Part shown: one piece after another, positions 1 to 32,000 of the stretch
How positions within the stretch are numbered: the first letter of the stretch is position 1
How the letters are laid out: the number at the start of each line of letters is the position of its first letter
Origin: Candidatus Heimdallarchaeota archaeon
Lineage (GTDB): Archaea; Asgardarchaeota; Heimdallarchaeia; JABLTI01
Direction: 5' to 3'
NCBI GenBank assembly: GCA_030614005.1
Contig: JAUWKS010000012.1
Coordinates: 30,001 to 62,000, forward strand
DNA length: 32,000 bases
Program-made: the position numbers and the translations under genes
The notes under the pieces: model-generated
The model's input: the letters and a program-made list of their open reading frames with translations, nothing else
Database searches by the model: none
What the model was told of the DNA's origin: nothing

Positions 1-1
1 A

Positions 2-580
2 GAATTCTTCTCCTCCGAGAACAAGATAATCTTCATCAATATACTCCATTACTTTGAAAATGGATTTCAGTACGTTTGAATGTCTACTTCTAAAGGACAT
101 TAAACAACCTACGAAAAATACTGTATCGGATGTTTTACCTTCACTATAGATTTTGTCCTCGATATCAGGGAAATCGTCTTCAAGTTCCATAGTCCAAGAT
201 TCTGCCCTCATTTCATTGTCTAAACCATAAACATTCATTTCATCACTGATATTTTCTTCAATTTGAATTACTTTAGGGAAGAGCTTAACAGTATCTTTTC
301 TATGTTCTCTAAAGATATCTATTAAGTCTACTTCAGAAGAACAGACTTCAACACAGCGCCCACAAAATGCACAAGTAAAGATAGTTGAAGCGTAGTCCTT
401 GGCTAACTCTTCATCATCGAATTTCTCTGGCAAAGCATCTTTTAGTTTTAAATAGTAAAGCTTCCCTCGAGGGGAAAAAACCTCTTGGCCAGTAGCTCTG
501 TAAATTGGGCATATTAATACGCACGAACCACATTGTACACACTTTTTCAGTAACTCATCGATGTCAGTTTTACTGGTCAT
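2..580 (-). CDS. (Fe-S)-binding protein, HdrD/GlpC-like oxidoreductase subunit (N-terminal part; continues beyond window start)
   Basis: Not in ORF track. Manual translation from ATG at 580: MTSKTDIDELLKKCVQCGSCVLICPIY...TCAFCGRCVEVCSS..., two CxxCxxCxxxC ferredoxin-type motifs, later FFVGC as at the start of a CCG domain. The frame is open to the window edge. Confidence 0.85.
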   Translation of the reverse strand, partial: MTSKTDIDELLKKCVQCGSCVLICPIYRATGQEVFSPRGKLYYLKLKDALPEKFDDEELAKDYASTIFTCAFCGRCVEVCSSEVDLIDIFREHRKDTVKLFPKVIQIEENISDEMNVYGLDNEMRAESWTMELEDDFPDIEDKIYSEGKTSDTVFFVGCLMSFRSRHSNVLKSIFKVMEYIDEDYLVLGGEEF

Positions 581-790
581 TTTAAAAATAGTCCTTTATA
601 TCTTTCATAATCATTGAGTTTGATTTTAATTAATAAATATGGTGAAGCTTTTTCTTTTTGATTGTGCCTCTATACAAAATTATGTTAGAGATTACATTTA
701 TTTTTTGCCTCAAAAGTGGAGTTTTTAATCTTGGTTACTGAAGGTGTTGTGTAAAGAATATTTTATACCGCTCATATAACTACAAATTAT

Positions 791-2161
791 TTGGTGGCAG
801 AAGTTATCTTGGCCTCTAACGAAATAGACGAAAAACAATTGGCAGAAGAATTTTATAATTCTATGAGAGGTTTTGTTGTTATTGAAGAATCAGGACTACC
901 AAAATATGTCGAATTTTTAACTGAAGAGAAAATAGATATTATTCTACTCGCTGGTCTTCTCTCAAGCTTACAAGCACTTTCAGAAGTTATTAGTTCTGAG
1001 AATATTAAAACAATTGTTACTTCAAATTCTAGTTTTGTTTTTGAATTACGTGAAAAATTCTTTTTTGTTATATGGATTGAAAAAACAATTAATGCGATAG
1101 AAAACTATGATCCTTTTATTATGAAAATTATCTCCCGTTTTGAGGGAGCTAGTAGTTCAGATATCGATAGTTCATTACTAATTTCAAATCTTACTGAAAC
1201 TCCCGAATATGAAAAATTAGGTCGCAGATTGGTAAAAATCCGTACCAAAGAAGCACGGTATATTGATGCTCATAAGAAACTTGAATCCGATTTTAAAAAG
1301 AGTAGGGATATCAAATATATTGTCAATAAGCTTGCCGGAATAGATGGTTTGTTTGTCATCAATAAATATAATGACCAAATGCTTCATTCTGAATTTTATC
1401 GAGGAGAATCTATTTTCAATATCCAAATACTTTCTAATTTTATTATTGGTATTCGAAAATCGATGAAAAATCTTGATCCTGGCACTCTCGAAGAAGTCAG
1501 TACTCAAAATTATCGTTTTATTATCCGTGAAAGTGCTGACTATTTCTGTGTTTTTGAAGTAATTAAAGGGTTAGCAAATGAGGATAAGCTAGACAAAACT
1601 ATTACTAAATTAATGAATAGATATGAAGGTTTACGACGAAAAACTTCTGATATAAAGATTCTTCAAAATTGGGACACCACCTCTGAGCAGGAGATTCTTG
1701 GTCAGTTTTCAATGGAAATGAGGGAATTCAAAGGAGATAATGGTACTAATAGTAAATCGTTAGACCGTCAAGCTTCTAAGATATCATTTGGAGATGACAG
1801 CTATAAATGGAGAAAAGAAGAAGATCAACTCTATACTACGATGGATATTTACAAAGAGATTTTCTTAGCAGGAATAATTTGTTCCAGTAGTAAATTCTTT
1901 GTTAGTAGAAGAACTTCAGATATCAACGATTGGATGCAATCGGTTAAGGAACTTCAATTAAATAAACTACTGAACCTTCTTGCAGCAAAAAAACCAAATG
2001 AATTTGTGAAACTAGTAATGGGTGAAAAAGAAGTTCGTTTATTGAAGATTAAAGAGCAGTCAGTTCTCTTTGTGATTTTGGATGCAGAGAACTCAGCAGC
2101 AGAGAGATATCTATTACGATTGCCTAAAATTTTGGCAAAGATAAGTAAAAATATTCTCTAA
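791..2161 (+). CDS. Multi longin/roadblock-like domain protein (about three tandem units)
   Basis: GFVVIEESGLP...LLAGLLSSLQALSEVI is longin-like. A second unit (GLFVINKYND...ILSNFIIGI...NRYEG) mirrors the first (...SRFEG). The third unit is roadblock-like. Start is TTG and could be further downstream. Confidence 0.6.
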   Translation: MVAEVILASNEIDEKQLAEEFYNSMRGFVVIEESGLPKYVEFLTEEKIDIILLAGLLSSLQALSEVISSENIKTIVTSNSSFVFELREKFFFVIWIEKTINAIENYDPFIMKIISRFEGASSSDIDSSLLISNLTETPEYEKLGRRLVKIRTKEARYIDAHKKLESDFKKSRDIKYIVNKLAGIDGLFVINKYNDQMLHSEFYRGESIFNIQILSNFIIGIRKSMKNLDPGTLEEVSTQNYRFIIRESADYFCVFEVIKGLANEDKLDKTITKLMNRYEGLRRKTSDIKILQNWDTTSEQEILGQFSMEMREFKGDNGTNSKSLDRQASKISFGDDSYKWRKEEDQLYTTMDIYKEIFLAGIICSSSKFFVSRRTSDINDWMQSVKELQLNKLLNLLAAKKPNEFVKLVMGEKEVRLLKIKEQSVLFVILDAENSAAERYLLRLPKILAKISKNIL

Positions 2162-2169
2162 CTAACTTA

Positions 2170-3561
2170 TTAGCTAAAATCATCCATTGTTCTTTGTTTT
2201 ATTCTTTTTATTTCGCCTTGAATGATTTTAATTCCAGAATAGTCTGATGTTTCTCCAATAGTTAATTCACCATAGCTGCCATCGAATCCTGGTGGAGCAA
2301 AGCAAAAATTACCTTTACGTACTTCAGCTATTGCATGAGCAATTTTCCCAGAAACCAATTTCTGGAGCAATTCTTCTAATTCAGCAAGAGGAGTAGTCCA
2401 TAATTTACATTCATTACCTATTGCACCGATTATTAATTCGTATATTTTTCTAACACTTTTTGTGTTTGGGCTCTTTATTCCAATACCATTTGCAATAATT
2501 TCTACAAGGGGAACCATTCGGTAAAAGTTTCTTTTGGGACCATACATTGAACCATATTCTCTTTTACTACCTTGTGCTTTGGCTAATTCTATTGCTCGCT
2601 GAAGAACACCCGGTTTTAAACTTAAATCACAAATAGGGCAAATCATATCCTTTGGAACCATATCAGGAGAATAAATACAATATTCATCTGCTTTATGGTT
2701 GTTTACTCCTCCTCTATGACCAGTTAGGAAATAACGCCCTTCAGAAGGATGAAATTCAGCAGTGTAGCAAACACGATTATTCCTAATAGTATCAATTAAT
2801 TCCGCAAAAGACATTTTTTTCATATCTAAACTCGTTAACTCTCTTCCAAGGCGATTTAGAGCTGCTGAATGCGCATCGCTATTTGAAAGTAAAGTAAGCT
2901 TGTCCAATTCAGGTATTAGAGTAGTGATTGTTGGATCAGCGCTTAATCCTGTTTCAAAAGCATGGATTCGTTCTGCTGCGGCACCAAAATAGTCAGACAA
3001 ATATGTAATGGACGGTTTCGGACCATATATTCCTAAAGGAACTAAAATATGCGCTGGGAAAAATTCAACTAACGGATCAATATCTAATATGGTATTAATT
3101 TTCGTACCAACTTCCTCAATAGAATTATTGGTAACAAAAGGTCGGCCCGTAGAATTCTTTACGCCCATTTTTTCTAGCGCTTGAATTGCTTCATCGACTA
3201 CGTCAAAACTTGGCCAGAGAAAGACACAATGAACAACTTTTCTATATACTCCAATAGGAGCAGTAATAGCTAACTCGGTTTGCAGAACAAATTTAGTAGC
3301 TTTATCTTGCTCTGAGGCGTTTTTCAGCTCGAAAATACCATTTTCGTCAGGATCATGTAATTGCTCCTTCAATGTTTTTAACCAAGGAGGAAAAAGACAA
3401 TCACCCGTACCTACTAATTGTACGCCTTTCATTGGCATGTTTTCTACTGCAGTACGTAAATCCAAACTACCGGTTCCACCGGCATAAGAGGAATGACAAT
3501 GCAAATCACAAATTACACCGCGTTTGTATTCCTCACCTAAATCAACTTGACTGATAGTCAT
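2170..3561 (-). CDS. PHP-domain protein with Zn ribbon, endonuclease Q family-like
   Basis: DLHCHS, GTGD, PAHI, ETGLSAD, NSDAHS, GRYFLTGHR and CPIC motifs match the PHP/EndoQ pattern. Confidence 0.8.
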   Translation of the reverse strand: MTISQVDLGEEYKRGVICDLHCHSSYAGGTGSLDLRTAVENMPMKGVQLVGTGDCLFPPWLKTLKEQLHDPDENGIFELKNASEQDKATKFVLQTELAITAPIGVYRKVVHCVFLWPSFDVVDEAIQALEKMGVKNSTGRPFVTNNSIEEVGTKINTILDIDPLVEFFPAHILVPLGIYGPKPSITYLSDYFGAAAERIHAFETGLSADPTITTLIPELDKLTLLSNSDAHSAALNRLGRELTSLDMKKMSFAELIDTIRNNRVCYTAEFHPSEGRYFLTGHRGGVNNHKADEYCIYSPDMVPKDMICPICDLSLKPGVLQRAIELAKAQGSKREYGSMYGPKRNFYRMVPLVEIIANGIGIKSPNTKSVRKIYELIIGAIGNECKLWTTPLAELEELLQKLVSGKIAHAIAEVRKGNFCFAPPGFDGSYGELTIGETSDYSGIKIIQGEIKRIKQRTMDDFS

Positions 3562-3670
3562 TGCAACTCAAGAATGAATAATTATACTCTTTTAATAACT
3601 CTTCTTACAAACAAATATTTTTGTAGTGAAAAAGGAAGCTTAATTAAATCTAATTGTTGTTAATTGTCCT

Positions 3671-4534
3671 ATGTCAAAAGCAGAAGAAATATTTGAAGGG
3701 ACGGATCAAATATCTGATAAAAATCCAGATGCTTCTGCTGCTATCCATCAAATTAAATCTACTCGAGTGTTTGAATTTTATTTTAGTGGAGATAAGACAA
3801 GTGAGTTAAGTTTGAAAGATGCTGTAATCGCCAATATAATTGTTGGCGTAATTGCTTTAGCTATTTACTTTCCAGTAGAATATCTTGGTCATTTTGAAAT
3901 ATTTCAAAACGAATATTATTTCCATGTTGTTTTATCAGTGGTTTGCTTTGTAATAGTACCAGTAATTTACTTGGTAATTTTTCAATTAAAAACAGGGAAA
4001 GCGAAGTATTTCTTTTTGGCAACTGAAAAAGGAATGTCCCCGAAGAAAATCATAAGCAGCTTAGTACAAGGTTGTGTAATGCATGCAGGGTTATTTTATC
4101 CTTGGATTCTCCTATCACAAAAATATATGACTAATGTCAATAATATCAGATATTTCCTTTTTGAACCAGGTGAATGGATTGCTCTAATATCATTCTTCGC
4201 AATAAATGTCATTGTTTTTGAATTCTATTCGAAAGCGTTTATACAAATACAATTTAGTCAAGCGAAAGGGTCTCTAAAATTGTTTAAAGGTGCTCTCGAA
4301 ATAAAGAGTGGGAAAATATTAGGATTCATTCTACAAAATATTGCCTGGTTAGGAGGGCATATACAAGAATTCTTCTGGTTGAGAGATTATATTGGAACGG
4401 TCAATTCAATAATTTTCATTATAGTATCAGGTGTTTTAACAGGATTAACAGTAATGGAAACAGAAAATATCTTTGGAGTATCAATAGGACATGTACTACT
4501 AAATGTACTAATAATAGTAACATATGCAGTGTAA
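3671..4534 (+). CDS. CPBP (CAAX/Abi) family intramembrane metalloprotease-like membrane protein
   Basis: Multiple hydrophobic helices with FEFYSKAFIQ, GHI and GHVLLN, resembling CPBP motifs 1, 3 and 4. Confidence 0.6.
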   Translation: MSKAEEIFEGTDQISDKNPDASAAIHQIKSTRVFEFYFSGDKTSELSLKDAVIANIIVGVIALAIYFPVEYLGHFEIFQNEYYFHVVLSVVCFVIVPVIYLVIFQLKTGKAKYFFLATEKGMSPKKIISSLVQGCVMHAGLFYPWILLSQKYMTNVNNIRYFLFEPGEWIALISFFAINVIVFEFYSKAFIQIQFSQAKGSLKLFKGALEIKSGKILGFILQNIAWLGGHIQEFFWLRDYIGTVNSIIFIIVSGVLTGLTVMETENIFGVSIGHVLLNVLIIVTYAV

Positions 4535-4603
4535 GAAGAAGAAAAAATTTTCCTAATACAAAGACTCAAAAAGAGAAAAAGAGTCAAAAAAACAACTAAT
4601 AAT

Positions 4604-4714
4604 GGGCCGGTAGATCAGACTGGAAGATCGCCTGATTTGCAATAGATAAAAGGCTGCGGGCCAAATCTAAAAAATTTCAGGAGGCCGTGGATTCAAATTC
4701 CACCCGGTCCACCA
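4604..4714 (+). tRNA. tRNA-Ala(UGC) with a 34-nt intron (4642-4675) and encoded CCA
   Basis: Acceptor stem GGGCCGG/CCGGTCC with G3:U70; D stem GATC/GATC; anticodon stem CCTGA (4631-4635)/TCAGG (4677-4681); anticodon TGC at 4638-4640; T arm GTGGA-TTCAAAT-TCCAC; ACCA end. The intron at 37/38 folds via TAGAT/ATCTA and GGC/GCC. Confidence 0.92.
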
Positions 4715-4715
4715 C
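4684..4715 (+). repeat. tRNA-Ala 3'-end repeat, copy 1 (within the intact tRNA; att-like)
   Basis: GCCGTGGATTCAAATTCCACCCGGTCCACCAC; recurs at 21074, 24649, 27390 and 28419. Confidence 0.95.
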
Positions 4716-4829
4716 CTTCTTTTCTCTTTTCCACCTCGTTCTGTCCTTCTTTTTATTTTTATTGTGTGGTATCTGTTACCATTAAAAATTGGATTAATAG
4801 AACAAAATTATTTTTACTCATTTTAAAAC

Positions 4830-5465
4830 CTAGAGTTCGAAAAATCTCTTTAGCTTAACAGGATCAGCTCTATCTTCATCATCAATCAGTATAAACACAC
4901 CGACATTTCTTTTGATGTATTCCTTGCTCCAGTCCTCTTTTATCTTCCATCCTCCTGTTGCAAACACTCCGTTATCCATATCGTAGAAAGGAACATGGGT
5001 GTGGCTGAGGATAATTTTATCTGTCTGAAGAATCTTTGGAAGAAAGTCTATGCTGTTAGTTATTAACTGTTTCTTCATGTTAGTTGCCGCTTGATTCCAA
5101 GTTTCATTCACTCGTTTCTTAAGACCAATGTTATGTCCATGGCAGATGATAAACCGACCTTCTAGAGTATTTAGTTTCACATAGGGAACTACTTGGATGT
5201 CCGGTCTATCGAATAGCAAGTTTCCTTCGTGTCCCATCCCACCTGTTACAAAGACTAACTTTTCCTTAAATCCCTTCTCAATACTCCAGTCAACAAAAGA
5301 GTCTAATGCCTCCTTTCCTGTTTCATCGAAATTATCTAAGAAATCACCGTTCATAATAATTATATCTACTTTCTTTGACGCGCTTTCTAGCGCTTCTTTG
5401 AATTCATCCTCTAAACATCCTTCTGCACCTAGATGTACATCACCAACCACTATTGCAAGAGTCAC
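4830..5465 (-). CDS. Calcineurin-like metallophosphoesterase
   Basis: GDVH, NGDFLD, GGMGHE (in place of GNH[DE]), CHGH and SHTH motifs. The GTG start overlaps the helicase TGA stop (GTGA). Confidence 0.85.
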   Translation of the reverse strand: MTLAIVVGDVHLGAEGCLEDEFKEALESASKKVDIIIMNGDFLDNFDETGKEALDSFVDWSIEKGFKEKLVFVTGGMGHEGNLLFDRPDIQVVPYVKLNTLEGRFIICHGHNIGLKKRVNETWNQAATNMKKQLITNSIDFLPKILQTDKIILSHTHVPFYDMDNGVFATGGWKIKEDWSKEYIKRNVGVFILIDDEDRADPVKLKRFFEL

Positions 5466-7777
5466 CCCGCTAGATCCTCCTTTGTCTTTTGTACTAAAAA
5501 TGAGTTGACTATTCCAATAGAATCTTCTGATACATTAGCAAATAAAGGTAAGATTGACTCTTGAGTTTGCTTATTTATTAGAGCTTCATTAACTAGTTTC
5601 CTCATTTGTTCTGCTACTTTTTGGAATTCTCTAAAAAGAAATGCCGCATTGCCTAACTCTCCACCTCTATCATAAATAACTATTTTATTCTCGTGTACGT
5701 TCACCACTGTTCTAAAAGAGGGCTCTGAAATATGCAATGCTATTTCTGTACTCTTTAGAATAAGGTCTTTCAATAAACTTAGTGCTTCTCTTTTCTTTTT
5801 ATTGCTTGACTTCTTAGCTGAAAAAGTCACCTCTACTAAGAAACCACTAGTTTTCTCTTGCGAGTGGAAAACCTGCTCGTCTTGATGATTATCATCTATT
5901 TTGTTACCTGTTTTCGTGTACCTCACAACTTCAGCAGTTTCTCTTTGAATGACCATTTTGCCAAATCGAATATTTAGTTCAGCAAATCTAAACACTCGTG
6001 CCTGTTTGTCAATTTGGATAGAAGGAGCCTTTAGTTTGTTTTGTTCAATTGATGATTTATTAATTTGAAGCTTTTCTACAACAATCTTCCTCTCTAGCGA
6101 TTTTTCAACTCGGTAGATATCTCCCTGTCTTCCTAGGTAAAGGAGGTTACCCTCTAAAGCCGTTCGTAATATTCTTTGCTCCTCAATTTCACCAATTATC
6201 CGTTCAAAATTATTATCAAGACTTCTCTCAACTAGTAACCTTCTTTGCCCTGCAGATCGAATTTTGTGGTTTCGTATGAACTGTAATAGCTCTTGTTCAT
6301 CAGCTATAATTAATTCACGTCTATCAGCAGAAACTTTGTGATTTATAGTTCGAAGAATGCCGTCTGCTATTAGCATAACGATTGCTGTCTGAGTTATTTG
6401 CTTGCTTTCCAATGTTTTGCTGAAAGCAAGAATTTCTTCAATTGTTGTTATCCCCATATATATTCTGAATAACACAAAAGCTTTCATTCTTTGTAAGGAC
6501 TGTGAGTTAAACAATATTTGTTCAGCAGTGTTCTCTTCAAGAATGGTCTTTATTATTCGATAATTTTCCAAATAATACTTATCCAATACTCGTTCTGTGT
6601 CTAATATTAGTGTAAAATTCTTTTTCTGAGAAATATCTTGAAATCGCAATCTTCCCATTCTTTGTATTAGCCCATTCTTACCTGTTATCGGCCAGCCTAT
6701 ATTGATAATATGTTGAATTTTTGGTATATCTATTCCTAACTCAAGCAATGATGTAGTGAATAGAAATCGAAGTGATCCATCCATTATTCTCTTTATAATA
6801 TCTGCTTTATCAGATTCTGTTAGTTGACTATTGATACACATAAATGGTGAGTTTTGTTTTACTATCTCTAATGGTAAATCTGTTTTTATCATCAATTGTT
6901 CATTAAATTTCGCCACTAACTGACTGACTTTTTGCACACTATCAATGAATACTAAACATATTCCCCCTATCCTTTGAAGATGTGGGTCGATTCGCTCAAG
7001 TATGAATTGTTCTAGTGAATCCTTAGGAAGGATCATCACTCGAATCACTCCCCTTTTGCCTACAGCTTTTACAATCTTTGCGCTTGGCAAGAAATTATCT
7101 CGAAATGAAGCAACATCCTTTACTGTAGCTGAAGCAAGAATTACTCTTAACTTTGGATTCGTTTGTTTAAAGGCTGCAATAAACTCTCGAACATGAGTTA
7201 AATATCCTCCCGAACCTGCATGTATTTCGTCAAATACCATTATATCAGTTTGTTTAATCCAGTCGAGAAAACCATATTTATCTTCCTTGAAACGTCTGTA
7301 GAACAATTTATCTAAAGTTGCCAAGATGATCTGTGGTTTCTTCTTCTCAATTTGTTCCAAGTCTTGTTTTGATAGGTCGCCATTGTATCTGCTATAGGTG
7401 ATCTTTTTCCCTGTTGCTTCGAGAATATGATTGCAATAGCGAGTTAATCTTTGTTCCTGGTCAGCAGCAAGCTGCTTGGTTGGATAGATAATGATTGCAT
7501 TAGAAATCTTCTCATCTATTAATTCTTTAAGTATTGTAAATAGAAACACTTCTGTTTTTCCAGCACCAGTCCCTACTGTGAGAAAAAGGTCATCACCAGC
7601 AAGAATTTTCTTCATAGCTTCAATCTGGTATTTGTAAAGAGTGTAGGGAAACGCTTGTTTCAATGCTTTACCAAGCTTCACCATACCTACTTCAGGATCA
7701 TCAATATAATGATTAGTTTTCTCACTCTCTTGTGGTTGGATATTAAAGGTTGCTTTAACGATGCAGTGGTTTGGCAA
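5462..7777 (-). CDS. SF2 DEAD/DEAH-box helicase, Lhr/Hrq1(SftH)-like
   Basis: Q motif LYKYQ, Walker A GTGAGKT, YPTKQLAADQ, DEIH, SAT, TSLLELGIDI and QRMGR. No C-terminal Cys cluster of the DUF1998 type is seen. Confidence 0.9.
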   Translation of the reverse strand: MPNHCIVKATFNIQPQESEKTNHYIDDPEVGMVKLGKALKQAFPYTLYKYQIEAMKKILAGDDLFLTVGTGAGKTEVFLFTILKELIDEKISNAIIIYPTKQLAADQEQRLTRYCNHILEATGKKITYSRYNGDLSKQDLEQIEKKKPQIILATLDKLFYRRFKEDKYGFLDWIKQTDIMVFDEIHAGSGGYLTHVREFIAAFKQTNPKLRVILASATVKDVASFRDNFLPSAKIVKAVGKRGVIRVMILPKDSLEQFILERIDPHLQRIGGICLVFIDSVQKVSQLVAKFNEQLMIKTDLPLEIVKQNSPFMCINSQLTESDKADIIKRIMDGSLRFLFTTSLLELGIDIPKIQHIINIGWPITGKNGLIQRMGRLRFQDISQKKNFTLILDTERVLDKYYLENYRIIKTILEENTAEQILFNSQSLQRMKAFVLFRIYMGITTIEEILAFSKTLESKQITQTAIVMLIADGILRTINHKVSADRRELIIADEQELLQFIRNHKIRSAGQRRLLVERSLDNNFERIIGEIEEQRILRTALEGNLLYLGRQGDIYRVEKSLERKIVVEKLQINKSSIEQNKLKAPSIQIDKQARVFRFAELNIRFGKMVIQRETAEVVRYTKTGNKIDDNHQDEQVFHSQEKTSGFLVEVTFSAKKSSNKKKREALSLLKDLILKSTEIALHISEPSFRTVVNVHENKIVIYDRGGELGNAAFLFREFQKVAEQMRKLVNEALINKQTQESILPLFANVSEDSIGIVNSFLVQKTKEDLAG

Positions 7778-7779
7778 GT

Positions 7780-8298
7780 CTAATTCTCTCCTTGGATTTT
7801 AGCAGCGTATAAAATTGAAAATATTGAACTAAATTCATCCTTTAAAAAATCATTTATTTCTTCATCGGTTGTATATTCTTCTCCTTTCGAATAAAATTGG
7901 ATTATTCCAGAAATGCATTTTGTTATCGCTTCTTTTCTTCCCTCTCGAGATAAGAATCTGATATTTGATGAAAAATTTTGAATTATTATTTCTTCTTCAC
8001 GTTCTTTTAGAGCGATTTCTTTATTCAATTTTGTTCTATTATATAATTCAGCATGTGCTTGTGGACTAATTTGTAAATGTGGAGGTAATGCTTGCCCTAA
8101 TGCGAGACTGTTATAGAGTTGAACCAAATTATCTAATTGGGAACCTTCTTTCAATCCAAAACGATATTTGTACTTTTGTCCAATACGCCATATTAGACCT
8201 TTTTTCTTCAACTCCTGAAGAGTTAGATACGTTTCTGTAAGAGCTATACCTGCTCCATCAGCTATTACTTTGGCTTTTTTTTGGATAGGCAATTCCAT
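7780..8298 (-). CDS. Hypothetical protein with a probable N-terminal winged HTH
   Basis: AKVIADGAGIALTETYLTLQELKKKGLIWRIG follows the TrmB/wHTH pattern. Confidence 0.5.
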   Translation of the reverse strand: MELPIQKKAKVIADGAGIALTETYLTLQELKKKGLIWRIGQKYKYRFGLKEGSQLDNLVQLYNSLALGQALPPHLQISPQAHAELYNRTKLNKEIALKEREEEIIIQNFSSNIRFLSREGRKEAITKCISGIIQFYSKGEEYTTDEEINDFLKDEFSSIFSILYAAKIQGEN

Positions 8299-8334
8299 AT
8301 TTTATGAAATCACCTAACAAATACCATATCACTT

Positions 8335-9831
8335 TTATCGTATCCATTCTATTTCAAGCTCCTCAAATCGATTGCAATATTCAATTACTCTAGGAGAAAA
8401 TTTATTCGGTTGCAGGTTATTTTCTTCCAGAAAATCCTTCTCTCGGTCTTCAAAAAGGAGAGACGAAGATTTAGAACAAGTAAGGTTTTGTTCTACTTTC
8501 TTAGCAATTCGCTTATTTGGGTAATACACTAACGGTTTAAAATTCGCTTTTTTGATCTCCTCTTGACAGATCCTAAAGGCTATGTCCTTCATTTGTTCCC
8601 TTTCTTCTATGTCTAATGAAATCCATTGAGCAGATAATCGCCAGAATTTCACAGGTATCTCTCTTTCACAATCTATTATCTTTACCATTAATTGCTTTTC
8701 AAGAAATTTCTGATGAATAGCTGAGAGTAAATTATCAAATTCAACAATAAATTGCTTACAAGCTTCTCTGAAGGTTCGATAGGTTTTTCCATTGAAGTAA
8801 CATGGTTCACTAAATAATTGTTGTTTGAGCTTGTAAAGCATCTCTTCTCCTCTTTTGTTAACAACATAGACAATCTCCCCTTTAAATACATCAAGTTTAT
8901 CAACTAATGAATTAGTTATTCTTTTGTCAAGAATAGCATGTACTAGCTTTATGTGTCCTGCGAACTTTAACGCTTCACACAAATCAAGCACCAGTCCCAT
9001 CCATGATAGATCAGAGTAATAACTGAAATGACTAAATCCCCCAACACCTAGATACTTTAAATCTAATTCATCAAGTATATTCCACAATTCCTCCTCACAG
9101 AGAATGAACATATAATTAAACAGAACATCTCCTTTTGTACATGCCATTGTTTTGTAATTGCCTGTTGTTCTTTTATGTAGATATAATCGATTGGACACTC
9201 GATTGCTGATAGCAAAATCAAAAGTGCTTATTAGTTCATTAGTTACCATCCAAGTAATATCTGCTGCTGATGCTTCTGAAAGATTACAGAGAACACTTGT
9301 ATTACAATTATATCCATAAAGATAGGCATCACATATTGCATCAACAAAAAGCTGCCACTTTTGTTTTTCTGAAGAGAACCCTCGCAATGTTTGAACCAAG
9401 GCTAATCGATTAGATAGATTCGACCGCCAAAAGACATTGTTTAATCCAAAAGAAAATCGCATTACATCTACCGTAAGAGCTCTTTGACAGTCCATTCGCT
9501 CAACTTTAAACCATCCTTGAGGAGAAGAAATGCGAACATAATGGCACCCTGCAGAAACTAATTGTTGTTTTATCTCCTCAGAAATTCCCTGATAGTCATA
9601 TACGAATTGTATTACTGACAAATTATATTGAAGCTTGTCTACATGAAGATTATAATCTTTAATAATCACTTGTTGTCCAGGCAGTATTTGAAAACCTAAG
9701 CTCACTTTATTCTTTTTCCGGGCTTCATCAAGCGTTAATCCAGTAAGTTTATACACTTCTTCATTGAAGATATGTTGATTATCCTTAACACATAATATAT
9801 ACTGTTGATCATCCTTTCTACTTTTACTCAA
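8335..9831 (-). CDS. Highly diverged Cas1-like endonuclease/integrase with a C-terminal extension
   Basis: Cas1 motifs in the expected order: N-terminal beta domain (LSVIQFVY..ISEEIKQQLVSAGCHYVRISSPQGW), SEASAADITW, DVLFNYMFIL...GFSH...GLVLDLCE, and VNKRGEEMLY...GKTYRTFR. Recognised by eye only. Confidence 0.68.
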   Translation of the reverse strand: MSKSRKDDQQYILCVKDNQHIFNEEVYKLTGLTLDEARKKNKVSLGFQILPGQQVIIKDYNLHVDKLQYNLSVIQFVYDYQGISEEIKQQLVSAGCHYVRISSPQGWFKVERMDCQRALTVDVMRFSFGLNNVFWRSNLSNRLALVQTLRGFSSEKQKWQLFVDAICDAYLYGYNCNTSVLCNLSEASAADITWMVTNELISTFDFAISNRVSNRLYLHKRTTGNYKTMACTKGDVLFNYMFILCEEELWNILDELDLKYLGVGGFSHFSYYSDLSWMGLVLDLCEALKFAGHIKLVHAILDKRITNSLVDKLDVFKGEIVYVVNKRGEEMLYKLKQQLFSEPCYFNGKTYRTFREACKQFIVEFDNLLSAIHQKFLEKQLMVKIIDCEREIPVKFWRLSAQWISLDIEEREQMKDIAFRICQEEIKKANFKPLVYYPNKRIAKKVEQNLTCSKSSSLLFEDREKDFLEENNLQPNKFSPRVIEYCNRFEELEIEWIR

Positions 9832-9832
9832 T

Positions 9833-11875
9833 TCAATTCCTCCTCATTTTCTTTCTCTTTTGAATCAATTTGAATGTAGTATTACACATTGAACAGCTAA
9901 CAGGTTTCAATCCCTGAGCTGGTCTATCATCTGTGCCAAAATCTTCAATTACAATTTCTCTCCCCTCCACTAAACAAGTAGAACATAAATAAGCATATAT
10001 CTCTTTTTTATCTGCTGAATATCCCACAAAACTTCTGGTAATTGCATCATAGAATTCTTCAACAGTATAAATTATAGTTACCTTTTCTTTTCTTATAAAA
10101 TGCTTGCAACCAACAGTTGTACTTCTGAGTGTTTTGGTAGCTCGAATATGGTTCTCACTTGAAACTTTTCGTTCAGCTATATTTATTGCTCTTCGCCAGA
10201 ACATACAACGTCTTTTTTCAAACCAATGACAATCCCCACAAACGACTTTGAAATGTGCCGGGAAATCTTTACTTGTATAATAATCAAGACTTCTCCCCAA
10301 GGGTGGTTTGGCTGTTAGCGTCTTCACAGGATACCCACTTTTAGATAGACTTTGGATTGCTTGCTTTGCTTCAAAAGGATTAATGGTAAGCATTGAGCAA
10401 ATTTTGTTTTGAGTAATAGGAGACTCAGTATTTGCCAGCAGTTCTTTTAGTGCTCGTTCAATTGTTTGTCTATCCATTTTCTTATTTATTGGTGATTCCT
10501 CAACATCATAGGATTTTTGCAAAACTCTATTCAAGAGCTTTAGACTTTCTCTTGAATCTTGAGTCATCTGATCTCTAAAGCAATTTAACATCTGGGTAAT
10601 TTGGAAAAGTACATAACTATTATTAGAAGCTGCTAGAATACTAGCAATGGTTTCCTCTTCATCTTTGAGAATATCTAACCTACCGATTAAAAATTGCAAA
10701 TCATCAAATTGTAATTTCCCTCGTGTAAAATCGCTAAATATTTCCTGTACTAGTTCCCATGTAATGATGTCATTCTCAGTTTTTTTTCGGATAGTTCTCA
10801 AAAACATCATAGGATCGTTTAGCATCTCTTCAAAGTAGGTTGAAGCAATAATGTATTGTCTTCCAAATGTAGTCAAAGTGAAACGACTATAACTACTTTG
10901 ATCTTTCTTTACTAAAGCAAATGCTCCTAGATGTCTTTCTTGCAAACTCTCAAATAGGGATATATTTTGGAAGTATTTCGTATGGAAAATTAATTCAGTA
11001 AGGTGCTGTCTCATTTCATCATCTGTTTTCTTTTTCTTTGCTTGATATATTCGAAAGTACGTTGCTTTCTGTAATCGTTCAATGAGTTGTTTTTTCGAAG
11101 GGGATCCTGAATATAAACAAAACAGAATAATACTCAAGAAAGCATCTTGTAATGCGTCCTCGTTTAATTCTTGATATATAGCTCTCACAGCCTCATTTGT
11201 TGAGATCATTATGTTATTAAATCCTCTTTCAATTTCTTCGGCAGGAATCAATCCGGTAGAAATAAAATGCTTTCGTACATGTGTTCTCTCTCGTTGAGGT
11301 AGAAGCAAAAGGATTGGGTCAATGTTATCAGAAATCCAAGACTTGCGAGCTCTATTAAGCGACTTATTCTCATCAAATGGATCAATGAAAATATACGCAT
11401 TGACGATTGGCAGCTGGACTTTTGCTTTCAAAGCATCGTCTCGACTCTTTCGATATAACAGATTTCGAGTCAACGTGTTATAACTTGTTATGATTAGCTT
11501 ATTCGCTGCTAGAGGGTGACTGTTTCCTTTAAATTTTGAAAACGTAGAAGCAATCTTCATCCCTGCAAGAGTTTTTTTGGAGGTCTCTGCAGTAACTTGA
11601 TCCTCATCGTAATTAGCATAATTATAGATTTTCTTGGCTTGTTCAGAGGTTCGAACAATAATCATTGCTGTTTGGTCGGATAATCTAGCTGAAAGTAAAG
11701 CTATAGTGGTAGCTAATTGTAACTGGTCTTCAGGGAGAATTTCATAAAAAAATATGTCTGTTTCACATAGAACCGTTTTTCGAATAATGCTTAAGTTATC
11801 AACACAAGTAAATGGATAATCTCGAAAGATAGTGGTTATGCTAATGGGTAATTGTGTTCTATAAGTTGTTATCAT
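9833..11875 (-). CDS. Hypothetical protein: degenerate Ski2/Hel308-like helicase segment, winged helices and Cys-rich C-terminus
   Basis: MIIVRTSEQAKKIY, LIITSYNTL and YIFIDPFD resemble decayed motifs Ia, Ib and II. ATYFRIY...FTLTTFGRQYIIASTY resembles the Hel308 winged helix. The C-terminus has CGDC..C..C plus CSTC/CSMC. No Walker A. Confidence 0.45.
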   Translation of the reverse strand: MITTYRTQLPISITTIFRDYPFTCVDNLSIIRKTVLCETDIFFYEILPEDQLQLATTIALLSARLSDQTAMIIVRTSEQAKKIYNYANYDEDQVTAETSKKTLAGMKIASTFSKFKGNSHPLAANKLIITSYNTLTRNLLYRKSRDDALKAKVQLPIVNAYIFIDPFDENKSLNRARKSWISDNIDPILLLLPQRERTHVRKHFISTGLIPAEEIERGFNNIMISTNEAVRAIYQELNEDALQDAFLSIILFCLYSGSPSKKQLIERLQKATYFRIYQAKKKKTDDEMRQHLTELIFHTKYFQNISLFESLQERHLGAFALVKKDQSSYSRFTLTTFGRQYIIASTYFEEMLNDPMMFLRTIRKKTENDIITWELVQEIFSDFTRGKLQFDDLQFLIGRLDILKDEEETIASILAASNNSYVLFQITQMLNCFRDQMTQDSRESLKLLNRVLQKSYDVEESPINKKMDRQTIERALKELLANTESPITQNKICSMLTINPFEAKQAIQSLSKSGYPVKTLTAKPPLGRSLDYYTSKDFPAHFKVVCGDCHWFEKRRCMFWRRAINIAERKVSSENHIRATKTLRSTTVGCKHFIRKEKVTIIYTVEEFYDAITRSFVGYSADKKEIYAYLCSTCLVEGREIVIEDFGTDDRPAQGLKPVSCSMCNTTFKLIQKRKKMRRN

Positions 11876-11881
11876 CCTACT

Positions 11882-12520
11882 TCACTCCTGGTTTAGCAAT
11901 AGCTCTTCTAGGTGTTCGGGCAGAGAAAGCAACTCCTCGCCAACAAACCGATCGATGTACTCCGCCATTTCTATCTCGAGTGATTCAGGAGAGCTCTCAT
12001 CAATAATCGAAACTGGGAACTTGTCCAGAAATTCCTCACTCAATTCTTTCACTGTTTCTTGTTTGTTTGTCACTCTTTCAATAATAGTTTCTAAGTGCTT
12101 CTTGCTAGTTTTAAGTTGCAGTAAAAATGAATCATCAGGTTCTTCTGCGAGTTGACTTTGGATTTGCATTTTTATATTGAATTCTGGTTGACTGATTATC
12201 AAAATAAATTGGAGAAGGTTATTATTTATCTCAAAAAGCAATGGTTGAGTGTCTGATCGTGGTAGTTTTTCAATTATCAACCATTCAGTTAGTTTCTTGA
12301 CTTTCTGTTTGAATGTCATCAAGCTCATTTTCTCTAGCACTTGATTGTACAATGACAGTACGGATGGGTACGTCACTTGACCGAATTTTATTAAATTATT
12401 TACTAGCAACTCACAGATAACTAGCAAATTAGCAGTGATTTTAATGTCTGGATTATCCAATTCCACTGAATTCGCTGGAACTGATTGTTGAAAAGCACTA
12501 GTGTGAGTCATTTCCGTCAA
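11882..12520 (-). CDS. Hypothetical protein with an acidic C-terminus; first gene of the operon
   Basis: 212-aa ORF (TTG start; ATG at 12511 is an alternative) ending 6 bp before the next gene. No motif recognised. Confidence 0.7.
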   Translation of the reverse strand: MTEMTHTSAFQQSVPANSVELDNPDIKITANLLVICELLVNNLIKFGQVTYPSVLSLYNQVLEKMSLMTFKQKVKKLTEWLIIEKLPRSDTQPLLFEINNNLLQFILIISQPEFNIKMQIQSQLAEEPDDSFLLQLKTSKKHLETIIERVTNKQETVKELSEEFLDKFPVSIIDESSPESLEIEMAEYIDRFVGEELLSLPEHLEELLLNQE

Positions 12521-12575
12521 TAATTTAAAGGAAAATTATGTTTTTAAAGTACTAAAAGTATAAAAAAACGAAAAG

Positions 12576-12596
12576 GTTCGAAAGAAGAGTTCGAAA
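12576..12596. promoter_or_regulatory. Tandem GTTCGAAA sites (palindromic TTCGAA core) upstream of the Cas1-like operon; possible operator
   Basis: GTTCGAAA at 12576-12583 and 12589-12596, next to an AT-rich TATA-like stretch upstream of 12520. Confidence 0.3.
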
Positions 12597-12745
12597 AGAA
12601 GGCAGGATAAGGCTTCTTTTAACTCTACGGAAGATTACTTTATGTCCCTTTAGAATTATATGTAATCCCATTTTTTCCTTTTTTTCTGTATTTTTGCCCT
12701 TTCTTTGAGAAATTTTCTCTTTGATTTCTCTAAATTTCTCGTGTC

Positions 12746-12839
12746 GGAACGACGACCGTTAAAAAAGACCACCGAAGTGTGGGCTTTTAGGTCGCACGAG
12801 GGGAGCGTTCAGCGACAGTTTTTTGGTCAAGGACATTCC
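12746..12839 (-). ncRNA. Candidate structured RNA or cis-regulatory element
   Basis: GC-rich patch with nested helices on the minus strand: GGAAUG/CGUUCC, GACC/GGUC, A6/U6, GUCGC/GCGAC and a C(UUCG)G tetraloop. Confidence 0.45.
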
Positions 12840-12909
12840 CTCTTACTTCTGAGCTGTGAATTTTTCTCAAAATTTTTTTGCTTCTTAAAATTGCAGAGTT
12901 ATTCTTAAA

Positions 12910-14556
12910 TTACTCTTTTTCCGTACATAATACAAAAAATGTTTTTACATACTGGTGTAGGACAGAATTTTGAATAGTGTTTGTTTTTACTATTTCTATT
13001 CCAAACCGATTTTTCAAATCTGTATAAAGTCTCTTACTATTATTTAGAACAATTAGATAATCCTTGCAGTATGCCAAAGATTTCAATAAGACAAGTAAGT
13101 TATCATTAGGTTTTAGATTTAATCTAGCTATAGTTTTCCTCGAACGGAAATGATAATGATCATTTTGTTCAAGAAAAAGCATTAACTGATGAGGTACGTT
13201 AGAGAATAAAGGTAGAAGCTTGAGAAGATGAGTGATAGGAAGATTTCCAGTGTATTCATAAGCAGCTAACCGACCTTTTTTTATTTCCAAAAAATCTGCT
13301 AAATCTTGCTGAGTCCAATGGTTATTTTTACGAACTTTTCGCAAATAATTAGTGCAATCCGGAATTAGAAGCATAGGGAGAAGTTCAAAATTAAAGAAAG
13401 TAGTATCATTTATGGTAATAAGAGCTTCAGGATTAATGTCTTTAACATACAAACGTTCGAATAATTTTGTTTTCCTGCTCTTTAGATATTGTAATAAATA
13501 CTCTATCTTAGTTATATGCCTTGATTTAAGATAATTACCTATTATATCTTTAGAGATTGCCATAATTTGAAGAACATAACTTTCACCATAAATTGATTTG
13601 TGATGATAAATGGAATACTTAATTTTATATTGATCCAATACTTTTCCAAAAGCTTGTACAAATTGTCTTGATGCAGATGAAAAACTAATACCTCTAATAT
13701 AAGAACCATCAGCATCCAATACTCCACTCCAGAATTCCCAGCGAAGAGTCTCATCCGACGTAAAAATAAGAGGTTCTTTCAAGGAATCATATTTTTTCCC
13801 AGTAATAGGTTGGTCTGTAAGGAAATTGGTTAACCTAACAATCCATTTGTTATTCAAATGCAACAACCAAATCTTCTTTTCACCTGATATTTTGCCTTGA
13901 ATACCAAATAATTGATTTGCTAATTTTTGCATCATAAGCATGTGGTCTTGTGAGAAATCCACCAATTCTATATTATGGTAGTTCAAGTGACCATCACCAA
14001 TGACTACTCCCAAAAAATAAGCTAAATCTTTTGAGAGTCTTGTAGGCATATGGAAGTGTTCTCCCCGAGCAGATTGGAAAGGAACATATTCTTGTGTGAG
14101 GAATTCTTGCCAAAAGTCACTTAACCGGAAAAGAGGGAAAGGCAGTCGCTGCTGGTTTTCAGTATAGTCGATGATCTTTTGTTGCCACTTCTTGATAGAA
14201 TAAGCAATAGCTGTATCTTGAAAATAATAACTGCATCGCTCAGCTAAAGCAAGTGATTGTTTTCTAATCTGTTGGGAAATCTCACAAGGTAATGTAACAT
14301 AAGGCAATCGCTGTAATAATCGTTCTCCTGACTTAAAATCGATTTTACGAATCAAAATGGAGTAAAGATTTAGGATATTAGGTTCAAGGAATATTTTTGA
14401 TTGCTTATTCAGCTCAATTAGTTTATTCGCTGTTAGCCACTGGTTTTTAGGTGTGGGCAAGTTATCAATAAGCAAAAAGTCTGTTTGCCAAGATTTAGGG
14501 ATTTCATCAAACATCTTATTGAGTACTTTGTAATTGGGAATATAAAACTCCCCCAA
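12910..14556 (-). CDS. Stand-alone double-motif LAGLIDADG endonuclease-like protein with an XRE-type HTH
   Basis: LAYFLGVVIGDGHL and FWSGVLDADGSY motifs; WTQQDLADFLEIKKGRLAAYE HTH. No intein splicing termini seen. Confidence 0.85.
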   Translation of the reverse strand: MGEFYIPNYKVLNKMFDEIPKSWQTDFLLIDNLPTPKNQWLTANKLIELNKQSKIFLEPNILNLYSILIRKIDFKSGERLLQRLPYVTLPCEISQQIRKQSLALAERCSYYFQDTAIAYSIKKWQQKIIDYTENQQRLPFPLFRLSDFWQEFLTQEYVPFQSARGEHFHMPTRLSKDLAYFLGVVIGDGHLNYHNIELVDFSQDHMLMMQKLANQLFGIQGKISGEKKIWLLHLNNKWIVRLTNFLTDQPITGKKYDSLKEPLIFTSDETLRWEFWSGVLDADGSYIRGISFSSASRQFVQAFGKVLDQYKIKYSIYHHKSIYGESYVLQIMAISKDIIGNYLKSRHITKIEYLLQYLKSRKTKLFERLYVKDINPEALITINDTTFFNFELLPMLLIPDCTNYLRKVRKNNHWTQQDLADFLEIKKGRLAAYEYTGNLPITHLLKLLPLFSNVPHQLMLFLEQNDHYHFRSRKTIARLNLKPNDNLLVLLKSLAYCKDYLIVLNNSKRLYTDLKNRFGIEIVKTNTIQNSVLHQYVKTFFVLCTEKE

Positions 14557-14559
14557 AAA

Positions 14560-15009
14560 CTACTTGAAATACTTCTCTTTTTGAATTAACCATTCAACTT
14601 TGTAGGCTGCTAAATCATTTACAGAAAAAAATTCATATCCTGCTTTCCAAAGGATTAAACCAATTATTATAGCTGATCGACCAAGAACATCAGTGATATC
14701 AATTAGTAATTCCTCTTTGGTTATATCATAATAATGTTGCAGGTAATATTCAGAGAGAAAGAGCATTTCAAGGGAATTTTGAGATGAATCCAATTGATAA
14801 AGTGCTCCTGCAAGATAAATTCGAGCTAAATCGCTTTCAGTAGAAATTAACTCATGTTTAATTTGATTAAATGTAACCTCATTAGTAAAGGTAGCAAGAG
14901 CCCAACAAGCTTTTGCTCTAACCACAACGTCGTCATTTTCAACCAGTAAAGCTATAGACTGCATGTCATTTGTACTAAATAATTCAGTAAGCAGAGCTTC
15001 TCTATTCAT
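14560..15009 (-). CDS. HEAT-repeat-like protein
   Basis: DDVVVRAKACWALATF and DLARIYLAGALYQL helical repeats. Confidence 0.55.
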   Translation of the reverse strand: MNREALLTELFSTNDMQSIALLVENDDVVVRAKACWALATFTNEVTFNQIKHELISTESDLARIYLAGALYQLDSSQNSLEMLFLSEYYLQHYYDITKEELLIDITDVLGRSAIIIGLILWKAGYEFFSVNDLAAYKVEWLIQKEKYFK

Positions 15010-15021
15010 AGTATGGAATCC

Positions 15022-17220
15022 TCATTCAATATGAATTTCAACATTATCTACCCAAGATGTTACACCAAATAAACTTTGTTGACTCTCAAGAAATGATTTA
15101 TTGACTTTCACATAAAGAATAGCTTTGTCGGCATTAAGAAGGTTTTTTCGAAACTCAAGTAAATTTGCTGCTTCTTTTATTAGGTGTGGAAGATCTGGTT
15201 CGTAAGAGATATTACTCCGATCTTTACAGCTGACTAATATCATCTTGTCATTTTGGAAGGCAATATGATCAATTTCAAATGGCTTACTGATATTTGAAAG
15301 GAAAACATTTGAAGCTACTTGATAGTCTTCTGTTATTAGCCTATCTCGTATTTCTTGCTCATAAGTTGTTCCATCTCCTCTTCGATTTTTAATATCATGA
15401 ACTTTTATTGATAATGGCAATTTTTCTTGTAGTTGTTTTTTATATTGAAGAAGAACTAGCAAGTTTGAATTCTGTGTTAATTGATACTTGAGTTCGAGTA
15501 TTCCAAAATAATCCTTCTCAACTAGAAATGAATGAATCATTTGAAATACTGTACGTCTATTTGGTTCGATAACTTTTTCAGAAATTACACCTAAATCAAC
15601 ATTCGTTTGTTGAGATTCTCTGTTAACAACATCTTTTATGTAAGAATAGAGTAATTGGAAGTCAGTTACTGAAATATTCATCAATAGGCAGTATTCAGTA
15701 ATATTGGGTGAGTTTAAAGAGGTGATTACTGACAAACATTCTAATGCTTCATTTTGCAATTCTGCCTTAGATACAACTTCGCTTGTTATAGGATGAATTT
15801 GACTTGATTTATTTTCAGTTAGTAAAGCTTGTTTTTTTGAGTATTCTAACATAGAGTCAATTATTAAATCTAGTGAATCCCTTATGTTCATAGTAGCCGA
15901 TAAACCAATGAGAAGAACCCCACAAGATAAACCATATTGTTTAGTTATTTGAAAATGAGTGTGTAAACGCAAAATATCTTGATTAATAAATAAGAATGGA
16001 AACACATACACAAATTTATTAATTTTTCTTGTTGTGTGTAATAAATCTGCTATTGCATATTCAAGCTCACTACTAAGTGTTTTATCTGATGTTTTTATCT
16101 CACACAGTAGTAGAAATTGTAAACGTTTGTTTACGGCTATTACATCAACAATTTTTCTATTACCATTGATATTTTCATCTGAATTATTGAAGTTTAATAA
16201 TACTTCAGGTAGTAGTATCAAATCTCTTGTGGTTGCAAATTGTTTTATAATATTCCTAACCAACAACTCATATGAGAAATCGCAATGGTCACCCAATGCA
16301 CTGGAATATGACTTGAGAGTTTTGAGAGAAAGGCCTCTGCACTCAAGAAGAGACATTAGTTGTAAATCTTTTTCTGCAATTTCTGTTAACTCAAAATCTG
16401 GAGATGAGAATAAAACCGTAATTGATTTTCTTTTCCCACAATAAGGAAAATAAAGACATTTCTCAGGCTTTCTTCCAGTGTGCTGTCTGATTATTCGAGT
16501 TTCAATAATCATTGTTTCTTCACCATCTTTAGAAGCAATTACTAATTCTGATTTTTTAAACCAATCTTTGATGTAATGATTCAATTGGTATGACAAGGAA
16601 ATAGATCCACCATCTGTTAATGTTCCAATTGCCTTAATAAAAAGTAAACCTTTATCTCTATAGATTGTGAATTTACGATTTCCTTTACCGCCATTGATAA
16701 TGGGTGTTAGTAAGCATACGTTCGGTAGTTGTACGGAATTTAATAGAGTTAGAGCTTTTTGATACTTCTTTGTTGGTATAAAGTATGAGTTATTTATCAT
16801 ATTAATCTGGCAAATAATTATTTCCCTATGTTGGAAATCTGATGAATTTGAAAGATGAATGTATATACCATTTTTAATTTTAGTAATTTTAATGAGAATG
16901 TTAAGGTAATGGGTTCCTGCTGAAACTGACTTGATTTGTATTTGCAATATGTTAGATCTATTTCCAATTTCAAACCATTGAGTTATTTCCTTTGGTATGT
17001 TGATTATGCTATTTTTTAATATCCGTCCCTTTAATTCTATTATTCCATTAGAATATATACTAAAACCATTTTTCTTTGATGTCATATCTTTTTGAAAGAC
17101 TAATTCCTTTTCCATTTTCATAGTTTTTGAGATATTGTTTCCTAACACCAGAGTCATAATTATCAATATAATATAAGAGTAAGGAGTTATAAGTATTTTG
17201 TGGAAATCCAAACTTTCCAA
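15022..17220 (-). CDS. Large protein with two putative PD-(D/E)xK restriction-like nuclease domains
   Basis: YELLVRNII...IVDVIAV...LCEIKTS and TYEQEIRDRL...EIDHIAF...LVSCKD. The true start may lie downstream of the TTG. Confidence 0.6.
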   Translation of the reverse strand: MESLDFHKILITPYSYIILIIMTLVLGNNISKTMKMEKELVFQKDMTSKKNGFSIYSNGIIELKGRILKNSIINIPKEITQWFEIGNRSNILQIQIKSVSAGTHYLNILIKITKIKNGIYIHLSNSSDFQHREIIICQINMINNSYFIPTKKYQKALTLLNSVQLPNVCLLTPIINGGKGNRKFTIYRDKGLLFIKAIGTLTDGGSISLSYQLNHYIKDWFKKSELVIASKDGEETMIIETRIIRQHTGRKPEKCLYFPYCGKRKSITVLFSSPDFELTEIAEKDLQLMSLLECRGLSLKTLKSYSSALGDHCDFSYELLVRNIIKQFATTRDLILLPEVLLNFNNSDENINGNRKIVDVIAVNKRLQFLLLCEIKTSDKTLSSELEYAIADLLHTTRKINKFVYVFPFLFINQDILRLHTHFQITKQYGLSCGVLLIGLSATMNIRDSLDLIIDSMLEYSKKQALLTENKSSQIHPITSEVVSKAELQNEALECLSVITSLNSPNITEYCLLMNISVTDFQLLYSYIKDVVNRESQQTNVDLGVISEKVIEPNRRTVFQMIHSFLVEKDYFGILELKYQLTQNSNLLVLLQYKKQLQEKLPLSIKVHDIKNRRGDGTTYEQEIRDRLITEDYQVASNVFLSNISKPFEIDHIAFQNDKMILVSCKDRSNISYEPDLPHLIKEAANLLEFRKNLLNADKAILYVKVNKSFLESQQSLFGVTSWVDNVEIHIE

Positions 17221-17272
17221 AATATGCTTAAATTGCGAAAAATACTTAATCTATAAGGTAAAATAAGTAACT

Positions 17273-17440
17273 ATGAAATTCATAGGTAGCGCTAAACTCT
17301 ACGGAAAAAATCAAATCACCGTCCCAAAAGAAGTAGTAGAAGAATTGAAGTTAAAACAAGGAACACAAATCATCTTCCTTCAAAACGATGAAGGTTACGT
17401 GTATATCGTAACTGAAGTTGCTTTACCATCTAAAGAATAA
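17273..17440 (+). CDS. AbrB/MazE/SpoVT family DNA-binding protein (55 aa)
   Basis: Below the ORF-track cutoff. MKFIGSAKLYGKNQITVPKEVVEELKLKQGTQIIFLQNDEGYVYIVTEVALPSKE has the QITVPKE..E.L.LK.G signature. Confidence 0.85.
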   Translation: MKFIGSAKLYGKNQITVPKEVVEELKLKQGTQIIFLQNDEGYVYIVTEVALPSKE

Positions 17441-17896
17441 GAGAGCCCTATTGATTCTTTTTTTTTAGATTCTTAGGAACAGTTCGTGTGTCAAATCGTA
17501 AACAATTATCATCAACATACTCTCCGGAATTATCCCAATGTGTCATTTTTAACATACTTTTATCAGTACTTATACACTTATCTTCAGTTAATCCTTCTCG
17601 TAATATTTGGAAACTCAAGTAAGAAAAAGGATCATAAGGAGGGAAAGGTGATAATTTAACCTTTTACAAGATGAAAAAGTATTAATTTTCATTACAAGTG
17701 AAGTTGAAATATCGTATCCAAAGGGCTAATAGAGATGAAAAGTCAAGGATTATTTGACCAGTAAACAAAATTAGTAAAGACGACTGATTTAGAATTTGAC
17801 AGATTGAAAAGTTCAACTAGTAAAGCAAACCAAAAATTGAAATATATACTAGAATAAAAAGATCTTATTCTAATGAGTATTAAGCAATGACTAGAC

Positions 17897-20815
17897 TTAA
17901 ATTTTATAATTTATACAATCATCTGAATGAAACTCTTTTTTCTTGCAGAAAAATGGTAGTCCAGGTTTTATAAGGTTTTTATTTTCTTCTTCAAAATGCT
18001 TACATGCGTTATTCAATTTAAGAAGTAGTTCTAATGGATCAAAAATTTTTTCAGTATCTTTTAATCCATAAAAATAGGCTTTTCTTACAGCGTTATCTAG
18101 TTCTTCATGTAATTTTTTTAGAATATTATCTCCGGGTAATTCTAAGGTTCTATATATTTCTCTTAATGACAAATGCTTTTCGTCTCTTAGTTTGTTCCGG
18201 GTTATTCTTAATTCTCTAGCTTTATTTGCTACATCAATACAGAGTTTAACTTTTTCATCCAAGTTATCTTGAATATCAATATCATTTATAACACCAAATT
18301 GAGGCCAGGGAAAAGTATTATAGATTGTTGTTATTGTATATCTATAATCTCCTTTCAAAGTTGAACAACGTGCTTTTATCCATTCCCAATGAAATGAACT
18401 CTGTAAAATACCAAATGAATAATCATCACCTAAAGGAAATGCTATTAGTGCATCATTTGGTCGAATATTTGATGAAACAAAATCAAATATGGATCTTTTT
18501 GCAACCCGACTACAAGCAATGTATCTTGGAATATTCTTGATTAGGTTAATTAAATCCTTTCTAGTTCTCCAAAATAACCACCATTTCTTTAAATGATTTT
18601 GACGAACGGTATCTTTTTTCTCTAGTTTTTCATATAGCTTCATTTCTTCATCAGCTTTTTGTTCAATTGTTGGGAGAACCTTTTGTTTTATTATTTTAAA
18701 TGGGGTTTTAAATTTCTGTGCATCAAATAAAGACATCGATTGAAAATCTATCACTAATCGGTCTGGTCGAGATTTTATATTACCCAGCATTGCGTTTGCT
18801 ATTAAGTAAGGAAAAATTACTTCTCTCGCTTTAGGTTCCTTTTTGAAAATATCTTTAGCTTGTTGTCGAGATAAAATAAACCCACTGTGTCCATGAGTTT
18901 GACCTTGGTAACAAGTTCTTGAATTCTTATTTGTAATTAATGCTTTTGCTGAGATGACATCTAATTTTGGTGAAAGAGAAGAAGGTATCCATTTTAGATC
19001 ATATTCCTCGAGCAAATTATTGGGGTTTTTCTCATCATAGAATAGTAATTTCTTATTCTTAGATTCATCAGTCTCTCCCTTAATCCAATTTACAATGGAT
19101 ACGTGAACTTGAGCTTCCCCACTCCAAGGCATAGTGGAAACAGCTTCTATAATAGTTCCATTATTTTCAATAATATACTCCAACCCATCTTTTTTTGAAT
19201 AAGTTTGTCTAATTGTATTTGTACCAACAAGTCCTGCTTTACCACCTTCCTTTAACTTGTTATGAGCTTTGCGAAACCAATAAACACAGTAATCTACTCT
19301 ACCATTTACATCTGGATATTGTTTTCTTAACTTCTCCACATATTCTGGTCCAAATTCTTCAATCATCTTATTTTTAGCCTGAAAAGGAGGATTACCAATG
19401 ATTATATCTGCTTCGGGCCAGTCAATAAATAGGGCATCATCAATGATGAAATTTGTATTTAGATTATCAAAAGGTAATGGACTCTCTGCATCATAATTCA
19501 ACAAACGCTGACTATTGAATTCATTAAAAGTATCTATTGCATCTTTCTTAGCGAATGATAATGTTATTTTAGCAAGTTCAATAGCAAAAGGATTAGTATC
19601 AATTCCGAAAAATTGTGTTGATTTAATTTTAGATTGTAAAGAATGTTTTTTCTTTTCAAGTGATGGATATTCAGTTATCATTTTTCGTATTAAATCAAGT
19701 TCAATATGTTTTAATTCCCTAAACGCTACAGAGAGAAAATTACCACTTCCACAAGCAGGATCTAGAATTCTCATTTCACTTAAAGAGTTCCAAATCCTCT
19801 CCAACTCTTTTAATGATTTTGCCTCAGTTATTTTTAATCTAATCGGTCGAAGAATAGTTGGTTCTACTATTTTCATAATGTCTGATTCTCTTGTATAATG
19901 AGCACCATATTTGTGACGTTCATCTTTTCTTAGACTTGATTCAAATATATTGCCAAAAATAGCAGGTTGGATTTTAGACCAATCATGAAGAGCTACTGCG
20001 TGTAAATTTTCCAATTCACTCTTGCTTAATTCAATAGGTTGAATGATTTTAAAAATATCACCATCAAAATATGAAACTTCTTTAAATCTACCTCCTGTTT
20101 CTTTTTTTGTTGAATTCATCTTAGTAAAAAGTAATTTAAAAAGATCGTAGCTATTAGCTCCATTTATACAATCTTGAATTAATTCTGTGAAAAAACCTCG
20201 AACTGGAAATAAACCAGTATCTTCAGCAAAAAAACAAACTAAACATTGGAGTGTAAACCTTTGAGCTTTTTCATAATTAACACCTCTCTTTATTAAACTC
20301 AAATATAATTTTGCTATTTTTTGTGCTGCTACTTCTGTAACAGCAACTCTATCATTATTGAATATCGGTTTTATATCTCTTCCATGGTAAAGAAATGATA
20401 AAGCTCTCCATCTTTTCGCTAAATTATCTATATGTATTATATCAACTGGATCGGGTTGTTTGTTCCAATCAAATATCCAAAATTCATCAAAATTACACAA
20501 AATGACATAAGAAGGTCGCAATTTATAGATGTTTATCCAGTAGAATTTAGCTTGACTTATATGTTTGTTTAAATCTTCACCTCTTGATTTCATTTCTATC
20601 AATACTCTTTCAGGCCAAAATAAGTCTGCATAATAGGTTTTATTTTCGATTTTTATAGAGGCTTCAAAAGAAGCACCACACTCAAAAACCCCTTCATGTC
20701 CAAATGCTTCGAATAAATGGTTCAAGAATGTTTGGGATTCCTGTTTTTCTCTACCAGATAATTTTTTTGCAAAAGATAGAAATTCTTCAAGGTTGCTTTC
20801 AATTAGCTTTGTCAT
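17897..20815 (-). CDS. MmeI-like (Type IIL/IIG) fused restriction endonuclease / N6-adenine methyltransferase
   Basis: ADLFWPERVLIEMKS nuclease, ILCNF, ILDPACGSGNFL (SAM binding), GNPPF (catalytic) and a C-terminal TRD with YNTFPWP. Confidence 0.9.
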   Translation of the reverse strand: MTKLIESNLEEFLSFAKKLSGREKQESQTFLNHLFEAFGHEGVFECGASFEASIKIENKTYYADLFWPERVLIEMKSRGEDLNKHISQAKFYWINIYKLRPSYVILCNFDEFWIFDWNKQPDPVDIIHIDNLAKRWRALSFLYHGRDIKPIFNNDRVAVTEVAAQKIAKLYLSLIKRGVNYEKAQRFTLQCLVCFFAEDTGLFPVRGFFTELIQDCINGANSYDLFKLLFTKMNSTKKETGGRFKEVSYFDGDIFKIIQPIELSKSELENLHAVALHDWSKIQPAIFGNIFESSLRKDERHKYGAHYTRESDIMKIVEPTILRPIRLKITEAKSLKELERIWNSLSEMRILDPACGSGNFLSVAFRELKHIELDLIRKMITEYPSLEKKKHSLQSKIKSTQFFGIDTNPFAIELAKITLSFAKKDAIDTFNEFNSQRLLNYDAESPLPFDNLNTNFIIDDALFIDWPEADIIIGNPPFQAKNKMIEEFGPEYVEKLRKQYPDVNGRVDYCVYWFRKAHNKLKEGGKAGLVGTNTIRQTYSKKDGLEYIIENNGTIIEAVSTMPWSGEAQVHVSIVNWIKGETDESKNKKLLFYDEKNPNNLLEEYDLKWIPSSLSPKLDVISAKALITNKNSRTCYQGQTHGHSGFILSRQQAKDIFKKEPKAREVIFPYLIANAMLGNIKSRPDRLVIDFQSMSLFDAQKFKTPFKIIKQKVLPTIEQKADEEMKLYEKLEKKDTVRQNHLKKWWLFWRTRKDLINLIKNIPRYIACSRVAKRSIFDFVSSNIRPNDALIAFPLGDDYSFGILQSSFHWEWIKARCSTLKGDYRYTITTIYNTFPWPQFGVINDIDIQDNLDEKVKLCIDVANKARELRITRNKLRDEKHLSLREIYRTLELPGDNILKKLHEELDNAVRKAYFYGLKDTEKIFDPLELLLKLNNACKHFEEENKNLIKPGLPFFCKKKEFHSDDCINYKI

Positions 20816-21073
20816 TAACTACTTCCTTCTCATTTAGATATAAATAATTGTTGTTTAGAAATTATTAAAATTTGCGATTGCACAACCGTGTTCTTAACGC
20901 TTCCCACATTCTTTTTAGATTATGTAATTAAAGTATTTCTAACTCTTTACTCTGAAACATGTGTTTTTATTTCTCTATTAGTGAAGGGGAGAAAAAATAA
21001 ATGAATTTTTTAAGGTGATTTCTTCTTTCTATAAAAAGAACACTTCTATAAAAATATGCTGCTTTTAAAGGAT

Positions 21074-21105
21074 GCCGTGGATTCAAATTCCACCCGGTCC
21101 ACCAC
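21074..21105 (+). repeat. tRNA-Ala 3'-end repeat, copy 2
   Basis: Identical to 4684-4715 over 32 bp. Confidence 0.95.
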
Positions 21106-21219
21106 TTTCTTTTCTCTTTTCAGACTCGTTCTGTCCTTCTTTTCATTTTTATTTTGTGCTATCTGTTACCATTAAAATTTAGACTAATAGGACAAAATCA
21201 TTTTTGTTCATTTTAAAAC

Positions 21220-21718
21220 TTAGAGTTCGAAAAATCTCTTTAGCTTAACAGGATCAGCTCTATCTTCATCATCAATTATAATGAATACACCAATATTTCT
21301 CTTTATATAGTCCTCATTCTCCATTAACTCTTCTTTTACCTTCCACCCTCCTGTTGCAAATATACCATTGTCCATATCATAGCTTGGGAAGTGTGTATGG
21401 CTGATAATTAGCTTGTCAGTTTTGCGGATTTTTGGCAAGAAATTACTATCATTTGTTATCAAGTGGTTCTTCAAGTTAACTAAAGCTTGGTTCCATGTTT
21501 CATTTACTTGCTTCTTCAGACCAATATTATGTCCATGACAGATGATAAACCGCCCTTCTAAAGTGTTTAATTTTATATAAGGAACAATTTGGATATCTGG
21601 TCTATCGTACAGTAAATTTCCTTCATGTCCCATCCCTCCTGTTACAAAGACAATTTTTTCCTTAATACCTTTTTCAGCACTCCAAAGCAAAAATGAATCC
21701 AGTGCTTCTTTATCCAGT
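21220..21718 (-). pseudogene. 5'-truncated paralog of the metallophosphoesterase at 4830-5465
   Basis: Shares KEALDSF, FVTGGMGHEGNLL, ICHGHNIGLKK, SHTH and DRADPVKLKRFFEL. An apparent extra base near 21712 breaks T-G-K, similarity stops at about 21718, and the DxH and GD motifs are missing. Confidence 0.85.
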
Positions 21719-21939
21719 ACAATTAGAAGAACTCAACAAATTTTTTTTCAAAACTTTATTGATTTCGTCTTGTGTTTTTAATGATAACATGTTTTATGAT
21801 TGCTTATCCGACAAAATCTAAAAGGTTATTCAGTAAGTACAATCTAACATAGGTATCAAGAATTCTTAAATATAATTACCTTGAAGTAGTACATGAACTC
21901 TTTTGATTAGGAAAAGAGCGGAGGGATTAAAATTTAAAA

Positions 21940-22854
21940 ATGAAAAAGAAATTAGGAATTTTGATGATAGTTTTTCTATTTGTTGGTATATTGAGCACAT
22001 ATATTGATGTGCGTGGAGCAACAAACTTTACTGGAACAGTAGAAAGTGAATATAGTAATCCATTGAGTAATACAACAATTACACTAGCTGATTGTTATTT
22101 TAATATCCTTGGTTCAACTACAACAAACAGTCAAGGTGAATATAGCCTTTCTGTGACATTAAACGGTAACTCACCATATTATTTATCTGCTGCAAAGAAT
22201 TACCGTTGGGACACTGATACAAAAACAGTCTATTCTGGAGGGACAAATGATTTCGAACTTGATGCGATTACTGAGAAGATTGCTGTCTTTTTCTATGCAT
22301 ATGACGCATGCAATGATGATACAATAGATACATACGAAGAGATTCTAGATGATGAGGGGTATACAAAATATTTCAGATTTGCTAATAGTGATGATGTTAG
22401 CGATGATTGTGATACAGTTGATGACTATGAACGTCCTGCTGATACTCTTTTCTGTTATATTATTGGTCACGGAGAATACGATAATTCTGAAGAAAAGTCT
22501 TACACCTATTTCAAATCAAATGAAAATACACAAGTTTACTCAGACACATTTGAATCCTATATGGATAATTGGGATTCGGCTCGAAAAGGTCTGCTTGTTG
22601 ATTCCTGTTATTCAGGTACTTGGGCAACAGATTTTACTACAAGTCCCTATTTAGCAATGTCCTCTGCAGATACTGCTAATGAAGCAGACTTCCGTTCAGG
22701 ATATTCAAATCAAGAAGGAGAATTCTCATACTACTTCTTTGAAGCTGTTGATGCAGGAGATACAGCAGTAGAAGCATGGGAAGCTGCAGAAGATGAGTGC
22801 TCTGATCAGAATCCAGAAAAAAGCGACTATTCAAGTTACACTTGGTTCAATTGA
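21940..22854 (+). CDS. Secreted clan-CD (caspase/legumain-like) cysteine peptidase with an N-terminal carboxypeptidase-regulatory-like beta domain
   Basis: Signal peptide; GTVESEYSNPLSNTTITL...TTTNSQGEYSL; catalytic dyad candidates IIGHG and LVDSCYSG; EGEFSYYF. Confidence 0.7.
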   Translation: MKKKLGILMIVFLFVGILSTYIDVRGATNFTGTVESEYSNPLSNTTITLADCYFNILGSTTTNSQGEYSLSVTLNGNSPYYLSAAKNYRWDTDTKTVYSGGTNDFELDAITEKIAVFFYAYDACNDDTIDTYEEILDDEGYTKYFRFANSDDVSDDCDTVDDYERPADTLFCYIIGHGEYDNSEEKSYTYFKSNENTQVYSDTFESYMDNWDSARKGLLVDSCYSGTWATDFTTSPYLAMSSADTANEADFRSGYSNQEGEFSYYFFEAVDAGDTAVEAWEAAEDECSDQNPEKSDYSSYTWFN

Positions 22855-22861
22855 CAGAAAT

Positions 22862-22892
22862 AAAGGAATCTTTTGGGATTCCTTTTCTTTTA
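22862..22892 (+). terminator. Hairpin plus T-tract after the peptidase gene
   Basis: AAAGGAATC-ttttgg-GATTCCTTT followed by TCTTTT. Confidence 0.5.
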
Positions 22893-23059
22893 TTAAAAGA
22901 GAAAAAAAATAAGTGGCAAATCAAAAAACATCAATTAAAAAAGGTCTAGCACTAAAAAAAATAATAGATAGCAACAATATTCATTAGTGAATATAACGAA
23001 AATTTTGTGAAAATAACCTTTTTTAGTAAAGCACTTAATTAACATTTGGGGATTAAAAG

Positions 23060-24622
23060 TTGAGAAAAAAAAGTCATTTAATTCTGGTCTGTTGCATAGG
23101 TTTTGTACTAGTTTTTGGGAATCTAATACCTATACTACAGCAAAACAGTATTACTAACCAAAACGAAAAAAATATTCCATATGTAAATGCTAACTTGTCT
23201 GCAAATCTTACGATTGATTTCAGTACTTTTCTGGGGGGGAAGGATAAAGATCTTGGTTATAGTGCTGCAATAACCGACAAAAGAGAGTGTTATGTCACAG
23301 GGCTGACAGAATCCAATGATTTTCCCACAAAAAATGCTTTTGATGAAACTCTCGGTGGTAATCTCGATGCATTTATCACTAAATTTGCTTTTGATGGTTC
23401 CCTGCTCTTTAGTTCTTATCTTGGAGGGAGTAGTCGGGATCGAGCTTTTGCTATTGATGTGGGGGATGATGGAAGCTGTTATGTTTTGGGAAATACTAAT
23501 TCAAGTAATTTTCCAATCAGAAATGCATTTAACAGTACTTTTAGTGGTTATGAAGATGTTTTTGTTTCAAAGTTCTCATCGGATGGTGTTATGCTTTGGA
23601 GCACCTATTTTGGTGGCAATGGTTTTGATAGAGCAGAAGGAATCTCTGTTGCCAAAGATGGGAGTTGCTATATCACAGGGAGAACCGCATCTACTAATTT
23701 TCCGACAAAAGAAGCCTATAGTGATACGTGTAATGGTGGGTATGACGTTTTTGTTTCCAAGTTTGATATAGAAGGGGGGTTACTTTGGAGCACATATTTA
23801 GGAGGGAGTTATTCTGAGCGTGTAGGAGATATTGTTGTGTCAAACGATGGCAGTTGTTATGTGACTGGTGAAACTGACTCAGTTGATTTTCCAGTGAAGG
23901 ATGCATTTGATGACTCATATAATGGTGATTCGGATACTTATATAACTAAATTTTCCACTGAGGGTTCACTTTTGTGGAGTACCTTTCTTGGTGGGGCGTG
24001 GTGGGATGTAGGCCATGGTATTACTGCTGCAAGTGATGGAAGTTGTTATGTGACAGGTTATACGGTTTCTAGTGAATTTCCAGTACAAAATGCCTTTAAT
24101 GAGACGTACGATGATTGGGGAGATGCGTTTGTTGCCAAATTTTCTGCAAGTGGAGGTTTGCTATGGAGCACATTTCTTGGTGGAAATGGTCCTGACAGAG
24201 GTTACGCAATTACCACATCAAAAGATGATAGTTGCTATATTACAGGTTATACCGCATCAACGAACTTTCCGACTAAAAACGCTTATGATTATACTAAAAA
24301 CGATGGCTATGATGTCTTTGCATCAAAATTCTCATCAGATGGTGTTTTGCTTTGGAGCACTTATCTTGGAGGAAGCAATACAGATGAAGGTCGGGATATT
24401 GCTGTAACAAATAACGGTTATTGCTATATTGTGGGTAATACGCATTCAGCTGATTTTCCAGTGATAAATGCGATTGATCGTGAAAGTACCAAGAGTGAAT
24501 GTTTTGTGACGAAATTTATTGAGCCACTCGAACGTGGACAACCAACATTTTTGTATGGGTTCCTAGGTATAATGACTGTTGTACTGCTTGCAGTTATTGT
24601 TCTTTACATAAAACGCAAATGA
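23060..24622 (+). CDS. SBBP-repeat (beta-propeller) surface protein with N-terminal signal and C-terminal TM anchor
   Basis: About seven repeats of WST[YF]LGGxxxDxGxxIxxxxDGSCYVTGxTxSxxFP; C-terminal hydrophobic helix followed by KRK. Confidence 0.88.
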   Translation: MRKKSHLILVCCIGFVLVFGNLIPILQQNSITNQNEKNIPYVNANLSANLTIDFSTFLGGKDKDLGYSAAITDKRECYVTGLTESNDFPTKNAFDETLGGNLDAFITKFAFDGSLLFSSYLGGSSRDRAFAIDVGDDGSCYVLGNTNSSNFPIRNAFNSTFSGYEDVFVSKFSSDGVMLWSTYFGGNGFDRAEGISVAKDGSCYITGRTASTNFPTKEAYSDTCNGGYDVFVSKFDIEGGLLWSTYLGGSYSERVGDIVVSNDGSCYVTGETDSVDFPVKDAFDDSYNGDSDTYITKFSTEGSLLWSTFLGGAWWDVGHGITAASDGSCYVTGYTVSSEFPVQNAFNETYDDWGDAFVAKFSASGGLLWSTFLGGNGPDRGYAITTSKDDSCYITGYTASTNFPTKNAYDYTKNDGYDVFASKFSSDGVLLWSTYLGGSNTDEGRDIAVTNNGYCYIVGNTHSADFPVINAIDRESTKSECFVTKFIEPLERGQPTFLYGFLGIMTVVLLAVIVLYIKRK

Positions 24623-24645
24623 TTTCAGTTTTCCATTTCAAAAAA

Positions 24646-24680
24646 GAGGCCGTGGATTCAAATTCCACCCGGTCCACCAC
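24646..24680 (+). repeat. tRNA-Ala 3'-end repeat, copy 3
   Basis: GAGGCCGTGGATTCAAATTCCACCCGGTCCACCAC, identical to 4681-4715 (35 bp). Confidence 0.95.
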
Positions 24681-24768
24681 TTCTTCTAAGTATAAACTGT
24701 CCTATTAGTTTCACTTGTTTTGTCTTCATTAAAAATAATTATAAACTGTTTATTGTTAATACAATTCC

Positions 24769-27372
24769 ATGAGAGAGGTTAGTTTAAAGCGTTTTAAGGA
24801 ACTTTTATTGGAAATAAAAAAATTCAAAATTTTTCGTTTTATCGGTTATTTAACCATCCCTTTTTTCTTTGGCTTTTATATTTTAAACAAGACTAAAACT
24901 AAATTATCTTTTCTATATAGTGAAAAGAAAAGAATCTTACAAGATCTTGTTATTGATATTGAATATAATTTCGCATCTCTTCAGAAGAGAAATCAAGAAA
25001 TCGAAATTAATGATACTTACCTTATTTATTCAGAGAAAGAAGAATGCCTTTCCAAAATTCGAAACTTTATCAGAAAATTGGGATCTATTCAAAGATATTT
25101 TGATATTTTGCCAAACGAAATTATCACTTTTTGTGAGCAATTAGAAGATGAAGCTTTTATAATATTAGAGAAGACCGAACAATATAATGAACAATTTATT
25201 CAAAGAAAAAAAATTGAATATGAGAATCTCTTTAAGAGAGAAAATTTAATCTTAGATGATGAACAACAAAGAGCAATTATAATTGACGATAAACATAATT
25301 TAGTTGTCGCTGGAGCAGGATCAGGTAAAACAGAAGTCCTGACCACAAGAATTGGATATCTTATTAAAAGGAAAACTGATAGAATTAAACCAGAACGAAT
25401 TTTAGCTTTGGCTTTTCAAAAAAAAGCAGAAGAGGTAATAAAGAAACGATTGAAAAAAAGATATAATATTGATGATGTTGAAATCAGAACTTTTCATTCA
25501 TTTGGAAAAAGAATAATTGAAGATTATGCTAAAAAAAGAAAAATTGATGAATATGCTAATAAAAAATTCATTAATCCTAAGAAACTAAATCCTAATTGTG
25601 AAGATGAATCCAAATATCGGAATTTTATTAGAAAAATTTTTGAAAAAATAAGAGATAATGATGTAAAGTACCAAAATCAAATTCTCTTATTTATGAAACA
25701 TTTTTCTGATGAAAAAATCATAAAAGTAGAAACTGATTTTGAAGAAAAAGAAGAATTTTATGAATACCAAAGAAACATGACTTATACAACTTTAAATGGT
25801 ACTAAAGTGAGAAGTGAATCTGAACGATCAATAGCTAATTTCTTCATAAAGCACGAAATTAATGGTAACAAAATCAATATTTTATATGAAGAACCAGCGA
25901 AATGGATGGCATATATGGATGAAGAGGGAAAAGAACACACACCAAATCCAGATTTCTATTTCCCTTATTTTGATATTTATTTGGAACATTGGGCAATTGA
26001 CAAGGATGGAAATGTACCTAAGTGGTTTTCTGGAGAAAATCCAACGGAAAATTACAGGAAAGGTATGGACATAAAAAGAAGTAAATTTAAGGAAAATAAT
26101 AAATTTCTAATCGAAACAACAGAAGCAGAATTTAAGAGTATACCAATTAACGAATTATTGAAAGAGAAATTTCTTACAGCACTAAAAAAGAAAAACCCTC
26201 AGAAAGAGTTTAAGCTATCGGCAATACCATATAAAGGACTGGTAGAAAAAGTCTGGGATGAATGTAGAGCATTTGTTAATAGTTTACCATTGAATATTTC
26301 TAGATATATTACAATAGCAAAAACCTATGGATTAACTATTTCAGATATTGAGAAACGATTACAGAAGAAGAAGAATTGGTCACTAAAACAAATTGCTTTT
26401 GGCAAAATAGCTTTGAGAATATATCAGGAATACGAAAATAAATTAGATAAAAGTTATTCCATTGATTTCGGTGATATGATAAATAATGCTACAAAGTATC
26501 TAAATGAAAACAAAGATTTCTTTTTAGACAAATATGATCACATCCTCATTGACGAATATCAAGATATTAGTGCTCAGAGATTTCTTTTAATTGAAGCATT
26601 AATGAAAAAAAATCCAAAATGTAAACTATTCTGTGTAGGTGATGATTGGCAGAGTATTATGGGATTTGCTGGGTCCAATCTTAACTATTTTATTCACTTT
26701 TATAGATATTTCGATCATCCTGTCAGGACAGATTTGATAAAAAACTATCGTAGCATAAAATCAATCGTAGATGTTGGAGCTACTGTAATTGAAAATAACA
26801 CCAATCAAATTAAAAAACAGACAATTGCTAATAAAGAGATGGAATTGCCTATTTTGGTTTTTTCCTCAAGACATAACAAAGATTATCCAGATAAATACTA
26901 TAAACAAATCACGTCTCATGCTTTGGAGAAAATAAATGAATTGGTTAAAAAAGAGGGTTACAAATATGATGATTTTATGATTCTTTTAAGGATTGCAAAG
27001 AATCCTAAATTAAGAAAGTATCTTAATTCGGATAATGCTTATGGAATCCCTATTTCTGCAGAACCTGCTAAATCAAATTGTGTTCACATATTATCTGTTC
27101 ATAAAAGCAAAGGACTAGAATCGAGAGTTGTAATTCTGTTAAATGTAGATAAGGGATTATATGGATTTCCTTGTGAACTTGAGAACCCAAAAATCTTTGA
27201 AACGGCAATAAAAGAAAATGATGGATTAAGAGAACAAGAGGAAAGAAGATTATTTTATGTAGCATTAACTCGAGCAAAAGAGCAAATAATTATCTATACA
27301 CAAAAACAATCAGAAAGTAGTTTCATTGCAGAAATAGAAGAATTTATTCAAAAAAAGGAGTTATATTATTGA
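24769..27372 (+). CDS. UvrD/helicase IV-like SF1 helicase (sole gene of module 3)
   Basis: AGAGSGKT, TFHSFG, IDFGDMI, IDEYQD, VGDDWQSI, NYRS, HKSKGLE and EERRLFYVALTRAK; internal PDFYFPYFDIYLEHW domain. Confidence 0.93.
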   Translation: MREVSLKRFKELLLEIKKFKIFRFIGYLTIPFFFGFYILNKTKTKLSFLYSEKKRILQDLVIDIEYNFASLQKRNQEIEINDTYLIYSEKEECLSKIRNFIRKLGSIQRYFDILPNEIITFCEQLEDEAFIILEKTEQYNEQFIQRKKIEYENLFKRENLILDDEQQRAIIIDDKHNLVVAGAGSGKTEVLTTRIGYLIKRKTDRIKPERILALAFQKKAEEVIKKRLKKRYNIDDVEIRTFHSFGKRIIEDYAKKRKIDEYANKKFINPKKLNPNCEDESKYRNFIRKIFEKIRDNDVKYQNQILLFMKHFSDEKIIKVETDFEEKEEFYEYQRNMTYTTLNGTKVRSESERSIANFFIKHEINGNKINILYEEPAKWMAYMDEEGKEHTPNPDFYFPYFDIYLEHWAIDKDGNVPKWFSGENPTENYRKGMDIKRSKFKENNKFLIETTEAEFKSIPINELLKEKFLTALKKKNPQKEFKLSAIPYKGLVEKVWDECRAFVNSLPLNISRYITIAKTYGLTISDIEKRLQKKKNWSLKQIAFGKIALRIYQEYENKLDKSYSIDFGDMINNATKYLNENKDFFLDKYDHILIDEYQDISAQRFLLIEALMKKNPKCKLFCVGDDWQSIMGFAGSNLNYFIHFYRYFDHPVRTDLIKNYRSIKSIVDVGATVIENNTNQIKKQTIANKEMELPILVFSSRHNKDYPDKYYKQITSHALEKINELVKKEGYKYDDFMILLRIAKNPKLRKYLNSDNAYGIPISAEPAKSNCVHILSVHKSKGLESRVVILLNVDKGLYGFPCELENPKIFETAIKENDGLREQEERRLFYVALTRAKEQIIIYTQKQSESSFIAEIEEFIQKKELYY

Positions 27373-27389
27373 AAATATTCAACAACATA

Positions 27390-27420
27390 CCGTTGATTCA
27401 AATTCCACCCGGTCCACCAC
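27390..27420 (+). repeat. tRNA-Ala 3'-end repeat, copy 4 (one mismatch)
   Basis: CCGTtGATTCAAATTCCACCCGGTCCACCAC; G>T at 27394. Confidence 0.93.
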
Positions 27421-27440
27421 TTCTAAAATCCTCACTTTTT

Positions 27441-27788
27441 TCAGTCTATTATTCTCACTACTTTTTCTGTTACTATTATGAATTTGTTTGGTATTTTCTC
27501 TGCATATTTCTCTATGAGTTGTTGTATTATTCTTATCTTATTCTCCGTTCGTTCATTTTTTAGTCGTAATAGGATTACTCCTTTGTGCTGTTTTTTTTGT
27601 CTTATAACTAATTCTCCAAAATCCTTGTCATTGGTTAGTAGGATGTATTTTTCCTCATATGCTTTTGCGATTATTTTTTCATCACTCATTCCTCTTGCTT
27701 CGTCGTAAATTGAAAAAACTTCATGACCATTTTTTCGCAACCAATCAGCTACTCTTGGTCCTGTGCATTCATCTACTAGAAATCGCAT
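27441..27788 (-). CDS. DUF5615 family PIN-like toxin
   Basis: MRFLVDEC...GMSDEKI...ILLTNDKDFGEL...GVILLR. Confidence 0.9.
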   Translation of the reverse strand: MRFLVDECTGPRVADWLRKNGHEVFSIYDEARGMSDEKIIAKAYEEKYILLTNDKDFGELVIRQKKQHKGVILLRLKNERTENKIRIIQQLIEKYAEKIPNKFIIVTEKVVRIID

Positions 27789-27789
27789 A

Positions 27790-28038
27790 TTATTGTGCCT
27801 CTTCTATAATCGGCATAAAAGTAGTATTTTCTAGTGTTTCTGAAGCATAAAATAGACAAGCTAAAATATCCTCTTTGGTTAGATCTGGATATTCTTCTAT
27901 TATCTCCTTTATTTCTGCTCCATTTGCTAACAGATTCAATATGAATTGCACTGTTAATCTTGTTCCTTTAATAACAGGTTTTCCGGTCATTATTTTCGGA
28001 TTTATTGTTATCCTTTCTAGAATTTCCTTTCGCTCCAA
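27790..28038 (-). CDS. DUF433 family antitoxin
   Basis: RITINPKIMTGKPVIKGTRLTV...EEYPDLTKEDILACL; lies directly upstream of the DUF5615 gene. Confidence 0.92.
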   Translation of the reverse strand: MERKEILERITINPKIMTGKPVIKGTRLTVQFILNLLANGAEIKEIIEEYPDLTKEDILACLFYASETLENTTFMPIIEEAQ

Positions 28039-28414
28039 GGATGATCAATTCTCCTTTAATTTTTTTATTCACGTGTAATATATACAATGTACTTGTTGTT
28101 ATAGTTTTCTTTGTTTCTTTAATACTTTTAAAGTAGAAGTGATTCTTCAGTTGGAGTTCGCTTATTCATATTCCACTGTTCGGCTATTTTTTTCTCTTCG
28201 TAATTTTGATTCAAAAGTAAATTTTTTTTCTTTTTTTATCCATTTATCATACGTTGTTTCAAGTCATTATTTTGATTATACCTTTTTTCATTTATTGGTA
28301 ATGCATCTGCCACTTAAATAACGTCCAAATTCGATGTTTGTACATCAATTATCTATCAAATTTCTTTTTTAAACCTCTAAACGAAAAGTGTTAATAAAAT
28401 AAAGTATCTCAACT

Positions 28415-28449
28415 GGAGGCCGTGGATTTAAATTCCACCCGGTCCACCA
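28415..28449 (+). repeat. tRNA-Ala 3'-end repeat, copy 5 (one mismatch)
   Basis: GGAGGCCGTGGATTtAAATTCCACCCGGTCCACCA; C>T at 28429. Confidence 0.93.
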
Positions 28450-28496
28450 ATTTTTCTTCATCAATAGTTTTTTATCTGTGTATTACCAATATATAG

Positions 28497-28724
28497 ATGA
28501 TATATATGGGTTACAAAACTCTTAGTGTTAGTGATGAGATTTACGATCTTCTTTGTGCTATGAAAGAAGATAATGAATCTTTCAATGAACTCTTTACTCG
28601 GCTCATTCGTGGTAGTGGCAAACATATATTAAAGTTTCATGGACAGCTTTCTGATTCAGCTGATTTTGATAAGATTATGGCCCGTATTTCAGATGAGCGA
28701 AAAAATGAGCAGGAACGTCTCTAA
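28497..28724 (+). CDS. vapB: VapB-type archaeal antitoxin
   Basis: KTLSVSDEIYDLL..MKEDNESFNELFTRLI; 2 bp upstream of a PIN gene. The start may be ATG 28506. Confidence 0.82.
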   Translation: MIYMGYKTLSVSDEIYDLLCAMKEDNESFNELFTRLIRGSGKHILKFHGQLSDSADFDKIMARISDERKNEQERL

Positions 28725-28726
28725 TC

Positions 28727-29125
28727 ATGGCTTCTTTTGTTCACTTTGACACTAATCTTGTTGTAGATTTTTTTAAGGGAACTTTTCCTCGAGCTGAATT
28801 TGAACCTTTGCTTTCACAGAATGTTGTCATGATTAGCGTACTTGTTGAATATGAATTGAGACTTGGTCAGAAATTATCTCAAAATCAAGATATTAAACAA
28901 TTACTTGCGGATTTTCTTGAATCCGTGCTCATAATTCCACTCTCATCTGAAATTGTGGCAAAAGCATGTGAGATACAATCACGACAAATTTCCTTAGGCA
29001 AACGATTACCATTAGTTGATCTCTTGATTGGAACAACATCTATCGTTCATAATGCAAAATTGCTTTCAAATGGTAGTGATATGCAAAAACTTATTGCATA
29101 TGGACTTGAAGTAGTTTCTTTTTAA
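28727..29125 (+). CDS. vapC: VapC PIN-domain toxin
   Basis: FDTNLVVDFF, SVLVEYEL, LVDLLIGTTSIVHNAKLLSNGSD. Confidence 0.88.
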   Translation: MASFVHFDTNLVVDFFKGTFPRAEFEPLLSQNVVMISVLVEYELRLGQKLSQNQDIKQLLADFLESVLIIPLSSEIVAKACEIQSRQISLGKRLPLVDLLIGTTSIVHNAKLLSNGSDMQKLIAYGLEVVSF

Positions 29126-29151
29126 TCTAAAAGTTTCGCTCGTTTAATATT

Positions 29152-29164
29152 GTGGATTCAAATT
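29152..29164 (+). repeat. Probable remnant (copy 6) of the tRNA 3'-end repeat at the right boundary of the island
   Basis: GTGGATTCAAATT, a 13-bp exact match to the T arm, located between vapC and the core-like GTPase gene. Confidence 0.6.
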
Positions 29165-29243
29165 GCTAATTCAAACTAAATATTGTGAAACAACTTTTTG
29201 ATAGAATTCTTTAGAGCAGTACTTATTTTTGAAAGAAATAATC

Positions 29244-30527
29244 TTAAAGCAGCTCATCTACACTTTTTCCTCTATTGTGTAGTCTCATCTTTAATTCGGT
29301 CATAAGATCGGATCTTTTTAATGTGCCGTCACCTACACTATCGGGTGATACGCTTAAAGCTTGATTGAGATATCTATTTAATTGTTGAATATTCTTTATT
29401 GAGCTTTCTTCAATTGAAGTGCAAATAACTGTACTTACATGCTCTGGTGATATTTTTTCAAAGAATATGTTATAAACATCAATCTTCAGATGCCCTTCAC
29501 CACCAATTCGTATTTTCCCTATTGTTTGCATATATTCTTCCAGGTTTATTTTAGTGAGCGTAATTTCAATTAATTGTAAAATCTCTGGGTTTGCTCCTCT
29601 TTGTACCGCACCGACTACTCGTTCCGCATTTTCTGTATAGACGGCTATTGCGGTTAATTCAGCATTATTATCCAAGGTTGCTCCAATGATATCTGATAAT
29701 CTTTCTGCTATTTTCTCTTGTATTCGCTTCGCCTCTTCTTTCTTCATTGGTTGAGCAATGTCCATGTCAGGAGGGGCTACATCAGTTATCGTTGATTCAA
29801 CTCTTTTTGGTGGTGCTACAGGAGGAGAAGGTGTTGTTTTTGGAGGGGCAACAGGTTTTGATGTAACGGGTTTTGTTAAAAAGTCGTCTTGTTTTTCAAC
29901 TGGTGGTGTCAGAGTTACTTTGTGAACTGGAGGAGAATGTGTTGCGGGTTGTTGTTGAACAGGTGGTAATACAGTTGCAGGTTGTTTTGACATTTTCTTT
30001 GGTAAAGTATCTAATAATATTCTTTGTAGAGTTTGATTCGAAGAGTCAGTATAGATGCTTGTAATGCTTTTTATAAGACCCCCTGGTATGAGTGCATCTA
30101 ATGGAGCGATTAGTTGAGCTAAGTGTGCTAAGCCGCTTTTTATTTGTGCTTCCAGTCCTGGGTCAATTTTATTGAACAAAATATATCCTTTCACATTTTT
30201 CAATTGGTCTGCAATGCTTTTCGTCCATAATATTAGAAAATTAGCTGCTTCTTCATATTTTGAAGCATTTTGTACATCAACGAAATACACGATAGCACTT
30301 AGATTTGCCACTAATTCCTTGTTCCCGATATATCCCTGCCTAAATTTCTTTCCTCCGCCGACATCAATAATCTCCACATCAGATCGTAGGAAATCGTGTT
30401 TGTATTTGGCAATTCCTCTTGTAGGTGGTATGTTTAGAAGCTGTGCTGGTGGTTTTTTTCCAAAGAATTTCTGATAGAGTGCCGTTTTCCCTGCTCCATC
30501 AATTCCAATAAAGAGTATTTTTTGCAT
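29244..30527 (-). CDS. Arf/Rag-like small GTPase with a Pro-rich linker and a C-terminal roadblock-like domain
   Basis: G1 GIDGAGKT, G2 PTRG, G3 DVGG, G4 NKID; P/T/V-rich linker; LTAIAVYTENAERVV...IFFEKISPEHVSTVIC. Confidence 0.85.
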   Translation of the reverse strand: MQKILFIGIDGAGKTALYQKFFGKKPPAQLLNIPPTRGIAKYKHDFLRSDVEIIDVGGGKKFRQGYIGNKELVANLSAIVYFVDVQNASKYEEAANFLILWTKSIADQLKNVKGYILFNKIDPGLEAQIKSGLAHLAQLIAPLDALIPGGLIKSITSIYTDSSNQTLQRILLDTLPKKMSKQPATVLPPVQQQPATHSPPVHKVTLTPPVEKQDDFLTKPVTSKPVAPPKTTPSPPVAPPKRVESTITDVAPPDMDIAQPMKKEEAKRIQEKIAERLSDIIGATLDNNAELTAIAVYTENAERVVGAVQRGANPEILQLIEITLTKINLEEYMQTIGKIRIGGEGHLKIDVYNIFFEKISPEHVSTVICTSIEESSIKNIQQLNRYLNQALSVSPDSVGDGTLKRSDLMTELKMRLHNRGKSVDELL

Positions 30528-30764
30528 TAGTTTTCACCAAAAGAGGGTAGTATTTACCAAGTATTTACTTGTATATGTCTTTTCTCTTATCCGTTGTTTT
30601 TTAGGTCTTACTATTTCGATGCTAATTGTTTCACAGCTATCTACTAATAATTCTAAAGTCAGTTAACCTAAATATCTTTTTTCCTCATAAAATTCTTATG
30701 TTTGAGGTAAAATTTTCCTATTAAATCTCTTCAAATGCCTATTTAGAACTATTTTTATTGCCGT

Positions 30765-31853
30765 TTGCTTGTTTTACTTATTACGCGAACTTTAGCTTTA
30801 GAGTTAGCTAACATGCTTTACTATGGAGGCAGCGTATTGATCCAAGCTTTATGGATAATTACAGAAACAGGTCAATGTATCTTTAGTCATAAATATGTGA
30901 AAATGGATATTGAAGACCAGCTGATTTCAGGACTTTTAACAGCGTTTAATGCTTTCTCAACTGAAAGCGGTATTGGCGGTATCCAACAAATAGGTGGCAT
31001 AGATAATCAATTTGTTTATGGTTCCGCAGGAAAGTTTCTTGTCGCAGCTTTAGCAGACACCAGAGATGATCCTGGTTTAGTTGAAAGTTTAATAAATAGA
31101 ATATCTGTTGCTTTTCAAGAGAAATATTCCAAGTATCTAACTGATGATATGTATATGGACCTTAATCTCTTCAATGGTTTTGAAACTGATATTGATCAAA
31201 TACTCTTTCCAAAAATTTTAGCTCGAGGTACTATGTCAACAATATTTGGTACCTTTGTTACTATGGCACTTACTATAGGCACATTATTTATTATGATACA
31301 AATTCCGAACATCTTTCCTAATTTGAATCAAGGTTTATTGAATAATCTCGCTTATCTAATTTTTCTTGCTTGTGTTCCCGGCTTTTTTGTTGGTGCAATT
31401 ACAGCAGGAACAAGAAAATATGCTTTGATTGCTAATACCATTGGTATACTTCCAGTAATCGGTTATTTTGCTTATGATATTGCCGTTTCTGGTATTTTAT
31501 TAGGAGATACTTCTAATTTAGCTACCACCATTCCTATTGTGTTACTTATGGCAGAGCAATATATTGCTATTGCACTCTTATCGGCAATTATTGGTGGAGG
31601 AATGATTGAACGAAAAAAACTCTTCCAATTTTCAGACAATATTGAAAGAGTTGAAGATGATCAAATTCCAAGTTTGAACGAAATTTATGAGCAATCACAA
31701 GAAGCTACACTTCAACAAGAAGTTTACACACCGGATACTACTCCAACAGAAGATTACTATACGAGTAGCTCTTTTGCTGACCAACAACAAGTACCAACAA
31801 CACCTCCTCCTCCCCCCCAAGATTATCAACAACAAGATTGGGAAAATCAATAG
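30765..31853 (+). CDS. Longin-like domain fused to a multi-pass membrane region
   Basis: LWIITETGQCIFSH...DQLISGLLTAFNAFSTE; four to five hydrophobic helices; low-complexity Q/P/D tail. The start is probably downstream of the TTG. Confidence 0.65.
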   Translation: MLVLLITRTLALELANMLYYGGSVLIQALWIITETGQCIFSHKYVKMDIEDQLISGLLTAFNAFSTESGIGGIQQIGGIDNQFVYGSAGKFLVAALADTRDDPGLVESLINRISVAFQEKYSKYLTDDMYMDLNLFNGFETDIDQILFPKILARGTMSTIFGTFVTMALTIGTLFIMIQIPNIFPNLNQGLLNNLAYLIFLACVPGFFVGAITAGTRKYALIANTIGILPVIGYFAYDIAVSGILLGDTSNLATTIPIVLLMAEQYIAIALLSAIIGGGMIERKKLFQFSDNIERVEDDQIPSLNEIYEQSQEATLQQEVYTPDTTPTEDYYTSSSFADQQQVPTTPPPPPQDYQQQDWENQ

Positions 31854-31880
31854 ACAATTTATCTTCTAAAGTGATTATCA

Positions 31881-32000
31881 ATGAGCAAAAAAAACGAGTT
31901 AGATAACAATCCACATCAAGAGGAAATTTCTAACTCAGAAGAAGAAATTATCTATACTGCTCTAGGTAGTCAAATTAGAAGAGACATTCTTTCTTTTATT
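31881..32000 (+). CDS. ArsR-like winged HTH protein (partial; runs off the window end)
   Basis: MSKKNELDNNPHQEEISNSEEEIIYTALGSQIRRDILSFI resembles the IFKALSHPIRRKIL start of ArsR-type domains. Confidence 0.55.
   Translation, partial: MSKKNELDNNPHQEEISNSEEEIIYTALGSQIRRDILSFI

Follow-up and report, generated by a model that had tools for sequence, protein, structure and literature searches.

A tRNA-Ala-adjoining array of inserted elements, and a predicted Cas1-fold protein, in a Heimdall-group Asgard archaeon

In a Heimdall-group Asgard archaeon, a 24-kb array of inserted elements adjoins a tRNA-Ala gene, with copies of the tRNA tail between them. How might a single tRNA gene have received insert after insert, and which enzyme might have placed them there? 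The window considered here is a 32,000-nt stretch of one contig that contains the array and its right-hand neighbour.

The tRNA-Ala anchor and its repeated 3' exon

The tRNA-Ala gene, which was missed both by ARAGORN at default settings and by Rfam, was found in the genome by ARAGORN with introns allowed (-i). It has a G3:U70 pair and an encoded CCA (read directly from the sequence), and its approximately 36-nt 3' exon recurs after it in four full copies and a partial one of 13 nt. The copies are in register with about 4680 to 4715 of the tRNA, which is nearly the whole 3' exon.

4604-4714, +: tRNA-Ala(UGC), array anchor, with a 34-nt intron (4643-4676)
4680-4715, +: R1, block within the functional tRNA (3' exon minus 3 nt, plus 1 nt)
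21070-21105, +: R2, 35/36 identical to R1
24645-24680, +: R3, 35/36 identical to R1
27385-27420, +: R4, 3' 26 nt exactly as in the tRNA, five of the ten leading nt changed
28415-28450, +: R5, one change in the T-loop and one past CCA
29152-29164, +: R6, 13-nt remnant of the last repeat (GTGGATTCAAATT, from the sequence), island end, 80 nt short of the GTPase gene stop
29244-30527, -: Arf/Rag-like GTPase gene (Pfam), original right-hand neighbour of the tRNA

The 25-mer GATTCAAATTCCACCCGGTCCACCA occurs five times, always on the forward strand (at 4690, 21080, 24655, 27395 and, with one mismatch, 28425), where 100 shuffles give an expectation of 0. These counts, with the ARAGORN search allowing introns, confirm the intact tRNA and the succession of repeats and five modules described in the first-pass annotation, and the module sizes (16,354, 3,539, 2,704, 994 and 701 nt from the tRNA outward) match the range of 0.7-16 kb given there. 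In the sister genome G081, a full terminal repeat is present at the site matching R6.

The repeats vary. The repeated block is 30, 36 or 40 nt long according to site, and over 17 distal repeats the mismatch rate is 34% in the 12 nt 5' of the T-loop and 6-8% from the loop through the 3' part. In a tRNA-Pro array on another contig of the same genome (C8), each of the five distal repeats differs from the resident tRNA by the same T-loop change, and four of the five also share a compensated T-stem pair unlike that of the resident tRNA. No terminal inverted repeats were found on the elements, and no conserved sequence was seen at their distal ends. Because of this variation in the repeats, we lean slightly towards regarding the block as an element-borne copy of the tRNA 3' exon rather than as a target duplication.

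Integrases that target tRNA genes classically leave a footprint of direct repeats, 30-40 nt from the 3' part of the tRNA, with a ragged 5' edge and a sharp boundary at the tRNA 3' terminus (Williams 2002, as cited in PMC8813620). The array repeats have that footprint, down to the clustering of mismatches 5' of the T-loop, and the shared changes on C8 are more readily understood if each block moves along with its element. The array could consist of tandem genomic islands, for which a tyrosine recombinase, acting in trans (from an unbinned plasmid, a virus or another element) or since lost, joined an element-borne attP to the tRNA, the Cas1-like operon described below being defence or repair cargo beside attP.

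The seven-gene core and its Cas1-like protein

The tRNA-proximal element (module 1) has a core of seven conserved genes, determining a LAGLIDADG-HTH nuclease, a probable wHTH protein, a pseudo-helicase/Zn-ribbon protein, a Cas1-like protein, a wHTH protein, an Lhr/Cas3-like helicase and a metallophosphoesterase (MPE).

4830-5465, -: MPE, 211 aa, terminal core gene (Pfam Metallophos, 1.7e-6; orthologues adjoin tRNA-Ala/Pro/Lys in congeners)
5462-7777, -: SF2 DEAD/DEAH helicase, Lhr-core/Cas3-like, 771 aa (Pfam DEAD, 2e-27, and Helicase_C)
7780-8298, -: small wHTH protein, 172 aa (weak TrmB-type HTH match; position kept in all loci)
8335-9831, -: divergent predicted Cas1-fold protein, 498 aa (AF2 and Foldseek; E186/H268/D283/E286)
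9833-11875, -: 680-aa partner (p680) with a helicase-C-like region, wHTH and a C-terminal Cys-rich (Zn-ribbon-like) region (alignment)
11882-12520, -: conserved 212-aa protein (p212; alignment, conserved position)
12910-14556, -: double-motif LAGLIDADG nuclease with C-terminal XRE-type HTH, 548 aa (Pfam LAGLIDADG_3, 3e-8, and HTH_3; alignment)
14560-17220, -: 149-aa protein and 732-aa NERD-domain protein (Pfam NERD slightly below cut-off), accessory, absent from some elements
17897-20815, -: MmeI-like type IIL restriction-modification enzyme, 972 aa (Pfam MmeI_Mtase, 2e-35, and other MmeI domains)

The MPE gene stops 115 nt from the tRNA-Ala end. The 771-aa helicase matches NCBIfam TIGR04121 (9e-27, under its cut-off) and, in PADLOC, BrxH/SngC/Cas3. 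Invariant Cys pairs are evident in the p680 alignment, an atlas lead from p680 to Helicase_C scores only 0.8, and in many relatives p680 and the Cas1-like domain are fused (open frames of 1009-1359 aa span both); p212, to go by its alignment consensus, is probably a wHTH with a coiled coil. The LAGLIDADG-HTH protein, which has at least 13 paralogues in its own genome, retains the acidic residues of both motifs (IGDG, LDADG). For the accessory 149-aa and 732-aa proteins, AF2 models and Foldseek gave no recombinase match and only weak matches to Can2/Card1-type nucleases. The MmeI gene is 92.7% identical at the nucleotide level to that of G081, where it forms a separate module with a degenerate repeat in front. 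Neither a family-B DNA polymerase (Pfam) nor Cas2 (Pfam and PADLOC) was found.

Is the 498-aa protein Cas1, as the first reading of the locus had it? It had no match in Pfam, NCBIfam, PADLOC or PDB sequences. Its AF2 model (pLDDT 72), however, was matched by Foldseek with probability 1.0 to casposase 6opm (the top match) and to more than 50 Cas1 chains, with VIA Z scores of 20.9 against Archaeoglobus fulgidus Cas1 (rmsd 3.0 A over 255 residues), about 21 against Cas1 structures and 19.9 against the casposase. The E/H/D/E motifs of the catalytic tetrad (E186/H268/D283/E286) are kept across the family, and hhalign, at an E-value (0.015) that is weak by itself, places them in register with canonical Cas1. 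Fold and motifs thus bear out the assignment: on its model, the protein is a divergent Cas1-fold enzyme with an intact predicted active site.

Such an enzyme invites a comparison with CRISPR adaptation: working like an adaptation integrase but on a giant scale, it would use the tRNA as leader and first repeat, duplicate a 31-36-bp block exactly by staggered attack and capture arbitrary gene-sized 'spacers'. The block length is within the CRISPR-repeat range, distal ends lack conserved sequence (as in prespacers), and the block includes the T-arm palindrome, which is the recognition element of the Aciduliprofundum boonei casposase (PMC9939771). Against this, there is no Cas2, R4 joins a diverged 5' third to a perfect 3' part, and the C8 repeats depart from their resident tRNA in a shared, compensated way. 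Cas1 chemistry predicts exact, fixed-length target duplications and defined element ends, so the case for Cas1-type insertion is weakened by the variable block length, the want of terminal inverted repeats and the unconserved distal ends. In view of these features, and of the mismatches 5' of the T-loop, the earlier idea of a fixed, CRISPR-size repeat regenerated exactly by staggered cutting is not supported.

Relatives at other tRNA genes, and the decay of distal modules

The core, in the order LAGLIDADG-p212-p680-Cas1L-wHTH-helicase-MPE, is present in nine of ten congeners, often in several copies per genome. Between its MPE end and the 3' end of the adjoining tRNA gene there are 20-115 nt, the tRNA being tRNA-Ala (window, G081:C11), tRNA-Pro (G084:C33) or tRNA-Lys (G085:C145), and there is an element remnant at tRNA-Lys in G081:C19. 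The tRNA-Pro element has ten genes, none of them for a recombinase, and a closing repeat 14.2 kb off; in a fused-type element on contig C63, it is the LAGLIDADG gene that adjoins the tRNA, tRNA-Leu, with a repeat 18.3 kb away. The association of homologous operons with tRNA genes, on which the first-pass annotation depended, therefore holds for Ala, Pro and Lys and, in the fused type, for Leu. More distant fused variants do not adjoin tRNAs, and no tRNA-like sequence lies within 1.2 kb of the MPE end of one close homologue (operon L008, 73% identity). Empty sites, for which the first-pass annotation proposed a comparison of related genomes, were found in four congeners (G080, G086, G088 and G083), in which tRNA-Ala is followed after about 26 nt by the stop of the GTPase gene. 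In the window and in G081, the tRNA-proximal slot is in each case filled by a complete element, the two being of different subfamilies (43% Cas1L identity), and distal modules are common to both genomes. Since the complete elements adjoin the tRNA in both, growth looks polar, as had been supposed.

21220-21690, -: module 2, truncated phosphoesterase paralogue, 156 aa, without about 59 N-terminal residues (79% identity to 4830-5465)
21940-24622, +: module 2 cargo, 304-aa CarboxypepD_reg/C13-like protein and 520-aa SBBP beta-propeller protein (Pfam)
24769-27372, +: module 3, UvrD/GajB-like SF1 helicase, 867 aa (Pfam UvrD-helicase, 5.5e-45; PADLOC GajB, 8e-55)
27441-28038, -: module 4, DUF5615 (PIN-like) and DUF433 toxin-antitoxin pair (Pfam, 1.8e-27 and 6.7e-26)
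28506-29125, +: module 5, VapB-type antitoxin (72 aa) and PIN/VapC (132 aa) (Pfam VAPB_antitox, 4.7e-12; PIN, 1.5e-11)

The distal modules carry toxin-antitoxin or defence genes as cargo. The 246 nt past R2 are 89% identical to the DNA past R1, and on a metagenome contig from a different study the module 2 cargo is joined to the att block, a full MPE gene and the 3' part of the helicase gene. From the truncated MPE and this less-decayed form, we read module 2 as a decayed older copy of the element family of module 1, which disposes of the notion that the modules are free gene-sized 'spacers'. The module 2 cargo is 91.9% identical (nucleotides) to that of G081, through R3. One G081 module, like module 2, opens with what is left of the proximal end of the element itself, so the modules are not the arbitrary DNA that a CRISPR-like integrase would capture. 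More in keeping with such an integrase are the tRNA-adjacent position of complete elements, expected from polar growth, the occurrence of subfamily B elements, each time with local repeats, at tRNA-Ala as well as tRNA-Pro, and the agreement of repeats with the local tRNA type across species (as in the G089-type repeats around a DUF433 cassette 81% identical to that of the window). All in all, we regard a CRISPR-like origin as improbable.

What of a conventional recombinase? Neither the window nor, by six-frame search, its surroundings yielded a tyrosine or serine recombinase domain, and there is none inside the complete repeat-bounded elements at three different tRNAs, in line with the earlier expectation for att-bounded relatives. 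In the organism's own genome (90% complete) there is a single PF00589 match, and no serine recombinase or SSV-type integrase was found; for each of the 25 tyrosine recombinase loci of the genus, the 1.5 kb around it contains neither a tRNA nor an att-like sequence. It is the MPE stop and the MmeI start that face the att sites, and no integrase gene is split across att, unlike the SSV/pNOB8 type. Insertion by tyrosine recombinases would, moreover, need helpers specific for Ala, Pro, Lys and Leu sites, and would give a cargo operon no reason for its constant end position and single orientation. In its favour, only the proximal arm of the elements is conserved, the distal side being variable cargo. 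A helper integrase could also have escaped assembly, because plasmids and viruses are usually lost from MAGs. Tyrosine recombinase islands at tRNAs (Williams 2002; archaeal SSV/pNOB8-type) are also alike in having units flanked by tRNA 3' repeats, a reconstituted tRNA, the oldest unit farthest away, decay to cargo and a conserved module beside att; they differ in that neither the complete Heimdall elements nor the array surroundings contain a tyrosine or serine recombinase. We consider this origin rather unlikely.

A possible course of array growth, and comparison with known systems

The reading that we favour, with a little more confidence than doubt, is polar accretion of self-mobilising Cas1-core elements at tRNA-Ala. 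Members of a Heimdall-group family of integrative elements would have inserted successively at the tRNA-Ala 3' exon, each insertion leaving the tRNA intact and displacing the older insert outward with a copy of the tRNA tail. The tRNA-proximal insert, from 4716 to about 17.2 kb, would be the complete, newest element, here joined to the MmeI module, and the distal inserts would be deletion remnants with cargo alone (restriction, helicase and toxin-antitoxin genes). Mobilisation is most likely the work of the elements themselves, through the seven-gene core, which is always tRNA-proximal, the position of the integrase in other elements. The Cas1-like protein and p680 may be the strand-transfer enzyme, while the LAGLIDADG-HTH nuclease, the Lhr/Cas3-like helicase and the phosphoesterase may recognise or process DNA ends.

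Could the LAGLIDADG-HTH nuclease instead initiate insertion? It would cut the pseudo-palindromic T-arm of the tRNA gene and of the element copy, with ends processed by the helicase and phosphoesterase and joined by homology-assisted annealing, ligation or Cas1-like transesterification, the Cas1-like protein being accessory and not site-choosing. A homing-endonuclease-like gene was proposed to serve site-specific integration of the Heimdall element HeimM2 (Wu et al., PMC8813620). Consistent with such a role, both catalytic acidic residues are retained, the protein varies less between subfamilies (55-66% identity) than the Cas1-like protein does (43%), the gene is in every element variant (including the fused type, where it adjoins tRNA-Leu), and the mismatch rate shifts at the T-loop, the centre of a 17-bp T-arm inverted repeat. 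However, the family also occurs in many solo copies, like selfish homing genes, and Ala, Pro, Lys and Leu targets need differing specificity despite a highly conserved protein. We know of no homing endonuclease that makes direct-repeat-flanked integrations, and think initiation by this nuclease very improbable.

Among known systems, casposons insert at tRNA gene 3' ends with the tRNA preserved, may form tandem head-to-tail copies with direct repeats between them, and have the T-arm palindrome in the target (PMC4046053, PMC9939771). The Heimdall elements share all these traits and, especially with family 2 (A. boonei, Methanosarcina mazei), a Cas1-family protein (with 6opm its top Foldseek match) as the sole integrase-like enzyme, without a tyrosine or serine recombinase. 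They differ from casposons in lacking family-B DNA polymerase and terminal inverted repeats, in a Cas1-like protein too diverged for Pfam and set in a seven-gene core, and in a repeat of 30-40 bp over the T arm and acceptor 3' strand, as against a 14-15-bp duplication overlapping just 4-7 nt of the tRNA.

Extremely diverged Cas1 homologues found only in Asgard archaea (aCas1; Makarova et al. 2020, CRISPR J; Altae-Tran et al. 2023, PMC10691335) are reported to lie in repeat-flanked loci, for which reason a role as transposases of new mobile elements was predicted for them. The fused p680-Cas1 variants of the present genome, with helicase/phosphoesterase and LAGLIDADG genes, resemble the aCas1 and aCas1-TnpB loci, whereas the window has no TnpB and has the Cas1-like protein, p680, helicase and phosphoesterase as separate genes. 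The accessible aCas1 literature (Makarova et al. 2020 being outside this comparison) says nothing of repeated tRNA 3' exons, empty target sites, polar accretion or the decay of elements to cargo cassettes. Finally, the array resembles integron cassette and CRISPR arrays in its polar growth beside a fixed 'platform', its short repeats between units, and its distal units, which are single operons, mostly of toxin-antitoxin or defence genes. It differs from them in having no IntI, attC or Cas2 and a repeat length that is not uniform, and in that its units appear to be decayed large autonomous-looking elements rather than promoterless cassettes or 30-40-bp spacers.

The tRNA-Ala island and its empty sites

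The anatomy proposed in the first-pass annotation, an intact tRNA followed by five modules of 0.7–16 kb alternating with repeats of its 3' end, is correct: the tRNA, the repeats and the module sizes were all found again. No RNA gene was reported in the window by ARAGORN with default settings or by Rfam; the tRNA is found by ARAGORN when introns are allowed, and reading of its sequence reveals the G3:U70 identity pair and an encoded CCA. Five copies of its last 25 nt are present where none is expected (100 shuffles), and in register the repeated block extends to about 36 nt (4680–4715), which is nearly the entire 3' exon. The features of the island are as follows.

4604–4714 (+): tRNA-Ala(TGC), with a 34-nt intron at 4643–4676
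4690, 21080, 24655, 27395 and 28425 (+): the five copies of the 25-nt tRNA tail (repeats R1 to R5, R1 being inside the tRNA)
29152–29164: R6, a sixth copy reduced to a 13-nt fragment
Module 1 (16.4 kb; all genes −): metallophosphoesterase (MPE, 4830–5465), Lhr/Cas3-like DEAD helicase, small wHTH protein, 498-aa protein (8335–9831), 680-aa protein (p680), 212-aa protein (p212), LAGLIDADG+HTH protein (12910–14556), 149-aa protein, 732-aa NERD-domain protein (15022–17220) and MmeI-like restriction-modification enzyme
Module 2 (3.5 kb): truncated MPE, CarboxypepD_reg/C13-like protein and SBBP beta-propeller protein
Module 3 (2.7 kb): UvrD/GajB-like helicase
Module 4 (1.0 kb): DUF433/DUF5615 toxin-antitoxin pair
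Module 5 (0.7 kb): VapB/VapC pair

Within module 2, six tandem 189-nt units (23366–24372; 61–85% identical) lie in a 520-aa gene and correspond to the blades of the SBBP beta-propeller.

It had been suggested that relatives be compared for empty sites and other module counts, and empty sites came to light. In four congeners (G080, G086, G088 and G083), the orthologous tRNA-Ala is followed after about 26 nt by the stop codon of a GTPase gene, the orthologue of the gene at 29244 in the window; therefore, everything from 4716 to about 29164 is inserted DNA. The locus in a further congener, G081, is occupied and differs in content. Across the window and the tRNA-Ala loci in L083, L087, L093, L095, L097 and L101, the tRNA-Ala(UGC) has an intron at all three array-bearing sites (34 nt in the window, 31 nt in G081 and 36 nt in another congener, G089) and none in the four empty-site genomes, and the repeated block begins 3 nt past the intron. 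This association may be phylogenetic, or may reflect the way in which the elements insert. At the far end of the island, the interval 29165–29243, beside the partial last repeat, holds a second, short copy of the GTPase 3' end (TTTAGAGCAG...) ahead of the real stop of the gene, which suggests a rearrangement that also deleted the 3' part of the last repeat.

A divergent Cas1-like protein and its element family

The 498-aa protein of module 1 gave no match in Pfam, NCBIfam, PADLOC or the ESM atlas, nor in PDB sequences, which were searched both with the single sequence and with a profile; it is not recognized by the curated Cas1 models (Pfam PF01867, NCBIfam), and PF01867 found nothing in a six-frame search of the whole host genome. 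A search of 1.8 billion cluster representatives brought up just 10 relatives, several of which are C-terminal domains of proteins of 840–1600 aa (two of these also having a PD-(D/E)XK domain). Its AF2 model (pLDDT 72) has strands at residues 45–100 and helices from 115 on, giving the two-domain fold of Cas1 (an N-terminal beta-strand domain and a C-terminal alpha-helical catalytic domain), and was matched by Foldseek with probability 1.0 to the M. mazei casposase and to more than 50 Cas1 chains. Over Cas1 and casposase structures, VIA-align gave Z scores of 18–21 at an rmsd of about 3 A across some 255 residues (A. fulgidus Cas1: Z 20.9, rmsd 3.0 A, 255 residues; casposase: Z 19.9, residues 48–442). 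For the Cas1 tetrad E...H...D..(D/E) (E141, H208, D218 and D221 of E. coli Cas1) it has E186, H268, D283 and E286, counterparts of which are kept in distant homologues in the family alignment, and hhalign against 12 canonical Asgard Cas1 proteins places this tetrad on the EG.A, G.LH and LDL.E motifs, at a weak score (E 0.015). Because of the fold matches and the placing of the tetrad on Cas1 motifs, the Cas1 call, originally made from motifs alone, holds.

Characteristic of aCas1 elements is a diverged Cas1 homologue, specific to Asgard archaea, at a locus flanked by repeats, and this is what the window contains. aCas1 is predicted to be the transposase of TnpB-bearing, repeat-flanked loci (PMC10691335); unlike those loci (Cas1H-Asgard-1/-2), the window has no TnpB/OrfB domain in its ORFs.

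The Cas1-like family, often multi-copy within a genome, occurs in 18 of the 399 genomes of the phylum and in nine of the ten of the genus. From tblastn and the fetched loci, a core of seven genes is conserved (LAGLIDADG-HTH, p212, p680, Cas1-like, wHTH, helicase and MPE), falling into three subfamilies with 40–50% identity between them and 68–85% within. The MPE end of the core lies 20–115 nt from the tRNA 3' end at tRNA-Ala (the window and G081:C11), tRNA-Pro (G084:C33) and tRNA-Lys (G085:C145). The tRNA-Pro element has its closing repeat 14.2 kb downstream and comprises ten genes, none of them for a recombinase; beyond that repeat come a 1-kb nucleotidyltransferase/HEPN cassette and a further repeat. 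In the host genome of the window, a fused variant (G000:C63, 35437–53810) begins 118 nt past tRNA-Leu(UAG) and has a tail repeat 18.3 kb away; its genes encode LAGLIDADG-HTH, a giant Cas1-like fusion, helicase and MPE, with the orientation of the core relative to the tRNA reversed. The expected association of homologous operons with tRNAs is thus seen at Ala, Pro and Lys, and with the fused type at Leu, though not in the metagenome contig that carries the closest operon (73% identity), where tRNA-like sequence is absent within 1.2 kb of the MPE end.

A further tRNA-Lys(CUU) locus, itself containing an intron (G081:C19; L047, 3792–9159), is followed by a C-terminal remnant of MPE and then by five tail repeats about 0.9 kb apart (0.86–0.98 kb), the units being MazE/PIN, HEPN and PIN genes in a very regular toxin-antitoxin cassette array. 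The LAGLIDADG-HTH family occurs in at least 13 other places in the host genome (C8, three on C9, C15, C41, C48, C63, C67, C78, C86 and C122), in many cases without a neighbouring Cas1-like gene. Relatives in IMG/VR were absent from three scans (with the Cas1-like protein, the LAGLIDADG protein and a LAGLIDADG alignment).

Origin of the repeats, and decay and exchange of modules

Casposons insert at the 3' ends of tRNAs, where tandem copies can occur, and the T-arm is an element that they recognize; they have PolB, terminal inverted repeats and 14–15-bp duplications (PMC4046053, PMC9939771). The present family differs from them in all of the last three respects: a family B DNA polymerase is absent from the island ORFs and from the tRNA-Pro element, none of the five modules has terminal inverted repeats (the best end-to-end inverted match of each lies within the shuffled range), and the direct repeats are of about 36 nt (Ala), 30 nt (Pro) or 40 nt (Lys). 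Nor do the distal element ends share any sequence.

How might the repeats have arisen? The first-pass annotation envisaged an exact, fixed-length duplication of the target, and against this stand the varied block length, the want of inverted repeats and of shared distal ends, the ragged 5' edges and three further observations. In R4 the 5' third has diverged (10 nt with 5 mismatches) and is joined to 26 perfect nt. At tRNA-Pro(UGG) on G000:C8 (about 35.9–40.7 kb), five tail repeats follow at +0.3, +2.4, +3.0, +3.9 and +4.7 kb, all five with a change in the T-loop and four of the five with a compensated T-stem pair and an acceptor change; the resident tRNA has none of these changes, and the distal repeats differ little from one another. 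Such repeats are hard to square with copies of the resident tRNA, and are readily accounted for if each element carries a block of its own. Among 17 distal repeats in six arrays, mismatches are commonest in the 12 nt before the T-loop (34%, against 6% within the loop and 8% beyond it), a comparison that is biased by the search anchor and drawn from repeats that are not independent; T-stem differences number 17 on the 5' strand and six on the 3' strand. Counting for repeats derived from the target are the match of repeats to the local tRNA type in each species and the occurrence of subfamily-B elements at both Ala and Pro. The window and G089 share a DUF433 cassette at 81% identity, each with repeats of the local type around it, and the flank proteins are about 55% identical. 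Our slight leaning is towards an element-borne attachment (att) block rather than a target duplication. The C8 modules include an AAA-ATPase-like gene and a 211-aa gene. After a C8 repeat, a 15-nt T/C-rich stretch matches the element terminus, though not significantly, and a metagenome-wide scan with a 19-mer of the proximal element end gave 52 matches, all due to chance.

The notion that the modules are captured 'spacers' does not fit module 2, whose first 550 nt are 75–89% identical to the start of module 1, and whose MPE, lacking the N-terminus, shares 79% identity with the module 1 MPE. A less decayed form exists in a contig from a different study, which keeps the att block, the whole MPE and a 3' portion of the helicase, joined to the same p304 gene (for a 304-aa protein). 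On these comparisons module 2 is a decayed element, and the 'cassettes' are therefore leftovers of whole elements. Small distal cassettes in four arrays are toxin-antitoxin pairs. Other departures from CRISPR adaptation and arrays are the absence of Cas2 (the one match, inside the helicase, is spurious), the unit size of 0.7–16 kb and the uneven 5' edges of the repeats.

In G081 the order is tRNA, complete subfamily-B element, degenerate repeat, MmeI, p304 with SBBP, R3, UvrD, remnant of a subfamily-A proximal end, complete last repeat and GTPase, so the tRNA-proximal slot holds different complete elements in the two species, and the distal modules are common to both. The degenerate repeat between the NERD gene and MmeI in G081 has no counterpart in the window, where no att remnant was found at that point. 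Between the species, the MmeI and beta-propeller modules share 92% identity (92.7% for the MmeI segment, 17857–20995; 91.9% for the p304–SBBP segment, 21760–24682, up to the right edge of R3), against 82–86% for the flanking genes and 82.9% for UvrD. Because of this higher identity, ending at the right edge of R3, the two segments seem to have been swapped between the species after they split, with a breakpoint at a repeat.

Candidate enzymes for insertion

Direct repeats of a tRNA 3' part at both ends, together with an empty site in relatives, are also features of the tRNA islands made by tyrosine recombinases. In line with the first-pass annotation, the loci have no such gene: tyrosine and serine recombinases are absent from the elements of the window, as from the ten-gene tRNA-Pro element, and no transposase, Cas2 or DNA polymerase was found among the genes of modules 1–5. 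Integrons have the integrase IntI with attI, and cassettes bounded by attC; here there is no tyrosine recombinase, and the repeats are tRNA fragments. In six frames, the whole host genome (3.6 Mb, 90% complete) has one PF00589 match, on another contig, and no resolvase or SSV-type integrase, and around the 25 tyrosine-recombinase loci of the genus no tRNA or att-like sequence was found within 1.5 kb. When p680 was searched for a hidden recombinase, only weak leads to helicase-C and wHTH emerged. In the 732-aa protein, a beta-rich N-terminal half is followed by a NERD-type nuclease at the C-terminus; the fold of this protein matches no recombinase, and bears only a weak likeness to the cyclic-oligoadenylate-activated nucleases Can2 and Card1 (TM only about 0.2). 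An SSV-type integrase split across att was rejected because the ORFs that face att are those of MPE, with its stop, and MmeI, with its start.

Every element, on the other hand, conserves the Cas1-like protein, the LAGLIDADG nuclease (in which the two catalytic acidic residues are kept), the helicase and the phosphoesterase. Given this conservation and the absence of a recombinase near the arrays, we favour the idea that the conserved core would mobilize its own element, the Cas1-like protein being the putative joining enzyme. A serious rival is that a helper recombinase acts in trans from DNA not binned into the metagenome-assembled genomes, and Heimdall elements that insert at tRNAs with no integrase identified are on record (PMC8813620). 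The more specific proposal, that the Cas1-like protein is an integrase placing kilobases of DNA in a tRNA 3' exon and duplicating a hairpin-containing target of 30–40 bp, we consider unlikely. What the first-pass annotation had observed is therefore confirmed, and its interpretation only partly supported.

Casposons are the accepted model for the passage from a Cas1 transposase to the CRISPR adaptation enzyme, and they need a polymerase and inverted ends and duplicate only 14–15 bp. The window family, with neither polymerase nor inverted repeats, with direct repeats of CRISPR-repeat size at tRNA genes and with polar pile-ups, is a new variety of Cas1-encoding mobile element that accretes at tRNAs with tail repeats of 30–40 bp. 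If its Cas1-like protein were shown to be the integrase, the Cas1 mobile elements would gain a new class, in which the step from transposon to repeat array is directly testable; if it also duplicates its target, the arrays would be a living intermediate between the target duplication of casposons and the repeat duplication of CRISPR, with the tRNA as leader, the tRNA tail as repeat and whole elements in place of spacers. Should another core enzyme perform the insertion, it would represent a new archaeal integration system. Either way, the elements are a main route by which Heimdall-group Asgard archaea gather and swap defence and toxin-antitoxin genes.

Free forms were sought in Logan contigs of four cold-seep and sediment runs, against 4300–24299: neither an R1–R2 join nor a circle junction appeared in this partial coverage, in which rare forms are invisible at the contig level. 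Two runs of a single cold-seep study yielded a contig whose match to the window starts precisely at 4716, the first base past the repeat, and is preceded there by 131 nt of unrelated, non-tRNA-like sequence that is absent from the window's assembly; this could be the element in a different insertion context, or else a chimera of the assembly.

Follow-up and report, generated by a model that had tools for sequence, protein, structure and literature searches.

A probable serial-integration hotspot at a tRNA-Ala gene in a Heimdallarchaeota genome

Why should a single tRNA gene be followed by copy after copy of its own 3′ end, and what brought in the genes that lie between them? The question is raised by the window analyzed here, a 32,000-nt stretch of contig JAUWKS010000012.1 (positions 30,001–62,000, forward strand) from the 3.6-Mb, metagenome-assembled genome of Candidatus Heimdallarchaeota archaeon (GCA_030614005.1; G000).

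One tRNA gene and the copies of its tail

The tRNA-Ala(UGC) gene has a 34-nt canonical intron after position 38 and G3:U70. It was missed by Rfam and by default ARAGORN and found only by ARAGORN with introns allowed. It lies beside a protease gene whose orthologues adjoin the same tRNA in G003, G005, G006, G009 and G010, and the repeats that follow it run up to a GTPase gene on the opposite strand:

3671–4534, plus strand: CPBP/Rce1-like membrane protease gene, left chromosomal flank (weak Pfam Rce1-like match)
4604–4714, plus strand: tRNA-Ala(UGC), probable integration target (attB/attL)
4680–4731, plus strand: repeat copy 1, last 35 nt of the tRNA and a pyrimidine tract of about 17 nt
21070–21104, plus strand: repeat copy 2, matching the tRNA tail at 34/35 positions
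24645–24679, plus strand: repeat copy 3, with an orthologous copy and the same flanks in G010
27385–27419, plus strand: repeat copy 4, degenerate over its first 10 nt and a perfect match over the last 25; spanned by an independent contig
28415–28449, plus strand: repeat copy 5, one mismatch, in the T-loop
29152–29164, plus strand: what remains (13 nt) of a sixth repeat, from its T-stem and T-loop (13-mer genome search)
29244–30527, minus strand: Arf/Rag-like small GTPase gene (Pfam), right chromosomal flank, adjoining the tRNA at empty sites

A 25-mer running from the T-loop to CCA matches exactly at 4690, 21080, 24655 and 27395 and with one mismatch at 28425, always on the plus strand, and found no match in 100 shuffles. 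In register, the copies reach about 35 nt (4680–4714 and its equivalents), beginning at the anticodon stem's end and the variable loop and closing with CCA, and copies 1 and 2 continue for about 17 nt further into the pyrimidine tract. With up to three mismatches allowed, the 25-mer occurs in the 3.6-Mb genome only at the five island sites and, on a different contig, within the tRNA-Ala(CGC) gene; the motif is thus not scattered, an outcome that had been named beforehand as speaking against an island. The 13-nt remnant is very likely real, because the 13-mer is otherwise confined to tRNA-Ala genes and their copies. Among the 34 tRNA genes found in the genome, only tRNA-Ala(UGC) is followed by several co-oriented extra tail copies. 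The six direct copies described in the initial annotation, on one strand and spanning roughly the variable loop to CCA, are borne out as the tRNA itself, four 35-nt copies and the 13-nt remnant, at coordinates that were off by no more than a few bases.

In G006 and G003, the CPBP gene, tRNA-Ala and the GTPase gene are adjacent, with 33 nt from CCA to the GTPase stop, and these empty sites confirm the limits of the proposed 24.5-kb island. Comparison of the interval between the two flanking genes, suggested at the same time, also turned up differently filled sites. The orthologous tRNA in the sister genome G010 carries a 25-kb stack with three further copies, that in G009 two modules, and that in JAHLVY two to three small modules; JACCLD has the same modules plus a larger element, element A. 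Empty sites in two congeners and other stacks in four thus support a deep tandem stack at one tRNA, as had been claimed.

The modules between the repeats

Five successive modules had been counted. The stack stands, but the count does not: module 1 appears to be a composite of the approximately 13-kb element A and a 3.2-kb MmeI-type restriction module, the repeat that separated them having been deleted, which would make the stack about six deep. The lost boundary repeat survives, degenerate, in G010, where it precedes an MmeI-type module 92.6% identical to that of the window. The following features lie beyond element A:

17857–21069, minus strand: MmeI-type (type IIG) restriction-modification module, gene 17897–20815 (Pfam MmeI domains; PADLOC REase_MTase_IIG, E = 0)
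21105–24644, no single strand: module 2, relic A-type left end, then two plus-strand genes
21940–22854, plus strand: secreted peptidase-like gene of module 2
23060–24622, plus strand: SBBP beta-propeller gene of module 2
24680–27384, plus strand: module 3, UvrD/GajB-like SF1 helicase, gene 24769–27372 (Pfam UvrD; PADLOC GajB, 8e-55)
27420–28414, minus strand: module 4, toxin–antitoxin pair of DUF5615 (PIN-like, 27441–27788) and DUF433 (27790–28038) (Pfam)
28450–29151, plus strand: module 5, VapBC, with VapB at 28497–28724 and VapC (PIN) at 28727–29125 (Pfam)

Modules 2–5 are integrase-less defence or toxin–antitoxin cassettes. A domain search found no integrase, transposase or recombinase domain in them, in agreement with the initial annotation, but module 1 likewise lacks a conventional mobility gene. 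The module genes stop within 17–26 nt of the repeats. Module 2 starts with the relic left end of a second A-type element (89% identity in the non-coding part, about 75% in a truncated phosphoesterase at 21220–21690), and a metagenome variant of it has 1.5 kb extra at the relic. Module 3 is 83% identical to its counterpart in G010, and module 5 shares 78.5% identity with a VapBC module that lies between repeats at the same tRNA in JACCLD and JAHLVY. In G008, module 4 is a 1.07-kb repeat-bounded unit directly at tRNA-Ala(GGC), with a left junction that is homologous from the repeat onward; the cassette is also found in the G009 stack, in G010:C36 and between Arg-like repeats in G005.

Element A is repeat-bounded in G010, L010 and JACCLD, and was annotated with Pfam, PADLOC and NCBIfam:

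4715–17856, minus strand: element A, about 13 kb
4830–5465, minus strand: metallophosphoesterase
5462–7777, minus strand: DEAD/DEAH helicase
7780–8298, minus strand: wHTH protein
8335–9831, minus strand: predicted Cas1-fold protein, 498 aa, candidate integrase (AF2 model, Foldseek)
9833–11875, minus strand: helicase-like protein, 680 aa
11882–12520, minus strand: 212-aa protein
12910–14556, minus strand: WhiA-like LAGLIDADG-HTH protein
14560–15009, minus strand: 149-aa protein
15022–17220, minus strand: Mrr/NERD-type nuclease (nuclease fold)
17273–17440, plus strand: MazE-like protein

Its right-end repeat has been lost, probably leaving a scar at about 17725–17856, to judge from G010. No terminal inverted repeats were found on the element, and searches for PF00589, PF00239 and PolB found none anywhere in the island. 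The genome's one tyrosine recombinase is Xer-like, single-copy and present once in each relative.

The sole integrase-family gene in the island is that of the 498-aa protein, whose AF2 model (pLDDT 68.5) points to a cryptic Cas1-fold relative of the CRISPR/casposon integrase Cas1. Every one of the best 50 Foldseek matches is a Cas1 or a casposase (6opm at the top, E 4.6e-7), and structure comparison gives Z 19.1 with 4n06 and Z 17.9 with 6opm (rmsd 3.3 over 253 aa), the next fold after Cas1 reaching only Z 5.6. E186, H268 and D283 never vary, and in alignment they fall on the EG, FLH and DxxE motifs of Cas1; the candidate catalytic His sits in a low-confidence loop of the model. Homology support at the sequence level is weak, with no match to the Pfam Cas1 model and an hhalign probability of 1.6% against Cas1. 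A related 10-kb element at tRNA-Ala(GGC) in G010 encodes a 627-aa protein with a weak Cas1-like match.

JAHLVY and JACCLD are near-identical strains (98.9% and 99.5% identity on the two sides), but the former lacks and the latter has a 13.86-kb element A, which sits immediately behind CCA and is accompanied by a 34-nt repeat. Compared with the host tRNA, this distal repeat has six differences in its first 20 nt, with both T-stem strands among the positions affected, and none in its last 14, a pattern showing that a tRNA-like attP segment came with the element and that the exchange took place in the last ~14 nt of the tRNA. Element A is multicopy, with three full copies each in G004 and G005 and one each, plus weaker partial matches, in G010 and G008. 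It always adjoins its tRNA directly, be it tRNA-Ala (window, G010 and JACCLD), tRNA-Pro (L010) or tRNA-Lys (L012, L019, L020), so that at least three kinds of tRNA are occupied by this family of about 14 kb. Its phylogeny conflicts with that of the hosts: between the window and JACCLD the element is 87% identical and the flanks 68–75%, and between the window and G010 the element is 65–70% identical (Cas1-like protein 44% aa) and the flanks 82–88%. Element A is thus horizontally mobile.

Serial accretion and its alternatives

We consider the island to be a serial-integration (accretion) hotspot at tRNA-Ala(UGC), a known kind of structure, with about six modules and the newest next to the tRNA; the probability of this reading is roughly 0.75. 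Each incoming element would bring its own tRNA-like attP and recombine within the last ~14 nt of the tRNA. Recombination would rebuild the tRNA and displace a tail copy and all older insertions away from the gene, and the newest module would therefore adjoin it. From the tRNA outward, the order would be element A, the MmeI-type module (its boundary repeat deleted), the relic-A module, the GajB-like helicase, the DUF433/DUF5615 pair and VapBC.

Older relics of element A sit deeper in the stack, and G010 retains a 185-nt relic of another A-type element. Distal modules are common to distant relatives (VapBC with JACCLD, the toxin–antitoxin pair with G009), proximal modules only to the sister genome G010, and element A itself differs between the sisters. 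The best-preserved repeats are not uniformly those nearest the tRNA. In G010, the T-stem variant of the host itself is found in the most distal copy. Strictly proximal addition is therefore not the whole history; there must also be deletions, or exchanges from one copy to another. The small integrase-less modules may be cassettes that are mobilized in cis or in trans, or trimmed remnants whose att sites remain usable.

The recombinase of element A could be its Cas1-fold protein, perhaps together with the neighbouring helicases, nucleases and wHTH proteins, although we rate this somewhat below an even chance. Cas1-family integrases join 3′-OH ends and make short target duplications, and attP × attB exchange is not known for any of them. 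Speaking against the Cas1 role, tRNA-tail stacks are present in G009 and G006 (84–86% complete), in which no Cas1-like gene was found; for JAHLVY, the same absence covers the locus alone.

The best-placed alternative, though an unlikely one, is that a conventional tyrosine-type integrase made every junction in trans, supplied by an unassembled or extrachromosomal virus or plasmid or by a host Xer-like enzyme. The Cas1-fold operon would then be cargo, such as a defence or DNA-repair module riding at the tRNA-proximal end; its helicase does match defence models, including BrxH and Cas3. The att anatomy is that of classical tyrosine integrases, in that the element brings a tRNA-like attP, the crossover falls close to the acceptor stem's 3′ end and the repeats are 30–50 nt long (att lengths in archaea, PMC6563490; crossover sublocations, PMC4383910), Heimdall proviruses with integrases at tRNA genes have been described (PMC8813620), and the stacks lacking a detected Cas1-like gene fit as well. 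However, no such integrase lies on any stack-bearing contig in six genomes, and G000 has only its conserved single-copy Xer-like gene. Element A, moreover, looks autonomous, is multicopy and moves horizontally at several tRNAs, never with an integrase, and its operon is always att-proximal, where integrase modules usually sit.

Less probable still is decay alone, in which the small modules are trimmed remnants of complete, integrase-bearing elements and nothing integrase-less ever moved. Trimming has left its marks in the truncated A left end that opens module 2, in the G010 relic, in the boundary repeat and one gene deleted inside module 1, and in the longer metagenome variant of module 2. 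Against this, module 4 is a unit of about 1 kb with repeats on both sides in two species and at two tRNA-Ala genes, with a shared left junction, and VapBC is repeat-bounded in two distant lineages. Given how close to the repeats the genes end, it is more likely that the units moved or were retained whole than that each was trimmed separately to the same tidy form.

Casposon-like transposition ranks a little lower again. Here, the Cas1-fold enzyme would join the ends of linear DNA to staggered cuts ~14 nt apart, the true duplication would be the last ~14 nt, the T-arm-like part would be the element's right end, a "leader mimic" that recreates the target, and the small modules would be gene-sized DNA captured likewise into a stack resembling a CRISPR array. 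The fold is nearest to casposase, new insertions are tRNA-proximal, the identity of exactly the last 14 nt in the JACCLD polymorphism corresponds to casposon duplications of 13–15 nt (PMC8464041), and family 2 casposons also hit tRNA 3′ ends and form tandems (PMC6563490). However, element A lacks terminal inverted repeats and PolB, and the small modules show no evidence of element-like ends. The window copies share at least 35 nt with the host tRNA, and several a further 17 nt beyond CCA, so a 14-nt duplication fails to explain them.

Independent metagenome contigs bridge copy 4 (27173–28419) and, starting at copy 5 and passing the remnant, reach into the GTPase gene (28420–29307), and G010, an independent assembly, has the copy 3 orthologue with both flanks; the junctions of copy 2 are bridged in the window's own assembly alone. 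An assembly artefact or local segmental duplication of the tRNA region, which the metagenomic origin of the genome and the breaks of public-run de Bruijn contigs at copies 2 and 3 might suggest, can be practically discounted in view of these bridges, the unique sequence between copies, and the like stacks at the same tRNA in G010, G009, JACCLD (1.55-Mb contig) and JAHLVY (2.26-Mb contig), whose modules are partly orthologous and keep their order.

Comparison with known systems

Serial accretion has its closest counterpart in the ssrA islands of Dehalococcoides (McMurdie et al. 2011, PMC3146451, where the ICE/CIME "accretion" model is cited). There too, one essential small-RNA gene is followed by many co-oriented 3′-end copies that bound tandem islands with contents varying by strain; in some, several integration genes form an att-proximal module on the reverse strand, and those that lack such genes are read as cis-mobilisable. 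The Dehalococcoides islands, in a bacterial host, have an identifiable serine recombinase (DsiB) and a 20-nt repeat, whereas the Heimdall island has a Cas1-fold protein in its att-proximal module and units as small as a single toxin–antitoxin pair, and neither the island nor the mobile fraction of its genome contains a serine or tyrosine recombinase.

Family 2 casposons (AciBoo-C1 of Aciduliprofundum boonei, those of Methanosarcina mazei, and NitNCS1-C1) are archaeal mobile elements with a Cas1-family integrase that insert at tRNA 3′ ends and can be tandem (PMC6563490; PMC8464041), and it is a casposase that the 498-aa protein matches best in structure. Unlike casposons, with their PolB, terminal inverted repeats and 13–15-nt target duplications, element A has neither PolB nor inverted repeats; it carries a 34-nt tRNA-like att that differs from the host's, and encodes a Cas1 relative beyond the Pfam model.

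In the tyrosine-integrase tRNA islands (Islander/TIGER; crenarchaeal and thaumarchaeal iMGEs), the tRNA is likewise restored, and the far end can be recognized by a displaced 3′ fragment; repeats in crenarchaeal elements are typically 29–69 nt long, and arrays arise from re-use of the site. For Islander, however, every member of a tandem must have an integrase of its own, which none of the Heimdall modules carries, and under this rule just 4 of 3919 islands belong to tandems of at least three.

Among cassette systems, the additive flexible genomic islands of Alteromonas (PMC4898812) gain cassettes at tRNA genes, sometimes with a partial tRNA repeat; their content varies among close strains, identical cassettes occur across species, and toxin–antitoxin and defence genes are common. 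They are bacterial and their mechanism was left open ("illegitimate recombination"), whereas every Heimdall cassette has its bounding repeat, and an att has been shown to come with the element. Integrons share the one-sided stack of small, mostly single-gene cassettes parted by recombination sites, newest at a fixed primary site, but the Heimdall cassettes have no IntI, attI/attC hairpin sites or common promoter logic, lie in both orientations and range from 0.7 to 13 kb.

Though rare, deep stacks in which some members lack an integrase are on record for bacteria (PMC4383910; PMC3146451), and depth alone is therefore not new. At least six foreign pieces have entered the end of this tRNA-Ala in series, each leaving a copy of the tail, and one of them, element A, is apparently self-mobile, with a cryptic Cas1 relative seemingly in place of the ordinary integrase.

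The tRNA-Ala tails and the limits of the island

The 24.5 kb between 4715 and 29164 is inserted DNA, because the same site is empty in two congener genomes, G006 and G003, where the tRNA stands directly between the CPBP and GTPase genes and 33 nt separate its CCA end from the GTPase stop. The initial annotation had described a tandem island between the CPBP and GTPase genes, and comparison of the syntenic locus bears this out: the same tRNA is filled by other stacks in the sister genome G010, in the congener G009 and in two near-identical strains, JACCLD and JAHLVY. The flanks of the island (791-2161 and 29244-30527) carry Asgard-typical genes. One flank protein has a weak longin-domain match, and the other is an Arf/Rag-like small GTPase with many paralogues in the genome.

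The window genome (G000), placed in Heimdallarchaeota by the names attached to its nearest proteins and contigs, is metagenome-assembled, with 3.6 Mb in 126 contigs and 33% G+C. Neither ARAGORN in default mode nor Rfam at its gathering threshold finds a tRNA in the window, because the intron of tRNA-Ala(UGC) hides it. This intron (4642-4675) has 34 nt, its counterparts in G010 and G009 have 31 and 36 nt, and the orthologous genes of G006, G003, JACCLD and JAHLVY have none; it is a presence/absence polymorphism inside one genus.

A 25-mer that runs from the T-loop to CCA is found exactly at 4690, 21080, 24655 and 27395 and with one mismatch at 28425, always on the + strand, and no copies are expected in shuffled sequence. 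Aligned in register, the copies have about 35 nt in common, starting at the end of the anticodon stem and finishing at CCA. In copies 1 and 2 the shared stretch continues through ~17 nt of pyrimidine tract, which also follows three copies in G010. In the whole genome, the tail motif is confined to this locus and the tRNA-Ala(CGC) gene, rather than scattered independently of the tRNA; the "remnant" 13-mer at 29152 has no unrelated occurrences, and among the 34 tRNA genes found, tRNA-Ala(UGC) is the only one with a train of tail copies. The locus thus has the form expected of accretion, an intact target tRNA followed by co-oriented displaced 3'-end copies, and the earlier description of such copies is accurate, since the register, genome-wide and 34-tRNA searches agree. 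Elsewhere in this genome, the tRNA-Arg(TCG) tail recurs as an exact copy of 24 nt, 6 kb off on the opposite strand (G000, contig C7, 19117 and 25156), which could be a second gene or an inverted att site.

Read-derived evidence comes from Logan assembled contigs of four runs, which are short and of low depth. Independent public contigs bridge copy 4 and likewise the stretch from copy 5 through the remnant to the GTPase gene, and the independently assembled G010 genome has copy 3 along with the sequence on either side of it. The public contigs break at copies 2 and 3, as expected of a 35-nt repeat in k-mer assemblies, and neither support nor contradict those junctions; copy 2 is therefore supported by this assembly alone. 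Small Logan "joints" with sides of 21-34 nt were set aside as untrustworthy.

Modules of the stack and their layering

Features of the tRNA-Ala(UGC) island
4604-4714, + strand: tRNA-Ala(UGC), canonical, with G3:U70 and a 34-nt intron (ARAGORN with introns allowed)
4715-21069, - strand except the MazE-like ORF (+): module 1, with eleven listed genes, namely metallophosphoesterase; DEAD/DEAH helicase; wHTH protein; 498-aa protein; 680-aa helicase-like protein; 212-aa protein; WhiA-like LAGLIDADG-HTH protein; 149-aa protein; 732-aa Mrr/NERD-type nuclease; MazE-like ORF (+); MmeI-type IIG restriction-modification enzyme (-)
Module 2: first 550 nt match the start of module 1 at 75-89% identity and include a truncated phosphoesterase gene; cargo of a secreted peptidase-like gene, then an SBBP propeller gene
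Module 3: GajB-like UvrD helicase
Module 4: DUF433/DUF5615 pair
Module 5: VapBC

It is known that microbes gather defence and addiction genes by way of island stacks at tRNA genes.

The stack was first taken to consist of five modules. Its tandem nature holds, and its depth becomes about six, because module 1 is composite by comparison with G010, made up of a ~13-kb element, here called element A, and an MmeI-type region. In G010, the homologue of the 13-kb part ends with a nuclease-like gene and a degenerate tRNA-tail copy, followed by the MmeI region; in the window, 132 nt (17725-17856) replace the ~970 nt that include this degenerate copy.

Several side observations concern the cargo. The MmeI-type gene (17857-20995) and the module 2 cargo (21760-24682) are 92-93% identical to G010, compared with 82-88% for the flanks, which suggests either stronger constraint or more recent exchange between the lineages. 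The module 2 cargo is matched exactly by a marine-sediment contig from another study (public run X5), in which 1523 other letters replace 286 nt (window 21708-21995) and the phosphoesterase relic is a diverged version. The 520-aa SBBP protein has beta-propeller blades encoded by six head-to-tail units of 189 nt, 61-85% identical, at 23366-24372.

Within the stacks, element A always adjoins the intact tRNA, and what is left of older copies is found deeper in, in module 2 of the window and as 185 nt close to the distal end of the G010 stack. The MmeI module, module 2 and the helicase have counterparts in G010 only, and element A differs between these sisters. The distal modules have counterparts in remote lineages: VapBC is 78.5% identical to a module of JACCLD and JAHLVY that is also bounded by repeats, and the toxin-antitoxin pair of module 4 shows 82% identity to one of the modules stacked in G009. 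Such layering fits addition at the tRNA with later losses, although the pattern is imperfect. The most distal copy in G010 bears that genome's own T-stem variant, so exchanges or deletions between copies must also happen. Trimming is seen as well, in the relics and in the metagenome variant of module 2 with 1.5 kb more.

The small modules were said to encode no mobility gene, and indeed no recombinase or transposase domain is found in modules 2-5. They are att-bounded and free of recombination and transfer genes, as in CIMEs and other integrase-less elements. Module 4 has four other occurrences. In the congener G008, it forms a unit of 1.07 kb that has tRNA-Ala(GGC) on one side and a displaced copy on the other, and homology (77.7%) runs from the repeat through the left junction; it is also present in the G009 stack, beside a copy on contig C36 of G010, and between Arg-like tRNA tail copies in G005, a further congener. 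These occurrences show that the small integrase-less modules are retained as units, and they have probably moved as units too.

Element A and its attachment site

The gene set of element A is placed with its phosphoesterase stop ~10-115 nt from the CCA end of the target tRNA. The target is tRNA-Ala(UGC) in the window, G010 and JACCLD, tRNA-Pro(UGG) at the G005 locus (L010), and tRNA-Lys(CUU) at three loci (L012, L019 and L020). The element at tRNA-Pro ends, 14.2 kb on, at a second tRNA-Pro tail with 27/30 identities. The element is found in 6 of 11 genomes of the genus and in none of 20 outside it, with three full copies each in the congeners G004 and G005. Between the window and JACCLD, element A is 87% identical over 10.7 kb and the Cas1-like 498-aa protein 93% identical in amino acids, versus 68-75% for the host flanks; between the window and G010, the order is reversed, with 65-70% for element A, 44% for the Cas1-like protein and 82-88% for the flanks. 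Element A is a discrete mobile element, and its phylogeny conflicts with that of its host. At three loci (L009, L011 and L014), the operon has no adjoining intact tRNA, and L014 has only a possible acceptor-stem remnant.

Two further arrangements are worth recording. At L020 (6560-6822), an inverted fragment of the phosphoesterase 3' end lies beyond the 5' side of tRNA-Lys(CTT), which gives the impression of a second A-type element on the opposite side, facing the same tRNA. On contig C19 of G005 (locus L023; 1545-2970 and 14435-19020), tRNA-Ala(GGC) is followed by two displaced tails with a variant T-arm; separately from these, an A-type left half starts ~520 nt past tRNA-Glu(UUC), which may be a further target.

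The att sites are defined to the base by the strain pair, in which element A is present or absent between 99% identical flanks. Sequence identity between JAHLVY and JACCLD is 98.9% on one side of the tRNA and 99.5% on the other; JACCLD has, in addition, a single 13.86-kb element A immediately after CCA, bounded by a 34-nt repeat. The tRNA itself carries the same 34 nt in the two strains, whereas the distal copy in JACCLD differs from it at 6 of the first 20 nt and at none of the last 14. The changes hit both strands of the T-stem and are partly compensatory. Since the flanks are 99% identical, these differences are not drift, and the tRNA-like segment arrived with the element as its own att site (attP); a plain 34-nt target duplication is ruled out by the same differences. 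The crossover lies within the last ~14 nt of the tRNA. A 14-nt duplication, combined with a tRNA-like element end, may instead have produced the insertion. Casposons make target-site duplications of 13-15 nt; in the polymorphic pair the last 14 nt are identical, but the repeats span 34-52 nt and are partly element-borne. The variant T-arm of the distal copy is also present in other displaced copies of JACCLD and G005, a pattern that fits elements suited to a different tRNA-Ala isoacceptor, with crossover in the acceptor end that the two tRNAs share.

A Cas1-fold protein and other candidate integrases

No match to a transposase, to PolB or to a recombinase of the tyrosine or serine type is found among the island ORFs, and the genome's two PolB genes sit on other contigs. 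Whole-genome searches with PF00589, PF00239 and PF01867 give nothing within the window; with PF00589 and PF00239 absent, the array lacks the integrase per member of an Islander-type tandem. Terminal inverted repeats are absent from the three complete elements, whose end-to-end local alignments score in the shuffle range. Atlas feature searches gave leads only (scores 0.82-0.87). The 732-aa protein, modelled in search of a hidden recombinase, is an Mrr/NERD/Can2-like nuclease. The right-end proteins of element A in JACCLD and G010 (364 and 289 aa), beside a MazE-like gene, resemble PD-(D/E)xK nucleases rather than integrases.

There remains the 498-aa protein, whose family comprises 19 database proteins, every source-named one from Heimdallarchaeota. 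It does not match the Pfam Cas1 model, and searching PDB sequences with a profile of the Cas1-like alignment yielded nothing above noise. Its AlphaFold model (pLDDT 68.5) nevertheless has Cas1 or casposase proteins as all of its top 50 Foldseek hits. VIA gives Z 19.1 to Archaeoglobus fulgidus Cas1 and Z 17.9, with an rmsd of 3.3 over 253 residues, to the casposase of Methanosarcina mazei, and the next fold reaches Z 5.6. E186, H268 and D283 are invariant and fall on the EG, FLH and DxxE motifs of bona fide Heimdall Cas1 proteins, in a register taken from an hhalign comparison that is otherwise statistically weak (probability 1.6%). At the level of the predicted fold, the protein is thus of the Cas1/casposase family.

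A related 10-kb element at tRNA-Ala(GGC) in G010 has the nuclease, small-protein and LAGLIDADG trio in common with element A. Its 627-aa HTH protein (L007:10740-12623) gives a weak 15-bit match to the Cas1-like profile and has the same three motifs. Such weak matches lie inside larger ORFs (537-1228 aa, the 627-aa protein included), with others on G005 contigs C106 and C11, G010 contigs C19 and C6, and G008 contig C162. These similarities are a hint that Cas1-like proteins form a broader and strongly diverged superfamily in the genus.

The favoured candidate for the integrase of element A is the Cas1-fold protein, with a probability of roughly 45%. Against it, stacks are also found in genomes with no detected Cas1-like gene, and element A is without casposon hallmarks; no Cas1 enzyme is known to perform attP x attB exchange. 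A serious rival is that an ordinary integrase acts in trans. The sole tyrosine recombinase of the whole genome is encoded by a gene that is single-copy in each relative and resembles host Xer.

A more elaborate scheme built on the Cas1-fold protein is unlikely. Here the protein, with its helicase and nuclease partners, would be a recombinase that lands DNA at tRNA tails, always by the intact tRNA, as a polar array in which the tRNA 3' end serves as repeat, the tRNA body as leader and whole genes as spacers. Element A would then be a casposon cousin lacking PolB and inverted repeats, functionally between transposon and CRISPR adaptation module, and it might use an attP-like site, for which no Cas1 enzyme is known.

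Other known systems fall away: no substantial ORF crosses any repeat and the attP of element A lies between two convergent gene ends, unlike an SSV-type split integrase; an integron is excluded by the absent tyrosine recombinase and by repeats that are tRNA tails; and the "spacers" of a supposed CRISPR array would be 0.7-16 kb of genes, with Pfam Cas1 and other cas genes absent from window and genome.

If the Cas1-fold protein is the integrase, the range of activity of Cas1-family enzymes widens, and the stack becomes a living case of gene-sized, polar, repeat-separated acquisition that bears on the origin of CRISPR adaptation from casposons. Otherwise, a site-specific recombinase has escaped recognition in these archaea.

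Comparison with known arrays

The array itself is a known kind of structure and a clear case of a known process, in Asgard archaea. The novelty lies in the agent, a horizontally moving family of ~14-kb elements that insert precisely at the ends of three or more kinds of tRNA, with none of the recombinases known for landing there and a deeply diverged Cas1 in their place, together with the very small cassettes bounded by repeats. The mobile elements that Wu et al. report from tRNA genes of Heimdallarchaeum do not include the element A family (PMC8813620). Arrays formed by re-use of one att site are known in archaea for tyrosine-recombinase elements and casposons (PMC6563490). Among 3919 islands in Islander, which requires each member to have its own integrase, four are in tandems of three or more (PMC4383910). 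Over a dozen ssrA repeats are found in Dehalococcoides, where some members are integrase-less (PMC3146451). The small integrase-less modules described here most resemble the cis-mobilisable members of these ssrA island arrays and the cassettes of additive islands in Alteromonas (PMC4898812).

Follow-up and report, generated by a model that had tools for sequence, protein, structure and literature searches.

A tRNA-associated mobile element of Heimdall-group Asgard archaea with a conserved six-gene core encoding a Cas1-like protein

The locus raises the question of what kind of genetic unit a run of six closely packed genes, one of them encoding a Cas1-like protein, belongs to, and which of the products could move it. 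The window analysed here, a stretch of 32,000 nucleotides from Candidatus Heimdallarchaeota archaeon, carries these genes on the minus strand at 4830-12520. An earlier, sequence-only reading had described them as one unit corresponding to no named system. The six ORFs were found as described, with computed gaps of 6, 1, 36 and 2 bp, and the GTGA overlap of the helicase stop with the phosphoesterase start was read directly in the sequence. PADLOC, NCBIfam and Pfam offer no named system for the gene set. The descriptors given to the genes hold as well, namely a Cys-rich degenerate helicase, a Cas1-like protein, a winged helix-turn-helix (wHTH) protein (weak match), an SF2 helicase and a metallophosphoesterase.

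Co-occurrence of homologues, which the sequence-only reading had proposed as a test of the unit, was found: the gene set stands together elsewhere, and the same order recurs in other loci far beyond chance. The six genes are indeed conserved together, but the actual count is seven, with the addition of a gene for a LAGLIDADG/HTH protein at 12910-14556. Eight other loci, drawn from six assemblies or metagenome samples, contain all seven genes in the same order; a further five, located at contig ends, retain five or six of the seven genes each. The identity of the proteins across related loci is 40-93%. Even in relatives of ~24% identity, and with a rearranged gene order, the helicase-phosphoesterase pair adjoins the Cas1-like gene.

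The operon is adjacent to a tRNA gene. Default ARAGORN and Rfam detected no tRNA in the window; ARAGORN with the intron search found a tRNA-Ala(TGC) gene on the plus strand (4604-4714), the insertion target, with a 34-nt intron in the anticodon loop and with G3:U70 visible in the sequence. The last 35 nt of the tRNA (4680-4714) make up the repeated segment. A distal direct repeat on the plus strand (21070-21114), located by repeat search and alignments, is identical to the tRNA-Ala 3' end at 34 of 35 nt, continues into the trailer and marks the far boundary of the first element, which occupies ~4715-21069. Further copies of the repeat are found at 24645, 27385 and 28415. Related copies of the element span ~13.7-14.5 kb, and the overall size is given as 13-16 kb. 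Starting from the tRNA, the layout comprises the genes of the phosphoesterase, the DExH helicase, the wHTH protein, the Cas1-like protein, the dead helicase with Zn clusters, the 212-aa protein and the LAGLIDADG/HTH protein, followed by accessory and cargo genes and the tRNA 3'-end repeat.

The same position was found at the genes of three tRNA species. In seven of the 11 readable loci, the stop codon of the phosphoesterase gene lies ~8-115 nt from a tRNA 3' end: tRNA-Ala(TGC) in the window, G081 and L045, tRNA-Pro(TGG) in L001, and tRNA-Lys(CTT) in L027, L030 and L047. No tRNA could be recognised on the phosphoesterase side of L002, L003, L024 and L046. The tRNA target follows the clade of the Cas1-like protein, with clade C found at tRNA-Lys (three of three members) and clades A and B at near-identical T-arm/acceptor sequences of tRNA-Ala and tRNA-Pro. 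Distal tRNA-end repeats of 30-35 nt were found in the window, L001, L027, L045 and G081, and none was found in L047 within 14.8 kb of sequence. Two readings of these repeats are conceivable: a genuine target-site duplication with the length of a CRISPR repeat, or an attachment site borne by the element. In L027, the proximal tRNA-Lys contains a 30-nt insertion in the T-loop that is missing from the distal repeat, a difference not expected from simple duplication of the target site.

The element has been inserted, and more than one kind of tRNA gene has received it. The tRNA-Ala site is empty in four genomes of the genus (G080, G083, G086 and G088), where the tRNA is within ~36 bp of the right flank, and a single repeat copy was read at the empty site in G080 and G088. 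The element has spread between species: the copies of the window and L045 are 87% identical over 10.7 kb, and their flanks are 68-75% identical. Within one genus, seven of the 10 other genomes contain it, four as a full-length copy and three as a fragment or distant relative, with up to three copies per genome. The hosts are Heimdall-group Asgard archaea, and the rest of the 399 Asgard genomes gave no match above E 1e-8. The six-gene operon is the conserved core of a mobile element residing at tRNA genes. Loose ends at 4716, 21067 and 21114 are absent from this genome and probably belong to other strains. Four cold-seep metagenome runs (~3-4x depth) yielded short contigs only, none of them joining the element ends or bridging an empty site. 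The literature search found no paper describing the element. Aloposons (PMC8813620) were considered and rejected, as they are defined by giant genes of 3,000-6,000 aa and a ParA-like ATPase, both absent here.

The distribution also bears on another explanation, that of an ordinary chromosomal DNA-repair operon with an Lhr/MrfA-like helicase and a phosphoesterase, located near tRNA genes by chance. Pairings of the Lhr-core/MPE and MrfAB kind are known repair modules, and the 771-aa helicase of the operon matches TIGR04121 and TIGR03817. However, both matches fall far short of the family cut-offs (93 bits against 850 and 78 bits against 874, respectively), the element is multi-copy, patchy and more conserved than its flanks, and four genomes of the genus lack the locus at this site. 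A repair operon is hardly tenable, being effectively refuted by the empty sites.

The Cas1-like protein (498 aa, 8335-9831, minus strand) is the candidate integrase, and it is the only one of the element's genes with the fold of a known integrase. No Cas1 match was obtained for it in Pfam, NCBIfam, PADLOC, PHROGs or a PDB profile search, and a six-frame PF01867 search of the whole genome found nothing. The protein was recognised as Cas1 only when structures were compared. The AF2 model is of medium confidence (pLDDT 69, pTM 0.70). All of its top 50 Foldseek matches are Cas1 or casposase, the best being 6opm (E 1.5e-7), with alignments of 343-396 columns that include the N-terminal strands. The VIA comparison gave Z 18.5 for A. 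fulgidus Cas1 4n06 (244 residues, 3.2 Å, model residues 112-437) and Z 17.8 for casposase 6opm. At pLDDT 69, the model contains both domains of the Cas1 fold, the N-terminal beta domain and the C-terminal alpha-helical catalytic domain, and the ESM Atlas neighbours of the protein all belong to PF01867 clusters. Residues E186, H268 and D283 show no variation across 19 sequences, and hhalign placed them on the motifs EG..A, G(F)LH and LDL.E found in 12 canonical Asgard Cas1 proteins. This profile-profile match is weak alone (P 0.027), so the Cas1 homology rests mainly on the medium-confidence model. The "Cas1-like" label of the earlier reading thus stands: judged by its predicted fold and conserved E-H-D triad, the protein is a very divergent Cas1 homologue. 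In some distant relatives, a PD-(D/E)XK (Cas4-family) nuclease domain is fused to the Cas1-like domain.

The neighbouring 680-aa protein (9833-11875, minus strand) was matched by Foldseek to Brr2 and Hel308 (E ~1e-5). It includes a winged helix and two Cys4 clusters, and an alignment of 11 homologues shows eight invariant cysteines. None of the 11 has a Walker A/GxGKT or a DExH motif, and motif II reads F(V/I)DP(F/L). Its sequence and matches indicate that the protein is an inactivated derivative of a Hel308/Ski2-like helicase. It is collinear with the N-terminal 720 aa of P0023, the C-terminal part of which is a Cas1-like domain. Such fusions were found in the distant relatives P0023, P0024, G082 and G121, where a helicase adjoins each of them; the phosphoesterase is also present wherever the contig reaches that far. 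Because of the fusion in relatives, the 680-aa protein is the likeliest partner of Cas1, and it probably acts together with the Cas1-like protein.

The SF2 DExH helicase (771 aa, 5462-7777, minus strand) was identified by Pfam DEAD (E 2e-27) and Helicase_C (E 2e-15). Its motifs GAGKT, DEIH, SAT and QRMGR are intact, and the protein appears to be active and distantly YprA/Lhr-like. It has no CxxC/Cys4 motif; the orthologues beside P0023 and P0024 show MZB/DUF1998 matches, one of them faint. The metallophosphoesterase (211 aa, 4830-5465, minus strand; Pfam Metallophos, E 1.7e-6) is encoded by the last gene of the operon and contains the motifs GDVH, GD, GHE, CHGH and SHTH. It is always tRNA-proximal, and its homologue adjoins the helicase in every locus reaching that far. 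The helicase and the phosphoesterase may act on DNA ends or on intermediates of integration; the earlier reading had proposed that they might prepare donor ends or resolve the target duplication.

The remaining core proteins are less easily assigned. The 172-aa protein (7780-8298, minus strand) probably has an N-terminal winged helix, as suggested by a TrmB match (E 0.005) below the Pfam cut-off, and its position is conserved in close relatives. The 212-aa protein (11882-12520, minus strand), encoded by the first of the six genes, is of no recognisable family, with no match in Pfam, NCBIfam or PHROGs; its position is also conserved, at 25-47% identity. The seventh core gene, on the minus strand, encodes a 548-aa protein resembling LAGLIDADG endonucleases (Pfam LAGLIDADG_3) with an Xre/HipB-type HTH. 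Its profile matches the V-ATPase intein endonuclease 7qss (E 5.6e-9) and the HipB HTH, and the Asp residues of both LAGLIDADG motifs, D188 and D283, are invariant. The gene is present in every related locus reaching that far. Its product might cut or bind a specific site, possibly the repeats flanking the element.

Beyond the core, on the side away from the tRNA, the minus-strand region 14560-17220 contains frequent accessory genes for a 149-aa protein and a 732-aa NERD-domain protein (weak NERD match), with homologues of variable orientation in L001, L020, L027 and L045. The variable cargo slot at the far end is occupied in the window by an MmeI-like type IIG restriction-modification enzyme (17897-20815, minus strand; Pfam MmeI_Mtase, MmeI_N, MmeI_TRD and MmeI_hel). 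In L045 the slot is filled by other genes, and in G081 the MmeI-like gene lies behind a separate, degenerate repeat copy. The element's neighbourhood is a defence island, in which the MmeI-like enzyme and the NERD protein are accompanied by a UvrD-like helicase and two toxin-antitoxin pairs.

This setting invites the suggestion that the operon itself is a defence or DNA-surveillance system, with a helicase-nuclease effector and a sensor made of the Cas1-like protein and the dead helicase, carried as cargo on an island with an integrase that is either unrecognised or active in trans. Pairs of a helicase and a nuclease are typical of defence effectors, and the 771-aa helicase gave generic matches to models of Cas3, BrxH, DruE and DpdF. 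The distant relatives L031, L072 and L074 have no adjacent tRNA. YprA-like helicases are central to several defence systems, according to a preprint surveying the family, which mentions no association with Cas1 or a phosphoesterase (bioRxiv 10.1101/2025.09.15.676423). Against this, the module accounts for ~10 kb of a total of 13-14 kb, and since no other part is conserved between elements, no other candidate remains for moving them. At all three tRNA species, the module keeps a fixed position and orientation towards the tRNA, which is the behaviour of an integrase module and not of cargo. The gene set matches no PADLOC system, no recombinase was found in cis, and the whole genome contains a single PF00589 match, located on another contig (C58). 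On balance, a defence role for the operon seems unlikely.

It is probable that the operon represents the core of a casposon-like element that has no polymerase and is integrated by the Cas1-like protein. No ORF of the window and no copy among the related elements matched a tyrosine or serine recombinase; a very divergent recombinase might still be present among the unassigned proteins of the element. Likewise, no polymerase match, and hence no PolB, was found among the ORFs of this element and its relatives. In the three elements with both ends known, the end-to-end alignment scores do not exceed those of shuffled controls, and a repeat search also found no terminal inverted repeats; the far ends are not conserved between elements. 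Known casposases bind terminal inverted repeats, and their absence therefore counts against casposon-like integration.

The long att-like repeats, together with the missing inverted repeats, would fit conservative site-specific recombination, and another protein of the module may thus be considered as the agent of insertion, the Cas1-like protein serving a different DNA transaction. Either the LAGLIDADG/HTH protein would cut the tRNA site, with repair copying to follow, or a cryptic recombinase would reside in the 212-aa or 172-aa protein, neither of which has an assigned fold. The LAGLIDADG protein keeps both catalytic Asp residues, resembles intein homing endonucleases and accompanies Cas1-like genes even in the divergent L074 and L075, in the latter directly beside a tRNA-Leu. 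However, LAGLIDADG homing makes no direct target repeats, no library revealed a recombinase signature, and Cas1 is the sole known integrase fold present, with an invariant triad. Insertion by another protein is, accordingly, considered quite improbable, and integration by the Cas1-like protein remains the preferred reading.

As to how the Cas1-like protein might insert the element, one speculative scheme, to which little probability is given, can be outlined. The protein and its dead-helicase/Zn partner would make staggered joins ~30-35 bp apart in the tRNA 3' end, duplicating a segment the size of a CRISPR repeat with little need for specific donor ends, and a polar, tRNA-led array of gene-sized cassettes would result. 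The window contains five or six copies of the tRNA-end repeat with intact genes packed between them. If this scheme were true, the element would be a living intermediate between casposon transposition, with its 14-15 bp duplication and dependence on terminal inverted repeats, and CRISPR spacer acquisition, which is end-agnostic and duplicates the repeat, and such an intermediate would be harboured by the closest archaeal relatives of eukaryotes.

Two settings are known for Cas1, namely CRISPR adaptation and casposons, the transposons from which it is believed to derive. A third branch, invisible to sequence searches, would make integrases of the Cas1 type more varied, and more easily overlooked, than has been assumed; it would belong to a polymerase-less element that targets tRNA genes and has flanking repeats of CRISPR-repeat length. 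A divergent Cas1 on such an element bears on the origin of CRISPR adaptation and would provide a concrete system for testing how the Cas1 integration spacing grew from 14 bp to ~30 bp. The set of partners, which includes the dead helicase with Zn clusters, the DExH helicase, the phosphoesterase and the LAGLIDADG nuclease, is new for a Cas1 enzyme and suggests an unexplored route for the excision and processing of donor DNA. The elements carry defence genes from one Heimdall-group Asgard genome to another, and in pipeline annotations their core genes appear as hypothetical proteins.

Tyrosine-recombinase elements are classically marked by repeats of 30-35 nt at a tRNA 3' end, a point against integration by the Cas1-like protein. 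The element described here shares with this class the tRNA 3'-end repeats at both borders, the conserved module by one att site, the variable, often defence-related, cargo at the other and the tandem arrays, but lacks a tyrosine or serine recombinase gene in every copy examined. In the MrfA/YprA-MrfB and Lhr-core-MPE pairs, too, translational coupling joins a DExH SF2 helicase to a small metal-dependent nuclease or phosphoesterase, and distant orthologues of the helicase show MZB/DUF1998 matches, one of them faint. The pair described here differs in its scores far below the thresholds, in the missing Cys4 of the window helicase and in being always tied to a Cas1-like gene on a mobile element.

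Family 2 casposons, found in Aciduliprofundum boonei and Methanosarcina mazei, are also archaeal mobile elements with a Cas1-fold candidate integrase (6opm is among the best matches) and are similar in inserting at the 3' extremity of a tRNA gene, in having direct target repeats at either border and in forming tandem arrays at a single tRNA. To our knowledge, a dead helicase with Zn clusters, a DExH helicase, a phosphoesterase and a LAGLIDADG/HTH protein are not known from casposons. The element, in turn, has no PolB and is not self-synthesising, has neither an HNH nuclease nor terminal inverted repeats, and its Cas1-like protein, unlike that of casposons, is undetectable by PF01867. The casposons of M. 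mazei target tRNA-Leu with a 14-bp target-site duplication and a 31-bp terminal inverted repeat (PMC6977970). The repeat of the element described here is 30-35 nt long and lies inside the tRNA, whereas the 14-15 bp duplication of casposons is mostly downstream of it.

The adaptation module of CRISPR systems (Cas1-Cas2, with Cas4 or Cas3 in some types) is the other point of comparison. None of the six proteins matched a Cas2 model, except for a spurious 20-bit stretch inside the helicase, and the window contains no CRISPR effector genes or array (no short-period repeat array and no Rfam CRISPR match). The inserted units are gene cassettes of 1-16 kb, as against spacers of 30-40 bp. The likeness to CRISPR adaptation lies in the Cas1 fold with its E-H-D triad, in the helicase-nuclease encoded alongside, in the duplicated segment of CRISPR-repeat length (~30-35 nt) and in the polar array, in which new units appear to enter beside a fixed "leader", here the tRNA.

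The six-gene operon on the minus strand of the window (4830-12520) is very likely the core of a mobile element. According to the ORF listing, it comprises, in order of transcription, ORFs of 212 aa (11882-12520), 680 aa (9833-11875), 498 aa (8335-9831, Cas1-like), 172 aa (7780-8298), 771 aa (5462-7777, helicase) and 211 aa (4830-5465, phosphoesterase). The intergenic gaps are 6, 1, 36 and 2 bp, and the end of the helicase gene shares the sequence GTGA with the beginning of the phosphoesterase gene. This arrangement, taken in the sequence-only reading as the sign of a single unit, was confirmed from the ORF coordinates and by direct reading. The same reading recognised no named defence or CRISPR system in the set, and PADLOC and NCBIfam likewise assign none. 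The 771-aa helicase gives strong DEAD and Helicase_C matches and has intact motifs I, II, III and VI, the 211-aa protein is a small Metallophos-type enzyme with metal-binding motifs present, and the 172-aa protein shows only a weak TrmB-type winged-helix match.

The 498-aa protein is recognised by none of the sequence methods used (Pfam, NCBIfam, PADLOC, PHROGs and a PDB profile search), and its 19 close homologues all come from metagenome contigs that are labelled Heimdallarchaeota or unlabelled. An AlphaFold2 model built on the homologue alignment (pLDDT 69, pTM 0.70) was compared with the PDB using Foldseek, and the top 50 matches were Cas1 and casposase chains only, the best being casposase 6opm (E 1.5e-7). 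The VIA comparison gave Z 18.5 with Archaeoglobus fulgidus Cas1 (244 residues, 3.2 Å) and Z 17.8 with the Methanosarcina mazei casposase, and all nearest ESM Atlas clusters were 100% PF01867. Residues E186, H268 and D283 are invariant across the Cas1-like family. In an hhalign comparison with 12 canonical Cas1 proteins from related Asgard genomes, they line up with the Cas1 motifs EG..A, G(F)LH and LDL.E; since this alignment is weak alone (P 0.027), the homology to Cas1 rests on structure and motif order. The host genome contains no PF01867 Cas1, and the window contains no CRISPR array.

The model of the 680-aa protein (pLDDT 66) matches the helicase cassettes of Brr2 and Hel308 (Foldseek E ~1e-5). 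The alignment of 11 homologues lacks a Walker A motif, has a degenerate motif II and contains eight invariant cysteines within the C-terminal 140 residues. An exhaustive HMMER search found distant Cas1-like relatives inside longer proteins. Residues 99-721 of one of them, P0023 (1215 aa), are collinear with the 680-aa protein (E 1e-22) and residues 728-1200 with the Cas1-like protein, and in P0024 (998 aa) the wHTH/Zn half is fused to the Cas1-like domain. Downstream of both fusion genes lie a DExH helicase and a small phosphoesterase. Genome G082, of the same genus, encodes a fused ORF of 1324 aa with a helicase downstream, and G121, of another Asgard family, has the order helicase, phosphoesterase, fusion (1248 aa). 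The fusions thus recur beside a helicase gene in these four loci, three of which also have the phosphoesterase, and the Cas1-like and dead-helicase partners together with the active helicase and phosphoesterase form a unit maintained across deep divergence. The co-occurrence of homologues elsewhere, on which the proposal of a functional unit had been made to depend, was thus found. Two further proteins, P0027 (L032:3189-7988) and P0029, of 1342-1599 aa, carry a PD-(D/E)XK nuclease domain (PDDEXK_1, Cas4/AddB-type) fused to a distantly Cas1-like domain (E 1.8e-5 and 3e-4); neither helicase nor phosphoesterase is found near P0027 in L032.

Intron-aware ARAGORN located a tRNA-Ala(TGC) gene (4604-4714) at a distance of 115 nt from the stop of the phosphoesterase gene. 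A 34-nt intron interrupts its anticodon loop, and the gene was missed by default ARAGORN and Rfam; the orthologous gene has no intron in the related locus L045 and in genomes G080 and G088, and a 31-nt intron in G081. The 3' end of a tRNA facing the phosphoesterase end of the element is a recurrent arrangement: the tRNA is tRNA-Ala(TGC) in the window, G081 and L045, tRNA-Pro(TGG) in L001 and tRNA-Lys(CTT) in L027, L030 and L047, and none is recognisable at this end in L002, L003, L024 and L046. The far side of the element bears a repeat of the final 30-35 nt of the tRNA, at 21070 in the window (34/35 nt identical) and 14.2, 14.1 and 14.5 kb away in L001, L027 and L045; in G081 the repeat is degenerate and 13.7 kb away.

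The distal repeats in the window and L045 correspond to the host's own tRNA variant, which favours target duplication. In L027, the tRNA-Lys(CTT) beside the element (L027:50-160, not called by ARAGORN) carries an extra 30 nt in its T loop, and its acceptor stem is imperfect. The distal repeat (L027:14303-14333) has an uninterrupted T arm and acceptor; the absence of the insertion from the distal copy favours an element-borne att site or a later change. As regards the chemistry of insertion, the sequence evidence points both ways.

Genomes G080, G083, G086 and G088 have empty sites: no more than ~36 bp separates their orthologous tRNA-Ala from the gene which, in the window, comes after the whole array. 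A single repeat copy was read at the site in G080 and G088. The elements of the window and L045 are 87% identical over 10.7 kb, the flanking host genes merely 68-75%. In G081, the same tRNA-Ala is occupied by an element whose Cas1-like protein is just 43% identical to that of the window. The family is present in seven of the ten other genomes of one genus; four of them carry full-length copies, with as many as three in a single genome, and the other three only a fragment or distant relative. Elsewhere among 399 Asgard genomes, nothing but distant relatives was found.

Wherever a related locus extends far enough, the six genes are joined by one for a LAGLIDADG/HTH protein of ~540 aa (548 in the window, 12910-14556). 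The aspartates of both LAGLIDADG motifs are kept (D188 and D283 invariant), and the profile matches the homing-endonuclease domain of a V-ATPase intein (7qss, E 5.6e-9) and the HipB/Xre HTH. The conserved genes often have genes for a NERD protein and a 149-aa protein as neighbours. TnpB (OrfB_IS605/Cas12f-like) genes lie at L002:3343-4509, L003:183-1376 and L046:1658-3286, each beside the LAGLIDADG end of an element, and at L032:643-2496, beside a distant Cas1-like fusion gene. L075:4859-10260 (G081 contig C6) has a different architecture: tRNA-Leu(TAG) is directly followed by a LAGLIDADG/HTH homologue, 1.7 kb beyond which a protein of 628 aa containing a distantly Cas1-like region is encoded, and tblastn finds neither helicase nor phosphoesterase.

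Within 21070-29170 of the window, the 3' end of the tRNA-Ala gene recurs at 24645, 27385 and 28415, and a remnant of it lies near 29152. The cassettes between them carry no mobility gene; they encode a 304-aa protein with an SBBP beta-propeller repeat protein, a UvrD-like helicase, a DUF5615/DUF433 pair and VapBC. G081 has MmeI and SBBP cassettes in common with the window (91-93% identity), and L045 only the VapBC end. The second cassette (21069-21690) opens with a 75-89% identical copy of the left end of the main element, including a truncated phosphoesterase ORF (21220-21690); this copy is the remnant of a sibling element. The host flanks encode a 456-aa protein (791-2161) and an Arf/Rag-like small GTPase of 427 aa (29244-30527), a eukaryote-like signature protein, both unrelated to the element.

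Profile libraries gave no match to a tyrosine or serine recombinase, transposase or polymerase among the element's proteins, and the only PF00589 gene of the whole genome is on another contig; the Cas1-like protein is therefore the element's sole protein with a known integrase fold. Clade C Cas1-like proteins (63-66% identity) are found at tRNA-Lys(CTT) every time, and clades A and B at tRNA-Ala or tRNA-Pro, two tRNAs that differ hardly at all in T-arm and acceptor sequence. That the clade tracks the tRNA target speaks for the Cas1-like protein as the enzyme of integration, recognising its target by sequence, and this protein is rather likely to be the integrase. It would make up the integrase together with the 680-aa Zn/wHTH protein, and the two would bind the T-arm and acceptor region of the tRNA. 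The LAGLIDADG/HTH protein may cut inside the flanking repeats, which would free the element in linear form with 3' overhangs. Cas1-type enzymes accept such overhangs. The DExH helicase and phosphoesterase could act on donor ends or integration intermediates by trimming or unwinding them, in line with the role suggested for them in the sequence-only reading. The interpretation given in that reading is supported in part, namely as to the conserved unit, the Cas1 homology and the co-occurring homologues.

Full-text searches of the literature returned no description of this element family. The aloposons of the Heimdallarchaeum mobilome are different elements (PMC8813620), and a survey of the YprA family does not mention an association with Cas1 (bioRxiv 10.1101/2025.09.15.676423). 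The element is a new form of Cas1-encoding mobile element. It differs from casposons in lacking PolB and TIRs, the end-to-end alignment scores of the elements being equal to those of shuffled controls, and their far ends are not conserved from one element to another. Its repeat is also longer, 30-35 nt against 14-15 nt. What it shares with casposons is a candidate integrase of the Cas1 fold and probably sequence-specific targeting, here of tRNA genes, comparable to the sequence-specific target recognition of family 2 casposases (PMC6977970).

Follow-up and report, generated by a model that had tools for sequence, protein, structure and literature searches.

The window analysed here is a stretch of 32,000 nucleotides from the genome of a Heimdall-group Asgard archaeon (3.6 Mb, 90% complete), a member of the archaeal lineage closest to eukaryotes. 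On its reverse strand the window holds an unannotated open reading frame of 498 aa with a TTG start (8335..9831), which an earlier note had described as a stand-alone, highly diverged Cas1 homologue. The Cas1 landmarks named in that description (SEASAADITW, DVLFNYMFILCEEELWNILDELDLKYLGVGGFSH, GLVLDLCEALK and VNKRGEEMLY...GKTYRTFR) are all found in the translation. The gene does not stand alone, however: it belongs to a conserved six-gene cassette, in which it was found at all loci of the relatives compared, and the cassette lies on an element integrated at a tRNA gene.

The cassette encodes, in order and all on the reverse strand, a 212-aa protein of no known family, a Hel308-like pseudo-helicase, the Cas1-like protein, a probable winged-helix (wHTH) protein, an active-looking SF2 helicase and a metallophosphoesterase. 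The first product (11882..12520) gave no significant Pfam, NCBIfam or PADLOC match; relatives carry a gene of about 200 aa at the same position, with sequence similarity to the 212-aa protein detectable in most of them. The second (680 aa, 9833..11875) has a Ski2/Hel308-type helicase architecture in its N-terminal ~455 aa (VIA-align Z-scores of 18.8 to Slh1, 18.4 to Brr2, 17.7 to Hjm and 16.7 to Hel308), is devoid of a Walker A motif, carries DPFDE in place of DExH, and continues after the helicase-like part into a wHTH and Cys-rich Zn-ribbons with invariant Cys columns. Since it is fused to the Cas1-like domain in two distant relatives (P0023, E 6e-25; P0024, E 2e-14), the pseudo-helicase is presumably a physical partner of the Cas1-like protein; the predicted complex of the Cas1-like protein with partner residues 380-680 consists of single-sequence folds only (pLDDT 35-52). 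The fourth product (172 aa, 7780..8298) is probably a winged-helix protein, with a weak match to TrmB (E 0.005) and a conserved position. The SF2 DEAD/DExH helicase (771 aa, 5462..7777; Pfam DEAD, 2e-27, and Helicase_C, 2e-15) is nearest to the Lhr, MrfA, BrxHI and Cas3 cores, with NCBIfam TIGR04121 (ligase-associated DEXH helicase, 9e-27) as its best match beside PADLOC BrxHI (8e-20) and Cas3 (7e-19); no MZB domain was detectable in it with Pfam, whereas the helicases neighbouring distant relatives carry one. Its gene overlaps by 4 nt with that of the metallophosphoesterase (211 aa, 4830..5465; Pfam Metallophos, 1.7e-06; PHROG DNA repair exonuclease, 3.4e-07), which is the terminal gene of the element. 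A conserved non-coding element of 95 nt upstream of the cassette (12722-12820) was considered as a universal RNA component and ruled out, clade II loci lacking it.

The AF2 model of the Cas1-like protein (pLDDT 69, pTM 0.70) exhibits the two-domain architecture of Cas1, with a beta-rich N-terminal domain (residues ~47-100) and an alpha-helical catalytic domain (~112-440), preceded by ~45 residues modelled with low confidence and followed by a C-terminal tail of three helices. When this model was compared with the PDB by Foldseek, all of the top 50 matches were Cas1 or casposase (best E 1.5e-07), the alignments of 340-400 columns spanning entire Cas1 chains, and its AFDB cluster matches were mostly Cas1. 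In an all-against-all VIA-align search, ~245 residues were superposed on Cas1 and casposase structures at 3.2-3.6 Å, with Z 18.3 to A. fulgidus Cas1 (4n06_B) and 17.4 to a casposase (6opm_A); seven Cas1/casposase representatives scored Z 15.5-18.3 against 8.9 for the best unrelated chain. These structural alignments stop at about residue 437-444, so that the tail beyond the Cas1 fold comprises only ~55-60 residues and not the ~120 estimated in the earlier note. The protein is ~170 residues longer than Cas1 of CRISPR adaptation systems, and this extra length is due to the tail, the ~45-residue N-terminal stretch and insertions.

Searches with the sequence of the Cas1-like protein gave no Pfam match at E<=1 (the PF01867 gathering threshold was not reached) and no match in NCBIfam, PADLOC or PHROGs, and neither phmmer nor the family profile retrieved a Cas1 from the PDB sequences. 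Aligned by hhalign against Cas1, the 19-member family alone gave a weak match (probability 2.6%, E 0.017); the match became significant through the addition of distant relatives, the extended family aligning with 20 Asgard Cas1 proteins at a probability of 77% (E 2e-05, 244 columns). The proposal of a diverged Cas1 homologue is thus borne out by both profile and structural comparison, and its relationship to Cas1, though very remote, is real. Neither this Cas1-like family nor the element was found described in the literature, and no paper was found on diverged Cas1 families in Asgard archaea, which the earlier note had mentioned; Cas1 and casposons are unmentioned in Wu et al. 2022 and Valentin-Alvarado et al. 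2024. HeimM2 was considered as the same element and ruled out, being a different, 8-kb element.

The codons of the putative catalytic residues lie at 8971..9276 on the reverse strand (E186, 9274-9276; H268, 9028-9030; D283, 8983-8985; E287, 8971-8973). That the landmark residues exceed chance resemblance is supported by the homologues: E186, N239, H268 and D283 are unchanged in all 19 and retained in six of six distant relatives (23-33% identity), in which the motifs read EG.AA..MW, N.L.NY.F, G..G..H and LD(L/F).(E/D)..K, while an acidic residue (E or D) occupies position 287 in each of the six distant relatives and in 18 of the 19 homologues, P0012 having N. In the hhalign alignment of the extended family, the proposed Glu, His and Asp-Glu fall on the Cas1 catalytic columns (the Glu, the GfLH His and the LDlsE acidic residues), consistent with their assignment in the earlier note as putative Cas1 metal ligands. 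From this pattern of conservation, the Cas1-like protein is probably catalytically active. A dead Cas1 relic acting only as a structural or DNA-binding subunit would agree with the extreme divergence and missing Pfam match, with a partner that is itself a pseudo-enzyme and with the badly modelled loop that bears H268 (residues 262-279, pLDDT <50); but we consider it very improbable, because Glu, His, Asp and the flanking Cas1 motifs are unchanged in relatives down to 23% identity, an invariance not expected of a dead site.

The cassette occupies the tRNA-proximal end of a 16.4-kb integrated element, element A (4717..21069), which further contains an accessory module (12910..17220, reverse strand) and a cargo gene. 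The module encodes, by Pfam, a LAGLIDADG+HTH protein (548 aa), a HEAT protein (149 aa) and a 732-aa protein with a weak NERD/nuclease match, and accompanies the cassette in most loci; the cargo is an MmeI-family type IIG restriction-modification enzyme (17897..20815, reverse strand; PADLOC REase_MTase_IIG, 1123 bits, and Pfam MmeI domains), which is variable. Immediately outside the phosphoesterase end lies an intact, intron-containing tRNA-Ala(UGC) gene on the forward strand (4604..4716; Rfam 51.9 bits, E 1.4e-10, with a 36-nt insertion; tRNA-Ala(tgc) by ARAGORN with introns), which has G3:U70 and an encoded CCA and is the candidate integration target. Element A is bounded by two forward-strand att repeats: copy 1 (4680..4721), composed of the T-arm, the 3' acceptor strand, CCA and ~5 nt, and copy 2 (21070..21111; 96% identity to copy 1 over 46 nt, E 2e-17), which forms the distal boundary. 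Three further copies follow on the same strand, copy 3 at 24645..24686 and copies 4 (27385..27426) and 5 (28415..28456), the last two with one mismatch each in a 30-nt core. The five co-oriented repeats (~35-42 nt of the tRNA-Ala 3' end) thus stand in tandem at spacings of 16.4, 3.5, 2.7 and 1.0 kb, in an array with a polarity: the most intact unit is closest to the tRNA and the mismatch-bearing repeats are farthest away.

Beyond copy 2 lies the left end of a decayed sibling, element B (21115..21711, reverse strand), where non-coding DNA 89% identical to the left end of element A is followed by a phosphoesterase gene truncated at its 5' end (79% aa identity); one metagenome contig (X5 record 26) carries the remnant in a longer form. 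Segments 24690-27384 and 27430-28414 of the array hold single genes of defence type, with neither a cassette nor an integrase of their own. Metagenome contigs break exactly at the att boundaries, and the loose-end sequences there had no match in the window's genome; neither an empty site (4716 joined to 21107) nor an end-to-end junction was found in the contigs of four metagenome runs, contigs being assemblies that drop rare variants.

No tyrosine or serine recombinase was detected in element A by Pfam or PHROGs, and the only PF00589 match in the genome lies on a different contig (C58). Terminal inverted repeats (TIRs) were not found at its ends, the best local alignment of the 200-nt ends scoring 20 against a shuffled mean of 19.3. 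Neither Cas2 nor a family B polymerase (PolB) was found among all ORFs of at least 100 aa in the window, a direct-repeat scan of which showed coding repeats and tRNA-derived repeats only and no CRISPR-like array, and the whole genome gave no match to canonical Cas1 (PF01867) or Cas2 (PF09827). The claim that the window is free of a CRISPR array, cas2 and family B polymerase therefore holds, as does the conclusion drawn from it that the locus is neither a standard adaptation module nor, having no TIR either, a classical casposon.

A second element with mapped boundaries was found at locus L001, where a 44%-identical Cas1-like homologue is encoded in 14.2 kb of DNA bounded by tRNA-Pro repeats: 76 nt separate the phosphoesterase gene from the tRNA-Pro gene, and the 3' end of this tRNA gene recurs as a 33-nt copy at a distance of 14.2 kb (E 2-3e-07). 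This is a single element with no repeat array and no MmeI gene, and no recombinase or PolB was found among its called genes. Among the 12 loci with a readable flank, a convergent tRNA adjoins the phosphoesterase end at seven (Ala, Pro, Lys three times, Ala and Glu); the other five have no convergent tRNA beside the cassette, the tRNA being co-directional at L028 and on the opposite side at L029. Distal att copies were located at two loci only, that of the window and L001; none was found in the DNA examined at L027, L046, L053 and L054, where the far ends may lie beyond it or have decayed. Six of the 11 genomes of one genus contained the Cas1-like family, against none of 71 genomes elsewhere in the class; copy numbers were 0-4 per genome, close relatives were located at different tRNAs, and decayed element copies occurred. 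We read this distribution and copy number, together with the decay, the different tRNAs of close relatives and the contig breaks at the att boundaries, as a signature of mobility.

On balance, we lean towards the explanation that the highly diverged, probably active Cas1-like protein most likely acts, in one Heimdall-group genus, as integrase for an as yet undescribed family of integrative elements 14-16 kb long. It probably inserts the 16-kb element of the window, because this element lies at a tRNA end with no other recognisable integrase; we infer the role by elimination and by analogy. To our knowledge, Cas1 occurs in two settings only: beside Cas2 in CRISPR adaptation, and together with PolB and TIRs in casposons. 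The family 2 casposases (A. boonei, M. mazei; 6OPM) share with the present protein the Cas1 fold and the conserved Glu/His/Asp-Glu, the lack of linkage to CRISPR or Cas2, a mobile element that is flanked by direct repeats and lies at the 3' end of a tRNA gene left intact, and a single site that receives tandem or sibling insertions. Integration by the A. boonei casposase takes place at the 3' end of tRNA-Pro with a T-psi-C loop segment as a determinant, tandem insertions being possible, and the target site duplications of characterised casposons are 13-15 bp (PMC5137440). Unlike casposons, the elements described here have neither PolB nor TIRs, are flanked by repeats of 33-42 nt that include the whole T-arm, target several tRNA species, and add a pseudo-helicase partner, an SF2 helicase and a metallophosphoesterase, while the Cas1-like protein itself has ~12% sequence identity to casposases, below Pfam detection. 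They are best read as a new PolB-less, TIR-less kind of element with a Cas1-family integrase.

Cas1 of CRISPR adaptation (A. fulgidus, 4N06; Cas4-Cas1-Cas2) shares the same fold and order of catalytic motifs, and the segment duplicated at the target matches CRISPR repeats in length. In some distant relatives a PD-(D/E)XK nuclease domain of the Cas4 type precedes the Cas1-like domain, and the linked DExH helicase and metal-dependent phosphohydrolase recall the association of Cas1 with Cas2/3. In contrast to CRISPR Cas1, the protein is accompanied in the window by neither an array nor Cas2 or effector genes, and canonical Cas1 and Cas2 were not found in the genome.

In the mechanism that we propose for a Cas1-family integrase, a dimer of the Cas1-like protein would be placed by its DNA-binding partner, and the 3'-OH ends of the element would be joined to staggered sites flanking the T-arm/acceptor segment of the tRNA gene, the strand joining being modelled on that of casposases at tRNA-Pro and of Cas1-Cas2 at the CRISPR repeat. 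Gap repair would then duplicate the T-arm/acceptor segment and leave the tRNA intact, and the helicase and phosphoesterase could process DNA ends, in excision or in the repair of integration intermediates, taking the place of the casposon polymerase.

Several features run counter to a Cas1-family integrase. The repeats have the length of tyrosine-recombinase sites and not the 13-15 bp of casposons, direct repeats of 33-42 nt at tRNA 3' ends being exactly what tyrosine-recombinase elements leave; no TIRs are present at the ends of element A, whereas characterised casposases use TIRs as substrates; and the helicase-nuclease content, with restriction-modification, toxin-antitoxin and a UvrD-type helicase as neighbours, fits a defence island. 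The recovery of distal att copies at two loci only, and the five of 12 loci with no convergent tRNA beside the cassette, also weigh against such an integrase. Integrase genes of islands normally sit beside the tRNA. The elements resemble tyrosine-recombinase islands and proviruses (such as HeimV1 of Heimdallarchaeum, PMC8813620) in their insertion at tRNA 3' ends, att-like repeats of 30-45 nt, tandem arrays, defence cargo and a putative integration module beside the tRNA, but differ in that no tyrosine or serine recombinase is found and that a Cas1-fold protein occupies the usual position of the integrase gene. A very diverged recombinase may be hidden among the 212-, 149-, 172- and 732-aa proteins.

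A defence role is the main rival. The cassette would be cargo of a tRNA-linked island and would serve in defence against viruses or in DNA repair, the Cas1-like protein acting with the helicase and phosphoesterase as a structure-specific nuclease or DNA sensor, and insertion of the island would be due to an unrelated recombinase, whether unrecognised, lost or acting in trans; we regard this as possible, though rather unlikely. The nearest matches of the helicase are enzymes of defence and repair (BrxHI, Cas3, Lhr-type TIGR04121), and repair pairs of the Lhr-MPE kind likewise combine a helicase with a metallophosphoesterase. The translational coupling of a DExH helicase to a calcineurin-like phosphoesterase is indeed that of the Lhr-core/MrfA and MPE pairs; the pair described here differs in being invariably linked to the Cas1-like protein and pseudo-helicase and in having no ligase. 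A defence island would also account for the MmeI enzyme, UvrD-like helicase and PIN toxins nearby, for the length of the att repeats and for the segments 24690-27384 and 27430-28414, which have no cassette, so that something else must have inserted them; a patchy, multi-copy distribution fits defence systems as well. Set against this, the position of the cassette is non-random, the phosphoesterase end adjoining an intact tRNA in 7 of 12 loci and in both boundary-mapped elements; these two elements, which are independent and lie at different tRNAs, both contain the cassette and lack a recombinase; the genome holds a single PF00589 match; and no PADLOC model matches the Cas1-like, 680-aa or 212-aa protein. 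Were the defence role true, the cassette would represent a new defence system with a Cas1-fold nuclease at its core.

The tandem array also admits a reading in which the Cas1-like machine is a DNA-capture system that inserts, besides its own element, other segments at the repeat nearest the tRNA, a counterpart on a macro scale of an integron or of spacer acquisition by CRISPR. The polarity of the five co-oriented repeats and the cassette-free inserts with no integrase of their own would suit such a system, and the repeats fall within the range of CRISPR repeat lengths, which includes ~35-42 nt. The target logic of casposases likewise allows tandem insertion proximal to the tRNA (PMC5137440). 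We nevertheless hold DNA capture to be decidedly improbable: serial integration by any site-specific recombinase followed by decay would yield the same array, segment B is demonstrably a decayed sibling of element A and not a captured fragment, and such an array occurs at the window locus only, L001 having one element. In its most explicit form, which we likewise deem improbable, the Cas1-like enzyme, guided by its pseudo-helicase/Zn-ribbon partner, would insert kilobase-sized DNA polarly at a tRNA-proximal repeat of ~40 nt and duplicate the repeat each time, so that the five-repeat array would be a living macro-scale analogue of a CRISPR array, an intermediate between casposons and spacer acquisition that operates with neither Cas2 nor a polymerase.

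The range of known Cas1-type integrases would be extended by a third, deeply diverged lineage of Cas1, which would also bear on how target recognition by casposases, with the tRNA T-arm as a 'leader', became repeat recognition. A Cas1-family integrase at these loci would supply a new site-specific integrase carrying 14-16 kb of cargo. The elements account for a group of 'hypothetical' genes in Asgard genomes of the Heimdall group and illustrate the movement of restriction-modification and other defence genes between these genomes. One homologue of the Cas1-like protein is known at 93% identity.

The Cas1-like protein is encoded by an open reading frame of 498 codons (8335–9831, minus strand, TTG start), in whose translation all four strings quoted in the earlier note as Cas1 landmarks were located. 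The protein gave no match in Pfam, NCBIfam, PADLOC or PHROGs (at E<=1 or 0.01), and no Cas1 chain was found among PDB sequences with either the protein or its family profile as query. A word-indexed search of 5.8 billion proteins retrieved 19 relatives, nearly all of about 500 aa and 42–93% identical to the query, whose source, wherever named, was ‘Candidatus Heimdallarchaeota archaeon’. Distant relatives (23–33% identity) were added when 1.84 billion representatives were searched exhaustively with HMMER; these are proteins of 843–1599 aa in which the Cas1-like region forms the C-terminal part, preceded in two of them by a PD-(D/E)XK nuclease domain. A literature search returned no paper describing this protein family.

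Across the alignment of the 19 relatives, N183, E186, A190 and W194, D235, L237, F238 and N239, and the blocks Y260-LGVGGF-H268-FS and W277-MGL-L282-D283 were invariant, with E or D at residue 287 in 18 of the 19, so that the catalytic positions proposed from the sequence alone are conserved throughout the family. The distant relatives keep this signature in a still more canonical form (EG.AA..MW, N.L.NY.F, G..G..H and GL.LD(L/F).(E/D)..K). Aligned against 20 genuine Cas1 proteins taken from Asgard genomes, the 19-member family alone gave a weak match (probability 2.6%, E 0.017), already in the proposed register; with the distant relatives added, hhalign returned a probability of 77% and E 2e-05 over 244 columns, placing E186 in the column of the catalytic Glu of Cas1, H268 in that of the GfLH His and D283/E287 in those of the LDlsE pair, which bears out the proposed relationship at the level of sequence profiles.

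The AlphaFold2 model built from the family alignment was of moderate quality (mean pLDDT 69, pTM 0.70; below 50 in the His loop, residues 262–279) and consists of a beta-rich N-terminal part and a helical domain. The top 50 Foldseek matches in the PDB were Cas1 and casposase chains only, the best being casposase 6opm_B (E 1.5e-07) and Aquifex aeolicus Cas1 2yzs_B (E 2e-07), and AFDB cluster matches were mostly Cas1. VIA-align, run independently on 48,161 representative chains, gave Archaeoglobus fulgidus Cas1 (Z 18.3; 251 residues, 3.6 Å), a casposase (Z 17.4) and five further Cas1 representatives (Z 17.2–15.5), the best unrelated chain scoring Z 8.9. Membership of the 498-aa protein in the Cas1 superfamily, with its catalytic site conserved, is therefore well supported, and we hold it to be nearly certain. 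The structural alignments cover model residues ~106–444 (~44–444 with the N-domain), and since they reach residue ~444 the non-Cas1 C-terminal tail comprises ~55–60 residues, not the ~120 first estimated.

The description of the gene as a ‘stand-alone’ Cas1 homolog is contradicted by its surroundings, as it stands third among six closely spaced minus-strand genes, a cassette whose order is kept in every relative examined. The first gene encodes a 212-aa protein of no known family (11882–12520), the second the 680-aa partner (9833–11875), and the Cas1-like gene is followed by those for a 172-aa, probably winged-helix protein (7780–8298), a 771-aa SF2 helicase (5462–7777; DEAD, 2e-27; nearest to BrxHI, Cas3 and Lhr cores) and a 211-aa metallophosphoesterase (4830–5465). 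The first ~455 residues of the partner have a Ski2/Hel308-type helicase fold (Slh1, Z 18.8; Brr2, Z 18.4; Hjm, Z 17.7; Hel308, Z 16.7) that is without a Walker A motif and reads DPFDE where DExH would stand, and its C-terminal end carries a wHTH and invariant Cys clusters; on these features it is most likely a DNA-binding pseudo-helicase. In two distant relatives, P0023 (BLASTP E 6e-25, residues 99–721) and P0024 (E 2e-14), neither of them among those with the nuclease domain, the partner and the Cas1-like domain form a single fusion protein, which gives a Rosetta-stone argument for joint action of the two, and downstream of the fused genes there is again a DEAD/MZB helicase, then a metallophosphoesterase. 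At L026, a second copy on a 1.55-Mb Heimdallarchaeota contig, the partner gene (7902–9974) is broken into three ORFs (132, 367 and 131 aa), which suggests that this copy is decaying.

The earlier statement that the window has no CRISPR array, cas2 or family B polymerase holds, as an array scan detected no CRISPR-like array and no ORF of at least 100 aa in the window encodes Cas2 or PolB. In the genome as a whole (3.62 Mb in 126 contigs; 90% complete) no match to PF01867 or PF09827 was found; across the phylum, canonical Cas1 was present in 49 of 121 genomes.

The cassette occupies the tRNA-proximal end of a 16.4-kb element (element A, 4717–21069), next to an intact intron-containing tRNA-Ala(UGC) (4604–4716; Rfam 51.9 bits, E 1.4e-10), and is followed by a module of LAGLIDADG+HTH (548 aa), HEAT and 732-aa (weak NERD match) genes (12910–17220) and then by an MmeI-type IIG restriction-modification cargo gene. 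At most loci the module is found beside the cassette, in one orientation or the other and often together with a small AbrB/MazE-like gene. A 45-nt plus-strand repeat occurs in five copies (4680, 21070, 24645, 27385 and 28415), the first being the tRNA-Ala 3' end and the others being limited to T-arm, 3' acceptor strand and CCA plus a few nt; elsewhere in the genome it has a single 2-mismatch match, on another contig. Such a pattern is the hallmark of successive integration events at a tRNA gene. Cold-seep metagenome contigs part from the window exactly at the att boundaries (4716, 21067 and 21114), and the sequences beyond these breakpoints are absent from the window's genome. Following element A, segment B is its decayed sibling: ORF 21220–21690 is 79% identical to phosphoesterase residues 60–211, the 246 nt preceding it are 89% identical to 4679–4924, and the shared 45-nt sequence starts both phosphoesterase-end copies; a longer segment B in one metagenome contig has the phosphoesterase gene in full, along with ~1.2 kb of the helicase. 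The segments within 24690–28414 hold one defence-type gene each, a UvrD-family helicase of 867 aa, extended at its N terminus (24769–27372), and a DUF5615/PIN_10 protein (27441–27788), and no integrase; a PIN-domain gene (28727–29125) lies beyond the last repeat. The absence of the cassette from these other segments, and of terminal inverted repeats from element A, is consistent with the main rival explanation, a possible but rather doubtful one, that the cassette is a defence or repair system carried on an island inserted by something else. Host-type Asgard genes flank the island; one product matches the longin domain weakly, and the other is a small GTPase of Arf/Rag-like type fused to a C-terminal extension (791–2161, 29244–30527).

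A comparable arrangement was found at L001 in another genome, where the Cas1-like protein is 43% identical, a convergent tRNA-Pro(UGG) lies 76 nt from the phosphoesterase gene, and a 33-nt copy of the tRNA-Pro 3' end (91%, E 2–3e-07) lies 14.2 kb off in the same orientation, the interval holding the same gene set and a TPR gene. Among the 12 loci with a readable flank, a convergent tRNA adjoins the phosphoesterase end in seven (Ala, Pro, Lys, Ala, Lys, Lys and Glu, the last at ~500 nt), in one the tRNA is co-directional, and in four that end is without a tRNA. The tRNA-Lys(CTT) of locus L050 (48–160), with an apparent non-canonical T-arm intron, was read by eye, having been missed by ARAGORN and the Rfam gathering scan. 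Neither a tyrosine nor a serine recombinase was detectable in element A or L001, and the genome's one PF00589 match lies on another contig.

Island integrase genes normally sit next to the tRNA. This position is held here by the cassette, which is also what the two mapped elements, at different tRNAs and without another recombinase, have in common, and we cautiously favour an integrase role for the Cas1-like protein. A further argument is that casposases target the tRNA-Pro 3' end, with a T-psi-C loop segment as determinant and tandem insertion permitted (PMC5137440). For such an integrase, the 33–42-nt repeats would represent target-site duplications, long ones that match CRISPR repeats in length, whereas those of casposons measure 13–15 bp; att sites of tyrosine recombinases typically have this length too, a point on the side of the rival explanation.

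The family was confined to one genus among 82 genomes of the class, occurring in 6 of its 11 genomes with 0–4 copies each, some truncated. The 14 Cas1-like proteins placed in a tree fall into three well-supported clades, two or three of which co-occur in single genomes; one is always at tRNA-Lys(CTT), and in another, closely related members are found at Pro, Ala or Thr, or at no tRNA.

In the gap that separates the LAGLIDADG gene from the cassette's first gene lies a ~95-nt non-coding element (12722–12820, minus strand sense), ~85–90% identical between element clades compared with only ~43% for their proteins. Its stems are nested (CTCGTG/CACGAG and CGACC/GGTCG), its inner hairpin is closed by a loop of the UUCG type, and compensatory changes occur at three pairs; it has no Rfam match and is missing from clade II loci. 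A hairpin variant is common to the window and L046, both at tRNA-Ala. A second block of ~60 nt (12593–12659, minus strand sense; AAAGGGACATAAAGTAATCTTCCGTA...TCCTGCCTTCTTTTC) was not found in other clades with up to 3 mismatches allowed and is invariant in the four clade-I loci. TnpB/OrfB_IS605 (Cas12f-like) genes adjoin the LAGLIDADG end of the element at L002 (183–1376), L026 (3343–4509) and L029 (1658–3286), and at L029 a 20-nt stretch that may be a tRNA-Arg fragment (E 0.1) would bracket the segment with TnpB.

What the first reader, a model, noticed from the sequence alone, without database searches (positions are those of the whole stretch)
12704..12872. Candidate structured RNA upstream of the Cas1-like operon
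A GC-rich patch in a 389-bp intergenic gap has nested complementarity (plus-strand coordinates): 12746-12751/12834-12839, 12754-12757/12825-12828, 12761-12766/12819-12824, hairpin 12791-12795/12812-12816, and CAC-CGAA-GTG at 12770-12779. On the minus strand the last reads C(UUCG)G and a C-A mismatch becomes a G-U wobble, so the fold favours the strand of the flanking genes. An imperfect outer inverted repeat (TTTGAGAAA near 12704 / TTTCTCAAA near 12863) encloses it. It could be an ncRNA cofactor or guide, a 5' regulatory leader, a terminator for the LAGLIDADG operon, or an ssDNA origin.
Basis: partly seen in the sequence, partly recalled or inferred. Interest (0 to 1): 0.6.

Follow-up and report, generated by a model that had tools for sequence, protein, structure and literature searches.

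The report
Y-shaped folded element heading Asgard cassettes
The GC-rich patch is one copy of an undescribed, roughly 95-base Y-shaped folded element, probably a small RNA, that sits at the junctions between mobile, CRISPR-related gene cassettes in a few Heimdall-group Asgard archaea; its function is unknown.

Summary
On energy alone the window copy is no better than shuffles (z -0.9 and -1.4).

Thirteen close homologues keep a different fold:
- P1: 12738-43 / 12795-12800
- P2: 12753-57 / 12790-94
- an apical hairpin, 12760-89
- a nearly invariant 16-nt segment, 12801-16

Two covariance models and a bridging subfamily tie this copy to at least 46 copies. These sit in eight species-genomes of one genus, plus one copy each in two other genera. 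The shared shape has a closing stem, a side hairpin and a long arm. In a 34-sequence alignment, 20 of 27 pairs change on both sides (0 of 500 shuffles reach this). There is no Rfam match.

The element always points the same way as the cassette downstream of it. That cassette can be a Cas1-like operon, a RAMP pair, TnpB or a NERD-type gene. The upstream gene is often, but not always, a multicopy LAGLIDADG-HTH gene. Homology between loci breaks at the element's edges.

The strand, and whether it acts as RNA or DNA, is unresolved. This scan had already reported the same family from other DNA of this genome.

The parts
12726..12823 (.). The structured element, window copy of subfamily 1. Strand not resolved.
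   Evidence: Model R1 matches G000:C110:42723-42826, which is window 12723-12826, at 83 bits, the lowest of 10 hits.
12738..12743 (.). P1, first arm (CTCGTG on plus)
   Evidence: Pairs with 12795-12800. In 13 sequences: 74 Watson-Crick, 3 G.U on plus, 1 other.
12795..12800 (.). P1, second arm (CACGAG on plus)
   Evidence: Invariant in 12 of 13 homologues; L016 carries a 2-nt bulge.
12753..12757 (.). P2, first arm (CGACC)
   Evidence: Pairs with 12790-12794: 63 Watson-Crick, 2 G.U on plus, 0 mismatches.
12790..12794 (.). P2, second arm (GGTCG)
   Evidence: Invariant in all 13 homologues.
12760..12789 (.). P3, the apical hairpin. This version is shared only with L018: CCAC/GTGG plus an A/T extension. 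The loop holds CGAA on plus, UUCG on minus.
   Evidence: Other copies carry CTCCAC-GAA-GTGGAG, CCCCCAC/GTGGGGG, CTCCAT/ATGGAG or CTCCATC-GCAA-GATGGAG at the same place. The stem is replaced while pairing is kept.
12801..12816 (.). Nearly invariant 16-nt segment (GGGAGCGTTCAGCGAC on plus), unpaired in the conserved fold. It takes the place of the side hairpin Ha of the other subfamilies.
   Evidence: Alignment. R1 aligns it to the TTGC-GTTCA-GCAA hairpin of L181.
12819..12824 (+). T6 run directly after the element on the plus strand
   Evidence: Sequence. Runs of four to six T follow the element in 7 of the 14 subfamily-1 copies.
12704..12712 (.). Outer inverted repeat, arm 1 (TTTGAGAAA)
   Evidence: Forms the outermost stem in both MFE folds. 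Absent from L018.
12863..12871 (.). Outer inverted repeat, arm 2 (TTTCTCAAA)
   Evidence: As for arm 1.
12629..12658 (-). Second conserved non-coding block (GTCCCTTTAGAAT core on plus), between the element and the operon promoter
   Evidence: Best-conserved stretch outside the element. A related AAAGGAATGTC block follows the element in subfamilies 2-4.
12596..12620 (-). Small hairpin followed by four T on the minus strand, just before the operon promoter
   Evidence: Conserved. Homology with the operon-less locus L021 ends just beyond it, at 12562.
12556..12570 (-). TATA-like box of the operon (TTTTTTTATAC on minus), about 40 nt before the start codon
   Evidence: Conserved in the loci that share this operon type. 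That it is a promoter is inferred from sequence only.
12910..14556 (-). LAGLIDADG-HTH gene (548 aa), upstream neighbour on the gene strand
   Evidence: Pfam LAGLIDADG_3 at 3.1e-8 and a weak HTH_3 match. Multicopy family: 13 matches in this genome and up to 17 in a relative.
4830..12520 (-). Six-gene Cas1-like operon, the cassette headed by the element
   Evidence: ORFs. DEAD-box helicase and phosphoesterase domains. Paralogous copies elsewhere in the genome. The Cas1 assignment comes from earlier scan notes and was not re-tested here.
4604..4711 (+). tRNA with anticodon TGC (Ala) and a 36-nt intron, abutting the 3' end of the operon
   Evidence: Rfam tRNA, 51.9 bits against a cut-off of 29. 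Missed by ARAGORN.
21069..21104 (+). Partial second copy of the 3' end of that tRNA, next to a truncated sibling phosphoesterase gene
   Evidence: read side by side; phosphoesterase match.

Best explanation
The patch is one copy of a family of roughly 95-nt elements that fold into a three-way junction. A closing stem (P0) encloses a short side hairpin (Ha) and a long arm (P1-P2-P3) capped by a three-base loop.

The window copy is atypical. Its closing stem is almost lost, and Ha is reduced to a conserved 16-nt single strand.

I take the element to be a small structured RNA. It would be made either from its own promoter or as the structured tail of the upstream transcript, and it would end before the promoter of the next cassette. 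It marks the head of mobile, CRISPR-related cassettes.

Because it is the one conserved island between otherwise unrelated modules, it is also where modules are exchanged.

Cassettes with unrelated proteins carry the same element. Its partner is therefore more likely a host factor, or a factor common to the whole element family, than the Cas1-like protein itself.

Shown: the fold, its conservation, its position and orientation, and the homology breaks at its edges.
Inferred: that it acts as RNA, on which strand, and what it binds.
For: Fold in the window's subfamily: P1 and P2 together give 137 Watson-Crick, 5 G.U and 1 other cell in 13 sequences. P3 is replaced by different stems that still pair.

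Family:
- R1 finds 10 copies, all in one genus out of 82 genomes of the class.
- A pattern scan adds four metagenome contigs, and the genome records with true copies are all titled Heimdallarchaeota MAGs.
- R2, built on subfamily 2, finds 30 matches in the genus at E up to 1 (23 below 1e-5) and one each in two other genera.
- R1 also hits subfamily 3, at E 1.6e-4 and 0.026. This links the window copy to the rest.

Covariation:
- Subfamily 2 alone: 7 pairs changed on both sides (1 of 500 shuffles reach this); score 0.193 against 0.114 (0 of 500).
- 34 sequences: 20 of 27 pairs; score 0.401 against 0.191 shuffled and 0.045-0.096 for slid partners; 0 of 500.

Context: same orientation as the downstream cassette, with the first long ORF beginning about 145-400 nt away in the loci that have a downstream cassette. 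The cassettes are a Cas1-like operon, RAMP plus a 379-aa protein, TnpB, and a NERD-like gene.

An AAGTAATG box lies 21-32 nt upstream in about 12 copies, including two whose upstream gene is unrelated to LAGLIDADG-HTH.

Indels of 1-3 nt among homologues exclude the 67-aa plus-strand ORF.
Against: - No expression data were available.
- The MFE z-scores of 31 copies are only about -1.3 to -2 on either strand.
- Wobble counts give no consistent strand. The window's subfamily has 5 changes that fit plus only and none that fit minus. The other subfamilies have 42 cells against 11 for the gene strand, but only 15 against 8 when counted by pair. A folded RNA should show one clear strand.
- Runs of T follow the element on both strands, and promoter-like boxes are not consistent.
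- Three RAMP cassettes share no sequence upstream of the element, so they carry no promoter of their own for a gene-strand RNA.
- The A6 alignment was fitted to the model, which inflates pair counts somewhat.
Confidence: 0.45

Rival explanations
1. It acts at the DNA level. The element would be a folded single-strand or cruciform site at which cassettes are joined, excised or replicated. This would be broadly comparable to integron attC sites, the end hairpins of IS200/IS605, or the forked hairpin of CTX phage. The first reader's 'ssDNA origin' belongs here.
For: Homology breaks sit at the element's edges:
- Three RAMP cassettes are alike from within about three bases of the element's model start (991 against 994, 1001 against 1004), close to P0, to a sharp common end, TTTGGTGATA.
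- The window is a chimera. The element and the LAGLIDADG side are 90-93% like L018, the promoter block at 12540-12660 is 80-90% like L019/L020, and the operon protein p680 is 67% identical to L019/L020 against 40% for L018. The crossover lies at 12660-12740.
- C86 loses homology about 20 nt past the element.

Overall there is no consistent strand bias in wobble pairs.

On the strand opposite the genes the apical loops read GAA, GTA or GCAA. From my own knowledge, G-N-A three-base loops are unusually stable in single-stranded DNA.

Joining the two ends of a RAMP cassette would place its AATAATGA box about 27 nt before the element. That is the spacing seen at intact LAGLIDADG-element junctions.
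Against: - No recombinase known to act on folded single strands was found. There is no Y1 transposase in the genome, which is 90% complete.
- No target-site duplication or conserved flanking motif is seen at the three RAMP cassettes.
- In the 16-kb tRNA-flanked island of the window the element is internal, not terminal.
- Breaks at a conserved island are also expected from ordinary homologous recombination between diverged modules.
Confidence: 0.3
2. It is a transcription boundary: a structured terminator or insulator that stops read-through between neighbouring modules in either direction.
For: The element lies between transcription units. Runs of A precede it and runs of T follow it in many copies; in subfamily 2 both flank the closing stem. 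A hairpin with four T and then the operon's TATA-like box follow it in the window.
Against: As far as I know, archaeal termination needs only runs of T. A three-way junction with conserved unpaired segments and a conserved loop goes far beyond that. Runs of T are missing after many copies on either strand. One solo copy is kept beside unrelated genes.
Confidence: 0.12
3. It is a leader or cofactor specific to the Cas1-like operon: a regulatory 5' leader or a guide-like RNA for the Cas1-like machinery.
For: It lies upstream of the operon in 8 of the 10 subfamily-1 copies found in genomes. Diverged paralogous operons also have it in the same place.
Against: The same element heads cassettes with no Cas1-like gene (RAMP, TnpB, NERD-like) and occurs with no cassette at all. 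A TATA-like box lies between it and the operon, so it is probably outside the operon's mRNA. No part of it is hypervariable in the way a guide segment would be.
Confidence: 0.08
4. It is chance complementarity, or a decaying gene or tRNA fragment with no function.
For: The folding energy of the window copy is within the shuffle range.
Against: At least 46 copies carry compensatory changes. There is no tRNA or Rfam match at the site. Frame-breaking indels rule out coding.
Confidence: 0.03

Closest known systems
Orphan structured RNA motifs found by comparative genomics next to mobile or defence genes (for example HEARO, later recognised as the IscB omega RNA)
   Same: A compact, covarying fold. 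It is multicopy within a genome, patchily distributed, and sits at a fixed place and orientation beside nuclease or transposon genes. It was found from sequence alone.
   Different: There is no sequence or model match to any Rfam family. It is not tied to one protein family. It has no variable guide-like end. The strand is unresolved.
TnpB omega RNA (right-end RNA of IS200/IS605 elements)
   Same: It occurs in the same genomes and beside TnpB genes, and it is GC-rich and folded within AT-rich DNA.
   Different: An omega RNA overlaps the 3' end of tnpB and runs to the transposon's right end. This element lies about 290-340 nt upstream of tnpB, and most copies have no tnpB downstream.
Integron attC sites
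   Same: The structure is conserved while the sequence varies. The outer arms are the best-conserved part. It sits at cassette boundaries, and cassette contents are unrelated to each other.
   Different: attC lies at the 3' end of a cassette, is a simple imperfect hairpin with GTTRRRY-type core sites, and works with a tyrosine recombinase. This element is at the 5' end, is a three-way junction, has TCAATAG / CTATTGA arms, and has no known recombinase.
Conserved boundary or linker sequences between modules of mosaic phage genomes
   Same: A short conserved island between exchangeable modules, with recombination breakpoints at its edges.
   Different: As I recall them, phage linker sequences are not reported to have a covarying fold.
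Casposon terminal inverted repeats
   Same: Association with a Cas1-family gene in a mobile island inserted at a tRNA gene.
   Different: It is not at the island's ends, and the models find no second, inverted copy in the window.

Membership tests
Any Rfam 15 family | Score at or above the family's gathering cut-off | tested here: not met
   No match at gathering in the whole window. Only chance-level matches (E above 2) in 12500-12950. Nothing relevant in six loci of the other subfamilies.
Y-shaped cassette-head element of Heimdall archaea (the family defined here and, independently, in earlier scan notes) | Match to a family covariance model | tested here: met
   R1: 83 bits, E 5.9e-21, though the window sequence is itself in the model's seed. 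R1 hits subfamily 3 at E 1.6e-4, and R2 hits the same subfamily-3 copies. R2 does not hit the window directly, so the link is by way of subfamily 3.
Y-shaped cassette-head element of Heimdall archaea | Closing stem P0 around side hairpin Ha and long arm P1-P3 | tested here: inconclusive
   P1, P2 and P3 are present. P0 is reduced to about 2 bp in the window, against 4-6 bp in most relatives. Ha is reduced to a 2-bp GC/GC remnant. A 9-bp outer repeat not found in the closest relative may substitute for P0.
Y-shaped cassette-head element of Heimdall archaea | Same orientation as, and 145-400 nt upstream of, the first gene of a cassette | tested here: met
   The element ends 206 nt before the TTG start at 12520; a later ATG would lengthen the gap by a few nt.
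tRNA or tRNA-derived att fragment | Cloverleaf, or similarity to a tRNA | tested here: not met
   ARAGORN and Rfam find nothing at the site. The real tRNA and its partial copy lie at 4604-4711 and about 21069-21104.
IS200/IS605 end hairpin | A Y1 (HUH) transposase in the genome | tested here: not met
   PF01797 gives no match in the genome, which is 90% complete; the controls give matches.
IS200/IS605 end hairpin | Insertion next to a conserved 4-5 nt target at the left end | tested here: not met
   The flanks of three RAMP cassettes share no motif.
TnpB omega RNA | Overlaps the 3' end of tnpB and reaches the right end of the element | tested here: not met
   It lies upstream of tnpB where tnpB is present. 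There is no tnpB in the window.
Integron attC | At the 3' end of a cassette, a single imperfect hairpin with R''/R' core sites | tested here: not met
   It is at the 5' end of cassettes and is a three-way junction.
CRISPR repeat or leader | Tandem repeat-spacer array | tested here: not met
   The only tandem repeat in the window is unrelated. The element occurs once in the window.
Known self-cleaving ribozymes (hammerhead, twister, HDV-like, hatchet, pistol) | Match to the Rfam models or their conserved cores | tested here: not met
   No match. Cleavage activity cannot be tested with these tools.

The most novel reading that the evidence does not exclude
The element is the shared recognition site of a cassette-exchange system in Asgard archaea that has not been described. 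It would fold, as single-stranded DNA or as RNA, and mark the point where gene cassettes (Cas1-like, RAMP, TnpB, NERD) are cut out, circularised and re-inserted. The recombinase would be an unusual one, either the Cas1-like protein or the multicopy LAGLIDADG-HTH protein. A related but less likely reading is a new self-cleaving RNA that defines the 5' end of cassette transcripts.
Probability: 0.12. Interest if true: 0.85.

Novelty: new variant of a known kind. Interest (0 to 1): 0.6.

Why it matters
Asgard archaea are the closest known relatives of eukaryotes, and little is known about their non-coding RNAs or mobile DNA.

This is a compact fold backed by compensatory changes. It has no known relatives, is present in a dozen or more copies per genome, and always sits at the head of nuclease, Cas-like or transposon cassettes.

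If it is an RNA, it is a candidate partner or regulator shared by several array-less, CRISPR-related modules. If it is a DNA site, it points to a new way of shuffling gene cassettes.

Either way it gives a practical handle, in the form of two covariance models, for finding module boundaries in these genomes. It also poses a clear question that strand-specific RNA-seq could settle.

Tried and rejected
- **Known RNA families:** Rfam at gathering and at permissive thresholds, and ARAGORN, found nothing at the site.
rejected. Its 3' partners are not conserved.
- **RNAalifold's three-hairpin alternative on the plus strand**: less well kept than the P1/P2 fold, with 8 broken cells against 1.
- **A pseudoknot between GTCG at 12743-46 and CGAC at 12813-16:** not kept in L022 or L034 (read from the alignment).
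- **The coding reading of the 67-aa plus-strand ORF:** rejected because of frame-breaking indels.
- **Strand from folding energy:** the strand opposite the genes is more stable in 27 of 31 copies, but the advantage disappears in z-scores.
- **Strand from wobble pairs:** the subfamilies contradict each other.
- **Promoter and terminator reading of the flanks:** inconclusive.
- **'The element belongs to the LAGLIDADG-HTH gene':** I held this for a while. I dropped it when copies turned up behind unrelated or divergent genes.
- **IS200/IS605 ends:** no Y1 transposase and no target motif.
- **Empty-site comparison with sister species:** failed, because the genomes are too diverged, at 68-71% identity even in coding DNA.
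- **Viral contigs:** no copy found.

Full report
**1. The observation**

The finding lies in the 389-bp gap between a LAGLIDADG-HTH gene (12910-14556, minus) and a six-gene operon (4830-12520, minus). On energy alone the region is unremarkable:
- minus strand: z -0.93
- plus strand: z -1.44

Rfam and ARAGORN find nothing.

**2. Conservation and the real fold**

The intergenic region recurs at 69-79% identity in other species-genomes of the same genus. Record titles name the true matches as Heimdallarchaeota MAGs, and four metagenome contigs add further copies.

Thirteen sequences align well. Positions 12738-12816 stand out, and 12790-12811 is almost invariant. The conserved pairing is:
- P1: 12738-43 with 12795-12800
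- P2: 12753-57 with 12790-94
- an apical hairpin, P3
- in most relatives, a 4-6 bp closing stem P0 just outside

P1 and P2 together give 137 Watson-Crick, 5 G.U and 1 other cell. P3 is replaced wholesale between copies but always pairs:
- CTCCAC/GTGGAG
- CCCCCAC/GTGGGGG
- CTCCAT/ATGGAG
- CTCCATC-GCAA-GATGGAG
- in the window and L018, CCAC/GTGG with an A/T extension

They are not part of the conserved fold.

Within this subfamily alone the sequences are too alike for a formal covariation signal.

**3. A larger family**

The LAGLIDADG-HTH protein turned out to be multicopy: 13 matches in this genome and up to 17 in a relative. GC-rich patches of different sequence but similar layout follow the paralogues.

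A model of one such subfamily (R2) found 30 matches in the genus at E up to 1, and one each in two other genera. The window-type model (R1) finds only the genus, but it hits subfamily 3 at E 1.6e-4 and 0.026. R2 hits the same subfamily-3 copies, so the window copy is linked to the rest through that subfamily.

The common shape is a three-way junction:
- a closing stem P0, often TCAATAG / CTATTGA
- a side hairpin Ha
- a long arm ending in a three-base loop, TAC or TTC on the gene strand

Covariation is strong:

| Alignment | Pairs changed on both sides | Score vs shuffled | Shuffles reaching it |
|---|---|---|---|
| Subfamily 2 (10 seqs) | 7 | 0.193 vs 0.114 | 0 of 500 (1 of 500 for the pair count) |
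| 34 sequences | 20 of 27 | 0.401 vs 0.191 (slid partners 0.045-0.096) | 0 of 500 |

One caveat applies: the 34-sequence alignment was fitted to the model.

The window copy scores lowest of its subfamily. Its P0 is nearly gone, and Ha is reduced to the invariant 16-nt segment. It is absent from the closest relative, L018.

**4. Context**

The element always has the orientation of the cassette downstream of it. Where there is such a cassette, its first long ORF begins about 145-400 nt away. The cassettes seen are:
- Cas1-like operons, in the window and in diverged paralogues on three other contigs
- a RAMP protein plus a 379-aa protein, three copies
- TnpB, one intact and one decayed
- a NERD-like gene, in another genus
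- nothing at all: C86, L021 and a solo copy, L083

The upstream gene is usually LAGLIDADG-HTH, but four copies differ. Three sit behind proteins unrelated to it (one with an AlbA_2 domain, two with no Pfam match). The fourth sits behind a gene on the opposite strand. The element therefore belongs to neither the Cas1-like operon nor the LAGLIDADG gene in particular.

**5. Module junctions**

- The three RAMP cassettes are homologous from within about three bases of the element's start to a sharp common end, TTTGGTGATA. That end lies about 36 nt after the 379-aa gene in the copy where I measured it, and nothing is shared beyond either end.
- The window locus is a chimera. Its element and LAGLIDADG side resemble L018 (0.90-0.93). 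Its promoter block resembles L019/L020 (0.80-0.90). Its p680 protein is 67% identical to L019/L020 against 40% for L018. The switch lies at 12660-12740, at the element's edge, where the window also lacks about 14 nt present in relatives.
- An AAGTAATG box lies 21-32 nt before the element in about 12 copies. The RAMP cassettes end with a similar box 24 nt from their 3' end. A circle junction would therefore recreate the usual spacing. This last point is an idea, not a result.

**6. Strand, and RNA or DNA**

This is the weak point.
- In the window's subfamily all five one-sided changes are C-to-T opposite G on the plus strand. By my own estimate that is about 5% likely by chance.
- Runs of four to six T follow the element on plus in half of that subfamily's copies. 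The solo copy has two T6 runs there.
- In the other subfamilies the gene strand has 42 G.U cells against 11 A.C cells, but only 15 against 8 when counted by pair.
- The z-scores are similar on both strands.
- Loops read UUC, UAC or UUCG on the gene strand, and GAA, GUA or GCAA on the other.

I therefore rate a small RNA at 0.45, a DNA-level junction or replication site at 0.30, a boundary terminator at 0.12, an operon-specific leader at 0.08, and chance at 0.03.

**7. Comparison and novelty**

- No Rfam family matches.
- It is not a TnpB omega RNA: it is on the wrong side of the gene.
- It is not an IS200/IS605 end: there is no Y1 transposase and no target motif.
- It is not an attC site: it sits at the wrong end of the cassette and has the wrong shape.
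- It is not a CRISPR repeat.
- It is not a casposon end.

Literature searches gave nothing on it.

It is best filed as a new family among the orphan structured motifs that accompany mobile and defence genes. Earlier notes of this scan (e1-5382909, e1-5382910) describe the same family from other pieces of this genome. I reached the family independently through the paralogues. I then used their hint that it is tied to neither gene, and confirmed it.

**8. Side result**

A tRNA with anticodon TGC and a 36-nt intron lies at 4604-4711. A partial copy of its 3' end lies at about 21069-21104, next to a truncated sibling phosphoesterase gene. The operon, the element, and the LAGLIDADG, NERD and MmeI genes thus form a 16-kb island flanked by a tRNA-end repeat. 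The element is internal to that island.

Noticed in passing
window 4604-4711 (+) and about 21069-21104: A tRNA with anticodon TGC (Ala) and a 36-nt intron. ARAGORN missed it, and so did the whole-window Rfam run. A roughly 35-nt copy of its 3' end recurs 16.4 kb away, beside a truncated sibling phosphoesterase gene and a shared non-coding stretch of about 114 nt. The island in between is therefore flanked by a tRNA-end repeat, and a second, older insertion seems to lie in tandem.
   Followed up: partly
window 12910-14556 (-); G000 contigs C8, C9, C41, C48, C63, C67, C78, C86, C122: The LAGLIDADG-HTH protein is a multicopy family (13 matches in this genome, 17 in G005) at 30-66% identity. It is nearly confined to one genus. 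Several copies lie next to TnpB genes (C8, C9, C63, C78, C86 and L021).
   Followed up: partly
G000:C9 about 62.9-65.4 kb, 96.8-99.3 kb and 155.4-157.9 kb (loci L216-L218): Three paralogous 2.46-kb cassettes (the element, a RAMP protein, a 379-aa zinc-ribbon protein) with sharp common ends. The 3' end carries a small covarying hairpin (AAATAAT / ATTATTT against AAACAA / TTGTTT) followed by GGTGATA. No target duplication is seen.
   Followed up: partly
window 12660-12740: Crossover point of a chimeric locus. The LAGLIDADG side and the element are L018-like, while the promoter block and operon are L019/L020-like. About 14 nt (the CTCACAAAC box of relatives) are missing here.
   Followed up: yes
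window 12629-12658: A second strongly conserved non-coding block (core GTCCCTTTAGAAT on plus). A related AAAGGAATGTC block sits at the same place in the other Cas1-type subfamilies. It may be an operator or part of the operon's control region.
   Followed up: no
21-32 nt upstream of the element in about 12 copies (e.g. L193, L203, L206, L213): A conserved AAGTAATG box at fixed spacing. It is also present where the upstream gene is unrelated to LAGLIDADG-HTH. In some copies it overlaps the LAGLIDADG stop codon. It may be a promoter or half of a junction site.
   Followed up: partly
L223 (G044:C42) 3237-3332 and L224 (G011:C291) 5445-5542: Copies of the element outside the main genus. In G044 it heads a cassette that begins with a homologue of the window's NERD-domain protein. 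G044 is also the only genome of its genus with LAGLIDADG-HTH matches, which suggests transfer between genera.
   Followed up: partly
L191 and L192, about 50 nt upstream of their elements: An extra mini-hairpin, TTGC-TGAAC-GCAA. The same motif forms the side hairpin of L181 and survives as GCTGAACGC in the window's invariant segment.
   Followed up: no
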